Origin: Ruditapes philippinarum
Taxonomy: Eukaryota
Assembly: GCF_026571515.1 (NCBI RefSeq)
Contig: NW_026867228.1
Coordinates: 124,001 to 188,000, forward strand
Reading direction: 5' to 3'
Length of the DNA: 64,000 nt
Shown here: positions 1 to 64,000 of the stretch, one piece after another
Position numbering within the stretch: position 1 is the first letter of the stretch
How the letters are laid out: the number at the start of each line of letters is the position of its first letter
The notes under the pieces: model-generated
Databases searched by the model: none
The model's input: only the letters and a program-made list of their open reading frames with translations
What the model was told of the DNA's origin: nothing
Translations under genes and position numbers: made by a program

Positions 1-134
1 TGAAAAAATATATGCAGTTATCATTTCATGCAACAATCTTAAAAATGAAATAAATACTAATCTTGAGTAACAAGTAACTTTATTATCTGATAAATGATTT
101 TACACTGCGATGTATTGACCACTTAAATAAAATA

Positions 135-1228
135 TACATTTTTGAATACTTGATGTTGGGAAAACGGAAGACTGATTCAGAATTTAAATATTAGAAAAAA
201 TTGAACTATGCCAAACTTAAATTATTTTACACTGCGATTTAATTATTTTTTTATAATTTACGACTTTGTTCAAATATAAATTTTGACAACTTTGAGTTTA
301 CGTTACGAAAAACAAATTGAACAAAAACATGGTTGAACATTTTATGTAAAGGACACATAATTTTATGATAGTAGTGATAAAAAGGTATATTGTACGTCCA
401 TCTGTCTATTCGCGTGTAGAATATTTTGATATTTTAATAGCTGGTACATTACATTTGTTGTTGTGAAGTGAAAATAATGAAAACAACAAAACTGCATAAT
501 AATTTAAAACGCAGGCTCAGTTTGTTCATGAATGGAAATAAAAAGTGCAACATCCCTCACAGCAAACACATTAAAAACAATTTAATGCTGATATATTTAC
601 ATGCCATCTATATAGCTATAACATGCTTTCTATGGCATCTTCAATGTCTGTTAACCAGGAAACTCTATATATGGTGAATTATAAATATTTCCTGTACACA
701 TTTGCCCTTTAGTCGTAATTTGATTGATCAAAGGAAATAGTGAGAAAAGTACATGTACTATATAACTATGATAATTGATGTTGATAGATCATAATGAACG
801 CAAGACGTTGTGATACACTTTTTCATGATACCATTTCAAAACCTTTAGAAACGACAATATGAAGTATCGGTTAATAATTATTCATATTATCGGGAAAGTG
901 GATTTCGCAGACATTACACTTAGATATTTTATTTTAATAACGTTGCTCAAAGATATGGAACTCGTAGCTTGATATCTATCATGCATTTACATTTCACTTT
1001 ATTGTAGAAAGAAATTTGAAAGCTGCATGCCTTTAAACGAACCAAAATATTTCACGAAAATCAAACTTGAAAAAAGTGTGAAAGGAAACAGATTTGATTT
1101 GCTATTCAAGTAATACTTTAAAGGTAACGTGAATTAAGGACTAAGTTTACAGTCTGTATATAACACCGTATTCATACTGCGTTTATACCGCAGTAAGGGG
1201 TATTTTAGCATAATCTGACCTCTTTTAC
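135..1228. repeat. Direct repeat, copy 1 (~1.1 kb; partner at 7934-9105)
   Basis: Colinear shared strings, e.g. ACTGATTCAGAA, TATAGCTATAACATGCTTTC, GTCGTAATTTGATTGATCAAAGGAAATAGTGAGAAAAGTACATGTAC and ACACCGTATTCATACTGCGTTTATACCGCAG, occur in the same order in both copies. Confidence 0.85.
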
Positions 1229-2936
1229 TGTAATTAACATGGATTTTAAGTGGCGTATTCAATGTGTAAATTACTTTCTTTGTCCTCTTTACAATACTTA
1301 ACTTTTGAATACATTTTTAAATTTTTAATAAAATTAGCATTAATCTGGAAGCATCTGCTTTACATTTTTGAAATTTATCAATCTTTTTTTATAAACAAAA
1401 TATTTTATATTAGATGCAAGGAAATTCTTAAAAAACAGTAACTCGTTTGCATAATAAAAACTAGCCAAAATCACAAAAATGTTTATCATTTATATACTAA
1501 TGTTCCTCAGCAAATACATTGAACTTCTACTTTATATCAACAATTCACACGTTATTGAATTTTTTGTCTTTGTGGGGTTTTCAGATTTCGGGAAAATTCC
1601 CCAAATTTCCCCGAGGGGAAAATTTTTTATATATAAGTAGTGAATGGAATAAAAGATGTTTACTCTCTCTATTTAATGTTGTTATTATTTTTTTGAAACC
1701 TTTTTAAAAATGGTTTTTTTTATGGTCTGCAATTTTAAAATACCTATTCATACCCCGTAATAAGGGTGCTTATTCTCAAAGAGGCATTGATCTCGGAGTG
1801 GACTTTTAGTCAAGCACTGTAAGGTTCTGTTACATTTTTAAAAGAAATGTACCCTCTTCATTTCTTTATTTTTATTCTTTATTTATTATAACTAATTTTG
1901 ACTATTCAATCATAATTCCTACTATAGGAAATTTAGTCCAAAAATATTATATGTCAGCTTTCGTTGCACATATATACATACACTGACATTTTGTCTATAA
2001 AGAAACTATTTGAAACGGATCATTAATAATGTGTCTATTTAAATCAAATATAAACATATTTCTAAATTTTCAGATGCATGTCAAAAAATACACCCATCGT
2101 ATCGATGTTTCCAAAATCATATTGTAGAAACAAATCTGTTTGAATAAATATATTGAGCGATATAGAAATTATTGTTAAAATGGTATGCGCATTAAACGTA
2201 TTCACCCTAGAAGAAGTTAATAAGATCCTTTTCAAATTGATTAACTATCAGATAATAATATTCCTTTCCTATTAAATATTTCGTTTATCTCCACAACAAT
2301 TCACATTCATTGAAATGTCAATGACAGACTTTTTAACCACTTTATCTAACATGCATACATATAGATAAAGCATTCAGATAAAACTGTTTTGTCTTCAATT
2401 TTTTAATTAGATGAAAGGTTCTTAGATTATTAAGACAAGCTACATACTTTTATATTTCCTTTTTCTTTTGCAGACGTTTTCTTATTAACTTACCCAACAT
2501 CTAAGCAAGTATTTGTATGCTGAAATGCATAACTTGAGTTTGGCAAGTAGGCTTTCAGATTTCTCAAAATAAGGGATCAGTGTTTTATGAAAACTAGCTT
2601 GTTTTTCTTTACCTTGTCGATTACGGAAACGAATAATTTCTTGAATGAGATCATATGGAAAGGAAACAGTGGTGATATATATGTAGCAGTTGGGAGTGAC
2701 ATTTTTTGTAACTTTCAATTTGAAGGAAATAAACTGCGTTTCACTCAAAACAGAAAAAATGACATCAAAATAGGACACCTTAGACAATTGAAGATAACGT
2801 TTTCGTCCAAAAATATATATTGTTTTTACAATTAAGAACGCCCCGCTCTGGCTTATTAAATGAAGTTGTAATGACCGAAGTTGAGGTGTTGTTTCCAGAA
2901 AGAGAGATTGGGCTGATGCTCATTATATTATATATG

Positions 2937-3572
2937 TTATTTTGGTTTTGGAGTGATATATGTGGATATATTACCTGCTAAGATTTTATATCACCCGAGC
3001 CGTTAGGCGAGGGTGATATTTTATCTTGGCATGTAATATATCCACATATATCACTCCAAAACCAAAATAATAATTTTATTACCCTTCCCCTGCCGAGTTT
3101 AGACGATTTTTAAAAAAATCATTGCTGTTTCAAATGAAACGTCGAAATAAGATTCCCTTTAGGGTACCTCTTCGTCACAACATGACGTCACATAAATACA
3201 TGACGTATTTTTCCCTTACCTAACGAATGTAAACAAGAGAAAAGGAGTAGTCTATTGACCGCACTTTTTTGTAATTAATATCAAGCTTTCACAAGGTCAT
3301 ATTTGTTTTCGATACTGATGGTAATATGTATCATTACTCTACGTTGGTAAATATTTATCATTTGACAGTTAAAAAGTGCTTGTAAATCGGAATTTACACC
3401 GCGTAAAATCGAACCGTACGCGCATCACTTCAGCGCATGTTGTTTATAACGTTGGGTACCCAATGGGGAAATTTAGTGTGTATATTACCCGTCTGGCTCG
3501 GTTATATCAATTTCTTTCGGGTGATCAATATCCAATCAAAAAGGCGGAAAAAATCTGGAAGGGTAATAAAAA
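2937..3572. mobile_element. Non-autonomous element with a long terminal hairpin and subterminal inverted repeat (Crypton-like architecture)
   Basis: ~65-bp-stem hairpin at 2937-3070 centred on CCCGAGCCGTTAGGCGAGGG. TTTTATTACCCTTCC (~3074) is mirrored by GGAAGGGTAATAAAA (~3557-3571). The family assignment is inferred from architecture only. Confidence 0.6.
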
Positions 3573-6500
3573 TTAATTTATCATGCTCATTCAAGCATCC
3601 AATTTGTAATAAAGTTTTTTTGTAACCTGAAATATTGGCATTTTAAAATTTTTTTGGATTAAACTGCCGAATCAAACTAAATTCTTCTGATATTCATCGT
3701 GCAACAGCGGGCGCACATTTCCTGTCAAAGTAAATTCACATTAGATTTAGAATTCAAGTGTTTTGATAATTTTATAAAACAAACTTTTAGTGATATTGAT
3801 AATTGTGTCTCTTACTTTTGCCCAAAGAATAAAAACTAACAACTCACTCTTTTGAATGTAGAGCTATATTAGTCTACAAATATATAGTCAATTACATTCA
3901 ATTATCTGCATCTAATGACAATGTAAGCAATTATAGTTACACTACATCTTTTCTGCTGAAACATCACAATTTCAATATTTGTTGCGCTGATGCACATAAA
4001 AGAGCCACGCCAAAAGGTATAACGTCTATATATGGAAGAATATGACAAATAATGATAAAATGCAAACAGGAAGAGGAAACTATCAAAACAAAAGTACATC
4101 TTTTATAACAGTGTGTTTCTATATCATTACTTGTGCATGTTATAGCAATAAAAAAGAGTGCATTATCCACTGCAATGAGATTTTGAGCATAAAGAGCGAG
4201 CGTTTTTTAAACAAATGTACTTTGTATTTCAAATGATAAACAATTTGTTTTCTAATATCCAAAACCACATTCTGTCAGCTATCATTAACGATCGATTGTT
4301 TCGTAATAAAACTCAAACAATGTATTTTCAATTTTGAACTCTCCTGAGGCATGTGCTCGTAAAATGTGTGTTTGCTGATATGATATATCTCGCCCAAAAT
4401 ATAATCTAAGTTTTGCTATTTTATCTGGTACATGTATTTATTAAAGATGGAATATTATTTTAGCGATGCTTTGAAAATTAGAGGTGATTATATTTCTTTG
4501 TAATTCAATTTGAACTGACTCAGTCAATTCGAGTCCAAAGTCACTATACGTACTTAGGTCCAATATGAACAACTGTACTTAAAACAAAATATATTTTTTA
4601 AATATCATTAAAATATTTTGCTTTTGGAAAAACATATAAAACAAAATTTATTTAGTACATAAAAAATTGTTAAAGATATTCATTTATCAAAGCTTGTTCA
4701 GTTAAATGATGCTAACGAAATTTGAGAGATGATTTTGCTTTACTGACTTTTGTCTTTATGCCATTTACTGAAAACCTCTAATTGCTAATTGTTTTCTACT
4801 CAATTTTATATCCTTCTAATGAAATTTAAAATATCTCTTCTTTATCTTTCTCAAAGTTTTGTTCGAAGGTGATGGAAAATGGAAGTAATTTAGTACTTTA
4901 AATAATTAGCAGCCAAAAGGGAATGTTAAAATTAATCTTTATCTTTACCAATTTCTTGAGCACAAGATCCCTATTTCAAACTGTCTTGGCTAGAACTGAT
5001 CGGAGAAATAAAAAAAGAGAGCTTCTTAGAACTAAAAATACAGACAGATAAGTAAGTTAGCGGCATTTCTTAAATTTGCTCTGCATAATATAATGGATCA
5101 AACTTAAAGATTATATTTGTCCGTGACAAGAAAAAAAAGTGAATGAACAAATGTACTGTCAGAAAAAGACTGACATATTAAGTAAATACCATATTAGATC
5201 ATTCAATGACCAATTAAATACAAAAAATGCTTTAAAGAATATTTATAGAGTACCTTCGTTCATATATCTTATATTTTTGGAGAATTTAAATGACTATTGA
5301 ATTAAAATTATTTACAATTAAACATAATTGAATTGATGATCGTAAGAAGGTCTCAACATAACTGCATTTATTTTTCATTCAAATATTAAGAATTTGCCAT
5401 GTCAAACCTGAACATAATAGGTTCATTTAACAATGACAAAGACTATCCCAACATGATACATATTCCAGAAACAGTGTTGAAGACATATCAGCTTTGTAAC
5501 ATATTGATAAAGAATACTTTTGGCGAAAGATTTAAATTTTGCTGAGTGTGTAGAAACTAAGATTGCATTTTCAATTAAAAGCAAGCGAGAGAAAACCGAC
5601 GGCTACTTCTGTATATAAATTCAAGTATCTGAACAACTTTCTTCCGCTCATAATTAGAAATTAGGTTGGTGAACAAATTTTGTGTCTACTACGTCTTTTT
5701 ACATGAATTATCTCATTAAAAACTAAGATTTCTCATTTTATAACCAGAATCATTTACCTTTAAAATGAATTTCACTCGGCTGAAAGTCTTTCTTCCATGT
5801 TACTCTGCTGAAATACACATTTCCTTGTAAGATAATCCAATGAATTGAAAATCGAACGGCTGTCTGGGAAATAATTGCCAAATTATATAAAGTCTTTTTT
5901 TACAATTTAAACAGACTGTTTAGACTAAAACATGTTATAAAGTCTACAGTGGGAGTCTTTTTCTTTGCATAGTTTATCAGAATATTTTTTCCAGATTTTT
6001 TTTATTTTATAAATTATATATTGTATCAAATGGTACTCCATTTTCTGTATGTTAACCTATGAAACAAATATGATGAAATAAAACAATATGGCACAAGATA
6101 TGATTAGATATAATTCGAAAAGAGACAATTTGGCATGAAAAACCATACCAGACAAGACCAGAACTTAACACAATTAACTTGAACAATAACATATCACATA
6201 CAAATATGATAAATTGATGGTATGATATTATATTGCATTTGATGTAACTATGATTTGATAGGATAGAATATGATGTACCAGATCAGACAATACAATATCC
6301 TTATATAGTCCGTATATAACCATTGGTTAAAAGGTATCTGGATATAATCATTCTGGACAAGTATATTTTTAATTCGGCGTCTTAATGTTTAAAAACTGTT
6401 CTAAAATGTAACATTAGAATTTATTTGTTAAAAACAGTAATATTTACGTTGAAGATTTATACTTAGTAATCAATGTAAACCCTTTCATACTTCCAAATAT

Positions 6501-7001
6501 ATTCCGATTTATTGTGCGTCTAGTTGGAATGAGTTTCCTGAAGCGGGGAATATATTTGAATGGACATGATTAGCACATTATATGCCTCATATGGCAAGAC
6601 CTGAATATAAATCATCTGCAAAAGGAATACATTATGAGATAACGAAAAAGACATTTCTATATTTCTATTTTCCTGTTAGAATATAAACATTATCAAAAAT
6701 TACGTTTATATTGTAAATTCCTTATCCTTTTCATATTATGGTAGAATGAATTTAGACTAAGACATTAACAATTCTTAAAGTATTTTAATCACTTAATTTA
6801 CAGATAGAGAGCAAACATGCATTGTATTTGTGACAAATTCTACACTTCTTCACATTCTAACGATTACTTTGAAATTTAGACAAAATATAGGTCCATTTAG
6901 ATACTAGAACTTTGGGATATGCACATATAAAATATATAATAATACAAAATGTACCCGAGAGAGATCAAACAAACCTTGGTCTAATCAGTAAATCTATATT
7001 A

Positions 7002-7267
7002 GTTTGTTTGTTTGGGTTTTACATCACACCGACACAGTACATGTCATTTGGCGACGTTCCAGCTTTACTGGTGGAGGAAGACCTCAGGTGCCCTTCCGTG
7101 CATTATTTCAGGCACGAACGGGCACCTGAGTAGAACCACCGACGTTCCGTTAGCTAGCTGGATAGCTTCCTCACATGAAGGAATCCAAAGTCCAAGTCGG
7201 AATTCGAACCCGAAGCGTCGAGGAGCAAGTGGTTTGATATCAACGACCTTAACCACTCGCCCACGCC
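7002..7267 (-). mobile_element. tRNA-derived SINE with a Deu/Nin-like central domain
   Basis: Minus strand shows A box GGCGAGTGGTTAAGG, B box GGTTCGAATTCC, central GAGGAAGCTATCCAGC...GTCGGTGGTTCTAC...CTTCCTCCACCAG and a (CAAA)n tail. Imperfect flanking direct repeat AAATCTAT on both sides. Confidence 0.85.
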
Positions 7268-7933
7268 AAAATCTATTAGAAGATAAGTCAATTTGCACAC
7301 AGTGACATTTAAAGACACACCAAAGGGCAATAACCCAAACACTAAAAAGCTTTGCGTATAAAATTGCATTTGTCTGCAAATATAAAGGCAATATCAATTA
7401 AGTTCAAATTATCTGCATTTACTGTTAACGAAGACAATGATAGCAACACGCCTAATTTGAGTGAGACTCCAAATAGACTTTTGGCGCATGATTATTTCCT
7501 TTTTGTTCCAATGATTTTTCGTTTATAAAGAGAAAATGGAAACGAGCCAACGCACACATATTATAAGACATGTATCCAAATGTTTGTTGGTTTAAAGACT
7601 ATTCATCTTCCGGCGACTTTTCTTATAAATCAATGACGTATTCTCATGATTGGTTCCATTTCTGACTAAGAACGGAATAATATGATATAATAATGGATAA
7701 TTTTTCTGTATAAGTGTATTTTAAAAGGCAAAGTTAGAATATAGCTTTTCTTATATCCTTAACCTCGTTTTTTTACATGCATTCAAATAGATTTTATCGT
7801 ATCAAACTTCAAAGGTAGTATGCATTTTTAAATGTTGAATTCTGCATTTAAATCCCGTGCCATTGGGCCCACTGTTTTATATCAACAGGCTCAATTAAAG
7901 GCTTGTATTATTCCTCAGACAATCTTATCAATC

Positions 7934-9105
7934 TACATTTTTGTAATATTTAAGTTGACAGAACGGTAAACTGATTCAGAAGTTAATTATTTAAAAAAGA
8001 ACAATGTCACATTTAGATATTTTACACTGCGATTTAACCATTTCTATAAATGACGACTTAGTTGAAATATACTTTTTAACAAGTTTGAGTTTGCATCAAT
8101 TAAGGTAAACTGATTCAGAATGAAACTTTTAGAAAACATATTGAACAATAACAAGCTTTAACTTTTAATGTACAGGACAAATAATTTTATAGTAGTAGTG
8201 ATAAAAAGTGTTTTCCACCAGTAAGTTATATTGTCCGTCTATCTATCTTTTCGCGTGTAGAAAACTTTGACCTTTTTATAGCTGCCACACGGCTCATGAC
8301 ACCTGTTGTTGTGAAGTAACAAGTCTGGAAAGGGTTGGTCTCTTGGAAGCAAAAATGAAAACAATTAAAAACAACAAAATTTCACGATAATTGCAGCCGC
8401 AGACTTAGTTTGTTCAAGAAGGGAAATAAAAAAGTACAATGTCCCTCACCTCAAACACATAAAAAACAATTAAATGCTGATATATTTACATGCATCTATA
8501 TAGCTATAACATGCTTTCTGTGGCATCTTCAATGTCTGTTACCCAGGAAACTCCATATATGGTGAATTATAGATATTTCCCGTACACATTGCCCTTTAGT
8601 CGTAATTTGATTGATCAAAGGAAATAGTGAGAAAAGTACATGTACTATATAATTATGATAATGGATGTTGATAGATCATCGTGGTGATATACTTTTTCAT
8701 GATACCATTTCAACACCATTTCTGTCTAGAAACGACAACGTGAAGGATCGGTTTATAATTCAATATTATCGGGGAAGAGGTTTTCGCAGCCAATACATTA
8801 GATTATTTTATTTTTATAAAGTTGCTGAAAGATATGGAACTCGTAGCTTGATATTTATCATGCATTTACATTTAACTTTGTTGTAGAAAGAAATTTGAAA
8901 GCTGCATGCCATCAAATGAAAGAAAATATTTCAAGAAAATCAAACTTGGAAAGATTTTAAGAAAAGGAAACAGATTTGATTTACGATTCAAGTAATACTT
9001 GAAAGGTAACGTGCGATTAAGGACTATTTCTACAGTACATAACACCGTATTCATACTGCGTTTATACCGCAGAAAGGGGTATTTTAGCAAATTCTGACCT
9101 CTTTA
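7934..9105. repeat. Direct repeat, copy 2 (partner at 135-1228), truncated at its right end
   Basis: Colinear with copy 1. Similarity stops after TCTGACCTCTTT at ~9105, where a different repeat starts. Confidence 0.85.
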
Positions 9106-9109
9106 CCAA

Positions 9110-9645
9110 GTAATTTTAAAACCTTCAAAAAGTAATAGAGCGGACATGAAAAATAGATGTTTTTACATTGGACCTTTGAGTGTGATCCTGACCTTCAGTG
9201 TTTTTTTATTGATTATTGTGCTTTGCCAATGGTGTCATAATGGTGATTATTACCTTAAAACATTGCAGCAGTTTAAATGTTATGGACAGACACAAAATGT
9301 AGACATTTAAACATTTGACATGTGTGACCTTGACCTTGGGGTAGCAATTCAATTATTGCGCTCTGCACATCATCTCATAATGCCAAGCTATTTAAAAAAA
9401 TTTCAGCGGTTTAAACATGAAAGTATTACAGACAGACAGACGGACAGACAGACGTACTTACGAAATGGTACTTACGTGACTTGTCCTTTGATCTTTTTTG
9501 CCATTTTAGTCACACAAGGCTTAAAAAAAGACACACAAGTGAAAACGAAATGAATAGGATCAAAGAGAATTCACTTTACCTATTGTTCTCCAAGTCACAC
9601 AAGTACCTCTGGGTTTGTACGGACTGACAGACGTAGGTCATTCCT
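9110..9645. mobile_element. Degenerate Helentron/HINE-like repeat fragments at the left palindrome boundary
   Basis: TGACCTTGACCTT motifs and a (GACA/GACG)n microsatellite at ~9428-9454, typical of mollusc non-autonomous elements. Confidence 0.55.
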
Positions 9646-10030
9646 ATAAGAAAATTGTAATTCTTGGTACAGGGATATTATAAGAATTCATCATGCTTCA
9701 AATATTATCACAACATACATGTTTCCAAATCTAATTATCTTAAGCTATACAGTGTAGCATCATTCGTCAGGAATACATTTAAAACACCTACCATACTCTT
9801 ATAGCAACCTTCTCAAAAAACATTACCCATACCTTTTTAAAATCTGTTCTTAACTTATCTTTGCAGAAGATATCAATAGATCTAACACACAACATTGTCA
9901 CATGATAAACAACAGGAGTACAGCAAAGTTGAAAGGTCAAGATCTCTATTACTGACCGACCTTTGACCTTCATAAATGCTTATCTGGCTAGACTTCGGAT
10001 TTTTGTTGACCATCTGTGACTGCTATAATC

Positions 10031-13000
10031 TCATAATGTATGAAGTCTTTTTCTGATGGCAGTTTCCACAATCTCCAGACTATCTCTGTCTAGTTCTTTT
10101 ACAAGAAGCACTGCTTGTAACACATGGGCATTCTGAAAATAAGAAAAATATGCACATTTTATAAAGAGCTAGGTTCACTAACCATGGATTTTTGCCCAAT
10201 ATTTTGCCAAAAAATAATTTGATGCAAAGTTCTTGTTTTTAGGTTTTATTTAGTAGTTCAATCCTTAAACTCTTCAAAACATATAAATTTATAGACATAT
10301 GTTTACATTTAGTATGATTTATGTTCTATGGAAATACCCCTATTTCCAGCAAAATTAAGAAAATTCACGTATTTTTGGTGTTTTAAACGAAAATTAAAGT
10401 ATCAGCACAGTCCAGTCCCAACAAAATCATTACACCATTGATTTGTAATGTATCTAAGGCTTCAACTATAATATAAAGTTGGGGCTTGCCTGTGCTCTAT
10501 TCCAAAATTAGATTTTTACCTCATATCTTAACGTCATTTTTTTACATTTATTTCATTAAATGCAAACCATGGAGCATGTATACTGCACTCAACATTATTA
10601 ATTTTTGTTCTTACTTGTTGAAATATGATTCATAACATACATTTTAATAAATGTTGGCAGGAAAATCATTTCTAGCAAATTAAAGGCACTTTCACTAAAA
10701 TGATTACGATTATGTTTTGGTACGAGTTCGACCGGTTTCCACTGTAACGGTTGTGAACAAAACTCTGACATGTTAAAAGAAATATATGTAAACGTTTATA
10801 AATAAATGTTGAAATTCTGTTTATGCCTTAAATATTTCATTCTTAGAATTAGCAAGGTGTTGTTATGTAATTGTATTGATTCATTGAAAGACGTTATGCT
10901 GTTCAGGCTATTTCATTGCTGATCGCGAATACTTGATCTGGGTCCGGTTCTTTCGCCCTCACAAATAACAACAACAACAAAAAACAACTGTGGTCGTTTA
11001 AACACAGTGATTAAGAGGTTTTCATGTCTTTTTAAAAGGTAGATTAGAAGAATTCAATTTACTTTGTGAAAATAAAATTATTGAAAGTCTCAAAATAATT
11101 AAAAAATGCTGTATGTAGAGTATTTAAACTCTATAATTCCACATCGTCTGCATTGATGTATATGTAAAACTACTTGTTAAATGATGTTATGTCATCTCGG
11201 AATATTGCGTTAGCTCAGTGGTAGCATGGGAGCCTCTCACCCAGAATATTTGAGTTAAAACCTTGATCATGATTTTTTTTTCTTTTTTTTTTCTTTTTTT
11301 ACATTTTCTTTTTCATAATTAACAAAATAGATGGTGCTTTTTTCAGAAAATATTAATTTATTCCTTGAGATATTTAGCATTTCTAATCGGTGCTACCTCA
11401 TAATTATTAAGGTATTAAAGTTGTGTTAGACATTTGATTGCTTAACAGTTCAGCAAAAAGTTATAAATCTTATTAATTTAGTATTATTCTCATTAAAAAA
11501 ATATTCACAAGAAATTGACAAAGCAGGAAATATGTTAGGAGTCAACGGACGAAATGTGTTCAGTAGACCTTCCCAGGATGAGAAAGAAGCAGCATGGTAT
11601 TAAGCTTTAGCTGTTTCCAAGAAATACTAGACAAAAAGTCTTGACTTGTCCTTCCTCACAAAGGATCCTTTTATTTTGTGCACGAAATTGCAGACCATAC
11701 ATGAAAGCAGCCATAACTACATGAATTGGATTATCTACATGAATGACAGCATTGGTGCGTATTACTGCATTTTGGTGGTTGGTGCACGTGTAGTTTGAAT
11801 TTGTTTCGATGTCTCCACCGTTACATGGTACCTCGCATATGGATATCTTGAGGAGTGATGAGACTCGGTCAGCAGTGAGAAATTGGGCTGACAATCTTGC
11901 TGATCATGTAGCTGTATTTTGAAATTGATAGCCATTTAATACAGTGTGAAAGATAATTGTTAAAAGTAACAGTAAAAGAGACAATGCTAAACTAAATTTT
12001 AATTGTAGGCTTCCTTATGTTAAATGTTTAATTTACAACCATTATATAGATGTAAGGGCATACTGGAATGATATAAACCAAATCTTACTTAGGTTCTATG
12101 TCACATAAGTTATGGATACATGTAAATAAATGTTGTTTTTTTTCTCAGTTCTCATTTCGTCATGGATCATTACATTTCAATTGTAATAGAAGTCTGATTT
12201 CCAAAATTATAAATAACATAAATAGTTGTCTGTATTTGGCTGTATCATAATTCAAAAAAGAAAATAGTATCGTATTTGCAGTTCAGTATCAAATATTACG
12301 TATACTCCGAAAGAGCATACAGGCAAACATTATTATTACTTGACAAAACTAGAAATGTGTCCAAAGGACACGGATGCCCCCACTGACAACATATATATGG
12401 TATATAGTGAAAAAATCAACAAAGGGCCATAATTCTGTTAAATTTGGTCGCAGCAAAAATTACTTCCTTCACTAAGGTTGTTCATCCCTGGAAGTTTAAG
12501 CAAAATCTGCCACCCGGTTTAAAGCAGCACGCCTTCAGATTCATGTTAATTTTCATAAAAATTTTGAAAATGTATTTAAAAGTAAAATAATGTGAGGTGA
12601 ACAAATAAAGTAATTTACATATTGCAATCGGCACTTACAACATGTACAATCCACGAAAATTACCAAAAAGTGGCCAACATATGCAAAAACAGCCCTTACT
12701 GCGTTAGTAACGCAACAGAAGTATGGTGATAAAATACTGCAAAATTAGCGTTAAACCCAACATAATATGTAAAATATAACTTGGACCTTGAATGTTTTAT
12801 CCTTTCTTAAAACTTTAGTGCATTTTTCTCATTATTGATTTTATTGAAATATTTTGGCTCATCTGGAGGCATGCAGCTTAAAGAGGAGTTGCGTTCACAA
12901 AATTTCTATATGGTATATAGTGAACAAATCAACAAAGGGCCATAATTGTGTTAAATTTGGTCGCAGCGAAAATTCCTTCCTTAATTTACTACCATCTACA

Positions 13001-16000
13001 CATTAAGGTTGTTCATCCCTGGAAGTTTAAGTAAAGTCTGCCATATCCGGTTTAAGAGGAGTTGCGTTCACAAGATTTCGGGACGTACGGACAGACGTAC
13101 GGACAAGTGCAACGCTATATGCTCCCCACTTTGTGGTAGCATAAAAATTCTAACAAACTTTTATATCTATAAATTTACTTGATTAAGGCGAACTTTTACA
13201 CTATACATTGGAATAAGTCAACAACTCCTAGTATTAACATACTATTTGTTTACATATAATGTTACATAGTTTATGTTTAGTGTAAGTTAGACATAAATAC
13301 CTATCTGTTTTGTGTATTAATAATAATAATAATAATGATATCATTATTATTATTTATTACTATTATTATTATTATTATTATTATTATGTTCAACGTCCTT
13401 GTCCAAAGACTGACTAAAACAGGACATTAAAATTGCGATTGATTCTATACACCCTTATTTTTAGCATAAGGTAAGAAGTAGATGAATAAAACAAACAAAT
13501 TCGACATTTATTATTAAAAAATGAAAAATGAACAAACTTACAGTATTTATTAAAATAAAAATAAATATATTTAGTTAGGCGAAAAATAATATGCATGCAC
13601 ATATTTATTTCTAAATATCCGAATTTGGAATATCCGAAATGAGCCCCATTAATCTTTTATATTAGTTTTGCGACACAAAAGCCTAATTTTAACTAAACTA
13701 TAATTTTGTTTACAGTATATAAGCAATATATTGCTATCTTTATGAGTTTATTTCAGTCAAACACACAAATTTGTTAGTGTTGTATGAAAATTGTCGTCAT
13801 ATTTGTGATTTAATTGAATTAAACAGGTGTTATAATTAGGACGCCATTATGTCGTCATAGTAACCAGAGCTGCCTAATCAATGTCTATTTTGAAAATGTA
13901 ACACATTGTACTATACATCTTTAGGTTTTTATCAATATCTAAGATGGGGCCATTTTTGGTGCTAAGTGAACCTTGCTCTTACTCCAAAGCAGGTGCAAAA
14001 CCAGAATTATTTACCACAGGGGGTTGCAAAAATGGGTAATGCATATTCCAAAGAGAACCTGACATTTTAATAGTTTTCAGTGAAAATTTGACTGATTTTA
14101 ACTAGTTTTTTTTTTGCATGATGACTAGATAGCTCCCCCTAGACCTCACATGCAAAGCTTTTATTCAATATTGGACAAGATGATATAAATGATACAAAAG
14201 GATGAGCAGCTACCAAGCATCCTTATGTCAATGTCAAATTTGCAGCTGATCAATAAATAAGGGAAAGATTGAAATCATAAATTAATGCCGTTATCTATAT
14301 TTATGGAAAACAAATGTGTTAAATTTATAATTTTGAAATTATCCACAACATATTTTATAAAGATTTGCTAGTCTTACCCTGGTCCTGGTAGAATGAGTAG
14401 GTGCAGATTTCGGTGAGCCTATTTTCTCTATAGGTAACGGCTTTAAGCCTTGTTGTTCTCGTATGTTACTGAAAATAAAACATCAGGAAAACACTTGATA
14501 AAAGTTATAAGAAATTAATGCAAAGCATGTCAATACTAATATAAATTCTCCTGTGGAAACATTTTATTACATTCTGCAAGAAGCCTACTTGCAAGTTTTA
14601 TTGGATCATACAGTAACTGTTAAGGTCATATTAAAGATCAAAAGTACATGCTTAGTACAACTGTTCACTTTCAATTTTCATTGCAAGTTATAACTTAAAC
14701 TTTAAATCATTTCACAAAAAAAACCATAAAAACCACCTCCAAAGTTATCTCCTAGTATGAAATTCACAATCACATATATAGTATTATATCTTTGTGTCAC
14801 AGTGACATCTTACACTTTCAAAAAGTGAAAAGTATATCAGTAAACAAAACTAACAATCTGAAGAGGCGTAGCTGGGGCAATTTTAAATGTAAATACACAT
14901 TTTCACAGAGGAGGTCAAGGAATAGATACAATATATTTTAATATAAAATAAAAAAAAATATATGGTCTTTTTCATAAATGAGGAATTTTTCATTGTGTAC
15001 CTTGCCTGCAGCCCCGGATACCACTAGGTTCTTTTAAAATCATTTTTCACATTGAAATGATTTTCTAATTTTTTACCTCTCAGAATGAATTGTACGAATG
15101 TATGTATTTGGCGTATAAGCAGCTACGCCACAGAATTGAATTATTAACTTACTTTGTTTCCTCCCAGCTTAATGTCACTGGATCTTTTGGTAATTTTTTC
15201 ATATCATTACTTTCTGAATCTCCACCAGCAATTGCCTCCCCATTGCTCACTGGCTTTTCTTCACTGGGTTCACTCCCTTGGTCTTGATCAGGCAGTGAGA
15301 GTTCCTCCCCTTGATTTTTAGCAGCAGTTTTCTCACCATCCTTTATAACTGTAATAAACAAGACTAATATAAATATGTATGATTTTAAGTTTACAAAAAG
15401 GGACATACATGTAAGTAGCAACAAGCACTGTTTGTCTTCCTTGTGCAAGAATCAAAATGATTAATGTTTATTAAGAAGAGCTTAGGCCTAGTAGATAAGG
15501 CGTTAGCCTCTTGACCCAGAAAACCAAGCAGGGTTTATGACCGATTTCGTTTCCTCAAAATTATGGAACCAGTATTGATTATTTCAAAAAATGTGGTCTC
15601 AAGAATGGTTTAAATAAGTTTACCTGTAAGCTTTGTCCTTATTTTGACTGAAGCTAATGGACACTAGTAAATAAATATATACAGACCCTGGTATGACAAC
15701 AAACATGCTCCTACTTTAAAACTTACCAATATAATCAAGCTTTTGTAACTGAGGTAAATTTCTGATCACTGTCATTCTATAGTTGTCCCCCACCGCACAA
15801 GGATTATCTGAGAGCCAAAGGATGCGTAACTTTTCCAAGCCTTTAAGATAGCATATATCTGTTAACTCCTGTATTTTATTATTCCTTATGTACAGTTCTT
15901 GTAGGTTCTCACATACTTCAAACTCTTTCAAAGTAATGATGTCATTTACACTGAAATAAATACAGGAAAATTAAACATGAACATTTTAACAGATAGAAGC

Positions 16001-17296
16001 AGTTACCAGAATAATCAAGATATTTAACAGATCTATGTCTGGTTAACTCACAAATAGCTTTCAATAATAGATAAAACTGAATGCATTTGATCAGTTTCAT
16101 TATTAATTACTAAATTTACCAATATCATTTATAAAGGCAGTAAACACACATACATAGATAACTATTTACATCTCTGGTTAACACAATGAAAATTGATCTT
16201 ATAACTTCAAAATCATATTCTTATGAGGACTTAATAACAACAACTGTTAACAAAACAGCCTTTTTTCAATTAAAAAATGAGTATTACCTGACACTACATA
16301 TTTCTAAATTTGGCATTTCTCTTACAATGCTGATATCATCTATCTCTGAACCCCTGAAATATAAAGTTTATAATCACAGTGTGAAATATAAGGATACTCA
16401 GTGTGATCAGGGTCTTTCAAATAGAATGGTCTGGACTTAGACCAATTTTACAACAAAAAGATGTCGCGGCTGAGTCCCTTGATTAAGTTATCTATCGATA
16501 GTGATGTACATCACTGTTCAAAAATCAAATTATAAGATTACTGTTTATTCGATCAAAAATAAGTTGGTTACTCATTTACTGAAAACTAATCCTGGCTACA
16601 TTACATTATCATTTTTTACTTTAAAAAGTAACAATTTTATAAAAATAGAAGCATCGACATGTGTTACATTTTCTAGCAGTCACAGATAATATAAATACCG
16701 TGATATCATAGAACCCATGATATCATATGAATTGAGTATATTTAATTTGCGCCCTGTTCTTGAACACTTACATAAAATGACTGTGCATACACCTGTTCAC
16801 TGTATAGCAAACTATACCGAGTCATACCACGTGTTTAATTGTAGCGAGGATTTACACTGTGCGTTTCCAAACTTCTATTTGAAAGACCCTTGTTTGATTA
16901 AAATTTGACCATCCATGGTTGGAATGTCGGACGTTTCACTCCCACTAAAAATGCTTTACTCCCAGAGTAGTGTACACCTAGACATTTCATTCCAAATATT
17001 TACATGTAATTTTGAGATATTGAATTGGTAAAAAAATAAACAAATTTACTTTCATTAATGCATGTTTGTTAAAATGATAATTTAACTGTCAACTGCCCGG
17101 ACGGATTTATATCCGAATGTTGCGTACTTAACCTTATGCTACTAGAAAAAAGTTATTATTCTGAAATTTATATAAAACACCATCTTTAAACGTACCAGCA
17201 ATTAAGCTTTCGAACACTTTCAAGATCAGGAGCTCGAGTACGAGCCAAAACAATAGGACCTGTCAAACTGTTCAATGTTGCACTGGCACCAGAGTC
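10031..17296 (-). CDS. CFAP410: Cilia- and flagella-associated protein 410 (C21orf2), copy A; start codon uncertain, possibly degenerating
   Basis: GT-AG exons at 17296-17196, 16353-16288, 15950-15727, 15348-15153, 14468-14378 and 10132-10031 keep frame. They give ...[49 protein letters not shown]...LQELYIRNNKI...LRILWLSDNPC...YRMTVIRNLPQLQKLD... and a C-terminal NAHVLQAVLLVKELDRDSLEIVETAIRKRL, matching the CFAP410 LRR, LRR-cap and C-terminal helix. There is no in-frame ATG in the first exon. A candidate ATG|GT micro-exon ends at 17594. Confidence 0.85.
12348..13146. mobile_element. Helentron/HINE-like element nested in the 3.8-kb element
   Basis: Starts AACTAGAAATGTGTCCAAAGGACAC, has two internal repeat units (...AAAGGGCCATAATT...), a GACG/GACA microsatellite and a terminal hairpin CCACTTTGTGG. 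Confidence 0.75.
12523..12878. mobile_element. MITE at a TTAA target (Kolobok/piggyBac-like), nested in the Helentron-like element
   Basis: TIRs AGCAGCACGCCTTCAGAT and ATCTGGAGGCATGCAGCT. The sister repeat unit shows the empty site CCGGTTTAAGAGGAG at ~13047. Confidence 0.75.
14861..15133. mobile_element. hAT-like MITE, left arm only
   Basis: TIR-like ends GAGGCGTAGCTG and CAGCTACGCCAC; absent from the mirror intron. Confidence 0.6.
16408..16891. mobile_element. hAT-like MITE shared by both arms (mirror at 46301-46889)
   Basis: TIR CAGGGTCTTTCAAATAGAA; degenerate 8-bp flanks AGTGTGAT and TGTTTGAT. Confidence 0.7.
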
Positions 17297-17588
17297 CTAA
17301 AATAATCATAAATACCCATATAACACAAACTGCCCGAAATATTATCCGAAAAAAATTGCAGACACACCCCCGTATATATACTGTCATATATAGTTTTCAC
17401 ATGGTATTGAACCTTTTCGACAGTGGGTACGATCTAACATTCCAACTGCAAAAGGGAGATAAACACCGGTCTCGATTCATAGAATAAACATTTATCTACA
17501 ATGCTGGTAAACAATAATTTCTCAACTTTTACCGTTCCTACATTTTTTATCGAAATTCTCACTTTTGTTTTTTTCGCAGAAAGCTTCT

Positions 17589-17600
17589 GTTACCATAAAC
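17589..17600. promoter_or_regulatory. RFX X-box-like motif upstream of CFAP410-A
   Basis: GTTACCATAAAC resembles the X-box (GTTNCCATGGNAAC) known from ciliary gene promoters. The match is imperfect and overlaps the candidate ATG micro-exon. Confidence 0.35.
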
Positions 17601-17793
17601 TTGCGGTTTAGTTGTTGTTGTTGTTGTGGTCGATTTGTTACAATACCGTTCAGCTGAACCTACACATTCGCAATTTTAAAAGCAGTTTTCAAAAGGAACA
17701 CTCTATCGTCTTTATATAACCGCTAAATTCTTCTACGTGGCGATATACTATTATAAATAAAATCTTTGATAAGAACATTTAAACGTGCAACTG

Positions 17794-18126
17794 CACATTA
17801 TGCCTCAGAAATCAATATTTACTTAATTCTTTAGAAATGTTAAACACCTCTTTAATAATGTTTTAATAATGGATTTGTGCAGCTGAATGATGTAGTGCTA
17901 ATTGTGCATTAATGTGTTGTAAAGGTAGCAAAACTGTAAATAAAACAGCATTTTGACTTCCATACAAAATACTTATTCATTATAATTATACTAATTGCCA
18001 ACAAAGCAAAATATGCAAATATAGAACTTTAATCCTTATGGAAAATGAGTATTTTAGCAAGATACCAAACATTTACGTTTCTTTACATGAAAAAACTTTA
18101 GCATTTCTGGCATAAGAGGTCTTTAA
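17794..18126. mobile_element. MITE of the GCACATTATGCCTCAGAAAT family (mirror at ~42118-42452)
   Basis: Same TIR and body as the copies at ~48400-48780 and ~60408-60724. Confidence 0.7.
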
Positions 18127-18877
18127 ATAAATGATAGGCCTTTTACATAAACGATTTATCCAAGGCAAGAAAGTTATAAACGTTATAGCTATAAAACAAA
18201 ACATTTTAGAAAATTACAACATATGTTTCACGTATTGCACTATATTACTGGTTTTCCGAACATTCACAATTCTCTTTCAAATTCTACACACGGCATTTAT
18301 CTCAGCTTAAATATCGGTATCATTGTGAAACCAAGAATGTTATCTTATGTGCATAACTGTGTTCTTTTGTTCCCTGCACTCTGAATACAGTTTTTCATTT
18401 ATATATGATTATTACAGATTACAACATAAATTTTGCCAACAGACATTTTCTTACTTTACTTCGCTTTTGATTTCCAGTTGACTTGAGATTTTAAAATAAT
18501 TATCTTAAAATGAATGAGGCATGGACAACAGAAATAGGGAAAAAACTAAGAACTGTCTGAGTTTGAGAACTCTTGGCATGGTTTTAAAATGTATAAGCGA
18601 TTTATAATAAGATTTAAACATTATCGTACGTTCAAAACAATTTGATAATGCACATGCAGGCTATCATTTTTTGAAAATCAGGTGAAGGTAGTGGTGTTTG
18701 GTTGTTTTCACTCTCACTATACGGATCACGGCAGTAAACCACATTGAATTCACCAGAGCACTGTTTATCCACCACATTATTCCTGGATAGGATGTCAAGT
18801 TAGCTCCCTTCGCATTTTTATTCTTATTTTCCCTTTTTATTGTGAAACATTTGACCGATGCACAGGAGTGTGTATAT

Positions 18878-19047
18878 ATTAAGCAGTCTTACCAGTTACA
18901 GTTGCCTTCGCTTTCCACAAGGAACTGAAACTTCTGTGATCGTTGAAAGGATTTCGTGATCACTACGTAACTGGCTTGCCGTCCTGGATCGAACCCGGCC
19001 ACACGATTTACAGTCCAACGCTCTACTTAAAAGGGTAACCGGACGGC
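18878..19047 (-). mobile_element. Degenerate tRNA-derived SINE (Meta-domain-like); mirror at ~41195-41365
   Basis: tRNA-like head GCCGTCC...GTAGAGCGTTGGACTGTAAATC...GGGTTCGATCCAGGACGGC, followed by GATCACGAAATCCTTTCAACGATCA...CAGTTCCTTGTGGAAAG...ACTGGTAAGACTGCTTAA. Confidence 0.5.
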
Positions 19048-19486
19048 TAGTGCTTTTTTTCTAAAAATGATGAAATACTACTTATTCTTACCGTTAATCG
19101 TTATAATATTAATTAATTGCTAACATGTTATCTTGTTAAATAAATTAAAATTATTGTTAAAAACAAAATGTCTCATATTTAATTCTTTGTTCAGATTTTG
19201 AAAAAAATCGACCCGATGTATATATATCAAACATACCGGACAGTTCGCCGAGTTGTTACTGTCGACCCCTTTGAAACGCTTTTGCAATTGACGTCACTAA
19301 AGTTCCGTAAATTTTCCCCTTGCTAGTATAAATCTCGTATTCGCAGTCTTTAAATTGCCTGCACATGTTGAAAACGAATGGCCTGGTGCCCGAATAATTT
19401 TCCTTTAATAATTGATTTGTATGTATCTGAAGGAGCATTGATAATATATAGGCAAACTTTACACTACCGTTTTTTTAGCAAACGTC

Positions 19487-19838
19487 TGATTAATTGATTT
19501 ATTCGATTGATTCGGGGTAATGGATAGCCTACGAAAGTGCAAGCACTTATTTCCAGTAGGGTCCTCACCTAAGTAGACACTAGAGACAGCTTTGAGATAC
19601 AAAGGAATCCGGGAACCTGTCCCTAGCTCTTATTGAATAGAAGATCCCTTGGTTCTTTTGTATGCCCAGTGTGTAGCACTGATACATGCGAGGATTACCT
19701 GGGTTTCGTACCAGTTTACCTCTAGGGAAGTTGGAAGCACTGATAGTGTTTCTGAAAAATCCCAAGGGTGTTACCCAGGATCGAACCCGGAACCTCAGGA
19801 GTTACAGTCAGTGGTCTAACCAACTGAGCTATCGCGCC
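19487..19838 (-). mobile_element. tRNA-derived SINE (V-domain-like body, CR1-like tail), left-arm copy
   Basis: A box TAGCTCAGTTGG, B box GGTTCGATCC, body CACACTGGGCATACAAAAGAACC, tail GGACCCTACTGGAAATAAG...GGCTATCC and a degenerate (AATC)n end. Confidence 0.8.
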
Positions 19839-22800
19839 ATCTACGTCATATTTTTAGATTCAACGCTATGACAACTGCTGTTTAAAACTTGATAAGTGCA
19901 GCTTAAATTCAATAACTTTTTTGAATTGCTGCGCCGGGTGCGTGTGACCATGGTTATTCCATATTGCAGGGAACAAGCATTTAGCACAATTATTTATTAA
20001 CCTTATGCTCAAATTGTAGAAACATTGTACGGTCGATATAATATAAACATATTTGAAATTGAATTGATGATGCAAGACTGTAAGTCCAATTCGTTTTTAA
20101 ACAACTCTCGTATAACATTCACTTTTGATTGAAATATCATGTATGCGATATGTACGTATGAGTACATGTCTGGTAACTTATGTTGTTTTGACGAGAAATT
20201 AACAATTGTGCAAAATCAGATATCTAGCTTCACAAACCAAAGGCTTATATAATCTCAAAGCATAAATCTGTATGATTTTGTATTGTCTTTCTGATAACAT
20301 TATCCTGTGAATTTCTAACAACAGTTGTTCTGATGAAACAGTATGATGCAACAAGAGCAAATCATATAACTGTCATTGCGCGCTAACTAGCAGATATTTA
20401 GATGTTATCATAAAACATTCTAAATCAAAATTATACTTTTCACTTCAACTATAACTTCAACTATAAGAAACGAGCAAATATAAGCAATGCCTTTGAAATT
20501 CTGAAATGATCAGCTAACAGGGGCAACAGTTTTAGAAATTTTACTAAGAAAAAATGATAAGAACCAGGCCTACTCATTAAATCAAATTAAAAAATGATTG
20601 CATATTAAAATTCAAATTAAAACATCTTCCTGGTTAGCTTTAATTTTATGCTACATTATATAAAAATATGTTTTAAATCTGCGGAGAATAAAAGGATCGA
20701 ACGAGAAAGTTAATGAAAGTATAATATTTTTCAATAAATTACTTTGTCAGCTTCCTGAGAAACTATGTTACAATGTTATATACATATTGCATGAACTTGA
20801 ACATTTTCTATCACATCTTCATCGTACGGAAAAGATCATCATTCTACGTGACAGAAACTATATGGTTATTTGAAATGTTTTGAGAGATTTTTGCTCACGT
20901 GGTTATACAATTGAAGCAACTGCTTGCAAATTTTATCTTCATCTCAACTCTGGTTCTTTTACTATTGTTATCAAACAAAGAATTAAACCAATAAATCAAA
21001 TCTTTTGTTGCTTTGTCAGTCGATTTTGCTATTGAAATGTTGCAATATGTTACAAGGCAAACAGTATAAATTAAGCACAGACAACATGCAACTACACCTC
21101 AGACGTCCAGTCAGTGAAACACGTGAGTACATAATATATCATTATATATATGTATAATTGTTATATTTCATAAAAGTGACATTATGCTTAAAACTGTACC
21201 ATGTTTTTGACAATTATTTAATTAGTTCTTTATTCAAACTAGAAATGTTTTTGTTTCGAAACAGCAAAATTTCATGTAGACCTAGTTGATTTAGCTATTT
21301 AAATATGACTAGTGGGAATATGTAAATTTATCTGTGTTTTTGCTTTTTAATTAGCCATACATCTTTACGGATGACATAGAAACGATTGCGTTCTCTCTCG
21401 TATGATCACTTACCACTTAAAAATTACATTGTACAGATATCGGATAAACACGTTCATCCTAATAATAGTCAATGGTAGCAGTAACCATGTAGATATACAA
21501 ATAATATTTTAGAACAGATAAGATTTGTAATTGTGCTTGTATGATTTTATTGTGTTCACGATGTATAAAGGGACCGCTTTAAGTGTCATAGAATCCTTCA
21601 AAACAACCTTAAGTAACTATCTGTGTTACATTTTAAAACAAAGTTACATTGTATTTATAACAAAAGCAAACGTTGTGCCTGTTTTGCTTATGAAATATGT
21701 CCGTTGCGCCAAAACAATCTCCTTTGCGTATTTTAGTCATACCAAAGCCAAGTTGGTCTTGACTTTAGGCAAGTGCGATTTTGCAATAATTCATAGAAGC
21801 ACTTCTGAAGCACGTTCGATTTAACAATTCTGGTTCTCGGAATCAATTCTTCATGGAATCAAAGATCAAGTGGTAAAAAGATGGCGAATTCCATAGTAGG
21901 TTTCAGTAATAGAATTATTTAACGTACATCGTTGAAACCGCCAATGCAGGGATTTCTTTTTTTCCTTTCTCGTTATTTCAAGCTATATGACTGATTAAAA
22001 CAATCCATCATCTTCATCCAGCATTATTAAAAGTGAAGTGACTTTGTAATTTACTACAGCTTTCTTCACCATTTTGAATATCTCCTTAGAACTTTATTAC
22101 TTTTTTCTTGATTCAGAAACGGAATCGTTCGATTCAGAATTACTTCCAACACGTGACTTTTTATTCTAGAATCAACAAATCGCTCCCGTCTTTAAACATC
22201 GAGTTTATGCAAATTGAAGTGAAATAAATTTATATTGGTTACAATGATGAAAATGATAATGTACATACGAAAAATACAACATAACTAATAATATTTATTT
22301 TAAAGCACATAACAGTAAACCTCATAGCAGTTGAGGAGAACATTTTGTTGTTGTTCATGTTTAGAAAAAAGTCAACTCTTTGCCGTAGAGATTATCCCGT
22401 AAGCCACACAAAATAAACATACTACACAAAATCTTTTGAAATGTTAAATAAACATGTTTTGAATATACACAGAGAAAACATGTTATGTTAATATTCATTT
22501 CTACACATTACGAATAATCACAGTATGAATGCTTAGTGACCAGCTTTAGTTGCCATCCAATGAAATTCCGTCCATAGTCGCCATCTTTTTTTATATTACT
22601 TCATAGAACCGCCCTCGTAAAAATTAGTCGTGACATAATAAAGGACAAATAAAGCTTGACACCAAGTATGTTAGTATTCATCCGTAGCTGTTCTAAAGCA
22701 AATAGAAACGTTCTCCTGTCGCCGTCGCTCCCGTCGAAGTCTCTAATTTCTGAAGAACAGCACGGATGAACACTAACATATACATAGTGTCATTAAAAAA

Positions 22801-23432
22801 CTGGCAGTTTTTGTAAAAATAGACCAAAATAATTTGACAAGTAAAAGGGAAGGCAGCTTCCCAAACATAGTTTATATATTCACTTAATCAAATTAGACAT
22901 ATTCAGGGAGAATTTACTAAATTGCAGTAAATTTCTGCAGTATAAGTATTGAATCCAAAGATGGGCATAGCTAGTATATCTTTAAATGTTGAATTCTGCT
23001 AAAGCAAATTTTAGGGGACTGGGGTAATAGCTTGCAATAAGCACTAACGTCCATGAACGGCTCAATCTAACCGGGGCTGAAACAATTTCAGTTTTTTTCG
23101 TATTGGGTTTTCTTTAGGGATTTTGTTTTTCTCTACTTTGTTAATCTTATGCATTATAAAGACTTCAAGACTCGAATACGATGACAAATACATTAAACGT
23201 GACATAATATTAGTAAGCGTAAAATACCTCGCTTATAAGTAACTCCATTTTAGCATAATGAAATGACAATTTTTCACAAGTACAGAGAGAAAATAACAAT
23301 TTCATAAAAGTTATATTCAATTAATTATTAATCAATTGGTTGCCGTTGAATCATGCTATTTTTTGCATTTTCAGAAAGAAAATACTCTTTCATTTCGCTC
23401 TTGCCTTCTTGGAAATTGCCAATCTGTAAAAC

Positions 23433-24452
23433 ATGAGGTCATTTATCCTACCTACCACGGTATGACTTATTTCTAGTGCAATTTAATCGAATCTTAATTT
23501 TATTGATCGTTGATTTCTGAAATAAAATTTATTATATGCCTTTTTTCCCAATTTAAGCTGTGATTCACTTTTAAAATCTTAATAGTATCATTAGAGCTAT
23601 TGTCTTAGTAACAAGTAAAATATCTTTAAAACAACCATAACAAAGTTGTAAGTTGTTCAATTTTTATAACATTACTCAGTAAGTGATATTTCAGATATGT
23701 ATGTTGCTGTTGGTTGGTTTGGAAACAACAGAATCACAGGGATGTGGTAAATTTCAGCTTTATATTTTACACTAAATGCCTGATTAACGTATCCGAGTAT
23801 TACAACAATCAATCAAATCATGTCGCATCACAAAGATGCTATTAATACAGTTTTATAACATTAAGAGATACTTCCTCACAATAAATGTAAAAAGTGATTT
23901 CTTCAATTAATTTTTTTTTTGCTACATACATTTTGACATAAACAAACATTGATTATAATTATTTTATAAAATAATGTTAGGCTATTCCTCGTGTTATATT
24001 ACTATAATAAACAGACTTGACATTTTCTTAAAATTTCCATTATTTTGCCTTCAGTTACCACACCGAAAGTAGCGTTTAACGCATATTCCAGTACTGGGGG
24101 TAATTACGGCGTCGACGAATCTATCATATTTCCTGTTGTATTGCTTAATGAAGGTTGTGGTTATAACGAAAGCACTGGGATCTTCACAGCCCCTGTGGCT
24201 GGAATGTACCAGTTTAGCGTTCAGATATGTAATGCCGCATATAAATATTTGTGCGCAGCTATTGTACATGAAAATACTACAATAGCAATTACAACAAATT
24301 ACGACACAGTAAGTACCTGCAGTTCGACAATGGTTCCAGCAAAAATTGAGACGGGTGATCAAGTTTATGTCAAGAGTACATACGAAGAAAGCGTCATGTA
24401 TTCAAATAAGAACAGATGGCCATCCTTCACCGGTCTTCTTACAAGTGTTTGA
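23433..24452 (+). CDS. Secreted globular-head C1q domain-containing protein, copy A (158 aa)
   Basis: Exons 23433-23459, 23695-23746 and 24055-24452 with GT-AG junctions in frame. Signal-peptide-like MRSFILPTTICMLLLVGLETTES, then gC1q motifs VAFNA, IIFPVVLLNEG.GYNESTGIFTAPVAGMYQFS, GDQVYV and SFTGLL. Confidence 0.93.
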
Positions 24453-27400
24453 ACATAGTCATGAAATTCGACAAAAATCTGACACTTGAGAATTTTCAAT
24501 TACATAAGAAATAAACTGATTCAATAATATTCCACATTCTTTACTTCTATTTGTGCGTACGAGTGTTAAGATGTTATTATATTTTACAGAATTGAACGAC
24601 TTGCACTCCCCATCACAATGGACAGGCTCTATCAAACTGAGCCTGCAACATTTACAATTTTGTCGTTTTGGACGCGTTCTTTAGAAAATGTAATAGATAC
24701 AGAGGTTATGAAATCTGCATATCACATATAAGATGAAAAAGTTATTTTTAAAAAAGCAGTATAATATCCTAAAAGTGTTCGTATAGTATTCAAGTATGAA
24801 TGCTTAAGTCATCCAAGTTGTTAACGTTTACTTAATAAATGTCAAATAGAAGAAACTTAACATACCACATAACATTTATACACAACGCAATCGTTTCTTT
24901 TTTCATAACTATTTTATTTAGTAATTTTCCGGATGTAAAATCTTATACGACTTGAATACAAAGCATGCATAGCTGCGGACCGACACAATTTGTCTTGTGT
25001 TCCCTCAATAAAAATGTAAACATAAATTCATAAACACTATAATGTTATGCGTTCACCAAACAACTCCGTTCGAGTTAGTCGTTCATTGGTGGGTGAAAAT
25101 GAACGTAGGACTTGCTCGGCTTGTCTTAATAAGTGCAACATCATTAATATGATTGTATATTTCAGTTAGCTAATCTTTAATTTATTTAACATTACTACAT
25201 TTATTTTATTTTACCAGATATAAATAATATAAAGCAGTTTAATTATAATTAATAGTTATGTAAATGGAACATTTGATGGCAAGTAAGATCGTGAGCAGTT
25301 CATACGGGAGTGCTAAAACCCTAGCATTTTATGAAGCAATCATAATAAAAAGCTCAAAACATTATGCTTATATATAATACATAATTATTTTAATATTTGA
25401 TAATATCTTGAATTGTGTAGCATCAGTAAGTATGAATGCGGCGGAGGACATCACCCAAACATGTTTTTAATTATCTACTGCATATCTGTGAAGCATTTAA
25501 GACTGTTCCTGATTGGAATGAATCTTGACCCCAAACTCTGCAATCCATTAAACTAGCTAACGAAAGACCAGCTGTAACTGGCGAAACAAGACGGGTGCGA
25601 AAAAATCAATGTAACCTTATATTCAATTTGTACCAAACATTTATTTGTGACATTCGTTCAAATAATTACCAGATGAGCTTCTCGTTCAGCCAAACAACTG
25701 ATCGGATGACACAAATGTGCATTGAATCGGTTGTCCTTCTTTGATAAAAGGGGCAAATGTTTATAAGTACCTGTCCTATATTTTTACTTTATGTGCACTT
25801 CTTATTGTAGTATTGGTTGTATCATATCATGGTTTGTTCGTAGTTAAACGACAAATGTATATCCCATGGGGTTTATTTAGTGTAGTCTTAATTTTATTCA
25901 TTCCCGCCAAAACATTTCTAACATCGGTCAATATCGCAATTAATCAGTCATTTCCGGAATGTTATTTTTCACGATTATCGGTTTTCAATAATTCTTAACT
26001 GTTCATAGCCGGAATTTAGTCCAAAGAAATAAATGATGAGTGATTTAAAATAATAATGTCCAAGATTTTGAAAAAAAAATCGTACAGCAATAACTGATTT
26101 GCTACGATATTGCCCGATGTTAGAATATTTTGCGGGAAAGCATTACAGTAACACTATTTTAAATGAACAAACGTTAATTTACTGTTTCACATTTGTACCA
26201 AATAAAAAACAATCATACAAGTTGTCGTAATGAAGAATTTAAGCAGGTTTCTTTTCTGCCCGTAAAAATATAAATGTCTTTTTGTTTCTGCCCGTAAATA
26301 TATAAATGTCTTTTTGAAGATTAATTTTACAGCTGATATTATAATTAGGAATTTGCTCAAGATTTCCATAATTGAGGGGTAATCTTTGTTCACTAAAGCA
26401 AGGAGGACTGTTTAGAAATTATCAAAATTGCAACAAAATGTTGAAAAAAGGACTTGGATTTGTTGAAGTAATGAAAAGAAAATCACATGAAATCCAGTTT
26501 AAATTTTATTACAAATAATTCCGTACCAGTAAAAGGTGGATCAATCCACCATAAGTCGCAAAACATGTATTTTAACAAAGATCTTATGGCACAATAAAAC
26601 AAATGAGGATTAATTCGCCTCTTCAATGTACTTCAAACAAAAGACTATGTATGTGGCTGACTAATCCACCTTTATACAATACTCAAAACTAAAATGTTCA
26701 ATTATAAAACAAATAGGAGTAGTCCGCCTTATTAAAAGTAACTAAAGACGTGTTATATTTTAAGTAATCTTTAGAAAACGTTAACTTAAAACCTTATATA
26801 TACAATTATCAAAACTTAAAACTATTAAACAATCAAAGCACTGAAAGTACTGAAGTATACATTGCTTGATAATATAATCCATTTTTGTCATCAAGGCCAT
26901 GTTGATTTTAACCTATTGACTTCAAAAAGAATAGGGGTCATCTTCTGACCAAGGTCAATGTCCCTAACAAGTGCATCACATGCACCAAAGCTTCTTTCTT
27001 CCAAAGTTATTTATGAGACAAGGAAGATGTGATGTTCCATCTGTGTATTGCTAGGCAAGCTGATAGATGAGCACTAAAGAAATCATTTTTTAAAACACCT
27101 GTTAAATGGACTGCAGTATAGAATATTGAAACAGTCATATTGAGTTTCCAGTGATGATATCTAATAAAATACATGATCTGGTTTGAACTCTATACAAAGT
27201 CAATTAATTGAATCATCCTACAAGACTTAAGCTTAATTCCCAAATTATAGTACATCCTTTTGTATAGCTTTCCATGTTACAGATCTATGTACTGTACTTT
27301 GATGCACTAATACATATATTCTGGTGTGTTACACATTAATTTTCAAATGCATTACTTTATCGTTTATTAATAAAAATGAAATCTATAATCAAAACAATTC

Positions 27401-28099
27401 TAATGTACTGTAATATTTTCATTATTCAATAATTGTTACATATAGTCTTCATATACAACATTTCCAAGAAATTACTGGACAGCAAGTTAACAAGGGTTTT
27501 TCCATAATCAGGCTGTGTTACCAACTTCTTAACTTTAGATGAACCATTGAGCTAAAACATTTTTCTATTTTTTTGCTACTGTGACCTACTTCTGATTTTC
27601 AACCAAGGTGATCCATGTTCAAACTCGAGCAAAACCTGTCACACACATTCTTACGATGTTGTGTAACAATTGGGGCAAAAGTGTGACCAGTAGAGAGTTA
27701 ACAAACAAAATGACCAGCAGAGTGTTAACAACTGTAATGTCATCGTCGGATACACATGGTTGATTAACATTTAACATGACATAACTGATAAATGTAAATA
27801 GTTCGGCCGTGGGTACCCGACGATGCTAAATGTGGACAGACCACAGTTGACATATGATGGATGACCAACATTCAACAATCTAAAGCCCCACCCTGAGCCA
27901 ACCTATAAGTTTCACCACTGGTATAAATAATATGATAATAAAAATGAATACTGCGTAATGATTTAGATGAAATGTAGCCATTATATCAGAAGTAAATTAT
28001 TGCTTTTCTATATATGTTCTTTACTCTATTGTAACTACGCAAGTTCATATAGCATATAAATATAAAACGACTGCTAGATTATTTTTTACTATAAACAAA

Positions 28100-29120
28100 T
28101 AAAAAGTAAAAGTTGATTATTTAAACGATTGAAAAGTCTATTTTATGGGTGTTTTTATTCATATACCTTTCTTATCGCGCGTCGAATGTGGTTTTCGGCT
28201 TTCCCATGTTTTTAACGCTGACTGTTACATAGCCGAAAAAATACAAGTTTTTCTGTATTTATTACAAAAAATAACTGCCATTTTACAAAGGTAAAAAAAA
28301 GTAATAGTTATTCATTTAAACGGTTGAAAAATGTATTTAGCAGCACTTTTTTAAATAATATATCTATTTTATCGCAAGTAAAATGTGCTTGTTTGTTTGT
28401 TTGTTTGTGTTTTGTTTTTTGTTTTTTGGCGGGGGGGGGGGGGGCTTTTCTATTTTCTACGTTTTTGACGCTAGGCAGTAACATAGCCGAAAAACACTTT
28501 CATACAATGTTTATTACAAAAATATTACTGATATTTTACATTGCTTACAAATATAATGTTATAATCATTCATATAAACGGTTGAAAAATTTATTTAATAG
28601 TTCTTATTTTAAACATGTCCATTTCACCGCCAGTAAAATGTGTGTGTGTGTTTTTTTTTTGTTTTTTTTTTTTGCTTTTCCATGTTTTTGACGCTAGACC
28701 GTTACGTAGCCGAAAAACACTTTCATACTGTATTTATAAAAATAATATCTCTGACATTTTCCATTGGTAACAAAAGAAAGTAATAGTTATTCATTTAAAA
28801 GGTTGAAAAAAATTAATAGCGGCTCATGTTTAAACTACGACTATTACATCGCCAGTAAAAATGTGTTTTTCGGCTTTTCCATGTTTTTGACGCTAGACTG
28901 TTACGTTGCCGAAAACACTTTCATATCGCATTAAATACAGAATAGAATCATTCTCTAATTTACACTGGTTGCAAAAAGAAAGTAAATTTTAATCATTTAA
29001 AGGATAGAAAAAAAGTAGATAAAACTAATTTGTTGGAATTATACCAATTGTATCGCCGTAAAAAGTGTTTTTCGGCTTATCCATATTTTTTAAGCTTGCC
29101 CGTTGAGTTTCCAAAAACAT
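28100..29120. repeat. Five-unit tandem repeat (~200-260 bp period) with an internal inverted repeat
   Basis: Recurring GTGTTTTTCGGC-TTTTCCATGTTTTTGACGCTAGACTGTTACG-TAGCCGAAAAACAC units near 28190, 28445, 28675, 28865 and 29065. Confidence 0.8.
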
Positions 29121-29779
29121 TTATATAGTGTGTTCTTTTCGATATAATGCTGATAATTGATAAATTTATTGATCGGAATTGTGAAAAAAAAACAATTTCT
29201 CTAAGAATAGCTTACGAAATTTCTATTTTTCGAATCCACGATAATTGCCAGGTTTAAAAAAAAATATTTTCCGATATACGCTGGTAAATTTTGTTACGGA
29301 GCTCCATACTCGTTTTGTAAAACACATTAGGCCAATTTTATTGCATAAATGTAAATCAGGAATTTTATTTGATTAAATATTTATCTGAGATGTTTCGTCC
29401 CATTTATATAATTCTGACGACTTTACTATATTTACGATGTATTCATTCATGCTAGCAAGCGTATGCGTATATGCGAAGTTTAACGCGTAGGTATAAACTA
29501 CGATTTTATCAATGAACTGTTTTTTTTTTGTTTTCTTTAAAGGAATGTAGAGTCTATTATTTCATGAACATGAACGATTAAGAACTTTCAAAGCATTTAA
29601 ACAACTTTGCAAACACTATTTTAATTATGTGTAGTCGGAATGTAACGCTACTGCAGAAAGAACTAGTTTCTATAGCGGTTTTTATCCGGGAGTGGATGTT
29701 GTTCGGTAACGACTTAACCTGTAACGATTTCTGAGATATAGCTTATAACTCTGTATACATTGCAAGCAATGTATACGAA

Positions 29780-30720
29780 AAGGAGTACTAGTCCGCCATT
29801 TTCTATCGATGTCAGATCAAATATTATGCATTTTTCTAGGAGTCTTTTGAAAACGTCACCTGAAAAGACGGACTAATCCAACTTTATACCATTATCAAAA
29901 CTAAACAACTCGATAATAAAACGTTAAGAAGCATAAGTCTGCCCTTTTCAGTGAAACTCAAACTAAGGATCAAGAAGTCTTTAGAAAACGTTAATTGAAG
30001 TGGTGGACTTATCCACGTTTATGCAATAATCAAAACTAAACAGTTCAATAATAAAACAAAACAAAAGAAAGGACTAGTCCGCTTCATTCAATAAAACGTA
30101 AACCAAAGTCGTAATATTTTTCAAATAATCTTTTGAAAAGGTTACTTGAAATGACGGATAATCCACCTTTTTACAATAATCAAAACTAAAAACTCAATAT
30201 TATAAAACGTGAAGGAGAATTAGTCCGCCTTTTTCAGTGAAATTCAAACTAAGGATCAAGGAGTCTTTAGAAAACCTTAATTGAAATGGCGGACTTATCC
30301 ACCTTTATACAATAATCAAAACAAGAATGTTCAATAATTAAACAAACAGGAGGACTAATCCGCCTATTTCAATCTAATTAAATTCAAATACTTAACATTT
30401 TTTATAGAAAACGTTAATTAAAATGTCGGACTAATCCACCTTGATATAAGAATCAAAACTAAAACGAAAAGAGGACTAGTCCACCTTTTCAGTCTAACTC
30501 AAATCAAATCTATGCATTTTTTTTAAGAACTTAAAAAAAAGTTAACTAAAATGACGGACTAATCTTCTTTGATACAATAATAAAAACTAAACAACTCAAG
30601 TATAAAACGTGAAGGAGACTAGTACGCCTTTTTCAATGAAACTCAAAATAAAGATCAAGGAGTCACTGAAATGACGGAGTAATCCAACTTTTTACAATAA
30701 TCAAAACTAAACAACTAAAA
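29780..30720. repeat. ~140-bp tandem repeat array, left inner arm
   Basis: GGACT(A/T)ATCCACC variants recur at ~29870, 30005, 30156, 30291, 30428, 30556 and 30676, with a GGACTAGTCCGCC sub-repeat half-way. Related monomers occur at ~26500-26830. Confidence 0.9.
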
Positions 30721-31729
30721 TATATATAGAAATGACAGTGACATGTGATACAGGTGCCCCCACACTACATTTTTTCAACTACATCAGGACAATATGGCAG
30801 AGAGACAGACAAAAGGAAATTCTACATGACTCTCCCTACCCCTAAGTAGTTGGGTTATAAAAACAGCATCAATTTTTTTCTAATGTTGACATACTGATTT
30901 TTGCCCAACTACACATGCTGACCAAAAGTCCTGCAAACTTCACACAACACGACATTTTGAAACTGTTTTGTTAGGGGCACTTTCTCTACAATTTTTTATT
31001 GAATATGCACGAAATCCAGGTGCACAACTACAAATGCTGACAAACATTTCTGAAAAATTACATGTCTTTAGGTCAAACGTCTATAGGCTACATGCAACAC
31101 TTGATTGAAGGACAAGACTCCTCCCATCCAAAAATGATAGGGACTGGTGAAAACCCCATTTGTCCAAAAAGAGAGGTGTGCTGTGATGTTTTAAAAGACA
31201 TAGAATCCTAATTCATGATATTTATGGAATGACATAAAGGATTTTGTATTGTATTATTATTATTAGAATAAAGTTTATCATTTCAGTGACTCCCATTTTC
31301 TAATAATTTCACTGGTCAGAGAGATTTTACAGCTGGCTTAGTAAAAGTTGTTCCTTCTACTAGCTGCAAGTTTGTACCTGTAATAATAAATTAAAGGCAT
31401 TTCTGGTCATAAATCACCATTTAAGATTGATATTCGCCTTAACGATAATTGATATTCATTTGCTCAATTCAGCTCGATACCAAACTTAAAATCAGTCCCA
31501 GCTAATTTATTAAGCCCTTGATGACAGCTTATTTTCAATTATTTCAACTAAAATTGTATGCTAAAGGTTTTGACTGTAAAATATTAAAGATAATCTTCTG
31601 TAACTATTGTATTTTTTTTTCTGCATCTAGCCTAAATCCTGTGCTTTTTATGCTATATAATATTAATATCATGCAAAAGATAAAGATTTTATGTAATCCA
31701 TAAATATATATATATGTATATATAATTAC

Positions 31730-32790
31730 GTTGTTTAGTTTTGATAATTGTAAAAAGTTGGATTAGTCCGTCATTTCAGTGACTCCTTGATCTTTATTTT
31801 GAGTTTCATTGAAAAAGGCGTACTAGTCTCCTTCACGTTTTATACTTGAGTTGTTTAGTTTTTATTATTGTATCAAAGAAGATTAGTCCGTCATTATAGT
31901 TAACTTTTTTTTAAGTTCTTGAAAAAAAAAGGATAGATTTGATCTGAGTTAGACTGAAAAAGGTGGACTAGTCCTCTTTTCGTTTTAGTTTTGATTCTTA
32001 TATAAAGGTGGATTAGTCCGACATTTTAATTAGCGTTTTCTATAAAAAAAATGTTTAGTATTTGATTTGAATTAGATTGAAATAGGCAGATTAGTCCTCC
32101 TGTTTGTTTAATAATTGAACATTCTTGTTTTGATTGTATTGTATAAAGGTGGATAAGTCCCCTATTTCAATTAACGTTTTCTAATAGTTTGAATTTCACT
32201 GAAAAAAGGCGGACTATTTCTCCTTCACGTTTTAATATATTGAGTTTTTAGTTTTGATTATTGTATAAAGGTGGATTAGTCCGTCATTTCAAGTAACCTT
32301 TTCAAAAGATTATTTGAAAAATATTACGCCTTTGGTTTACGTTTTATTGAATGAAGCGGACTAGTCCTTTCTTTTGTTTTGTTTTATAATTGAACTGTTT
32401 AGTTTTGATTATTGCATAAAGGTGGATAAGTCAACCACTACAATTAACGTTTTCTAAAGACTCCTTGATCCTTAGTTTGAGTTTCACTGAAAAAGGCAGA
32501 CTTAAATAACACGTCTTTGGTTTAAGTTACATTTGATAAGGCGGACTACTCCTATTTGTTTTATAATTGAACATTTTAGTTTTGAGTATTGTATAAAGGT
32601 GGATTAGTCAGCCACATACATAGTCTTTGGTTTAAAGTACATTGAAGAGGCGAATTAATCCTCATTTGTTTTATTGTGCCATAAGATCTTTGTTTAAAAT
32701 ATATGTTTTGCGACTTAGGGTGGATTGATCCACCTTTTACTGGTACGGAATTATTTGTAATAAAATTTAAACTGGATTTCATGTGATTTT
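31730..32790. repeat. ~140-bp tandem repeat array, right inner arm (inverted)
   Basis: Recurring GGTGGATTAGTCC. 31730-32503 mirrors 29936-30715, and 32505-32790 mirrors ~26490-26760. Confidence 0.9.
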
Positions 32791-34811
32791 CTTTTCATTA
32801 CTTCAACAAATCCAAGTCCTTTTTTCAACATTTTGTTGCAATTTTGATAATTTCTAAACAGTCCTCCTTGCTTTAGTGAACAAAGATTACCCCTCAATTA
32901 TGGAAATCTTGAGCAAATTCCTAATTATAATATCAGCTGTAAAATTAATCTTCAAAAAGACATTTATATATTTACGGGCAGAAACAAAAAGACATTTATA
33001 TTTTTACGGGCAGAAAAGAAACCTGCCTAAATTCTTCATTACGACAACTTGTATGATTGTTTTTTATTTGGTACAAATGTGAAACAGTAAATTAACGTTT
33101 GTTCATTTAAAATAGTGTTACTGTAATGCTTTCCCGCAAAATATTCTAACATCGGGCAATATCGTAGCAAATCAGTTATTGCTGGAAGATTTTTTTTTCA
33201 AAATCTTGGACATTATTATCACTCATCATTCATTTCTTTGGACTAAATTCCGGCTATGAACAGTTAAGAATTATTGAAAACCGAAAATCGTGAAAAATAA
33301 CATTCCGGAAATGACTGATTAATTACGATATTGACCGATGTTAGAAATGTTTTGGCGAGAAAGCATAAAATTAAGACTTCACTAAATAAACCACATGGGA
33401 TATACATTTGTTTTTTTTTTAACTACGAAAAAACCATAATATGATACAACCAATACTACAATAAGAAGTGCACATAAGGACAGGTTCTTATGAACATTTG
33501 CTCCTTTTATCAAAGTAGGACAACCAATTCAATGCACATTTGTGTCATTCGATTAGTTGTTTGGCTGGACGAGAAGCTCATCTGGGAATGTCATTAATAA
33601 ATGTTTGTTACAAAATTGAATACAAGGTTACATTGATTCTTTCGCACCCGTCTTGTTTCGCCAGTTACAGCTGGTCTTTCGTTAGCTAGTTGGATGGTCA
33701 AGATGCATTTCAATCAGGAACAGTCTTAAATGCTTCACAAATATGCAGAAGATAATTAAAAACATGTTTGGGTGAAGATCTCCGCCGCATTCATATTTGC
33801 TGATGCTACACAATTCAAAATATTATCAAATATTAAAATAATTATGTATTATACATAAACATAATGTTTTGAGCTTTTGATTATGATTGCTTCATAAAAT
33901 GCTAGGATTGTTAGCACTCCCGTATGAACTGCTCACGATGTTACCAAATAAAATTGCCATCAAATGTTCCATTATATAACTATTAATTGTAATTAAACTG
34001 CTTCATATTATATATCTGTAAAATATAATAAATGTAGTAATGTTAAATAAATAAAAGGTTAGCTAACTGAAATATACAAGCCGATTAATAATGTTGCACT
34101 GATTAAGACAAGCCAAGCAAGTCCTTCGTTCATTTTCACCCACCAATAAACGACTAACTCGACCGGAGTTTTTTTGGTGAACGCATAACATTATAGTGTT
34201 TATGAATTTATGTTACATTTTTATTGAGGACACACAAAACAAATTGTGTCGGTCCGCAGCCATGTATGCTTTGTATTCAAGTCGTATAAGACTTTACATC
34301 CGGAAAAATACTAAATAAAATAGTTATGAAAAAAGTAACGATTGCGTTACATGGTTATTTTAAAATGCTAAATATTAAATGTTATATGGTATGTTAAGTT
34401 TCTTCTATTTGACATTTATTAACGTTTACAACTTGGGTGGCTTCAGCATTCATACTTGAATACCATACGAACACTTTTTAGGATATTATGCATGCTGTTT
34501 TTAAATTATCTTTTTTTCATCTTATCTGTGATATGCAGATTTCATAACCTCTGATTTTCTGTATCTATTACATTTTCTAAAGAACGTCCAAAACGAAAAT
34601 TGTAAATGTTGCAGGCTCAGTTTGATAGAGCCTGTTCATGGTGATGGAAAGTGCAAGTCGTTCAACTCTGTAAAATATAATAACATCTTAACAACTCGCA
34701 CGCACATTTAGAAGTAAAGAATGAGAAATATTATTGAATCAGTTTATTTCTTATGTAATTGAAATTTCTCAAGTGTCAGATTTTTGCCGAGTTCAATGAC
34801 TATTTTAACTG

Positions 34812-35808
34812 TCAAACACTTGAAAGAAGACCGGTGAAGGATGGCCATCTGTTGATATTTGAAAACATGACGTTTGTTGCGTATGTACTCATTACATACA
34901 CTTGATCACCCGTTTCAATTTTCGCCGGAACCATTGTCGAAGTGCAGGTACTTGCCATGTCCCTAATTGTTGTACTTGCTATTCTAGTATTTTCATGTAC
35001 AATAGCTGCAGTCATATAGTAAGATCTGGCATTACATATCTGAAGGCTAAACTGGTACATCCCAGCCACAGGGGCTGTGAAGATCCCGGTGCTTTCGTTA
35101 TAACCACCACCTTCATTAAGCAATACAACAGGAAATATGATAGTTTCGTCGGCGCCGTAATTTCCCCCAGTACTGGAATATGCGTTAAACGCTACTTTCG
35201 GTGTGGTAACTAAAGGCAAAATCATGGGAATTTTAAGGTCAAGTCTGTTTATTATAGTAATAGCACGAGGAATAGCCTTACATCATTTTATAAAATAATT
35301 ACAATCAATGTATGTTTATGTCAAAATGTATGAAGCAAACAATATAATTGAAGAAATCACTGTTTACATTTATTGTGAGGAAGTATCTCTTAATGTTATA
35401 AAACTGTATTATCTTTATGATGCGATCCGACATGTTTTGATTGATTGTTGTAAAAACTTGGATACTTTAATCATGCATTAAGTGTTAAATATAAAGCTGA
35501 AACTTACAACATCCTTGTGATCCTGTTGTTTCCACACCAGTCAACAGCAACATACATATCTGAAAGTAATGTTATAAAAAATGAACAACTAACAACTTTG
35601 TTATGGTTGTTTTAAAAATATTTTACTTGTTACTAAGACAATAGCTCTAGTTATACTATTAAGATTTTAAAAGTGAATCACAGCTTAAATTAGGAAAAAA
35701 GGCATTTATGAAATTTTATTTCAAAAATCAACGATCAATAAAATTAAGATTCGATTAAATTGCACTAGAAATAAGTCATACCGTGGTAGGTAGGATAAAT
35801 GTCCTCAT
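34812..35808 (-). CDS. Secreted globular-head C1q domain-containing protein, copy B (158 aa)
   Basis: Exons 35808-35782, 35559-35508 and 35209-34812 have the same sizes and phases as copy A. Protein reads MRTFILPTTICMLLLTGVETTGSQGCFTTPKVAFNAY...SFTGLLSSV. Confidence 0.93.
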
Positions 35809-38095
35809 GTTTTACAGATTGGCAATTTCCAAGAAGGCAAGAGCGAAATGAAAGAGTATTTTCTTTCTGAAAATGTAAAAAATAGCATGATTCAACGGCA
35901 ACACCAATTGATTAATAATTAATTGAATATAACTTTTATGAAATTGTTATTTTCTCTCTGTACTTGTGAAAAATTGTCATTTCATTATGCTAAAATGGAG
36001 TTACTTATAAGCGAGGTATTTTACGCTTACTAATATTATGTCACGTTTAATGTATTTGTCATCGTATTCGAGTCTTGAGGTCTTTATAATGCATAAGATT
36101 AACACAGTAGTGAAAAACAAAATCCCTAAAGAAAACCCAAAACGAAAAAAACTGAAATTGTTTCAGCTCCGGTTTGATTGAGCCGTTCATGGACGTTAGT
36201 GCTTATTGAAGGCTATTACCCCAGTCCCCTAAAATTTGCTTTAGCAGAATTCAACATTTAAAGATATACTAGCTATGCCCATCTTTGGATTCAATACTTA
36301 TACTGCAGAAATATGAATCCCTGAATATGTCTAATTTGATTAAGTGAATATATAAACTATGTTTGGGAAGCTGCCTTCCCTTTTACTTGTCAAATTATTT
36401 TGGTCTATTTTTACAAAAACTGCCAGTTTTTTTTAATGACACTATGTATATGTTAGTGTTCACCCGTGCTGTTCTTCAGACATTAGAGAGAATGTTTCTA
36501 CAGTGAAACCTGTCTTATCCGAACTCGTCTGGACCGGAAGTGAAAGCCGAATTAGAAAAGTTTCCGGATTTGCTTTAGATGTATTTGCTTGAGAACAGCT
36601 ACGGATGAATACTAACATACTTTGTGTAAAGCTTTATTTGTTTTTTATTATGTCACGACTATTTTTTACGAGGGCGGTTCTATGAAGTACTATGAAAAAT
36701 AGATGGCGGCTATGGACGGAATTTCATTGGATGGCAAATAAAGCTGGACACTAAGCAATCATACTGTGATTACTCGTAACGTGTTGAAATTAATATTAAC
36801 ATAACATATTTCCTCTGTGTATATTCAAAACATGTTTATTTAACATTTGAAAAGATTTTGCGTAGTATGTTTATTTTGTGTGGCTTACGGCCATCCAGTT
36901 GCCGGATAATCTCTACTGCAAAGAGTTCACTTTTCTCTTAACATTTGCAACAACAAAATGTTCTCCTCAACTGTTATAAAAGTTACTGTTATGCGCTTTA
37001 AAATAAATATTATTAGTTATATTGTATTTTTTCGTATGTACATTTTCATCATTGTAACCAATATAATTTATTTCACTTCAATTTGCATAAACTCGATGTT
37101 TAAAGACGGGAGCGATTTGTTGATTCTAGAATAAAAAAGTCATGTGTTCGAAGTGATTCTGAATCGAACGATTCCGTTTCTGAATCAAGAAAAAAGTAAT
37201 AAAGTTCTAAGGAGATATTCAAAATGGTGAAGAAAGCTGTAGTAAATTACAAAGTCACTGCACTTTTAATAATGCTGGATGAAGATGATGGATTGTTTTA
37301 ATCAGTCATATAGCATGAAATAACGAGAAAGGAAAAAAAGAAATCCCAGCATTGGCGGTTTCAACGATGTACGTTAAATAATTCTATTACTGAAACCTAC
37401 TATGGAATTCGCCATCTTTGTACCACTTGATTGCTCTTTTAATTCTTTGATTCCACGAAGAATTGATTCCGAGAACCAGAATTGTTTAACCGAACGTGCT
37501 TCAGAAGTGCTTATATGAATCATTACCAAATCGCACTTGCCTACATTGGCGTTGGTATGACTAAAATACGCAAAGAAGATTGTTTTGGTGCAACGGACAT
37601 ATTTCATAAGCAAAACAGGCACAGCGTTTGCTTTTGTTATAAATACAATGTAACTTTGTTTTAAAATGTAACACAGATAGTTACTTTAGGTTGTTTTGAA
37701 GGATTCTATGACACTAAAAGCGGTCCCTTAATACATCGTGAACACAATAAAATCATACAAGCACAATTACAAATCTTATCTGTTCTGAAATATTATTTGT
37801 ATATCTGCATGGTTACTGCTACCATTGACTATTATTAGGATGAACGTGTTTATCCGATATCTGTACAAAGTAATTTTTAAGTGGTGAGTCATCATTCGAG
37901 AGAGAAAGCAATCGTTTCTATGTCATCCGTAACTTACAAAAGATGTATGGCTAATTAAAAAAGCAAAAAACGCAGACAAATTTACATATTCCCACAAGTC
38001 ATACTTACATAACTAAATCAACTACACTAGGTCTTACATGACATTATGCTGTTTCGAAACAAAATCATTTCTAGTTTGTATGACGCACTAATTAA

Positions 38096-39020
38096 ACAAG
38101 TTTGCTTCTTTAAAAAAGAAGCATGCAAGAGGTCTTTTTTGCACCTGTGGAATATTTGTTTAATTCGAAAATATTTTGGAATATTTGTTTGCATAAAAGG
38201 CACAATGAATATAAATTACAATTATTTAACAAAAAACAATTTATAATATAAATTGAATATAGTATCATAATGAAAGTTTGTTTCATACTAAATTTCTTTT
38301 AATGTTTTGAAAGATTATATGCCGGAGAAATGGACTTTTTCCTTGGCGCATTAGGAATACTTTTTCTACAAAGGGTACAATTTATGTTATGTCATCAAAC
38401 TAAATCGGGCAAAAAGTATGCTAATCAAACAATTTTAAGTCCCAGATTTACATAAATATGTGTATATCATTTGATTGGAATAAACAGTAAATAAAGATGC
38501 ATGACTCCAACCACAATATTTAAAAATAATCAAACTTGAGTAAAATTTATGCCATTTGCGCCAAAAAACTCCGTTGCGTTATTTAGTCATACCGGTTTAA
38601 AAGTTAAGCAAAACTTCGAACACGGTTCACTCGGTCATATAAAAGTGCATGGTGATATTGTAGCTATAATGTTCAAAGTGACTATTTATCGAACATGAAA
38701 TAGTAAAACGCTATTCAGAAAACAATACGGTAATCGATTTATACAGTTTAAAAGATTAAAACGAAATGAAACATCCACGTAGCGCTAAGTAACGTAAATG
38801 ATATTTTCCGATTTTTCCATGTACCGATTTGTTCACTTCAATGCTAATTTTTCGTTTAAGTTAAGTCGTATTTTGAAGCGGAGCATGCGCACAACAGTTT
38901 TTGTAGACTGCTCCTAATGATTTTACGCTTTAAATGAGATTCATTCACTACAAATCAGATACGCAAAAATGGATGCCGCCAGCAATCAGTCTGAACACTG
39001 TGGACAGGTCTGATGACCTC
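38096..39020. mobile_element. ~0.9-kb right-arm-only insertion, probably transposon-derived
   Basis: The mirror site at ~21210-21240 is uninterrupted. The insertion begins next to TTAA. No clean TIR pair was seen. Confidence 0.5.
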
Positions 39021-40419
39021 TCAAATAATTGTCAAGAACATGGTGCAGCTTTAAGCATTATTTCACTTTTATGAAATATAACAAGTATACATAATTATAT
39101 AATAATACAGAAGAAAAGTTAAAATTAGCTTATTTATTATGTACTCACGTGTTTCACTGACTGGACGTCTGAGTTGTATTTGCATGTTGTCTGTGCTTAA
39201 TTTATACTGTTTGCCTTGTAACATATTGCAACATTTCAATAGCAAAATCAGCTGACAAAGCATCAACAGATTTGATTCATTGGCTTAATTCTTTGTTTGA
39301 TAACAATAATAAAAGAACCAGAGTTGCGATGAAGATAAGATTTGCAAGCAGTTGCTTCAATTGTATAACCACGTGAGCAAAAATCTCTCAAAACATTTCA
39401 AATAATCATGTAGTTTCTGCCATGTAGAACGAGGATCTGCAACGTACGATGATGATGTGATAGAAAATGTTCAAGTTCATGCAAAAGGTATATAACATTG
39501 TAACATAGTTTCTCAGAAGCTGACAAATTATTTTACTGAAAAATAGTATACTTTCATCAACTTTCTCGTTCGATCCTTTTATTCTCCGCAGATTTAAAAC
39601 ATATTTTTATATAATGTAGCATAAAATTAAAGCTAACCAGGAAGATGTTTTAATTTGAATTTTAATATGCAATCATTTTTTAATTTGATTTAATGAGTAG
39701 GCCTGATTCCTAGTAAAATTTCTAAAACTGTTGCCCCTGTTAGCTGATCATTTCAGAATTTCAAAGGCATTGCTTATATTTGCTCGTTTCTTATAGTTGA
39801 AGTTATAGTTGAAGTGAAAAGTATAATTTTAATTTAGAATGTTTTATGATAACATCTAAATATCTGCTAGTTAGCGCGCAATGACAGTTATATGATTTGC
39901 TCTTGTTGCATCATACTGTTTCATCAGAACAACTGTTGTTAGAAATTCACAGGATAATGTTATCAGAAAGACAATACAAAATCATACAGATTTATGCTTT
40001 GAGATTATATACGCCTATGGTTTGTGAAGCTAGATATCTGATTTTGCGCAATTGTTAATTTCTCGTCAAAACAACATAAGTTACCAGACATGTACTCATA
40101 CGAACATATCGCATACATGATGTTTCAATCAAAAGTGAATGCTTATACGAGAGTTGTTTAAAAACGAATAGGACTTACAGTCTTGCATCATCAATTCAAT
40201 TTCAAATATGTTTATATTATATCGACCGTACAATGTTTCTACAATTTGAGCATAAGGTTAATAAATAATTGTGCTAAATGATTGTTCCCTGCAATATGGA
40301 ATAACCATGGTCACACGCACCCGGCGCAGCAATTCAAAAAAGTTATTGAATTTAAGCTGCACTTATCAAGTTTTAAACAGCAGTTGTCATAGCGTTGAAT
40401 CTAAAAATATGACGTAGGT

Positions 40420-40760
40420 GGCGCGATAGCTCAGTTGGTTAGACCACTGACTGTAACTCCTGAGGTTCCGGGTTCGATCCTGGGTAACACCCTTGGGATT
40501 TTTCAGAAACACTATCAGTGCTTCCCACTTCCCTAGAGGTAGACTGGTACGAAACCCAGGTAATCCTCGCATGCTACACACTGGGCATGCAAAAGAACCA
40601 AGGGATCTATTCAATAAGAGCTAGGGACAGGTTCCCGGATTCCTTTGAATCTCAAAGCTGTCTCTAGTGTCTGCTTAGGTGAGGACCCTACTGGAAATAA
40701 GCGCTTGCACTTTCGTAGGCTATCCATTACCCAGAATCAATCGAATAAATCAATTAATCA
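40420..40760 (+). mobile_element. tRNA-derived SINE (V-domain-like), right-arm copy
   Basis: Mirror of 19487-19838 with the same A/B boxes and tail. Confidence 0.8.
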
Positions 40761-42638
40761 GACGTTTGCTAAAAAAACGGTAGTGTAAAGTTTGCCAATA
40801 TATTATCAATGCTCCTTCAGATACATACGAATCAATTATTAAAGGACAATTATTCGGGCACCAGGCCATTCGTTTTCAACATGTGCAGGCAATTTAAAGA
40901 CTGCGAATCCGAGATTTATACTAGCAAGGGGAAAATTTACGGAACTTTAGTGACGTCAATTGCAAAAGCGTTTCAAAGGGGTCGACAGTAACAAGTCGGC
41001 GAACTGTCCGGTATGTTTGATATATATACATCGGGTCGATTTTTTCAAATCTGAACAAAGAATTAAATATGAGACATTTGTTTTTAACAATAATTTTAAT
41101 TTATTTAACAAGATAACATGTTAGCAATTAATTAATATTATAACGATTAACGGTAAGAATAAGTAGTATTTCATCATTTTAGAAAAAAGCACTAGCCGTC
41201 CGGTTACCCTTTTAAGTAGAGCGTTGGACTGTTAATCGTGTGGCCGGGTTCGATCCAGGACGGCAAGCCAGTTACGTAGTGATCACGAAATCCTTTCAAC
41301 GATCACAGAAGTTTCAGTTCCTTGTGGAAAGCGAAGGCAACTGTAACTGGTAAGACTGCTTAATATATACACACTCCTGCGCATCGGTCAAATGTTTCAC
41401 AATAAAAAGGGAAAATATGAATAAAAATGCGAAGGGAGCTAACTTGACATCCTATCCAGGAATAATGTGGTGGATAAACAGTGCTCTGGTGAATTCAATG
41501 TGGTTTACTGCCGTGATCCGTATAGTGAGAGTGAAAACAACTAAACACCACTACCTTCGCCTGATTTTCAAAAAATGATAGCCTGCATGTGCATTATCAA
41601 ATTGTTTTGAACGTACAATAATGTTTAAATCTTATTATCAATCGCTTTAACATTTTAAGACCATGTCAAGAGTTCTCAAACTCAGACAGTTCTTAGTTTT
41701 TTTCCCTATTTCTGTTGTCAATGCCTCATTCATTTTAAGATTACTATTTTAAAATGTCAAGTCAACTGGAAATCAAAAGCGAAGTAAAGTAAGAAAATGT
41801 TTGTTGGCAAAATTTATGTTGCAATCTATAATACTCATATATAAATGAAAAACGGTATTCAGAATGCAGGGAACAAAAGAACACAGTTATGCACATAAGA
41901 TAACATTCTTGGTTTTACAATGATACCGATATTTAAGCTGAGATAAATGCCGTGTGTAGAATTTAAAAGAGAATTGTGAATGTTCGGAAAACCAGTAATA
42001 TAATGCAATACGTGAAACATATGTTGTAATTTTCTAAAATGTTTTGTTTTATAGCTATAACGTTTATGTATTTCTTGCCTAGGATAAATCATTTATGTAA
42101 AGGCCTATCATTTATTTAAAGACCTAGCTCTTATGCCAGAAATGCTAAAGTTTTTTCATGAAAAAAAAAACCGTAAATGTTTGGTATCTTGCTAAAATAC
42201 TTATGCCATAAGGATGAACTATATTTGCATCTTTTGCTTTGTTGGCAATTAGTATAATTATAATGAATAAGTATTTTGTATGGAAGTAAAAATGCTGCTT
42301 TATTTACAGTTTTGCTACCTTTACAACACATTAATGCACAATTAGCACTACATCATTTAGCTGCACAAATCCATTATTAAACCATTATTAAAGAGGTGTT
42401 TTGCATTTCTAAAGAATTAAGTAAATATTGATTTCTGAGGCATAATGTGCAGTTGCACGTTTTAATGTTCTTATCAACGATTTTATTTATAATAGTATAT
42501 CGCCACTTCTTTTTGGTTAAGTTTAACTCTCAGCAACGCAGAAGAATTTAGCGATTATATAAAGACGGCGTTCTTTGCACTGTACATAGAGTGTTCCATT
42601 TGAAAATGCGAATGTGTAGGTTCAGCTGAGCGGTATTG

Positions 42639-45600
42639 GTACCATTTGGATGAATTTTGAGAACGAGAAAGAATACACCAGATACATATAATAAGTATAA
42701 AGACCTTTATACGACGCGGTCCTTTGCTGTGAAAAAATTGACCGGAAGTGGTATATTCTTGCGCATGCGCAATCTGCATAGGGCAAAAAAAAGAACATCA
42801 CCCTACATGGAAATGTAGTAGATGTTCGTAGACAATTCGGATTTAGTTAAAAATAAATAGAAAATCATATAAAATGGCCTGACGTTGATATAATTGTTGT
42901 AAAAAGGGTGGGAATATAAATATTAGCAAATAAAGAAGTCAGTTAATTTTTTTTTTTTGAAATCTTTCAAAGAAATTCTATAACATATAAAATAGAGGTT
43001 AATTATAATTCTGAAAACAGTCGGACACGTGAAAATGCATTTCATTGTTCAGTTATAATTGTATCCTTTATCCTACTGCCAAACAGAATTTCCATATCAT
43101 AATTAAATATATCTAAAAACAATTCAAAATCTTGAGAAGTTAAGATTGCAAGTGAAATAACAAAATGCTTCAATACTGATGAAACTTGGCACAAATGTTG
43201 ATTGGACTAACAGCATGCTCAATCTTAAATTTCCTGTTACCATGGCAACGGGGGGACTTCTCAAAGTTGCCAAAAATAACTATTTTGCATTTTCTTTCAT
43301 CAAAACTGATTTCAAAGTGCTGCAACTTCTCAATGGATTGAGATGGAATAAATGGTTTTTCAGCGTTTGTTACGCGTTCGCCCATTCTCAATAAAATAAA
43401 GCATTTGAGGTTGAAAAATATTAAAAATTTGATGTTGTCATTGTGTCATTTTTTATCGCTGAAGTAAAAGTTTAGGGTATTTTGCAAGTTTGCCAGAAAT
43501 ATTTTGAACAAGAAACTATGATATAACAGGATGGCATTTATTTCGGTAATGACACTGTATTTCTTCGGTAACGTAGAATTCAGATCTAATAATGTAACAT
43601 ATTGGCTGCATATTAATAACAAATGTCTGTAAAATATATCAAAATCTGTAAATTCTCTAACTAGAGGGACTTACTAACCCAGGAAAATTCAAAGAAGTTA
43701 GGTACCTTGCTTATTTTCAGTCAATTTCTTCAAAGTTAAATATCCGTAGAAAGCAAAAATAGTCAATTTTGGAAATGATTATTTCATGTCTTCATTCAAA
43801 GGATATATATCATATATAATATATGAGAGGTCGAATGCATACACAAATTTTGTATTAGCATTTTTTTTCTCAAAATATTCAACTTTCCACTTTCTTAATA
43901 TTTGGAAAATTTAGTACTAAGCAGTTCGATATTTATCCCCATATAGGATGTCACGTATGTTTCATTTTATTCAAATGCAAGTAAAGGTTGAGAAAACAAT
44001 TTCATTTTTTGTAAAATGATTTATATTTATGGATAGTATTTTAACATTATTATATATAGAATGAAATACGGCCAGTAAGCTCTTTGCAGAAACGAAATAG
44101 TTGTTGCTGAGAACATCAATATCTTGTAATATATTTTTAACATTTCTGCCGGTACATCAACATATTGTTAACATATCTTTCCTTTGTAAAAACAATTTTG
44201 TGTCTTCTTACAGCTAATACAATGTAACCGTTACTAACAGGCATGCTAATCCCAACTTTATCTTTAATTTTCAAAAATTGTTGAATTGTAAGTTGGAGTA
44301 ACGTATGTTTCACACTCGCTTATTTATAAACTTTATCATGGAATTTAAACTTACATGTAAAATCGACTTTTTTTTATTAGGAATCAAATGCACATCATTC
44401 TATTGTCATAAAAATGCGATTTTATGTTTTTATATATGCATGTGTAAACAATATAAAGTCTGTTTGATAAAAGTAACGTTTGTTTCACTGTGGTTACTTA
44501 AACAAGTAAAAACTCGACCAAAGTTAACAAAATTTACTTACTAAGGTCAAATAGAAGTTAATGTTGCTGTTATACGTGCTTTCTGACTTCAATTTCCCTT
44601 TTGATAAACTTACATTAAAAAGTTGATAACGTATGTTTCTGTAACATATGTTTCATTTTAACATTGAAAATGGGCTTAAAATGACGCAAGACCGTTTAAG
44701 CCGCCATAATTTGTGGTTAATATATCAGAGTTACACACATGTTAATTTTCTTTTTTGTTTGGATACTTCTTTAAATGGATTGGCTCTTAAATAATGGTAA
44801 CGTATGTTTCTTTTTAAAGTGCTGTTGAAAAGATTTGAATAAAAAATGAAAATTTCCGAAAATAGAATGATATTTGAGAGGCTGCAAGCTTATTTTTACT
44901 TATTATTATATATATGCTGTATTATTAAGCATGCATCGATTCAATTATGTAATTTGGGTTTCACTTCTAATTGTTTTAGGTTTGTCACTATTTATTTATA
45001 TGCCTTTGGCGACATTTGATCATCCATTATACCAATGAGATTTTAACAGTCAAATATAATTTTTACCAATAATCAAAGTGCATATACGCACAACAATGAC
45101 TAATTGCACATGTTTCGTTTATTCTAAAACTTATTTTTCTGAAACACAATTTCAAAGTTGAAAATTCTAGGTGGCGACAGTAACGTATGTTACATTTTAG
45201 GGCATTAATGGTACTTGTAAAAGAAAAATAACAGATAGAAATGTAAAACTGAGAGTGTCCCTATTAGACAAAGTGGCAGCCACCTTTCTAACGACATTTT
45301 GACCTCAAGAAAAACCTTCGTATAAGAGCTACCCAGTGGAACATCAAATGCTGTGTTTTATTGAGAATGAGCGGTTACCTTACGATCGACCTGAGGCCAT
45401 TTTTAGCCTGTCACATGTCCAAATTTTTTTTGGCGATTGACCCCCTTCAAACCCCCGAAACAGAAGGGGGCACATCCTCCTTCTGGCAACCCCCTAATCT
45501 ACAGTTTTGATAGGGGTGGCGCCGAAAAAGGTGATCACTTTTTTAAGAACATTTCCCAAACGAAAAACTGTGTTTGGGGTCTAAATATGGTAATTTTTCA

Positions 45601-45931
45601 CTGTTTGAGGCCTCAAAAAAGGAGGGGGTCGAAAAGCCGTCAAACACGTCTATATGAGGTAAAATGTTAAGTTTCCTAAAATGTAGTATTTCGTAATGCG
45701 TTTTTGCCCTACTTAGTCATAATAGCAAAGTTACAGCCAGTTACAGCCAAAAAAATGAAAATTTCAATAATTTGACCTTCAAAGTAAAGGTCATTTATGA
45801 GTGAATGTCAAGGTCTGTCTGGTTATTTTTAAGGGTTATCCTTGAAGATTATTATGTTCAAGTATATATATGAAATACCGCATACGTTGAACAGGATTTA
45901 GCAATGCAATAACTTCCGGTCAAAATGGAAA
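42639..45931. mobile_element. ~3.3-kb right-arm-only insert with nested imperfect inverted ends (putative non-autonomous DNA transposon)
   Basis: Occupies the slot of 17281-17640 in the left arm. TTGACCGGAAGT (~42738) pairs with ACTTCCGGTCAA (45912), and TAGGGCAAAAA (42779) pairs with TTTTTGCCCTA (45701). It has a repeated ACGTATGTTTC motif and TE-typical ATGAAACTTGGCACA and TTTGACCTT...AAGGTCA strings. Confidence 0.6.
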
Positions 45932-48900
45932 CAACATTGAACAGTTTGACAGGTCCTATTGTTTTGGCTCGTACTCGAGCTCCTGATCTTGAAAGTGTTC
46001 GAAAGCTTAATTGCTGGTACGTTTAAAGATGTTGTTTTATATTTCAGAATAATAAAATTTTCCAAGTATCATAAAATTATTTTAAGTACGCAACATTCGG
46101 ATATAAATCCGTCCGGATAGTTGACAGTTTAATTATCATTTAAACAAACGAACATTAATGAAAGTAGATTTGTTTATTTTTTACCTATTTAATATCTCAA
46201 AATTACATGTATATATTTGGAATGAAATGTCTAGGTGTACAATGCTCTGGGAGTAAAACATTTTTAGTGGGAGTGAAACGTCCGACAATTTTAATATAAC
46301 CAGGGTCTTTCAAATAGAATGGTTTGGAAATGCACGGGTTAAATCCTCGCTTCAATTAAAAATGTCGCGGTATGACTTGGTATAGTTTGCTATATATATA
46401 TACACATTTTATGTAAGTGTTGAAGAACAGGGTGCAAATTAAATATACTCAATCACAGGTGCTTGAAACAAACTTTTTAAAGTTTTATATGGGCTATATA
46501 TACTATAATAAGATATACATATATAGACCGGTTATGTAAAATATTTGATTATGTGACTAGCGCCTGTGTACTCAATTCTTATGATATCACAGTATTTACA
46601 TTTTCTGTGACTGCTAGAAAATGTAAATGTAACACATATCGATGCTTCTATTTTTATTAAATTGTTACTTTTTAAAGTAAAAACTGATAATGTAATGTAG
46701 CCAGGATTAGTTTTCAGTAATTTTTGATCAAATAAACAGAAATCTTATACTTTGATTTTTGAACAGTGGTGTGCTACACCAGATAACTATCGATAGATAC
46801 AAATGTAACTTAATCATGTGACTCAGCTGAGACATCTTCAATGTCGTAAAATTGGTCCAACTCCAGACCATTCTATTTGAAAGACCCTGATCAAACTGAG
46901 TATCTTCATATTCCACACTGTGATTATAAACTTTATATTTCAGGGGTTCAGAGATAGATGATATCAGCATTGTGAGAGAAATGCCAAATTTAGAAATATG
47001 TAGTGTCAGGTAATCAATCTATTCATTTTTTAATGAAAAAAGGCAGTTGTTGCCTTGTGGGTGAAAGTGGTTTTGTCAAACTACCGGTTTAGCGAACTTA
47101 TCTTATGTAATAAAAAGGTTGTGGTTTCGGAGAACTTATTTTATAGTGTTAAAAATATCTATTGTATACTGGGCACGTCAATTATGGTATGTGTTAATTT
47201 GTAAAGAAAACGTTGATACAAAAATAAATATCTTTTAATATATAACATAAGATTGACACACCTCTTCATAAATTAAGTTCCCCGAACCGGTTGTTCGCTG
47301 GAACCACCATAATTCTGCCTTGTTCACAGTTGTTGCTATTAAATCTTAAATAAGTATCTGAAATTAGGAGATAAATTGTCATTGTGTTTGCCTTTAGAAA
47401 TGATATCCGTAAATTTAGTATTTAGCAATGAAACTGATCAAATGCATTTAGTTCTGTCTTTTATTGAAAGCTTTTTAAGAGTATTGTTAATCAGACTTCT
47501 ACATTTTGTATCTTGATTATTCTTGTCACTGTTACAACTATTAAAATGGTTATTAATGCAAATTTTCCTGTATTTCAGTGTTAACGATATCACAACCTTG
47601 AAAGACTTTGAAGCATGTGAGAATCTACAAGAACTGTACATAAGGAATAATAAAATACAGGAGTTAACAGATATATGCTACCTTAAAGGCTTGGAAAAGT
47701 TACGCATCCTTTGGCTCTCAGATAATCCTTGTGCGGTGGGGGACAACTATAGAATGACTGTCATCAGAAATTTACCTCAGTTACAAAAGCTTGATAATGT
47801 TGGTAAGTTTTAAAGTAGGAGCATGTTTGTTGTCATACCAGGGTCTGTATACATTTATTTACTAGTGTCCATTAGTTTCAGTCAAAATAGACCTTCATAA
47901 GGACAAAGCTTACAGATAAACTTTCTTGAGACAACTTCTTTGAACTTATCAATATTGGTGCCATAGTTATGAGGAAACGAAATAGGTCATAAACCCTGCT
48001 TGATTTTTTTGGGTAAAGAGACAAACACCTTATCTACTAGGCCAAGGCTCTCCTCAATAAACATTAATTATTTTGAGTCTTGCAAAGGAAGGCAAACAGT
48101 GCTTGTCGCTACTTTTGTCCCTTTTTGTAAACTTAAAATCATACATATTTATATTAGTCTTGTTTATTACAGTTGTAGAGGATGATGAGAAAACTGCTGC
48201 TAAAGAACAGGGGGAGGAACTCTCACTGCCTGATCCAGACCAAGGGAGTGAACCCAGTGAAGAAAAGCCAGTGATCAATGGCGAAGCAATTGCTGGTGGA
48301 GATTCAGAAAGTAATGATGTGAAAAAATTACCAAAAGATCCAGTAACATTAAGCTGGGAGGAAACAAAGTAAATTAATAATTCAAGTTTTTAGTTTTGTT
48401 TAAAGGCACATTATGCCTCAGAAATCTATGAATATATTTAATTCTGTAGAAATGTCACACATGTGTTTAATTATGTTTAAATAAAGGATTAAGTGTGTGT
48501 TAGATGTTTAACAAGTGGAAAAAAAGTAGCGCTGAACATGTCATGCAGTTATGTGTTGTAACAATAGCAAAATATAAGCAAAGTAGTATTTTGACATCCA
48601 TACCATACAAAATCGTAATTCATTATAATTATATCAATTGTCAACAGAACTAAAGGTGGAAGAAAAGTTAGTTCATGTACATAGCAAATGAGTATGCTTT
48701 GGGAAATTGTAACAAGATACCAAAAGTAAAAGTTTTTGAGAAATAAAAATGATAGCATTTCTGAGGCATAATGGGCCTCACTTTTTGAAAATGTAAGATG
48801 TCACTGTGACAGCAAGATGAAATACTACATGTGATTGAGAATTTCATAAAAGTAGATAACTTTAGAGGTGGTTCCTTATGTTTTTTTCCCATGGATTGAT

Positions 48901-49939
48901 TTAAAGTTTTAGTTACAACTTGCAATGAATTTATTAGAAAAATGGAAATGAACAGTTGCACTAGATGTGTTCTTTTGACCTTTAATATGACCTTAACTGT
49001 GTTGTGTGATCCAATAAAACTTGCAAGTTCTCAGATAGGCTTCTTGCAGAATGTAATAAAATTTTGCCACAGGATAATGATAATTTATATTAGTATTGAC
49101 GTGCTTTGCATTAAGTTCTTATAACTTTTATCAAGTGTTTTTCTGATGTTTTATTTTCAGTAAAATACGAGAACAGCTAGGCTTAAAACCGTTACCAATA
49201 GAGAAAATAGGCTCACCTAAATCTGCACCTACACATTCTACCAGGACCAGAGTAAGACTAGCATTTTTTTGAAAAATACGTAGTGGATAATTCTAAAATT
49301 ATAAATGCAACACATTTTGTTGTTTTCCTTAAATAACGGCATTATCTTATGATTTCAATGATACACTTATTTATTGATCAGCTGCGAATTTGACACTGAC
49401 ATAAGGCTGCTTATATGGTTGGTAGTTGCTCATCCCTTTATATTGTTTATATCATGTCCAATATTGAATAGATGCTTTATTTGTGAGTCCACAAGGGAGC
49501 TAGGGAGTCATCATGCAAAAAAAAACTAGTTAAAATCAGCCAAATTTTCACTCATGGTCGACTCTTGAAAACTTTATATCATTTATATCATGTCCAATAT
49601 TGAATAGATGCTTTATTTGTGAGGTCCACAGGTGAGCTAGGGAGTCGTCGTGCAAAAAAACTAGTTAAAATCAGCCAAATTTTCACTCATGGCTGACTCT
49701 TGAAAACTAGTTAAATGTCAGGTTCTCTTTGGAATATGCATTACCCATTGTTGCAACCCCCTGTGGTAAATAATTCTGGATCTGCACCTGCTTTGGAGTA
49801 ATTTATAAATTGTGCATATTTTTCTTATTTTCAGAATGCCCATGTGTTACAGGCAGTGCTCATTCTTGTAAAAGAACTGGACAGAGATAGTCTGGAGATC
49901 GTGGAAACTGCCATCAGAAAAAGACTTGACACATTATGA
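45925..49939 (+). CDS. CFAP410: Cilia- and flagella-associated protein 410 (C21orf2), copy B, 257 aa
   Basis: Exons 45925-46016, 46944-47009, 47579-47802, 48173-48368, 49161-49251 and 49835-49939 total 774 nt, are all GT-AG and stay in frame. Protein reads METTLNSLTGPIVLARTRAPDLESVRKLNCWGS...LQKLDNV...NAHVLQAVLILVKELDRDSLEIVETAIRKRLDTL*. Confidence 0.93.
46301..46889. mobile_element. hAT-like MITE in CFAP410-B intron 1
   Basis: Perfect TIR CAGGGTCTTTCAAATAGAATGG and CCATTCTATTTGAAAGACCCTG. Confidence 0.75.
47062..47312. mobile_element. MITE in CFAP410-B intron 2, right arm only
   Basis: Imperfect inverted ends GTGGTT...ACCGGTT...GAACTTA and TAAGTTC...AACCGGT...AACCAC; absent from the mirror intron. 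Confidence 0.55.
48400..48780. mobile_element. TTAA-targeting MITE in CFAP410-B intron 4, right arm only
   Basis: TTAA-AGGCACATTATGCCTCAGAAAT at the left end and ATTTCTGAGGCATAATGGGCCT at the right end. Confidence 0.75.
49445..49705. repeat. ~130-bp local tandem duplication in CFAP410-B intron 5
   Basis: TTTATATCATGTCCAATATTG...GACTCTTGAAAACT occurs twice in a row, but once in the mirror intron. Confidence 0.8.
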
Positions 49940-50675
49940 GATTAAAGCAGTCACACATGGTCAACAAAAATCCAAAGTCTAGCCAGATAAACATTTATGA
50001 AGGTCAAAGGCCGGTCAGTTATATTGAACTTGACCTTTCAACTTTGCTGTACTCCTGTTGTTTATCATGTGACAATGTTGTGTGTTATATCTATTGATAT
50101 CTTCTGCAAAGATAAGAGGTTAAGAACAGATTTTACAAAGGTATGGGTAATGTTTTTTGAGAAGGCTGCTATAAGAGTATGGTAGGTGTTTTAAAATGTA
50201 TTGCTGATGAATGACGCTACACTGTATGGCTTTAGGTAATTTGATTTGGAAACATGTATGTTGAGATAATATTTGAAGCATAATGAATTCTTGAATTATC
50301 ACTGTATCAAGAGATACATTGTTCTTTCATCAGGTCAGTTATTCTCAATATGTAGCAATGAGCTAAAATCTTGTGCATTGTTAGTCTGGTATACAAAAAC
50401 TAGTTTTACATTCATAAGGCATATACTGAAGCTTAATTACTAGAAACCAGTCGAACTGAACTAATGTTGTATTCTATACAAAACATGTTCCATGCCCAAT
50501 TGGTGTATCTTTATAATATACAAAATGTATGTGCTAATTTTTACATTGTTGTATACAGGTTTATATTTTACATATAAAACTTAAAGTATATAGTATAATT
50601 TGATGTAATACTGCTGTGATAAAAGGAATATATATTTGTTCTGCAGATATAAGACATAATATCTTAATCAACCAA

Positions 50676-51004
50676 TAGAAGATATTGAATGTGTGTAAGT
50701 TCAATACTGAATTTATTGCACTTGTTGAATAAAATTATATTATGCGAGCCTTTATTCAACGAGTGCATTAAATTCAGTATTGAACTTACACAAATTTAAT
50801 CTTCTATTTATCACATACCCAAAATAAACCGTTTAAAGTGAAATAAGAGTCATTTTTCATTGACTCGCCTATAGTATAAAGCTAACATTTAGCGCGTCTT
50901 TACACCATGTTTGTATAACGCTAATGACGTCACGTCAAAATATATGCACAGTCGTGCAATACCATATTTACGGAGTCGCAAAATTGGCATGAGTGTGTGA
51001 TAAA
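50676..51004. mobile_element. Hairpin-ended non-autonomous element (Crypton-like architecture)
   Basis: Long hairpin AATAGAAGAT...ATCTTCTATT at ~50676-50808, followed by TTTATCACATAC, which is mirrored by GTGTGTGATAAA at ~50993-51004. Confidence 0.6.
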
Positions 51005-51629
51005 TGCTGTTATGTGGCTACTTACATCTACATAGTGTTCAATTAAGAGTTTTAAATGATACATCTCTGTGCATAAATTATTTTATAAAAATCTTGATTA
51101 ATGATAGGGATAATGATAGTGGAAATTGTTATTGGCCATGTAGATTTTAAGAATTAATTGACGGTTAACAAATCATTAGTAACTGTTATAATACATCCTC
51201 TCAGAATGAAAATGTTTTAACAATTTATCTTTGTTAATTGTGTAGGAATTGTGTAAGATATAAAGTTTAAAGACACGTTTTAGATCCAACAGGTACTAAG
51301 CAATGAGTTGAAAGTTTTTTAATTTAGGAAAACAAAGACTCGTCTTTGAACAGGGTTTGAACTCAGGCGGCCAGCAATCCTTAGATTACTGGTTTGAGGT
51401 GTTAACCATTCCACCATGCTGCCACTTCAGAATAATAATAATGTAATCTCTGGTCAAAAATAAAGTTTTAGTGCCGGCTACAAGTGTACTTCTTTAGTTA
51501 TATTTTATACTTATAATTTTATGTGATTTGATTATTTTTTAAGCAGAATTATGGTCCTTGAATTATGATAATGTCTTGTCTTTTATACTAATAATATAAC
51601 GTAAGAAATACAATTATACACATAACTTA

Positions 51630-51874
51630 CTGTCACAGTGTGAATTCACTTTATTTCATAGACATGAAATTTCGTGGTTTTGTAAAAAGACAAAAACAAA
51701 TTTAGTGGGTTTGTAAATTCTGATTCTGCAATTAGTAAAATGCAAATAATGTTATGCCAAGTAGTCTGAAAGCAGCCAATATGAAATTTCGTGTTGGATT
51801 TTAAATTCGTGGATTGACTTATCCACGAAAACCACAAACATAAGTTCCGTGCGAATAATAATGATTTTACAGTA
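51630..51874. mobile_element. Tc1/mariner-type MITE
   Basis: TACTGT...ACAGTA ends with internal AAATTTCGTGG / CCACGAAA inverted motifs. Confidence 0.55.
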
Positions 51875-52184
51875 TACATAATGTTAACCATTCCATCATG
51901 TTTCATTTTTGTTGAAATCAAAAATCGGTTGCCATACATGTTATATTTTCTTTATATTTTTTTTTGTATATTGTTTATTCTTAAACTGAAAAAAAAGTGT
52001 GATTGAAATTAATATACAATGTAATAATTATATTTTATCAGGTTCATTACAAAACTGCAGATTTTTACACATTAAATATTTTCTATGTGTGGTATAGTGA
52101 TATAATCTGTCATGCTTATTTTAAGAGTGTGTTCATAATCCTGTTAAAAATTTTAATTTTAAAGTGCATTTCATATTCTCTTAA

Positions 52185-52533
52185 AGGGACTCCACTGACG
52201 TTTTGTGACATGACAGGACTGGAAATCTTTTTTCTAAGATTTGTGTACCATTTGATGTACGTTTGCAAATTTTCAGATCATTCTCTCCCCATTTTTCCAG
52301 AATAACCATTGTTGTTATTCAAAATTACGCAAGAATGAAAAGCGTTGCAACGCTTTTTACTCAGATCGGGTCAAGAATGGCAAAAAGAATTGATATTTAA
52401 TTTAATTCTGAGTGAATTTCTATATTTTCTTTTCCACTTTTCCAGATTTTTTTTTCATGAAAGTGCTTCAATTGATCTATGTAAGAATTTCAAATTTTAT
52501 CGTTTTTGGCTTTTTGACCTCAGTGGAGCTCCT
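52185..52533. mobile_element. MITE with TTAA target duplication
   Basis: TTAA|AGGGACTCCACTGA at the left end and TCAGTGGAGCTCCT|TTAA at the right end. Confidence 0.75.
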
Positions 52534-52719
52534 TTAAATCATTTAAATATTCAGATATTTTCTCTCCTTACTTGCAGGGTTTCTTTCACTGCCAGTTCAC
52601 ACTTAGTTTATATTTCATTTGCAATATTTGATGATTTTTGTTTCTTGAGAATAAATGTGTTCTTAGTTAGAATAAACAAACAATTTTTGTTAGGATTGTA
52701 ATTAGATCTGTTGTTTTAA

Positions 52720-53760
52720 TCCGTAACCTGCTAGAACCATAAGTGATAGCCTTTTTCACTAGTATAGAGCCAAGCCAGCCTGCATATCCATGTAGTCTGA
52801 CCAGGCTCTAAACTATTGGCTGATTTATTTAAATTTTTCATCTTGATATCCCCCAATATTTATAATGGACATTTCATCAAAAGGAGCCAGACAAGACCAT
52901 TTAAGAAAATCAGCAGGTGACAGGTTCCTATTGATAATTTTGAAAAAAATAAAGATCCTTGAAATAAACCAAGAAAATTTGCATTGTATATCATGAAGTT
53001 AAACAAAAGGTTATCATCAACTTAGTGCAATAACTGGTTAAGTCTTACTTTTAATAGGAGATAGCCAGTAATTGCACTAAGTTGAGGTTATATTTCACTC
53101 GAAAAAGTCTGCAAAGAGTTGCCTCAGTTACCCATTTAGTTAAGAATATTTTTTATGAATTATATTATTTTGAAATGTATGTATAATTGCATTTACATTT
53201 ATAGATCTACTTAAGTTCCTAAAATAGCATATGTTTCCTAAATATGAAATTAAAAATAAATCATATTAAGGAAAAATGTAATAATTTTGAGTGCATTGTT
53301 GTAGAATAATGCATGGCTTGAGTTCAGAAAGTAAAAATGGAGTATAATATAAATCTGAAAGATTTTGCAAAATTATAATTGAATATATATTTTTTTTCTT
53401 AATTTTGTTTGCGTGTTCACACTATGTGCATTTATTACAGATATTTTTAAAATGTGATATTGTATAAACAGCCTGTAAACAGTGTACACATTTTACTTCA
53501 CTGTGCCTCGTTATCATCAATAGTTTACATACTGTATTCTTGCTGCCTTTCACATAATTAGTTAAGAGATTTGCCTATGAAACTAAAAGTGATTAGCCTT
53601 TGCCATCAGTATAGAGCCAGGTCAGCCTGCACATCCGTGCAGTCTGACCAGGCTCTATACTGTTGGCCAATAAATCATAAATCTTAATCTTGATAACCCC
53701 AAATTGATAATGGACAGTCCCATAAATAAAAGTTGGGCAAGTCCATTTAGCAGCTTAAGT
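52720..53760. repeat. Two copies of a ~200-bp dispersed MITE-like repeat (~52720-52930 and ~53570-53760)
   Basis: Shared AGTATAGAGCCA...CAGCCTGCA.ATCC.TG.AGTCTGACCAGGCTCTA.ACT.TTGGC core. Confidence 0.65.
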
Positions 53761-54947
53761 GTTTCCTTAGGAGTTTTTTTTTTTTGTTATTATCACTTTG
53801 CCGTCCAGTGCTATTTTACATTTTATACATATATTCTCAGAGCCATAGTCATGGTTTTTAACATAATTTTGCTTATTTTTCTTTTAAAAAGCAAAATTGA
53901 TACACTGATACTTCCTAATCTATGTAATGACTTTATAACAATTGAAATAAATCATATTGAAACATTTTGTAAGAATAAGAAGGTACATTTGTAACTCTCA
54001 TATTATATTAGAGATATTTTTGATATTAAGTTGTAAATATTAACTATTTAATTTCGATCCACACAACTCTTCAAAAACTAAAACATTGGGTTAATACAAG
54101 GGCCCTATATCATTCTGATTTCTAAAATAGTTTCGATTTAAGTATTATAAAGGTAAAATATTGTTCAGCGTTTTATTTTTACATAATTTTGGCCATGTTT
54201 AATATGCATAAAGAATTTGAACTACAGCTTATAATAGAGCATTTTTCTGCTCTATATATGCTCATTTCATTATCTACTCTGTTTCATGCTCATCTTATTC
54301 TCTTTTAATACTCATCGTTCAGCTGTGCCTTTTTGATCTGATTTCATGTATTGATTTTTGTCATAATATTTTTTAACAAGTAGAAAGTTTCATAATCAAC
54401 TACTTTCAAGCGATAATTGTTTCTTACACTCGCTGATGGAAATGCCTTATCCTTCATTCTTAAAATCATATTCTAAAAATTGTTATATTTGTATGAAAAG
54501 TGGATTATTCAGAGGATAAAAGTTGTTATATTTTGTATAAAAAGTGGATTATTTAGAAGATAGTAGGATTATTACCAAATTAAACAAATTGTATTAAAAG
54601 TTGTTGTAGAAATGATACATGTACTTCAAAAAGCCTTATAATGAAAAATTTTGGATATGAATCTATACATGTGAGTCGTAATATCTACATGTATATTTTT
54701 TCAACCATATTGATTTTTAGCTTGTTAGTTTCTAATAGAAAGTTGAGTTGTTATGAGCGCTGTAACATTGTTGTCTTTGTGCAAAAAACTTTAATGTAAC
54801 CCATTATTCAAACATTTTAATGATAGAAGATGCATAATTCTGAAATCAATGAATATCATGGAGTTATGCCTCTTTTGAATTTTTTACAGATGAGTGTTTA
54901 CACTGCATGCAATGCTCTTGTTTTAAATAAAATCCTTTGATGCATTA

Positions 54948-56012
54948 TTAGCTCACCTGTCACAAAGTGACAGGGTGAGCTTTTGTGATCGCTTTTCGTC
55001 CGGCCGTAAACTTTTACTTTAAATGACATCTCCTCATAAACCACTAAGCCAATTTCATCCAAACTTCACAGGAATGTTTCTTTGGTGGTCACCTTTAAAA
55101 ATTGTTCAAAGAATTCAATTCCATGCAGAACTCTGGTTGCCATGGCAACCGAAAGAAAAAACTTTAAATATCTTCTTTTAAAAAACCATAAGAGCTAGAG
55201 CTTAGATATTTGGCATGAAACATCTTCTAGTGAGTGTCTACCAAGTTTGTTCAAATAAAAGCCCTGGGGTCAAAATTGGCCCCGCCCCGGGGGGTCATTG
55301 ATTTTCCCTATATGCATATAGTAAAAACTTAAAAAATCTTCTTTTAAAGAACCCAAAGAGCTAGAGCTAAGATATTTTAGCATGAAACATGTTCTAATGG
55401 GTGTCTACCAAGTTTGTTCAAATAAAGCCCTGGGGTCAAAATTGGCCCCGCCCCGGGGGTCATTGATTTTCCCTATATGCATATAGTAAAAACTTAAAAA
55501 ATCTTCTTTTAAAGAACTCAAAGCGCTATGGCTAAGATATTGAGCATCAAACATGTTCTAATAGGTGTCTACCAAGTTTGTTCAAATAAAAGCCCTGGGG
55601 TCAAAATTGGCCCCACCCCAGGGGGTCATTGACTTTCCCTATATGCATATAGTAAAAAATCTTCTTTTAAAGAACCCAAAGAGTTAGAGCTAAGATATTT
55701 GGCATGAAACATGTTATAATAAGTGTTTACCAAGTTTGTTCAAATAAAAGCCCTGGGGTCAAAATTGGCCCCGCCCCAGGGGTGTCATTGTTTTTAACTA
55801 TATGTGTATAGTAAAAACTTTAAAAAAATCTTCTTTTAAAAAGCCCAATGAGCTAGAGCTTAGATGTTTAGCATGAAACATCTTATGGGTGTCTACCAAG
55901 TTTGTGCAAATAAAAGCCCTGGGGTTAAAATTGGCCCTGCAACGTTGTGGGGGGTGGGGGTGGGGGCCTATATACAGGTGAGCGACCTCAGGGCCATCAT
56001 GGCCCTCTTGTT
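54948..56012 (+). mobile_element. Helentron/HINE-like element with five ~165-bp core repeats
   Basis: 5' TTAGCTCACCTG with GTCACAAAGTGAC hairpin. Core repeats start at ~55241, 55408, 55572, 55730 and 55896. The 3' end has CAGGTGAGC and the hairpin AGGGCCATCATGGCCCT, then CTTGTTTT. Confidence 0.9.
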
Positions 56013-56057
56013 TTGTATATTGCTTTAGTAAAATGGTAAAGACAAATTTGACAGTAA

Positions 56058-57057
56058 TTAGCTCGACTTTTCTATGAAAAGGGGAGCTATCCTACTCGCC
56101 CCGGCGTCGGCGTCGGCGTCACACCTTGGTTAAGTTTTTCGTACCACCCCACTTTATTTCAGAAGTATTACAAGTATGGCTTTGAAACTTACCATACTTG
56201 TTCACCATCATAACCTCCATCTACAGACAAGAGTACATAACTCTGTCAAGGTTTTTGACAGAATTATGGCCCTTTTTTGACTTAGAAAGTGTATTGAGCT
56301 TGGTTAAGTTTTTTGTACCACCTCACTTTATTTCAAAACCATTGGAGGTATTGCTTTGAAACTGACCATACTTGTTTACCATCACGACCTTCATCAACAG
56401 ACAAGAGGACATAACTCTGTCAAGGTTTTTGACAGAATTATGCCCCTTTTTGACTTAGAAAATACATTGAATATGGGTAAAATCCACTTATTGCCTTAAC
56501 CCTTTGAGATATTGCTTTGAAACTTTTAATGCTATTTCACATCATTACCCCATCTGTACGCAAGAGAAGGTAACTCTGTCAAGGATTTGTTTTAAAAATT
56601 AAGGCCTTTTATCGACTTAGAATCTTGGTTAAGTTTTTTAGTACCAGTCCACTTTTTGACTGAACTGTTTGAGATATTAATTTGAAAGTTGGAATACTTG
56701 TTTACAATCATGATTCCCAAACATGTCAGGAGAAGGTAATTCTGTCAAAGATTTTATTTGAATTATGGCCCTTAACTGTCAATGTTTTGTATTATAGGCA
56801 AGCACTAAAAAACTTAAAAAATCTAAAAAAATTCATTCCTATCCACTTGTTCACTTTACCATAAATTATGTCATATAAACATTGCTGTAATATTCAAGGG
56901 TATCAAACAACTAGTTATTTTTCTCTTTTTGTACTTGAAATTAAAATCAGTAGTATATGCATATTTCACATTTTATCTCGCCTATTACTGCAAAAACTTT
57001 TTTTATTGGCAAGCAATAAAAAAGTCGAGCGCGCTGTCTTACGGACAGCTCTTGTTT
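56058..57057 (+). mobile_element. Second Helentron/HINE-like element, different family
   Basis: 5' TTAGCTCGACTTT and (GGCGTC)n, repeated AACTCTGTCAAGG/GAATTATG units, then 3' AAAGTCGAGC, hairpin GCTGTCTTACGGACAGC and TCTTGTTTT. Confidence 0.88.
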
Positions 57058-60000
57058 TATATTTATTTTAGGGCTAGGATATAAATGGTTGTGAATGTTG
57101 CTATATTTTAAATGGGTTATTCCAGTACTATTGTACAAAAACACCTACTATCTGTTCTGGTCTTGAAGGGACCAAATATATAGGCCATTAGTAACTTTAC
57201 AATATATGTGATAAATGTCATTTATGTTTTTTTTCCAAAGGAAAAAATTACTGTAATTCTGGGGCTGTATTCATAAAGCTCCTATGGGAAAAATTCCTTA
57301 GTTTTCAAGATTTTCCATAAAATACATAAGATTTCCCTTAGTTTTAAAGAAGTTCCTTAGTTGCTATTCATAAAACTCCTTAGGGTGAAAATTCCATAAT
57401 TTAATGAAATTATAATGCTAAATAGTATTTGTTTGTGCTAGAGCTCTTAATTTTATATACAGTTACATGTATATAGATATAATAATGTTAAGGAATAATG
57501 TAAAGCTTACACCAGTCATTTAGTTAAGACAGCGCTTCTCATTATCCTACTTATCACACTAAATATTTTAAAATGGATTTATCCATTTATTTATCCAGAC
57601 AAAACCATTCATCATTTTTCAGGAAATTTTAAAAATACTGGTACATACTGATGAAATAGCGAACAGTGCAGACCATAATCAGACAGAACGACTGTGCTAC
57701 GTGATCTTGGTCTGCACTGCTGGTATAGGTTAGTTCAGTTGCCACCAGTATGTTAAGGGTTAATTTTTTTTCACTTACATTCCACAACAAATACCAGTGA
57801 TTTTATGAGATTGTTTTGCCTGTCTATTTGCAAATAGCATGTATAAAATTTCATATATTCTCTAATAATGGAAAAAAGTTATGTTGCTCTTTAATTATAT
57901 TTCCTATGATAGATGGAGGATAAATAATGCCAAATTTGATATTTATGTTAAAAATCAGAAATGTGGACTTACACTGTTAAGAACAAACTATTACTTTTGT
58001 CAAATTTTGTTTTGATCTTTGTAAATAGATTGATCTTGTTAAAGTTTAGCTGAATTATCTGTTACTGTATATTGTACATTTCTGCAACGTTTTAACAGCA
58101 ATCTGTAGATATCTGTAATAGAATGAATTAAAAGGCAAATATTTTGCATTTTATAGAAGAAAGTATTCAGTTTACACCTGAAATGTTTATGAATATACAT
58201 GTAAGCCTATATTTTTTCAGATACAAATAATGCGATATTATAGGAAAACTGTTTAATATTTTTATGATGAAAACAGAAAAAAAGTGAATTAGATATTTAT
58301 ATCAAGTTGGTAATTAGACATTTATATAAAGTTGTTCTCTTCCAGTAACACTATGTTTTTATTCATAAACATTTGTGTTAGGTTATATGGCCAAAACTGA
58401 ACAATTGTAAGCTGTTACTATACTGCAGGTTTCTAACGTCACTTTCAATTGGATAATCGTGATGTTTATATAGTTTTATGTACACGGCTGCTGTCAATTT
58501 TCTACAAAATCTCACTTTTTTGTCAAAAAAGTAAGTTTGCTGTATTATAAATTCTTCATAGATATTCCTTACAGGTTATATGACTTCATATAAATGGTTG
58601 TTTGCAATATAACTCTAACCTTGCGGCTCGGGTTATATTTCCAAACAGCCGTTAATATAGGGTCATATAACCTGTCAAAAAAAATCTTTATAACTAATAA
58701 TATAACCTGTCAAAAATCTTTATAATTTAATTTATTATACTGTACAATTATTTTATTTGATGAAAAATGAAAATTTATTCATAAATTTACAGAATTTATA
58801 TATTCATGAATTTACAGAATTTATAAAGGTAATATAATTATCGTGATAGGTATCCAATGAAATTAATTTTGAAGATTACCCAATTTCAAATCACCAATGA
58901 AATTCCAAGTTACAAACTTGTAGTATTATAAAATCAAATATATCAAGTTTGATATCAATATGATATTATTTACAACACATATATACTTTTTTGTACATGT
59001 ATTTTTTTTACTTATAGGTAAACGTTGAATTATTTTATTCACTGTTTTAAGTGAAGAGAAATAAGAATTGTAAACTTCTTAATTAAAACATTTAACTTGA
59101 AAAGCAATGTGAGAGATTTAAAGTAATTATTCATGTTTTAATAACAGGGTGTCTAGAATCAGTCTCAAAAGTGTTTAAAAGTTTCCACTTTTCTTTTGAT
59201 GAAATGTCTATTGATTAAAAGTTGCATATTGAAATTTGCTTTACTGTTTGTACTTTTGTATTTAAAAAATATGAAATACACTGTTTATGGTAAAATACAC
59301 AGTTGTTTTTATTTGGACCTTGTTATTTAAAACAACAATAACCTGCACAGCATGTCAATTTATCTCTACCATTTCGCAATGCATGTACATAAAGCTAAAA
59401 CGTCAGGTGTCTCGACCTCTTGGTCCGTTCTCTCAGTGCCTGAAAGAGCTAATGGATCTCATTAAGCCTAGAATACAGACATGTCGGTAACATAATGTCT
59501 TGCTCTTGTTTTATTGATGTGGATACACCAATTAACTAAAGCTTTAATTCACAATCTAACTTTTTGTCTTTTTGTAATGCGTACTGTATGTAGTCTATGT
59601 TTAAAAAGAGTCTAAATGTAAAGACACAAAAAGTAGACTTGGCTGTCGAGTACGGGACCTGGATATGTCACTAGTCATACCCTTAAAGGTTAATTTTGAA
59701 GCACAAAGTGGTAATAATTTACCTCCGTGGAGTTTCCACGGAATATTAGCCAAAGTCAAAAGTAGGTACGGTGGTCAATGAGAACCTAGATGTACAGTAA
59801 CTCGAGACAATAATGAAAGGAGGTAACCCTTAAAAGGGCTGTTGGTGCCAAGCAAAAGGCCTGTCTTACAAGCCATCTATCTGTGATAGGGGCTCCCGCA
59901 CCCTAGCATACTAACCTCGTCGTCTGCCTACATAGTAGGGCCACTCCTCCCCTCGGCATTAGTCAGGCCACCGGCAGCTAGTCCGCAGTACAAGTTCTGA

Positions 60001-60407
60001 TTTTTTTTGCGCCATCCCAAGTCTTCAAATCTTCTGCCGATGCCCTGCCCCCTCTCAGCCACGTGCACGCTCCGAAAGGAAAATGAGAAGTGTCATTTTA
60101 TCGTCATACACTCATTATAAACCAGCAAGCCAAGCACATGCATGTGCCTCATCATTATATTGAACATTGGTACATTAGATAATCACGTTATACGACCAGA
60201 ATAACGACGGCAGCTTTACTTCTTCTCGCCGATCAAAAAAAAAAAAAAAAAAAAAAAAAAAATGAGAAAGAAAAAAAAATACATTTGACGTGGTTACTGA
60301 CGGTGACTCGGTGAAAATTACTTTCTGCCTCCAGCAGTAATTAAATGTCTTTATGACTGAACCACAAAATCATTTGAAAAATCTGTATTGTAATTTAGTT
60401 GTATGTT

Positions 60408-60724
60408 TAAAGGCCCATTATGCTTTCATATTTATTTTTCAAAGTCTTCCTATTCTTGGTATTCTTTAATAGTTTCAAACAAGTTACTCATTGGCCAACT
60501 ACCTGAACTGTCTTTTGACAATAAGTGTACATTGTGTATTTAAAATAGTACTTTGTTTACATTTTGCTTCTTTAATGACATACTGTTTTACATCAACTAC
60601 TATTTTCTTCAGGTAACAAACATGTATCATGCTATTAAACCATTGTTCTAAGTTATAAAACTCATGTTTGACCTTTCTAAAGAAGTAAATATTTACACAT
60701 TTCTGAGGCATAATGTGCCTTTAA
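60408..60724. mobile_element. TTAA-flanked MITE (same family as 48400-48780)
   Basis: TTAAAGGCCCATTATGC at the left end and TTTCTGAGGCATAATGTGCCTTTAA at the right end. Confidence 0.75.
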
Positions 60725-61392
60725 CATACGTACTAAAATTTACGAGGTTATTGAAATGAAACGACGAAAAACTTCTCTAAGATCTAAGTACCATAGCATA
60801 TCCCCCATTTACTTATTATTAAGTCATCAATATATTAAATTTATTAAAAGACTGCTATCCGATATTCAGTATAAAATTTGAGGGTTGTTAAAAAGAAATA
60901 TTTTTGAATTCGTTAGCTTGTCTTTCTTTAAAAAAAAGACTGCCAGTTTTCTAAATGACACTATATTTATAGGGTGTCCACTTATAGTGTGAAGGATTTA
61001 AAGCATAACATATCTACACTAAGTCAAAAATGATAAGTTTATTTTATACTTACAAAAAGACTGCAGCAATACAATATTTTCAACCTAGTTTATTCTTTCA
61101 ATTTCATACAATTTTAAACTCTAAAAAAGACTTTTACAATTCAATGTTAATATACTAATATACTTAATAACCTCAGTTGTTAAAGGCGTGCACAATTTTC
61201 ATCGATTCGATAAAAATATATATTACTAATTCATTAATTAATGTATATAATATTGGTTATTGGTTTTTACCTATTAGAAATATTTGATTATAACAAATAT
61301 ACTTACGTAAATCAGTGGTAAACTAAAGGAAATGTTTTCATCTTCCCGTTTTAAGGATAGGAATTTCCTCTTCCGTACAAAGTTAAAATACA

Positions 61393-61400
61393 TATAAATA
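61393..61400 (+). promoter_or_regulatory. TATA box of the Gly-rich protein gene
   Basis: TATAAATA lies ~135 bp before a GTAAGT donor at 61530, consistent with a short non-coding first exon. Confidence 0.55.
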
Positions 61401-61801
61401 TACGGCCTCTGTTGATGGACAGTAGAATCAACGTGTCGTCCAACTTGACATTACCAAGGTTAAAAAGAAAGAATCACCAAAAACAATCAACGTCTTTCTC
61501 AACGTTAGTAGCATCTTAAAAAAGAACAAGTAAGTAATTAGCATCCAGCTTAGAATGTAATAAGATGTTAGGTCAGTTTTTAAAGAAATGCAAATGATAA
61601 TTAAAGTGTTTGTTTCATTTGGTCTAAACAACATTTATTTCTTCTTCAATATTTACAAACAAAATTACAATATATAAATTGCATTCAGGATTGAGTAAAA
61701 AGCTTAAATATTATATGACACTCTCTTCAGTACATCAGTCACTGTTTGTTTCATTTAATTTACATGTATGTCTTGATAAGATTTTTTTTCTATTATTTAG
61801 T

Positions 61802-62393
61802 ATGAACAAAATGGTTTATTTGGGATGTTTGGCTCTGGTCTCATGTATTGGTATGGCTCTTGGTTACGGAAGTGTAATGACTGGACAGAAGGCCACAGGC
61901 TACCCATACATGCCTAACATGGGTTATGGGTATGTTCCCTACATGACCGCCCCCTCAGGGTTCGGAGGATTCCTCGGCGGCACCGGAAGCTCTGCAGGAG
62001 GCATGGGAATGTTTGGAAGTATCATACAATGTATGTAACTCAGTAAAATAAATATTCTTTTGTCAAGTAAAAGCAAATAAATGATTATTTTATTTATTGA
62101 TATAGTTTTAAGATTGTGCCCTATGATTAATTATTAATAAGTCACACTTAGTCGATAAAAATTTCAAATCATGTTATTATTATGTTCTATATAATTATGC
62201 TATATATTTCAGAGCACTTTATATAAAACAAAAGTAAAGACTGTGTTCTTATTTTCTTCTTTATATTTCAGTGTTTATGTTTATCTTTGTGATAAACCTC
62301 TTGTTCTCGAGCACAGGTCTAGGCTCCGGGGGTCTCGGTATCGGCAAGAAACCCTCCAAAGCAAGCTCTGATTACGATTATTATCTAAAATAA
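61802..62393 (+). CDS. Small secreted Gly/Tyr/Met-rich protein (116 aa), shell-matrix/structural-protein-like
   Basis: Coding exons 61802-62030 and 62272-62393 join in phase 1 (GT-AG). Protein: MNKMVYLGCLALVSCIGMALG YGSVMTGQKATGYPYMPNMGYGYVPYMTAPSGFGGFLGGTGSSAGGMGMFGSIIQLFMFIFVINLLFSSTGLGSGGLGIGKKPSKASSDYDYYLK*. A probable 3'UTR intron spans 62401-62985, with AATAAA at ~63098. Confidence 0.85.
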
Positions 62394-62487
62394 TAACAAG
62401 GTATGTAAACTTGGCATTCAATATTCAAACAATTTGAGTATCTAACCTGATTTCATTTCAGATTTGGCTACCTTTACATTTTAAACA

Positions 62488-62815
62488 GAGAGCTGATATG
62501 CGTTTCATAGAAAGTCTTTAGTCTGAAATCAGTCTTAAGACCAAAACTGGGATAATTTTGCTTTTTTAAAAAATGTCCTAATTCTAGACTTTTTATTTCT
62601 GAATAGCAATGCTGAGGGGTATTTACACGTTGCGAGTAAAAAGATCTGCCATTGTATTTCTTAACTTTTCAGGATAATGAATTTATTTATGGTCTAAAGT
62701 ATTTGACAGAAGATAAAAATGTTTATTGAAACAGTCTTAAAAGTTAGTTCTAAAATTGTTTTTATGTCCTAGGACTTAGGATACACTTAGGACTTTCTTT
62801 GAAACGCAGCCCTGT
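62488..62815. mobile_element. MITE in the 3'UTR intron (Harbinger-like ends)
   Basis: GCGTTTCATAGAAAGTC is mirrored by GACTTTCTTTGAAACGC, which is followed by AGCCCTG. Confidence 0.6.
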
Positions 62816-63725
62816 CGTTTTTTAAGAATGACACACAAAGTACACAAACTTAATAAACCTCAAATGAAGACAAACGTTTGTAACAAAGACAATTATGACT
62901 TCAGTAAATAGACCTTTTTAATGCTTTATCCGATTATTTTGGTAACATCTTCTTTTATGTATACATTTAATTTCTTTTTTTTCAGGATCCAAGAAGTACG
63001 ACTTATCAAACGTTTTTAGTTATGTAAACCACACACCAAATAATACTCAACTGTGATCCTTACGAGTTTGTCTATTTATTATAACTGAAGAAAAAATAAT
63101 AAAATAGTAAATCATTACATTGTTCATTGTTTTGTCATTGTACATGTCACCAAGGGACACAACCACTGAACTTTACAAATTAGCACCCTTTTAAAATGTA
63201 TATCCTTCATAAATGATTATGTAATTATTTCATTGCGTTTCAACCATACCTGACAAGATACAGTTTTAAACAATTCTTTTAATACATGTTTGAAAAGTCG
63301 TTTGTCCCAGATGTACGCACCTTATAGATGTTTTAACAACGCGCAAACTCAACCGCAATTTTCTTGCACACACAAGCATGCAGCTAGTTATAACAACTGT
63401 GCAAATGAGTGTATCACATGCATGAAACATATTACTTATTTTTAACTACCGACTTTTTTAAAGTATCTTTAAACAAAAATTTAACGCCCAAAGCTAGATT
63501 AGAAACTACAGATTATCCAAATTTGATGGCTTTATCAAGTGACCAATAACATTACTCAATATCAATGATCAAGATACGATTATCTGAAATAATCGTCATA
63601 TTGAGTTAAGAGATAAATTATTGATAAGCATTCGGGACACCTCGCCGATTGCGATTGTTATATTAATTAGTCGTTTTGATTCACAAACTTTGACATTAAA
63701 GAAGTTATAAAAATAGTAGTGGAAG

Positions 63726-63993
63726 ATGGAAACGGAATTGACAGAGGAAAAAGAAATGAAAGATTCATTTGATGAGGTGTTAGACTTTGGAGAAAATAGT
63801 GGTCTTGCTGATTTAAAATTGACTGTCGAGGGCAGAACTATTCCTGTAATAAAAGGACTGCTTTGCATGGCTTCACCTAAACTGTGTTCTATACTAGAGT
63901 CAACAACAGAATTAGATTTACCTGAAAAGAAATATGACGACGTTGTGGAATTCCTGAAATGTATTTATCCAAACAAATTAAAGACGATCACAG
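63726..63993 (+). CDS. BTB/POZ domain protein, first coding exon (gene continues past the window)
   Basis: METELTEEKEMKDSFDEVLDFGENSGLADLKLTVEGRTIPVIKGLLCMASPKLCSILESTTELDLPEKKYDDVVEFLKCIYPNKLKTIT, ending at an AG|GT donor at 63993/63994. D.KL.VEG...V...L...SP and LP.K......EFL.CIYP are BTB-type motifs. The ORF track misses it because it has no stop inside the window. Confidence 0.85.
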
Positions 63994-64000
63994 GTACTGT

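What the first reader, a model, noticed from the sequence alone, without database searches (positions are those of the whole stretch)
9645..50330. ~40-kb gene-bearing palindrome: CFAP410 < C1q > [spacer] < C1q > CFAP410
Seen: two ~19-21-kb arms in inverted orientation around a ~1-kb spacer, each with a complete C1q gene and a CFAP410 gene. At least seven arm-specific insertions sit alongside shared SINEs and MITEs. Established: large gene-carrying palindromes are best known from sex chromosomes and fold-back amplification, and C1q genes are massively expanded in bivalves. Inference: this is a persistent inverted duplication that produced a new immune-lectin paralogue and carried along a normally single-copy ciliary gene. 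The main alternative is two haplotypes joined in inverted orientation by the assembler. The low identity of some introns argues against that but does not exclude it.
Basis: partly seen in the sequence, partly recalled or inferred. Interest (0 to 1): 0.85.

Follow-up and report, generated by a model that had tools for sequence, protein, structure and literature searches.

The report
Real gene-bearing palindrome in Manila clam
A 40.7-kb stretch of the Manila clam genome is a real, old mirror-image duplication carrying two immune C1q genes and two copies of the ciliary gene CFAP410; its inner half appears to be kept alike by copying between the two arms. It is a sound new example of a known kind of structure, not a new kind.

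Summary
In Ruditapes philippinarum contig C15715 the left arm (9648-30733) and right arm (50326-31712) are inverted around a 978-bp spacer (30734-31711). The spacer is flanked by inverted arrays of a ~135-bp satellite. Each arm holds an intact 3-exon C1q gene pointing at the centre and a 6-exon CFAP410 gene pointing outward.

It is not two haplotypes misjoined:
- Homology stops at 9648/50326.
- The CFAP410 copies differ by dS 0.17.
- The arms carry different nested transposons.
- These are the only two CFAP410 loci in the 1.41-Gb assembly.
- Contigs from public runs of other samples bridge both spacer junctions.

Arm identity is strongly uneven: 86-93% over CFAP410 and 94-98.6% over the inner C1q half. 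A second, decayed C1q palindrome sits on contig C15338. Arms of the same locus group together (146 informative sites against 17 and 15). Both window arms share two insertions that C15338 lacks. The best reading is an old palindrome whose inner part is homogenised by arm-to-arm gene conversion.

The right CFAP410 is the conserved copy. The left one lost the ancestral start codon, uses a repeat-supplied splice acceptor, and carries every derived amino-acid change that could be polarised. The C1q twins diverge mainly in their C1q-domain exon (omega about 0.9).

Kind: palindromic segmental duplication. Interest is moderate.

The parts
9648..30733 (.). Left arm of the palindrome (21.1 kb, including left-only insertions)
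   Evidence: Self-BLAST and colinear chain. No homology outside 9648.
31712..50326 (.). Right arm of the palindrome (18.6 kb, including right-only insertions)
30734..31711 (.). Spacer, 978 bp. The full length occurs once in the assembly, but its first ~350 bp belong to a dispersed repeat family.
   Evidence: Inverted pair I3. Genome search. Contigs of other samples bridge both of its ends.
29830..30733 (+). Left array of the ~135-bp satellite (7 units). One more unit at 26635-26790 is split off by the left-only insertion.
   Evidence: Direct-repeat families D1, D4, D6.
31712..32645 (-). Right array of the same ~135-bp satellite, inverted; 96-97% complementary in register to the left array
   Evidence: Family D2 and inverted pairs I2, I3, I6.
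26791..29829 (.). Left-only 3-kb insertion of high-copy repeat inside the satellite, with ~200-220-bp internal tandem units
   Evidence: Chain gap. Families D7, D8. Word depth in the thousands against tens in the spacer. Its junction at 29830 is bridged by a contig of run X1.
23433..24452 (+). Left C1q gene, 3 exons (23433-23459, 23695-23746, 24055-24452), 158 aa; identical to RefSeq XP_060578276.1
   Evidence: Pfam C1q 1.4e-18. P0001 is 100% identical. ATG and GT/AG sites read directly.
34812..35808 (-). Right C1q gene, 3 exons in mirror position. It has an intact ORF and canonical splice sites and is 82.6% identical to the left copy over the C1q-domain exon.
   Evidence: Pfam C1q 9e-17..
45925..49939 (+). 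Right CFAP410 gene, 6 exons, ancestral-type start; identical to RefSeq XP_060578273.1 (257 aa). This is the conserved copy.
   Evidence: tblastn of orthologues and of P0278. Exon contexts. C-terminal exon matches PDB 8AXR, CFAP410, E 0.0016.
10031..18777 (-). Left CFAP410 gene. It has the same six exons (17296/17275-17195, 16352-16290, 15961-15728, ~15363-15152, 14470-14378, 10132-10031) but no ancestral ATG. The RefSeq model XP_060578271.1 (279 aa) starts in an upstream exon at 18777-18718.
17281..17642 (.). Left-only MITE-like repeat that abuts the point where arm homology breaks. It supplies the splice acceptor and the first 16 nt of the left CFAP410 second exon.
   Evidence: Genome search shows copies at 75-90%, with terminal matches in both orientations. 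Sequence context.
42639..45931 (.). Right-only 3.3-kb segment upstream of the right CFAP410. A 2.0-kb young transposon (43379-45373; at least 39 copies at 94-98%) is nested in a SINE-like element (43162-43378 plus 45374-45670). Low-copy sequence at 45671-45931 holds the ATG.
10166..14078 (.). Left-only 3.9-kb segment in the last CFAP410 intron (the right arm has 249 bp here)
   Evidence: Chain gap.
38100..39022 (.). Right-only 923-bp insertion
19492..19850 (.). SINE-like element shared by both window arms (right copy 40408-40755) but absent from both C15338 arms and from C12234
26068..26449 (.). 382-bp segment shared by both window arms (right copy 32820-33201) but absent from C15338 and C12234

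Best explanation
This is a true, old palindromic segmental duplication in the Manila clam genome. One inverted duplication copied a block holding CFAP410 and a small secreted C1q-domain gene. The two copies face each other across a ~1-kb spacer bordered by inverted arrays of a 135-bp satellite. Since then the outer CFAP410 half of the arms has diverged freely (about 7-14% mismatches, dS 0.17) and each arm has collected its own transposons. The inner ~9-13 kb next to the centre has been repeatedly homogenised by arm-to-arm gene conversion. Large arm-specific insertions between the two halves probably act as the barrier to conversion. Within the homogenised half the C1q-domain exon stays among the most different parts, so the twin lectins are kept or driven apart while their surroundings are kept alike. 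The right CFAP410 remains the conserved ciliary gene. The left copy lost its ancestral start, is annotated with a new 5' exon spliced into a repeat-derived acceptor, and is evolving faster. Shown here: the structure, the gene content, the divergence figures, the junctions in other samples, the second palindrome, and the phylogenetic grouping of arms. Inferred: gene conversion as the cause, the barrier role of the insertions, and selection on the C1q loops.
For: Structure.

Not allelic and not an artefact:
- Homology ends at 9648/50326 with no further match in 9.6 kb and 13.7 kb of flank.
- The CFAP410 copies have dS 0.169, dN 0.029, omega 0.17.
- Only two CFAP410 exon-3 loci exist in the 1.41-Gb assembly, both in this window.
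- The arms carry different nested transposons.
- Logan contigs bridge the satellite/spacer junction at 30733/30734 in X1 and X2. They bridge 31711/31712 in X1, X2, X4 and X6 (four samples, three studies) and the satellite/right-arm transition in all four. In X2 the pieces chain from 30649 to 31791.

Concerted evolution:
- Arm identity is heterogeneous (chi-square 255, df 24): 86.5-93% outer and 94.4-98.6% inner.
- A paralogous palindrome exists on C15338.
- Quartet-informative sites are 146 for 'arms of one locus together' against 17 and 15.
- Two insertions are shared by both window arms only.
- In other samples' contigs, 10 of 17 variant letters on the right arm equal the reference left-arm state. 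Contigs in the near-identical part have about twice the depth of the spacer.

Genes.

Left CFAP410 is the derived copy: all 8 polarisable amino-acid differences and a 1-codon deletion lie on the left copy.
Against: No single long molecule spanning arm-spacer-arm was seen. The public runs served were short-read contigs, and none spans the whole 6-kb stretch. Contig depth is not a copy number, and contigs drop variants, so the 2x depth and the 'other-arm' letters are only suggestive. Some of those contigs may simply be left-arm contigs laid on the right arm. The dominance of 'same-locus' sites and the shared insertions could also come from a younger inner duplication rather than from conversion. 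A test for GC-biased conversion was not significant (odds ratio 1.49, p 0.15; pooled p 0.064). No expression data were obtained. The outgroup copy C12234 is itself mosaic.
Confidence: 0.82

Rival explanations
1. Assembly artefact: two diverged haplotypes of a single-copy locus, or a fold-back chimeric read, were joined in inverted orientation.
For: The only direct support for continuity across the whole 40 kb is the assembly itself. Bivalve genomes are highly heterozygous. No read spanning the full centre was obtained.
Against: Allelic arms would stay homologous into the flanks, but homology stops at 9648/50326. A dS of 0.17, loss of the start codon in one copy and different nested transposons are far beyond allelic differences. 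A fold-back chimera would give identical arms. Both spacer junctions occur in contigs of other samples and studies. The same architecture is seen on an independent contig. No other CFAP410 locus exists in the assembly.
Confidence: 0.03
2. Two-step origin without gene conversion: an old inverted duplication gave the CFAP410 halves. The inner C1q halves come from a later, separate inverted duplication or replacement, so they are simply younger.
For: Inner arms are 94-98.6% alike against 86-93% for the outer arms. Same-locus grouping and the two insertions shared only by the window arms fit a younger inner duplication as well as they fit conversion.
Against: It needs a second inverted duplication that landed exactly colinear with the old arms on both sides of the same centre. 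Divergence inside the inner half is itself patchy (1.4% to 9.6% per 500 columns). Clusters of sites support the other two quartet topologies (22500-23000, 21000-21500, 25000-26000). In some segments a window arm is closer to a C15338 arm than to its own partner. Variant letters in other samples often equal the other arm's state.
Confidence: 0.12
3. The C15338 palindrome is not a paralogue but the other haplotype (a haplotig) of this same locus.
For: It has the same C1q unit, the same satellite and the same inverted layout, at 87-92% identity.
Against: C15338 has no CFAP410 sequence and no flank similarity. Both of its C1q copies are broken by stops and frameshifts while both window copies are intact. 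It lacks the two insertions shared by the window arms. Its centre is a different ~4.9-kb tandem array.
Confidence: 0.03

Closest known systems
Large palindromes of mammalian X and Y chromosomes (human P1-P8, primate and mouse X palindromes)
   Same: Both have inverted arms longer than 10 kb around a short unique spacer, protein-coding gene pairs in the arms, and evidence of arm-to-arm sequence exchange. Comparators: PMC8600007, PMC8327919, bioRxiv 10.1101/800185, seen.
   Different: Those palindromes keep arm identity above 99% along their length. Here identity is 86-98.6% and only the inner half looks homogenised. The host is a bivalve with no known link to a sex chromosome. The genes are an immune lectin and a ciliary gene, not testis gene families. 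The centre is bordered by satellite arrays.
Tandem-duplication clusters of C1q-domain-containing (C1qDC) genes in bivalves (Gerdol et al. 2019, PMC6835236)
   Same: Both involve lineage-specific local duplication of small secreted C1qDC genes; more than 1200 such genes are reported for R. philippinarum in that paper. The paralogues diverge fast in the C1q head.
   Different: That paper does not use the words inverted, orientation, palindrome or gene conversion. Here the duplicates are mirror-image and centred on a satellite, they carry a non-immune neighbour gene, and their flanks evolve in concert.
Palindromic autosomal segmental duplications (for example SD12A1 on mouse chromosome 12, PMC13688818)
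   Same: [quoted passage not shown]
   Different: The scale differs (megabases against 40 kb), as do the taxon and gene content. Only the abstract of that paper was seen.

Membership tests
Palindromic (inverted) segmental duplication | Two copies of at least 1 kb in inverted orientation on one molecule, colinear, at about 90% identity or more | tested here: met
   12.7 kb of aligned columns, 94.4% identity (mismatches only), strictly colinear inverted chain.
Palindromic (inverted) segmental duplication | Bounded homology: the flanks outside the arms are not homologous | tested here: met
   A sensitive BLAST of both flanks finds nothing beyond 9648/50326.
Palindromic (inverted) segmental duplication | Physically real in the organism, not only in the assembly | tested here: inconclusive
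   Both spacer junctions and the satellite/right-arm transition are bridged by contigs of 2-4 other samples. No single molecule spanning both arms was available.
Sex-chromosome-type large palindrome | Arm-to-arm identity above 99% | tested here: not met
   86.5-98.6% by segment; the longest identical run is 308 bp.
Sex-chromosome-type large palindrome | Ongoing arm-to-arm gene conversion | tested here: inconclusive
   Supporting: heterogeneous identity; same-locus grouping 146 against 17 and 15; insertions shared by both arms only; other-arm letters in other samples. Not decisive: the GC-bias test gave p 0.15, and a younger inner duplication is not excluded.
Sex-chromosome-type large palindrome | Location on a sex chromosome and germline-specific expression of the arm genes | not testable with these tools
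C1q-domain-containing (C1qDC) protein | C1q domain (Pfam PF00386) above the gathering score | tested here: met
   67.8 and 61.9 bits against a cut-off of 23.7. PDB hits to C1q, cerebellin, adiponectin and C1q-like 3.
C1qDC protein | Complete ORF with start, canonical splice sites and stop in both copies | tested here: met
   The left copy is identical to XP_060578276.1.
CFAP410 (C21orf2) | N-terminal leucine-rich repeat region of the LRR_9 type | tested here: met
   LRR_9 at 39.9 and 38.5 bits against a cut-off of 30.5. 60-77% identity to proteins that sources name CFAP410.
CFAP410 (C21orf2) | Short conserved C-terminal helical domain | tested here: met
   The right exon 6 matches PDB 8AXR (CFAP410), E 0.0016, 30 of 33 residues aligned. 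The left copy has a one-residue deletion inside it.
CFAP410 (C21orf2) | Ancestral N-terminus and start codon | tested here: met
   Met for the right copy, which aligns from residue 1 of the oyster and scallop proteins. Not met for the left copy, which has no in-frame ATG before exon 1 because homology breaks 5 nt upstream.

The most novel reading that the evidence does not exclude
Satellite-centred palindromes may be a recurrent way of making and maintaining C1q lectin pairs in clams. The 135-bp satellite would seed inverted duplication. Arm-to-arm conversion would keep promoters and flanks alike. Diversifying selection would keep the ligand-binding loops of the twins different. Palindromes would then be copied to new loci and either diversify (this window) or decay (C15338). 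That would add a mechanism beyond tandem duplication to the more-than-1000-gene C1q expansion.
Probability: 0.15. Interest if true: 0.7.

Novelty: new member of a known kind. Interest (0 to 1): 0.42.

Why it matters
Bivalve immune-gene expansions are attributed to tandem duplication. This locus shows that mirror-image duplication with concerted evolution also occurs, and that it can drag a normally single-copy housekeeping gene along. It offers a compact natural case for three questions: how gene conversion and selection oppose each other in twin immune lectins; how transposon insertions may limit conversion tracts; and how a 5'-truncated duplicate can be re-started by a repeat-supplied splice site. 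It also warns annotators that clam CFAP410 exists as two unequal copies.

Tried and rejected
- Haplotype misjoin or fold-back chimera: rejected.
- C15338 as a haplotig of this locus: rejected.
- The left C1q-domain exon was converted from a third paralogue: no closer donor exists in the assembly. The best match is the right arm at 89%, then C15338 at 85%, and all others are at or below 79%.
The ATG at 45925 lies in low-copy sequence 255 bp past the SINE-like element and aligns with residue 1 of orthologues. It is the left copy whose 5' end is repeat-derived.
- GC-biased conversion: trend only, p 0.15.
- Pfam on ten long ORFs of the flanks and of the young transposon: no domain found.
- The first CFAP410 protein search missed the clam proteins; the second, with an oyster query, found them.
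- No structure prediction was run: the tools return no coordinates, so the two new cysteines could not be tested for proximity.
Exons were searched by reference one at a time, and dN/dS was summed over in-frame exon pieces.
Full report
**Observation.** A minus-strand self-comparison of the window gives one colinear inverted chain. Left 9648-26746 and 29934-30728 pair with right 50326-32521 and 32504-31717. The two chains meet at a 978-bp spacer, 30734-31711 (inverted pair I3: 217 nt, 96% complementary, 978 nt apart). The arms are 21.1 and 18.6 kb long. There are no N runs. The aligned part is 12,716 columns at 94.4% identity, counting mismatches only.

**Anatomy of the centre.** Each arm ends toward the centre in an array of a ~135-bp satellite: left 29830-30733, plus one unit at 26635-26790; right 31712-32645. 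The two arrays are 96-97% complementary in register. The left array is interrupted by a 3-kb left-only insertion (26791-29829). That insertion is a high-copy repeat: its word depth in public runs is in the thousands, against tens in the spacer. The full-length spacer occurs once in the 1.41-Gb assembly, but its first ~350 bp belong to a dispersed repeat family.

**C1q genes.** The organism is Ruditapes philippinarum; the window is contig C15715:124001-188000. Each arm has a three-exon C1q gene pointing toward the centre.
- Left: 23433-24452 (+), 158 aa, identical to RefSeq XP_060578276.1.
- Right: 35808-34812 (-).
- Both have an ATG, canonical GT/AG sites and a stop.

**CFAP410 genes.** Each arm also has a six-exon CFAP410 gene pointing outward.
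- Family assignment rests on three things: the LRR_9 match; 60-77% identity to proteins that sources name CFAP410 or C21orf2; and a match of the last exon to the solved C-terminal domain of CFAP410, PDB 8AXR.
- RefSeq annotates both copies: right is XP_060578273.1 (257 aa) and left is XP_060578271.1 (279 aa).
- The arms end about 380 bp past the CFAP410 stop codons.

**Is it an artefact?** No, on five independent counts.
1. Homology stops at 9648/50326. A sensitive search finds nothing more in 9.6 kb of left flank and 13.7 kb of right flank. Misjoined alleles would stay homologous.
2. The CFAP410 copies differ by dS 0.169 and dN 0.029. Their introns differ by 7-14%, and each arm has its own insertions. 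One of these is a 2-kb young transposon nested inside a SINE-like element on the right. A fold-back chimera would give identical arms, and alleles would not differ this much.
3. A six-frame search of the whole assembly with CFAP410 exon 3 finds exactly two loci, both in this window.
4. Logan contigs of four samples from three studies were laid on 27800-33800.
   - Contigs bridge 30733/30734 in X1 and X2 (188 nt, no differences).
   - Contigs bridge 31711/31712 in X1, X2, X4 and X6.
   - Contigs bridge the satellite/right-arm transition in all four, and the insertion/satellite junction at 29830 in X1.
   - In X2 the pieces chain from 30649 to 31791, across the whole spacer.
5. A second contig, C15338, carries the same C1q unit as an inverted pair ending in the same satellite.

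What is still missing is a single long molecule across both arms. All runs served were short-read contigs.

**Uneven age of the arms.** Identity is 86.5-93% over the CFAP410 half (9648-17280) and 94.4-98.6% over the inner half (17737-30728). The best stretches are at 18.5-20.6 kb and next to the centre. The heterogeneity is very strong (chi-square 255, df 24). The boundary between the two regimes coincides with the largest heterology: a 3.3-kb right-only transposon nest opposite a 362-bp left-only MITE-like element.

**The second palindrome and concerted evolution.**
- On C15338 the arms 83862-92568 and 111797-97517 (92-95% alike) face a ~4.9-kb centre made of a different tandem repeat.
- These arms correspond to window 18088-26060 at 87-92%. 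They lack CFAP410, and both of their C1q-domain exons are broken by stops and frameshifts.
- A further single copy lies on C12234.
- In a five-way alignment, parsimony-informative sites group the two window arms against the two C15338 arms 146 times. The two alternative groupings get 17 and 15 sites, and those minority sites are clustered.
- Two insertions, a SINE-like element at 19492-19850 and a 382-bp segment at 26068-26449, are present in both window arms and absent from both C15338 arms and from C12234.
- By segment, a window arm is sometimes closer to a C15338 arm than to its partner.
- In the contigs of other individuals, 10 of 17 variant letters on the right arm equal the reference state of the left arm. 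Contigs in the near-identical part have about twice the depth of spacer contigs in X1 and X6. This is only suggestive, because contig depth is not copy number and left-arm contigs can be laid on the right arm.

Together these findings fit an old palindrome whose inner part is homogenised by arm-to-arm gene conversion, with some exchange between loci. The rival is a younger inner duplication nested exactly in an older one. It is not excluded but is less economical. A test for GC-biased fixation was not significant (odds ratio 1.49, p 0.15).

**Fate of CFAP410.**
- Overall omega is 0.17, so the pair has been under constraint.
- The change is one-sided. At all 8 differences that outgroups can polarise, the right copy keeps the ancestral residue and the left copy is derived. 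These include N to Y in the invariant LDN motif and L to Q in the conserved LGLKPLP motif.
- The left copy also has a one-residue deletion in the C-terminal helix.
- The left copy has no in-frame ATG before exon 1. Arm homology breaks 5 nt upstream, where a MITE-like repeat (17281-17642) begins.
- The RefSeq model starts instead at an ATG in an upstream exon (18777-18718, GT donor). It splices into an AG acceptor inside that repeat and adds 26 new N-terminal residues.
- The right copy begins with an ATG in low-copy sequence, and this start aligns with residue 1 of oyster and scallop proteins.
- So the right copy is the conserved ciliary gene, and the left copy is a diverging or decaying duplicate. 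Whether it is expressed was not tested.

**Fate of the C1q twins.**
- The C1q-domain exon is 90% identical in nucleotides and 82.6% in protein, with dN 0.106, dS 0.116 and omega 0.92. The differences are clustered.
- The 900 bp upstream are 97.2% identical and the stretch nearest the centre 98.5%.
- The left exon is the outlier among all copies, and no closer donor exists in the assembly.
- Two of its derived changes create cysteines (G to C and T to C).
- An independent JGI protein is 94.7% identical to the right copy and differs in the same loop.
- This pattern fits diversifying or relaxed selection on the ligand-binding head against a homogenised background. With two intact copies it cannot be tested formally.

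**Comparison with what is known.** It works like the large palindromes of mammalian sex chromosomes, which have inverted arms, a short spacer, gene pairs and arm-to-arm exchange (papers listed). It fails their defining identity of more than 99%, so it is better filed as a palindromic segmental duplication with partial concerted evolution. The bivalve C1q literature found here attributes the expansion to tandem duplication. The key paper contains none of the words inverted, orientation, palindrome or gene conversion, and no paper combined bivalve, C1q and inverted duplication. The genes themselves are already in RefSeq.

**Limits.**
- No related clam genome could be searched with these tools.

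**Verdict.** The structure is real and old and carries two gene pairs. It is a new member of a known kind, of moderate interest.

Noticed in passing
G000:C15338:83862-111797 (loci L015-L018): A second C1q palindrome. Arms 83862-92568 and 111797-97517 are 92-95% alike and end in the same 135-bp satellite. The centre is ~4.9 kb of a different ~300-bp tandem repeat. Both C1q-domain exons are pseudogenised by stops and frameshifts, while the signal-peptide exon is still 100% identical to the window's left copy.
   Followed up: partly
window 17281-17642 and 18718-18777 (- strand): The left CFAP410 has lost the ancestral ATG. RefSeq XP_060578271.1 starts in an upstream exon and splices into an AG acceptor inside a MITE-like repeat, giving 26 new, rather hydrophobic N-terminal residues. 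The same upstream exon is 100% identical on the right arm (41465-41524), where it is not needed.
   Followed up: partly
window 24054-24452 (+): Two derived changes in the left C1q domain create cysteines (residues 35 and 67 of the exon-3 translation; G and T in all six other copies compared). They could form a new disulfide; proximity was not tested.
   Followed up: no
window 43379-45373: A 2.0-kb transposon with at least 39 genomic copies at 94-98% identity (7870 first-look candidates), nested in a ~520-bp SINE-like element. It is probably recently active. No Pfam domain was found in its longest ORF.
   Followed up: partly
window 18001-20000 and 40001-42000: The most alike part of the arms (97-98.6%) is also the most G+C-rich part of the window (0.356 and 0.366 against about 0.31). 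This could reflect GC-biased conversion, a promoter, or the shared SINE.
   Followed up: partly
window 47801/48172 and 15728/15349: The RefSeq CFAP410 models join exons 3 and 4 at a boundary that is not GT-AG as read here. A canonical GT donor one base later, together with an AG acceptor 14 nt upstream of the RefSeq exon-4 start, keeps the frame and adds five residues in both copies.
   Followed up: no
window 30747-31100: The first ~350 bp of the 'unique' spacer match dozens of loci at 75-88%. The spacer may therefore itself be a repeat-derived insertion into an older centre.
   Followed up: no
window 9106-9649 and 50674-51006: The left outer boundary of the palindrome abuts two repeat families (9106-9415 and 9428-9649). 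A MITE with terminal inverted repeats lies 350 bp outside the right boundary. The original left breakpoint may be hidden by insertions.
   Followed up: partly
G000:C12234:142158-152270: A single, more diverged copy (15-19%) of the C1q unit without a recognisable C1q-domain exon of this type. The 135-bp satellite lies on the opposite side, at the contig end. By segment it is closer to one or the other C15338 arm (mosaic).
   Followed up: no

Follow-up and report, generated by a model that had tools for sequence, protein, structure and literature searches.

Inverted globular-head C1q genes of Ruditapes philippinarum: diverged predicted apex loops and a 5′ cassette likely derived from an F-type lectin gene

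Genes A and B of the clam Ruditapes philippinarum are intact C1q genes that encode secreted globular C1q proteins of 158 aa and lie tail-to-tail, in convergent orientation, inside a 40-kb inverted duplication. In the reading favored here, to which we assign a probability of roughly 0.6, the two are paralogs in which selection on ligand specificity likely maintains the differences between the predicted apex loops; their flanks were likely exchanged between the arms, and their 5′ cassette likely came from an F-type lectin gene.

Gene models and the inverted duplication

The window, i.e., the whole stretch of DNA analyzed, is 64,000 nt long, and its features are collected in Table 1. Both 158-aa models are identical to RefSeq database proteins. 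GT..AG joints support splicing between the leader exons and the C1q exon, and such joints are displayed by X14, a presumed RNA run; none of the runs listed as holding the sequence is annotated as RNA. None of the joints listed leads from the predicted non-coding first exon; this exon and the promoter stand as predictions.

Both proteins match Pfam C1q (PF00386; 68 and 62 bits vs. a cut-off of 23.7) and are predicted to adopt a jelly-roll fold (AF2 pLDDT of 93.6; Foldseek TM of 0.83–0.88 to Caprin-2 and C1q heads). Their architecture is that of sghC1qDC proteins, with a signal peptide (identified by eye), one C1q domain, and nothing in the window that matches the coiled-coil exon; the coiled coil that precedes the C1q domain in C1q-like type II proteins is absent from A and B. 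A secreted, 158-aa globular C1q architecture is shared with OXYL, a crinoid sghC1qDC lectin for LacNAc (PMC6409975). OXYL has a measured ligand and a mainly tetrameric state. By analogy with the family (PMC6835236), A and B may serve as pattern-recognition lectins. A metagenome scan for relatives gave 76 pattern matches, none of them confirmed.

Table 1. Features of the window, with their positions and the evidence for each.
Feature	Position	Strand	Basis or remark
Gene A predicted promoter and short non-coding first exon	20850..21122	+	15-locus alignment, genome search, motif search; putative function
Gene A TATA-like GTATAAATT	21064-21072	+	motif search
Gene A first-exon donor GTGAGT	21123-21128	+	motif
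Gene A predicted 5′-UTR intron (intron 1)	21123..23374	+	donor/acceptor motifs, divergence; includes the near-identical stretch 22751-23374
Dispersed-repeat piece in gene A 5′-UTR intron	about 22986-23162		repeat depth
Gene A ATG exon (ATG at 23433)	23375..23459	+	splice joint; XP_060578276.1; exon start putative
Gene A signal-peptide exon	23695..23746	+	homologous exon in five F-type lectin genes
Chimera junction, gene A intron 2	23918..23950	+	F-lectin splice-acceptor relic, then homology to intron of coiled-coil C1q paralog L003
Gene A C1q-domain exon (398 nt)	24055..24452	+	diverged core 24219-24410
Gene B predicted promoter and non-coding exon	39149..39420	-	TATA-like 39207-39199; donor 39148-39143
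Gene B ATG exon (ATG at 35808)	35782..35866	-	XP_060578274.1
Gene B signal-peptide exon	35508..35559	-	
Gene B C1q-domain exon (398 nt)	34812..35209	-	diverged core 35045-34854
Left arm, interrupted by insertions	9648..30728	.	self-BLAST blocks, 82-93% identity to 50326-31717
Spacer between arms	30729-31716		
Right arm	31717..50326	.	self-BLAST
Leucine-rich-repeat (LRR) gene, co-duplicated, left copy	15136..17280	-	cut within first coding exon, no ATG
LRR gene, co-duplicated, right copy	45925..48385	+	has ATG

The structure of the locus is that of an inverted duplication, which would have produced the twins, and of its two arms, that carrying A is likely derived because the adjoining LRR gene copy is truncated. 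A second palindrome, on contig C15338 (139 kb), has the same layout with B-type sequence in both arms. C15338 was considered as a simple haplotig, but between this contig and C15715:24001-188000, no common flank of at least 400 bp was found, and higher sensitivity gave repeat-sized matches alone. When the palindromes are compared, arms of the same palindrome group together at 95 sites, vs. 13 sites for each of the two groupings across palindromes, and the interval 22700–23530 is homogenized within the palindrome. In the bin 24104–24503, by contrast, the pattern is one of A standing alone, at 19 sites. As read from these sites, arm-to-arm homogenization is real and spans kilobases of flank; separate origin of the two palindromes would yield the same 95-vs.-13-and-13 pattern. 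Gene conversion between the arms would homogenize the flanks in patches, with the C1q-exon tract staying distinct.

An assembly artifact, with two alleles misjoined into an inverted repeat and read as A and B, is very improbable. The copies on C15338 are full of small indels, and that assembly is therefore partly ill-polished; likewise, the A-specific bases at 24101 and 24156 are absent from all reads listed. However, large insertions and 4.9% substitutions separate the arms, a second independent palindrome shares the layout, and A:B depths in samples X2 and X9 are not 1:1.

Divergence of the C1q-domain exon and selection on its loops

A preliminary description of this DNA had counted, in the 398-nt C1q exon, 23 amino-acid-changing codons (32 nt) and eight synonymous ones with both frames open. 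The count proved correct, with 40 nt differences in total, and the loop motifs and unchanged core motifs quoted there are present as stated. Two cysteines described as exclusive to A, Cys34 and Cys66 (exon-3 numbering), indeed have no counterpart in B, but Cys34 is not fixed: position 24156 is G in all listed reads and contigs (36/36 in X22, 40/40 in X23, and 4/4 contigs in X14), and one of the four X14 contigs is A-type. Clustering of the changes holds for three windows, where 16 occur vs. 12.0 expected (5000 permutations; p = 0.003), but not in an adjacency test (p = 0.22). The C1q core (24231–24422) is the most divergent 192-bp window across 9 kb of A/B alignment. Conversion of the B core from one other paralog is ruled out, since its distance to L004/L005 is 0.29 vs. 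0.30 for A.

Taken pairwise, A and B (305 N and 88 S sites) show a dN of 0.107 and a dS of 0.117 (dN/dS = 0.92), and the 23:8 ratio is by itself the neutral expectation. The diversifying selection proposed earlier thus finds no support in the pairwise count, but does so, for surface loops, in family-wide codon models and site placement. Codon site models, suggested at the outset as a check, were run on 20 paralogs and detected sites with omega > 1 (M2a vs. M1a: LRT 39.4, p = 3e-9; M8 vs. M8a: LRT 36.4). With A and B left out, the LRT was 25.4 and the top sites were 61, 85, 115, and 118, all four of which differ between the twins; family-wide omega reaches 4–6 at sites differing between them. 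Masking of indel-adjacent columns leaves site 61 alone (LRT 13.4, p = 0.001), and paralog recombination can inflate site tests. A branch-site LRT of 7.9 depends on codons changed at all 3 nt, and site 82, which ranks first in it, is not fixed.

Placement of the changes is similarly uneven, with 20 of 23 within 59 unconstrained sites and three within 68 constrained ones. Predicted apex residues differ at 15 of 43 positions vs. 8 of 88 elsewhere (p = 5e-4), the loop ranges having been drawn, once the differences were known, from DSSP and general fold topology without coordinates. At unconstrained sites, pN (0.19) exceeds the divergence of intron 2 (0.098; p = 0.004), and the comparison with pS is not significant (p = 0.087). 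Eight of nine amino-acid polymorphisms among B-type alleles sit in the same loops as the A/B changes. The LRR gene within the duplication (4 N vs. 8 S codons among 74; 7 N vs. 4 S among 65) is a weak control because its counts are mixed and one copy is truncated.

Modeled in this way, the apex-loop differences likely reflect selection for new binding targets, and changes at the trimer tip are predicted to yield different glycan or microbial specificities. Alternatively, the loops may drift under relaxed constraint, the divergence peak being an old tract missed by conversion with no selection between A and B. Such drift would accord with the pairwise omega and with the high divergence at synonymous sites (11%) and in intron 2. 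In addition, non-coding 24504–24903 is A-specific at 16 sites, so that A-specific sites extend to about 24900, which an old unconverted tract explains without selection. The putative selection-maintained peak is the top window of 9 kb yet broad, and fixed vs. polymorphic counts (17:3 vs. 10:4) do not differ significantly (p = 0.41). Nevertheless, drift is rather unlikely given the elevated family-wide omega at A/B-differing sites, the survival of site 61 after masking, and a free-site pN twice the intron divergence.

Loop diversification of this kind is a known pattern and repeats that of oyster C1q clusters. In Crassostrea virginica, sghC1qDC genes underwent tandem duplication and episodic positive selection (PMC6835236). 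The clam genes resemble them as recent duplicates with a signal peptide followed directly by one C1q domain, and in having a small number of selected sites, most of them C-terminal to the midpoint, while purifying selection prevails elsewhere. In contrast, the clam pair is inverted and shows allelic loop variation; no mention of gene conversion or inverted copies was found in the available text of PMC6835236. A divergence peak under gene conversion is described for exon 5 of the red/green opsins and for RHCE/RHD (PMC3924837), where, as here, flanks and introns are homogenized and one exon tract has diverged. The clam peak differs in being broad, with other regions 7–12% diverged and a putative functional difference.

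Expression, predicted promoters, and variation among samples

A- and B-type contigs occur together in one RNA set (depths of 359 and 1523), and the proposed co-expression is borne out to the extent of this one sample. Runs X22 and X23 have low depth, even over exons and introns, and X24 is nearly nil; with 4–6 in 100 of each run sampled, they are uninformative on expression either way.

Other elements of the preliminary description fared less well. Rather than being nearly identical, the upstream regions show patchy identity (0.5–12.5% divergence per 200 bp), with 2.3% at 22751–23373, 9.8% in intron 2, which adjoins the C1q exon, and 11.5% in exon 2. The region directly 5′ of the C1q exon, taken for a promoter, comprises introns and two signal-peptide exons. 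A shared, homogenized promoter is unsupported, since the stretch of near-identity likely belongs to intron 1, and 2.3 kb farther upstream the predicted promoter differs between A and B at 13 of 272 bases (4.8%), equal to background. The idea that a single such promoter drives co-expressed subunits forming heterotrimers would suit the joint RNA set, the homogenized interval within the palindrome, and the few changes in core strands. It is nonetheless improbable, as the genes are convergent with one promoter each, the predicted promoter is at background divergence, and A-type was not seen in two of four samples.

Contigs from four other samples, which prove presence and never absence, include A-type in two and B-type in all four. 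In X2, A has a depth of 8.4 and B one of 23.8 (depth is no measure of copy number), and in X9 A exceeds B. It is almost an even question whether A represents a balanced class of alleles or a dispensable copy carried by one arm, rather than a fixed paralog, with B-type in both arms being common. The uneven occurrence among samples, the X2 depths, and the palindrome of C15338 all favor such a class, but the contigs demonstrate presence alone, X9 holds more A than B, and C15338 may be a second locus because it has no flank in common with the window's contig. An allele class does not conflict with selection or capture as proposed in the favored reading. Mussel C1q genes show presence/absence variation (PMC10514466), and in the clam, too, one C1q type was seen in only some individuals; unlike in the mussel, absence is not proven by contigs from four samples.

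Origin of the 5′ cassette

The front end of A and B (predicted promoter, signal-peptide exons, and intron) matches F-type lectin genes. Leader DNA is 66–80% identical to five such loci through exons and introns, and the database proteins of these loci have the same signal peptide at the N terminus and contain F5/8-type-C domains (Pfam F5_F8_type_C was matched in the donor genes). The F-type motif, a His/Arg/Arg triad plus vicinal cysteines spaced as in eel agglutinin (His52-Arg79-Cys82-Cys83-Arg86; PMC5712786, whose text writes X24), occurs three times in P0011, once in P0012, and not in isoform P0010.

In place of the A/B leader, 20 of the 30 C1q loci fetched have a signal-plus-long-helix exon. 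The coiled-coil exon of the 20 nearest relatives is missing from the twins' clade; in L003, the coiled coil is an 83-residue predicted helix. The leader clade (A, B, L004, L005, and L006; support 100/98) is nested with L003 at 100/98. A genome promoter search gave 26 matches, none on coiled-coil C1q contigs, and the C1q promoters form a single 99/98 branch among F-lectin promoters in a midpoint-rooted tree. In a second chimera, on C11692, promoter homology stops at the same base where paralog homology starts.

Judging from these homologies, an F-type lectin gene was likely the source of the captured cassette. A phase-1 intron break would have placed the C1q exon of a coiled-coil C1q gene behind the F-lectin promoter, its non-coding exon, and the pair of signal-peptide exons; homology and nesting are observed, and we infer the direction. 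As a result, the coiled coil would have been lost and the leader clade founded. The same promoter was likely passed on later to the distant C1q gene on C11692, where the junction is observed and the direction presumed. Somewhat short of even odds is the tentative, more general proposal that unrelated recognition domains of the clam genome captured an F-type-lectin expression-and-secretion cassette in series: first that of a coiled-coil C1q gene, which lost its stalk and founded a fast-evolving free-globular-head clade, and then that of a distant C1q gene.

Chimeras formed by exon shuffling or promoter capture include jingwei and Sdic, and conotoxin superfamilies place conserved leaders on variable secreted peptides. 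As in these systems, a new coding module would lie behind an existing promoter and signal peptide via an intron junction. In the clam, however, the lectin folds of donor (F-type) and recipients (C1q) are unrelated, and the promoter apparently moved twice in series. Unlike in C. virginica, the clam sgh architecture would stem from a coiled-coil (type II) ancestor via a foreign 5′ cassette. A narrow search of the open-access literature found no report of serial 5′-cassette capture between lectin families.

If true, serial capture would mean that new lectin folds first came under one pre-existing regulatory programme and that diversification of their binding loops followed. Cassette capture as such would provide bivalves with a base-resolved route from coiled-coil C1q to the sgh class, with expression rewired across lectin families; on this view, C1q and fucolectin genes are predicted to be co-regulated. 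Knowledge of the residues that set ligand specificity in bivalve C1q proteins has been called "virtually non-existent" (PMC6835236), and the A/B pair offers a clean two-protein test of them.

Twin C1q genes and their occurrence among samples

Genes A and B are convergent and lie within an inverted duplication whose arms span 9648-30728 and 31717-50326. Contigs of X14, a set presumed to derive from an RNA run, contain GT..AG joints that confirm the two coding introns, and the two proteins are identical to database entries XP_060578276.1 and XP_060578274.1 of Ruditapes philippinarum.

Positions of the twin C1q genes and of the co-duplicated LRR gene
Feature	Position	Strand	Remarks
Gene A C1q exon, 398 nt	24055-24452	+	Sequence comparison
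Gene B C1q exon, 398 nt	35209-34812	-	Sequence comparison
Gene A coding exons	23433-23459, 23695-23746, 24055-24452	+	158-aa intact gene; C1q exon last
Gene B coding exons	35808-35782, 35559-35508, 35209-34812	-	158-aa intact gene; C1q exon last
LRR gene, left copy	15136-17280		Start missing
LRR gene, right copy	45925-48385

Both transcript types are present in the one sample X14: the A-type contig has 4 differences and a depth of 359, the B-type contig 37 differences and a depth of 1523. Among four DNA-type contig sets, B-type sequences occur in all and A-type in two, which parallels the presence/absence variation that parts of one report describe for mussel C1q genes (PMC10514466). That A is a balanced or dispensable copy is nearly an even proposition, although missing A-type contigs cannot prove absence; it is compatible with the main reading. 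Of the nine amino-acid differences among B-type alleles, which all fall within codons 60-119, eight lie in predicted apex loops. Fixed differences between the types comprise 17 amino-acid and 3 synonymous codons in this small sample, where the fixed versus polymorphic contrast is not significant (p=0.41). Codon 82 is not fixed; the two extra cysteines of A, previously described as absent from B, are present in the window, but Cys34 is not a fixed difference.

Divergence of the C1q exon

The C1q exons of A and B differ at 40 bases; 23 codons (32 nt) change an amino acid and 8 are synonymous, the same counts as in the preliminary description. Taken alone, the amount of pairwise divergence (dN 0.107, dS 0.117) is not beyond chance. 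Its placement is non-random: the diverged core is the top 192-bp window for divergence in 9 kb (overall divergence 4.9%). Of the 23 differences, 20 fall in 59 unconstrained sites and 3 in 68 constrained sites. At the unconstrained sites, pN (0.19) exceeds intron 2 divergence (0.098; p=0.004); its excess over pS is not significant (p=0.087).

Codon site models (F3x4, naive empirical Bayes) were run on the paralogue tree with 20 of the 30 fetched loci, leaving out broken (L006, L023, L029, L030) and distant or gapped ones (L021, L024-L028). M2a was favored over M1a (LRT 39.4; omega 4.7 at 4% of sites) and M8 over M8a (LRT 36.4). Without A and B, the LRT was 25.4 and sites 61, 85, 115, and 118 were flagged; A and B differ at all four. 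When indel-adjacent columns were masked, the LRT fell to 13.4 and site 61 alone stayed. A branch-site test (LRT 7.9) was driven by 3-nt changes. Family-level omega is above 1, and the signal remains without the twins. Relaxed constraint on the loops would suit the pairwise values but is unlikely in light of this signal, including site 61 after masking. The earlier proposal of diversifying selection draws its support from the family models and from where the changes sit, not from the pairwise count. Parts of a report on oyster C1qDC clusters likewise describe duplication followed by site-specific selection (PMC6835236).

The AF2 model (pLDDT 93.6) has the C1q jelly-roll fold. Apex-facing loops A-A', C-D, E-F, and G-H were assigned by strand order and topology, which we take to place them at the apex. 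Changes had been described as clustered in loops, and three windows do hold 16 of 23 (p=0.003), but an adjacency test gave p=0.22. Differences occupy 15 of 43 predicted apex-loop residues versus 8 of 88 elsewhere (p=5e-4; ranges drawn post hoc, without coordinates), and on this model those 15 changes would lie at the apex. Human C1q, as described in PMC3342031, has conserved strands and variable loops, with an apex that binds Ca2+ and has been proposed as a site for some ligands. Since Cys58 and Cys88 are invariant across 32 sequences, they likely form a disulphide. An additional N-glycosylation sequon is present in A, at 73. The predicted activity is that of lectins, with specificities that would differ between A and B.

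A second palindrome and possible exchange between arms

Contig C15338 carries another copy of the inner 24-kb palindrome (loci L034-L036, 83844-111797) with flanks unrelated to those of the window. The two genes of this copy are B-type and contain numerous small indels; they may be either pseudogenes or poorly polished. Its arms stop <=16 bp apart at the equivalent of window 18088-18104, in the end of a dispersed repeat, and a copy on C12234 starts likewise at the equivalent of 18091. Across the four arms, 95 sites unite arms within a palindrome versus 13 and 13 across, and A-only sites dominate 24104-24903. Conversion between the arms that spared a resistant tract would give these patterns; so would palindromes that formed independently, together with an old tract. 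Conversion, which we infer, would resemble that in opsins, where homogenized surroundings of a resistant tract are described in parts of PMC3924837.

The two LRR copies are the gene's sole matches in the genome, with 8axj_A as best full-length PDB match; presumably it resembles CFAP410/C21orf2. Since the LRR copy of the A arm lacks its start, that arm is likely the derived one.

Both palindrome centers hold a degenerate satellite-like repeat of ~130-150 bp (window 26650-26830 and 29770-32620), and gene A is flanked by two degenerate, same-orientation pieces of one high-copy dispersed repeat (22986-23162, 24618-24684). Unrelated to the finding are a 78% direct repeat (131-1225 versus 7930-9104) and two tandem arrays (55154-55940, 56125-56773).

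A leader resembling that of F-type lectins on C1q genes

No promoter sits immediately 5' of the C1q exon. Further upstream, 15 aligned loci share a conserved 290-bp block (20850-21140) with a TATA-like box, and 14 of them also have a GTGAGT donor; the window contains this motif pair twice, against 0 in 100 shuffles. The block would function as promoter, and box and donor together make 21123-23374 a predicted intron. Among the RNA joints listed, none came from the predicted first exon. The near-identical stretch (2.3% divergence) lies in this predicted intron, and the predicted promoters differ at 13 of 272 bases (4.8%), a background level, so the shared, homogenized promoter proposed earlier is not upheld. 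As first described, the loop finding is ordinary and well supported, apart from one inference that was mistaken.

From 23324 to ~23920 (UTR, ATG exon, intron, signal exon, and half of intron 2), gene A shares 66-80% identity with five loci in which the exons that follow code for F-type lectin domains. For two of the five contigs there are database proteins, and these open with a near-identical signal peptide. The F-lectin database proteins match F5/8-type-C families, and two of three contain the triad His-X26-Arg-X-Asp-Cys-Cys-X2-Arg, spaced as in eel agglutinin (PMC5712786, in part). Leader homology stops at a decayed F-lectin acceptor (~23918-23927), and from ~23950 onward the intron sequence is shared with L003, the nearest relative. 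In 20 of the 30 fetched loci, L003 among them, the front end is instead a single exon encoding a signal peptide and long predicted helix. The five leader-bearing genes in the tree group together with 100/98 support, with L003 as sister, nested in these coiled-coil genes (the TSP1 label in that tree was assigned by eye, to L024 and L026 only). A genome search with the promoter block gave 26 matches, on leader-bearing C1q contigs, contigs with F-lectin matches, and C11692, and none on coiled-coil C1q contigs. In a midpoint-rooted tree, the promoters of the C1q genes fall into a single 99/98 branch that lies among those of the F-lectin genes. Cassette homology and junctions are thus evident at the sequence level, and capture would have run from F-type lectin to C1q.

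Exon 2 ends (23744-23746) in Cys in A, B, L004, and L005 and in Ser in the five F-lectin leaders; this Cys might be a putative chain linker in place of the lost coiled coil. By eye, the more distant paralogues L024 and L026 have thrombospondin-like exons upstream, so related C1q exons occur with yet a third type of front end. Members of the donor family (L110/P0011, C6143) contain 3-4 domains in tandem, with an EGF insert in one member, and C12238 and C13972 carry several spare copies of the promoter.

The twins' promoter is also carried by a C1q gene on C11692 (pair L111, L112) with only 32% identity to A; it extends as far as the equivalent of 23004, which falls within a dispersed repeat. 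From that base on the gene matches its own 87%-identical paralogues, whose homology begins at the same base; no cassette is present in the 7.6-9.5 kb fetched for these paralogues. Two successive captures would be the simplest reading. Narrow searches of the open-access literature did not find such a capture of an F-type lectin cassette, and it is this cassette history that lifts the finding beyond the loop diversification already described.
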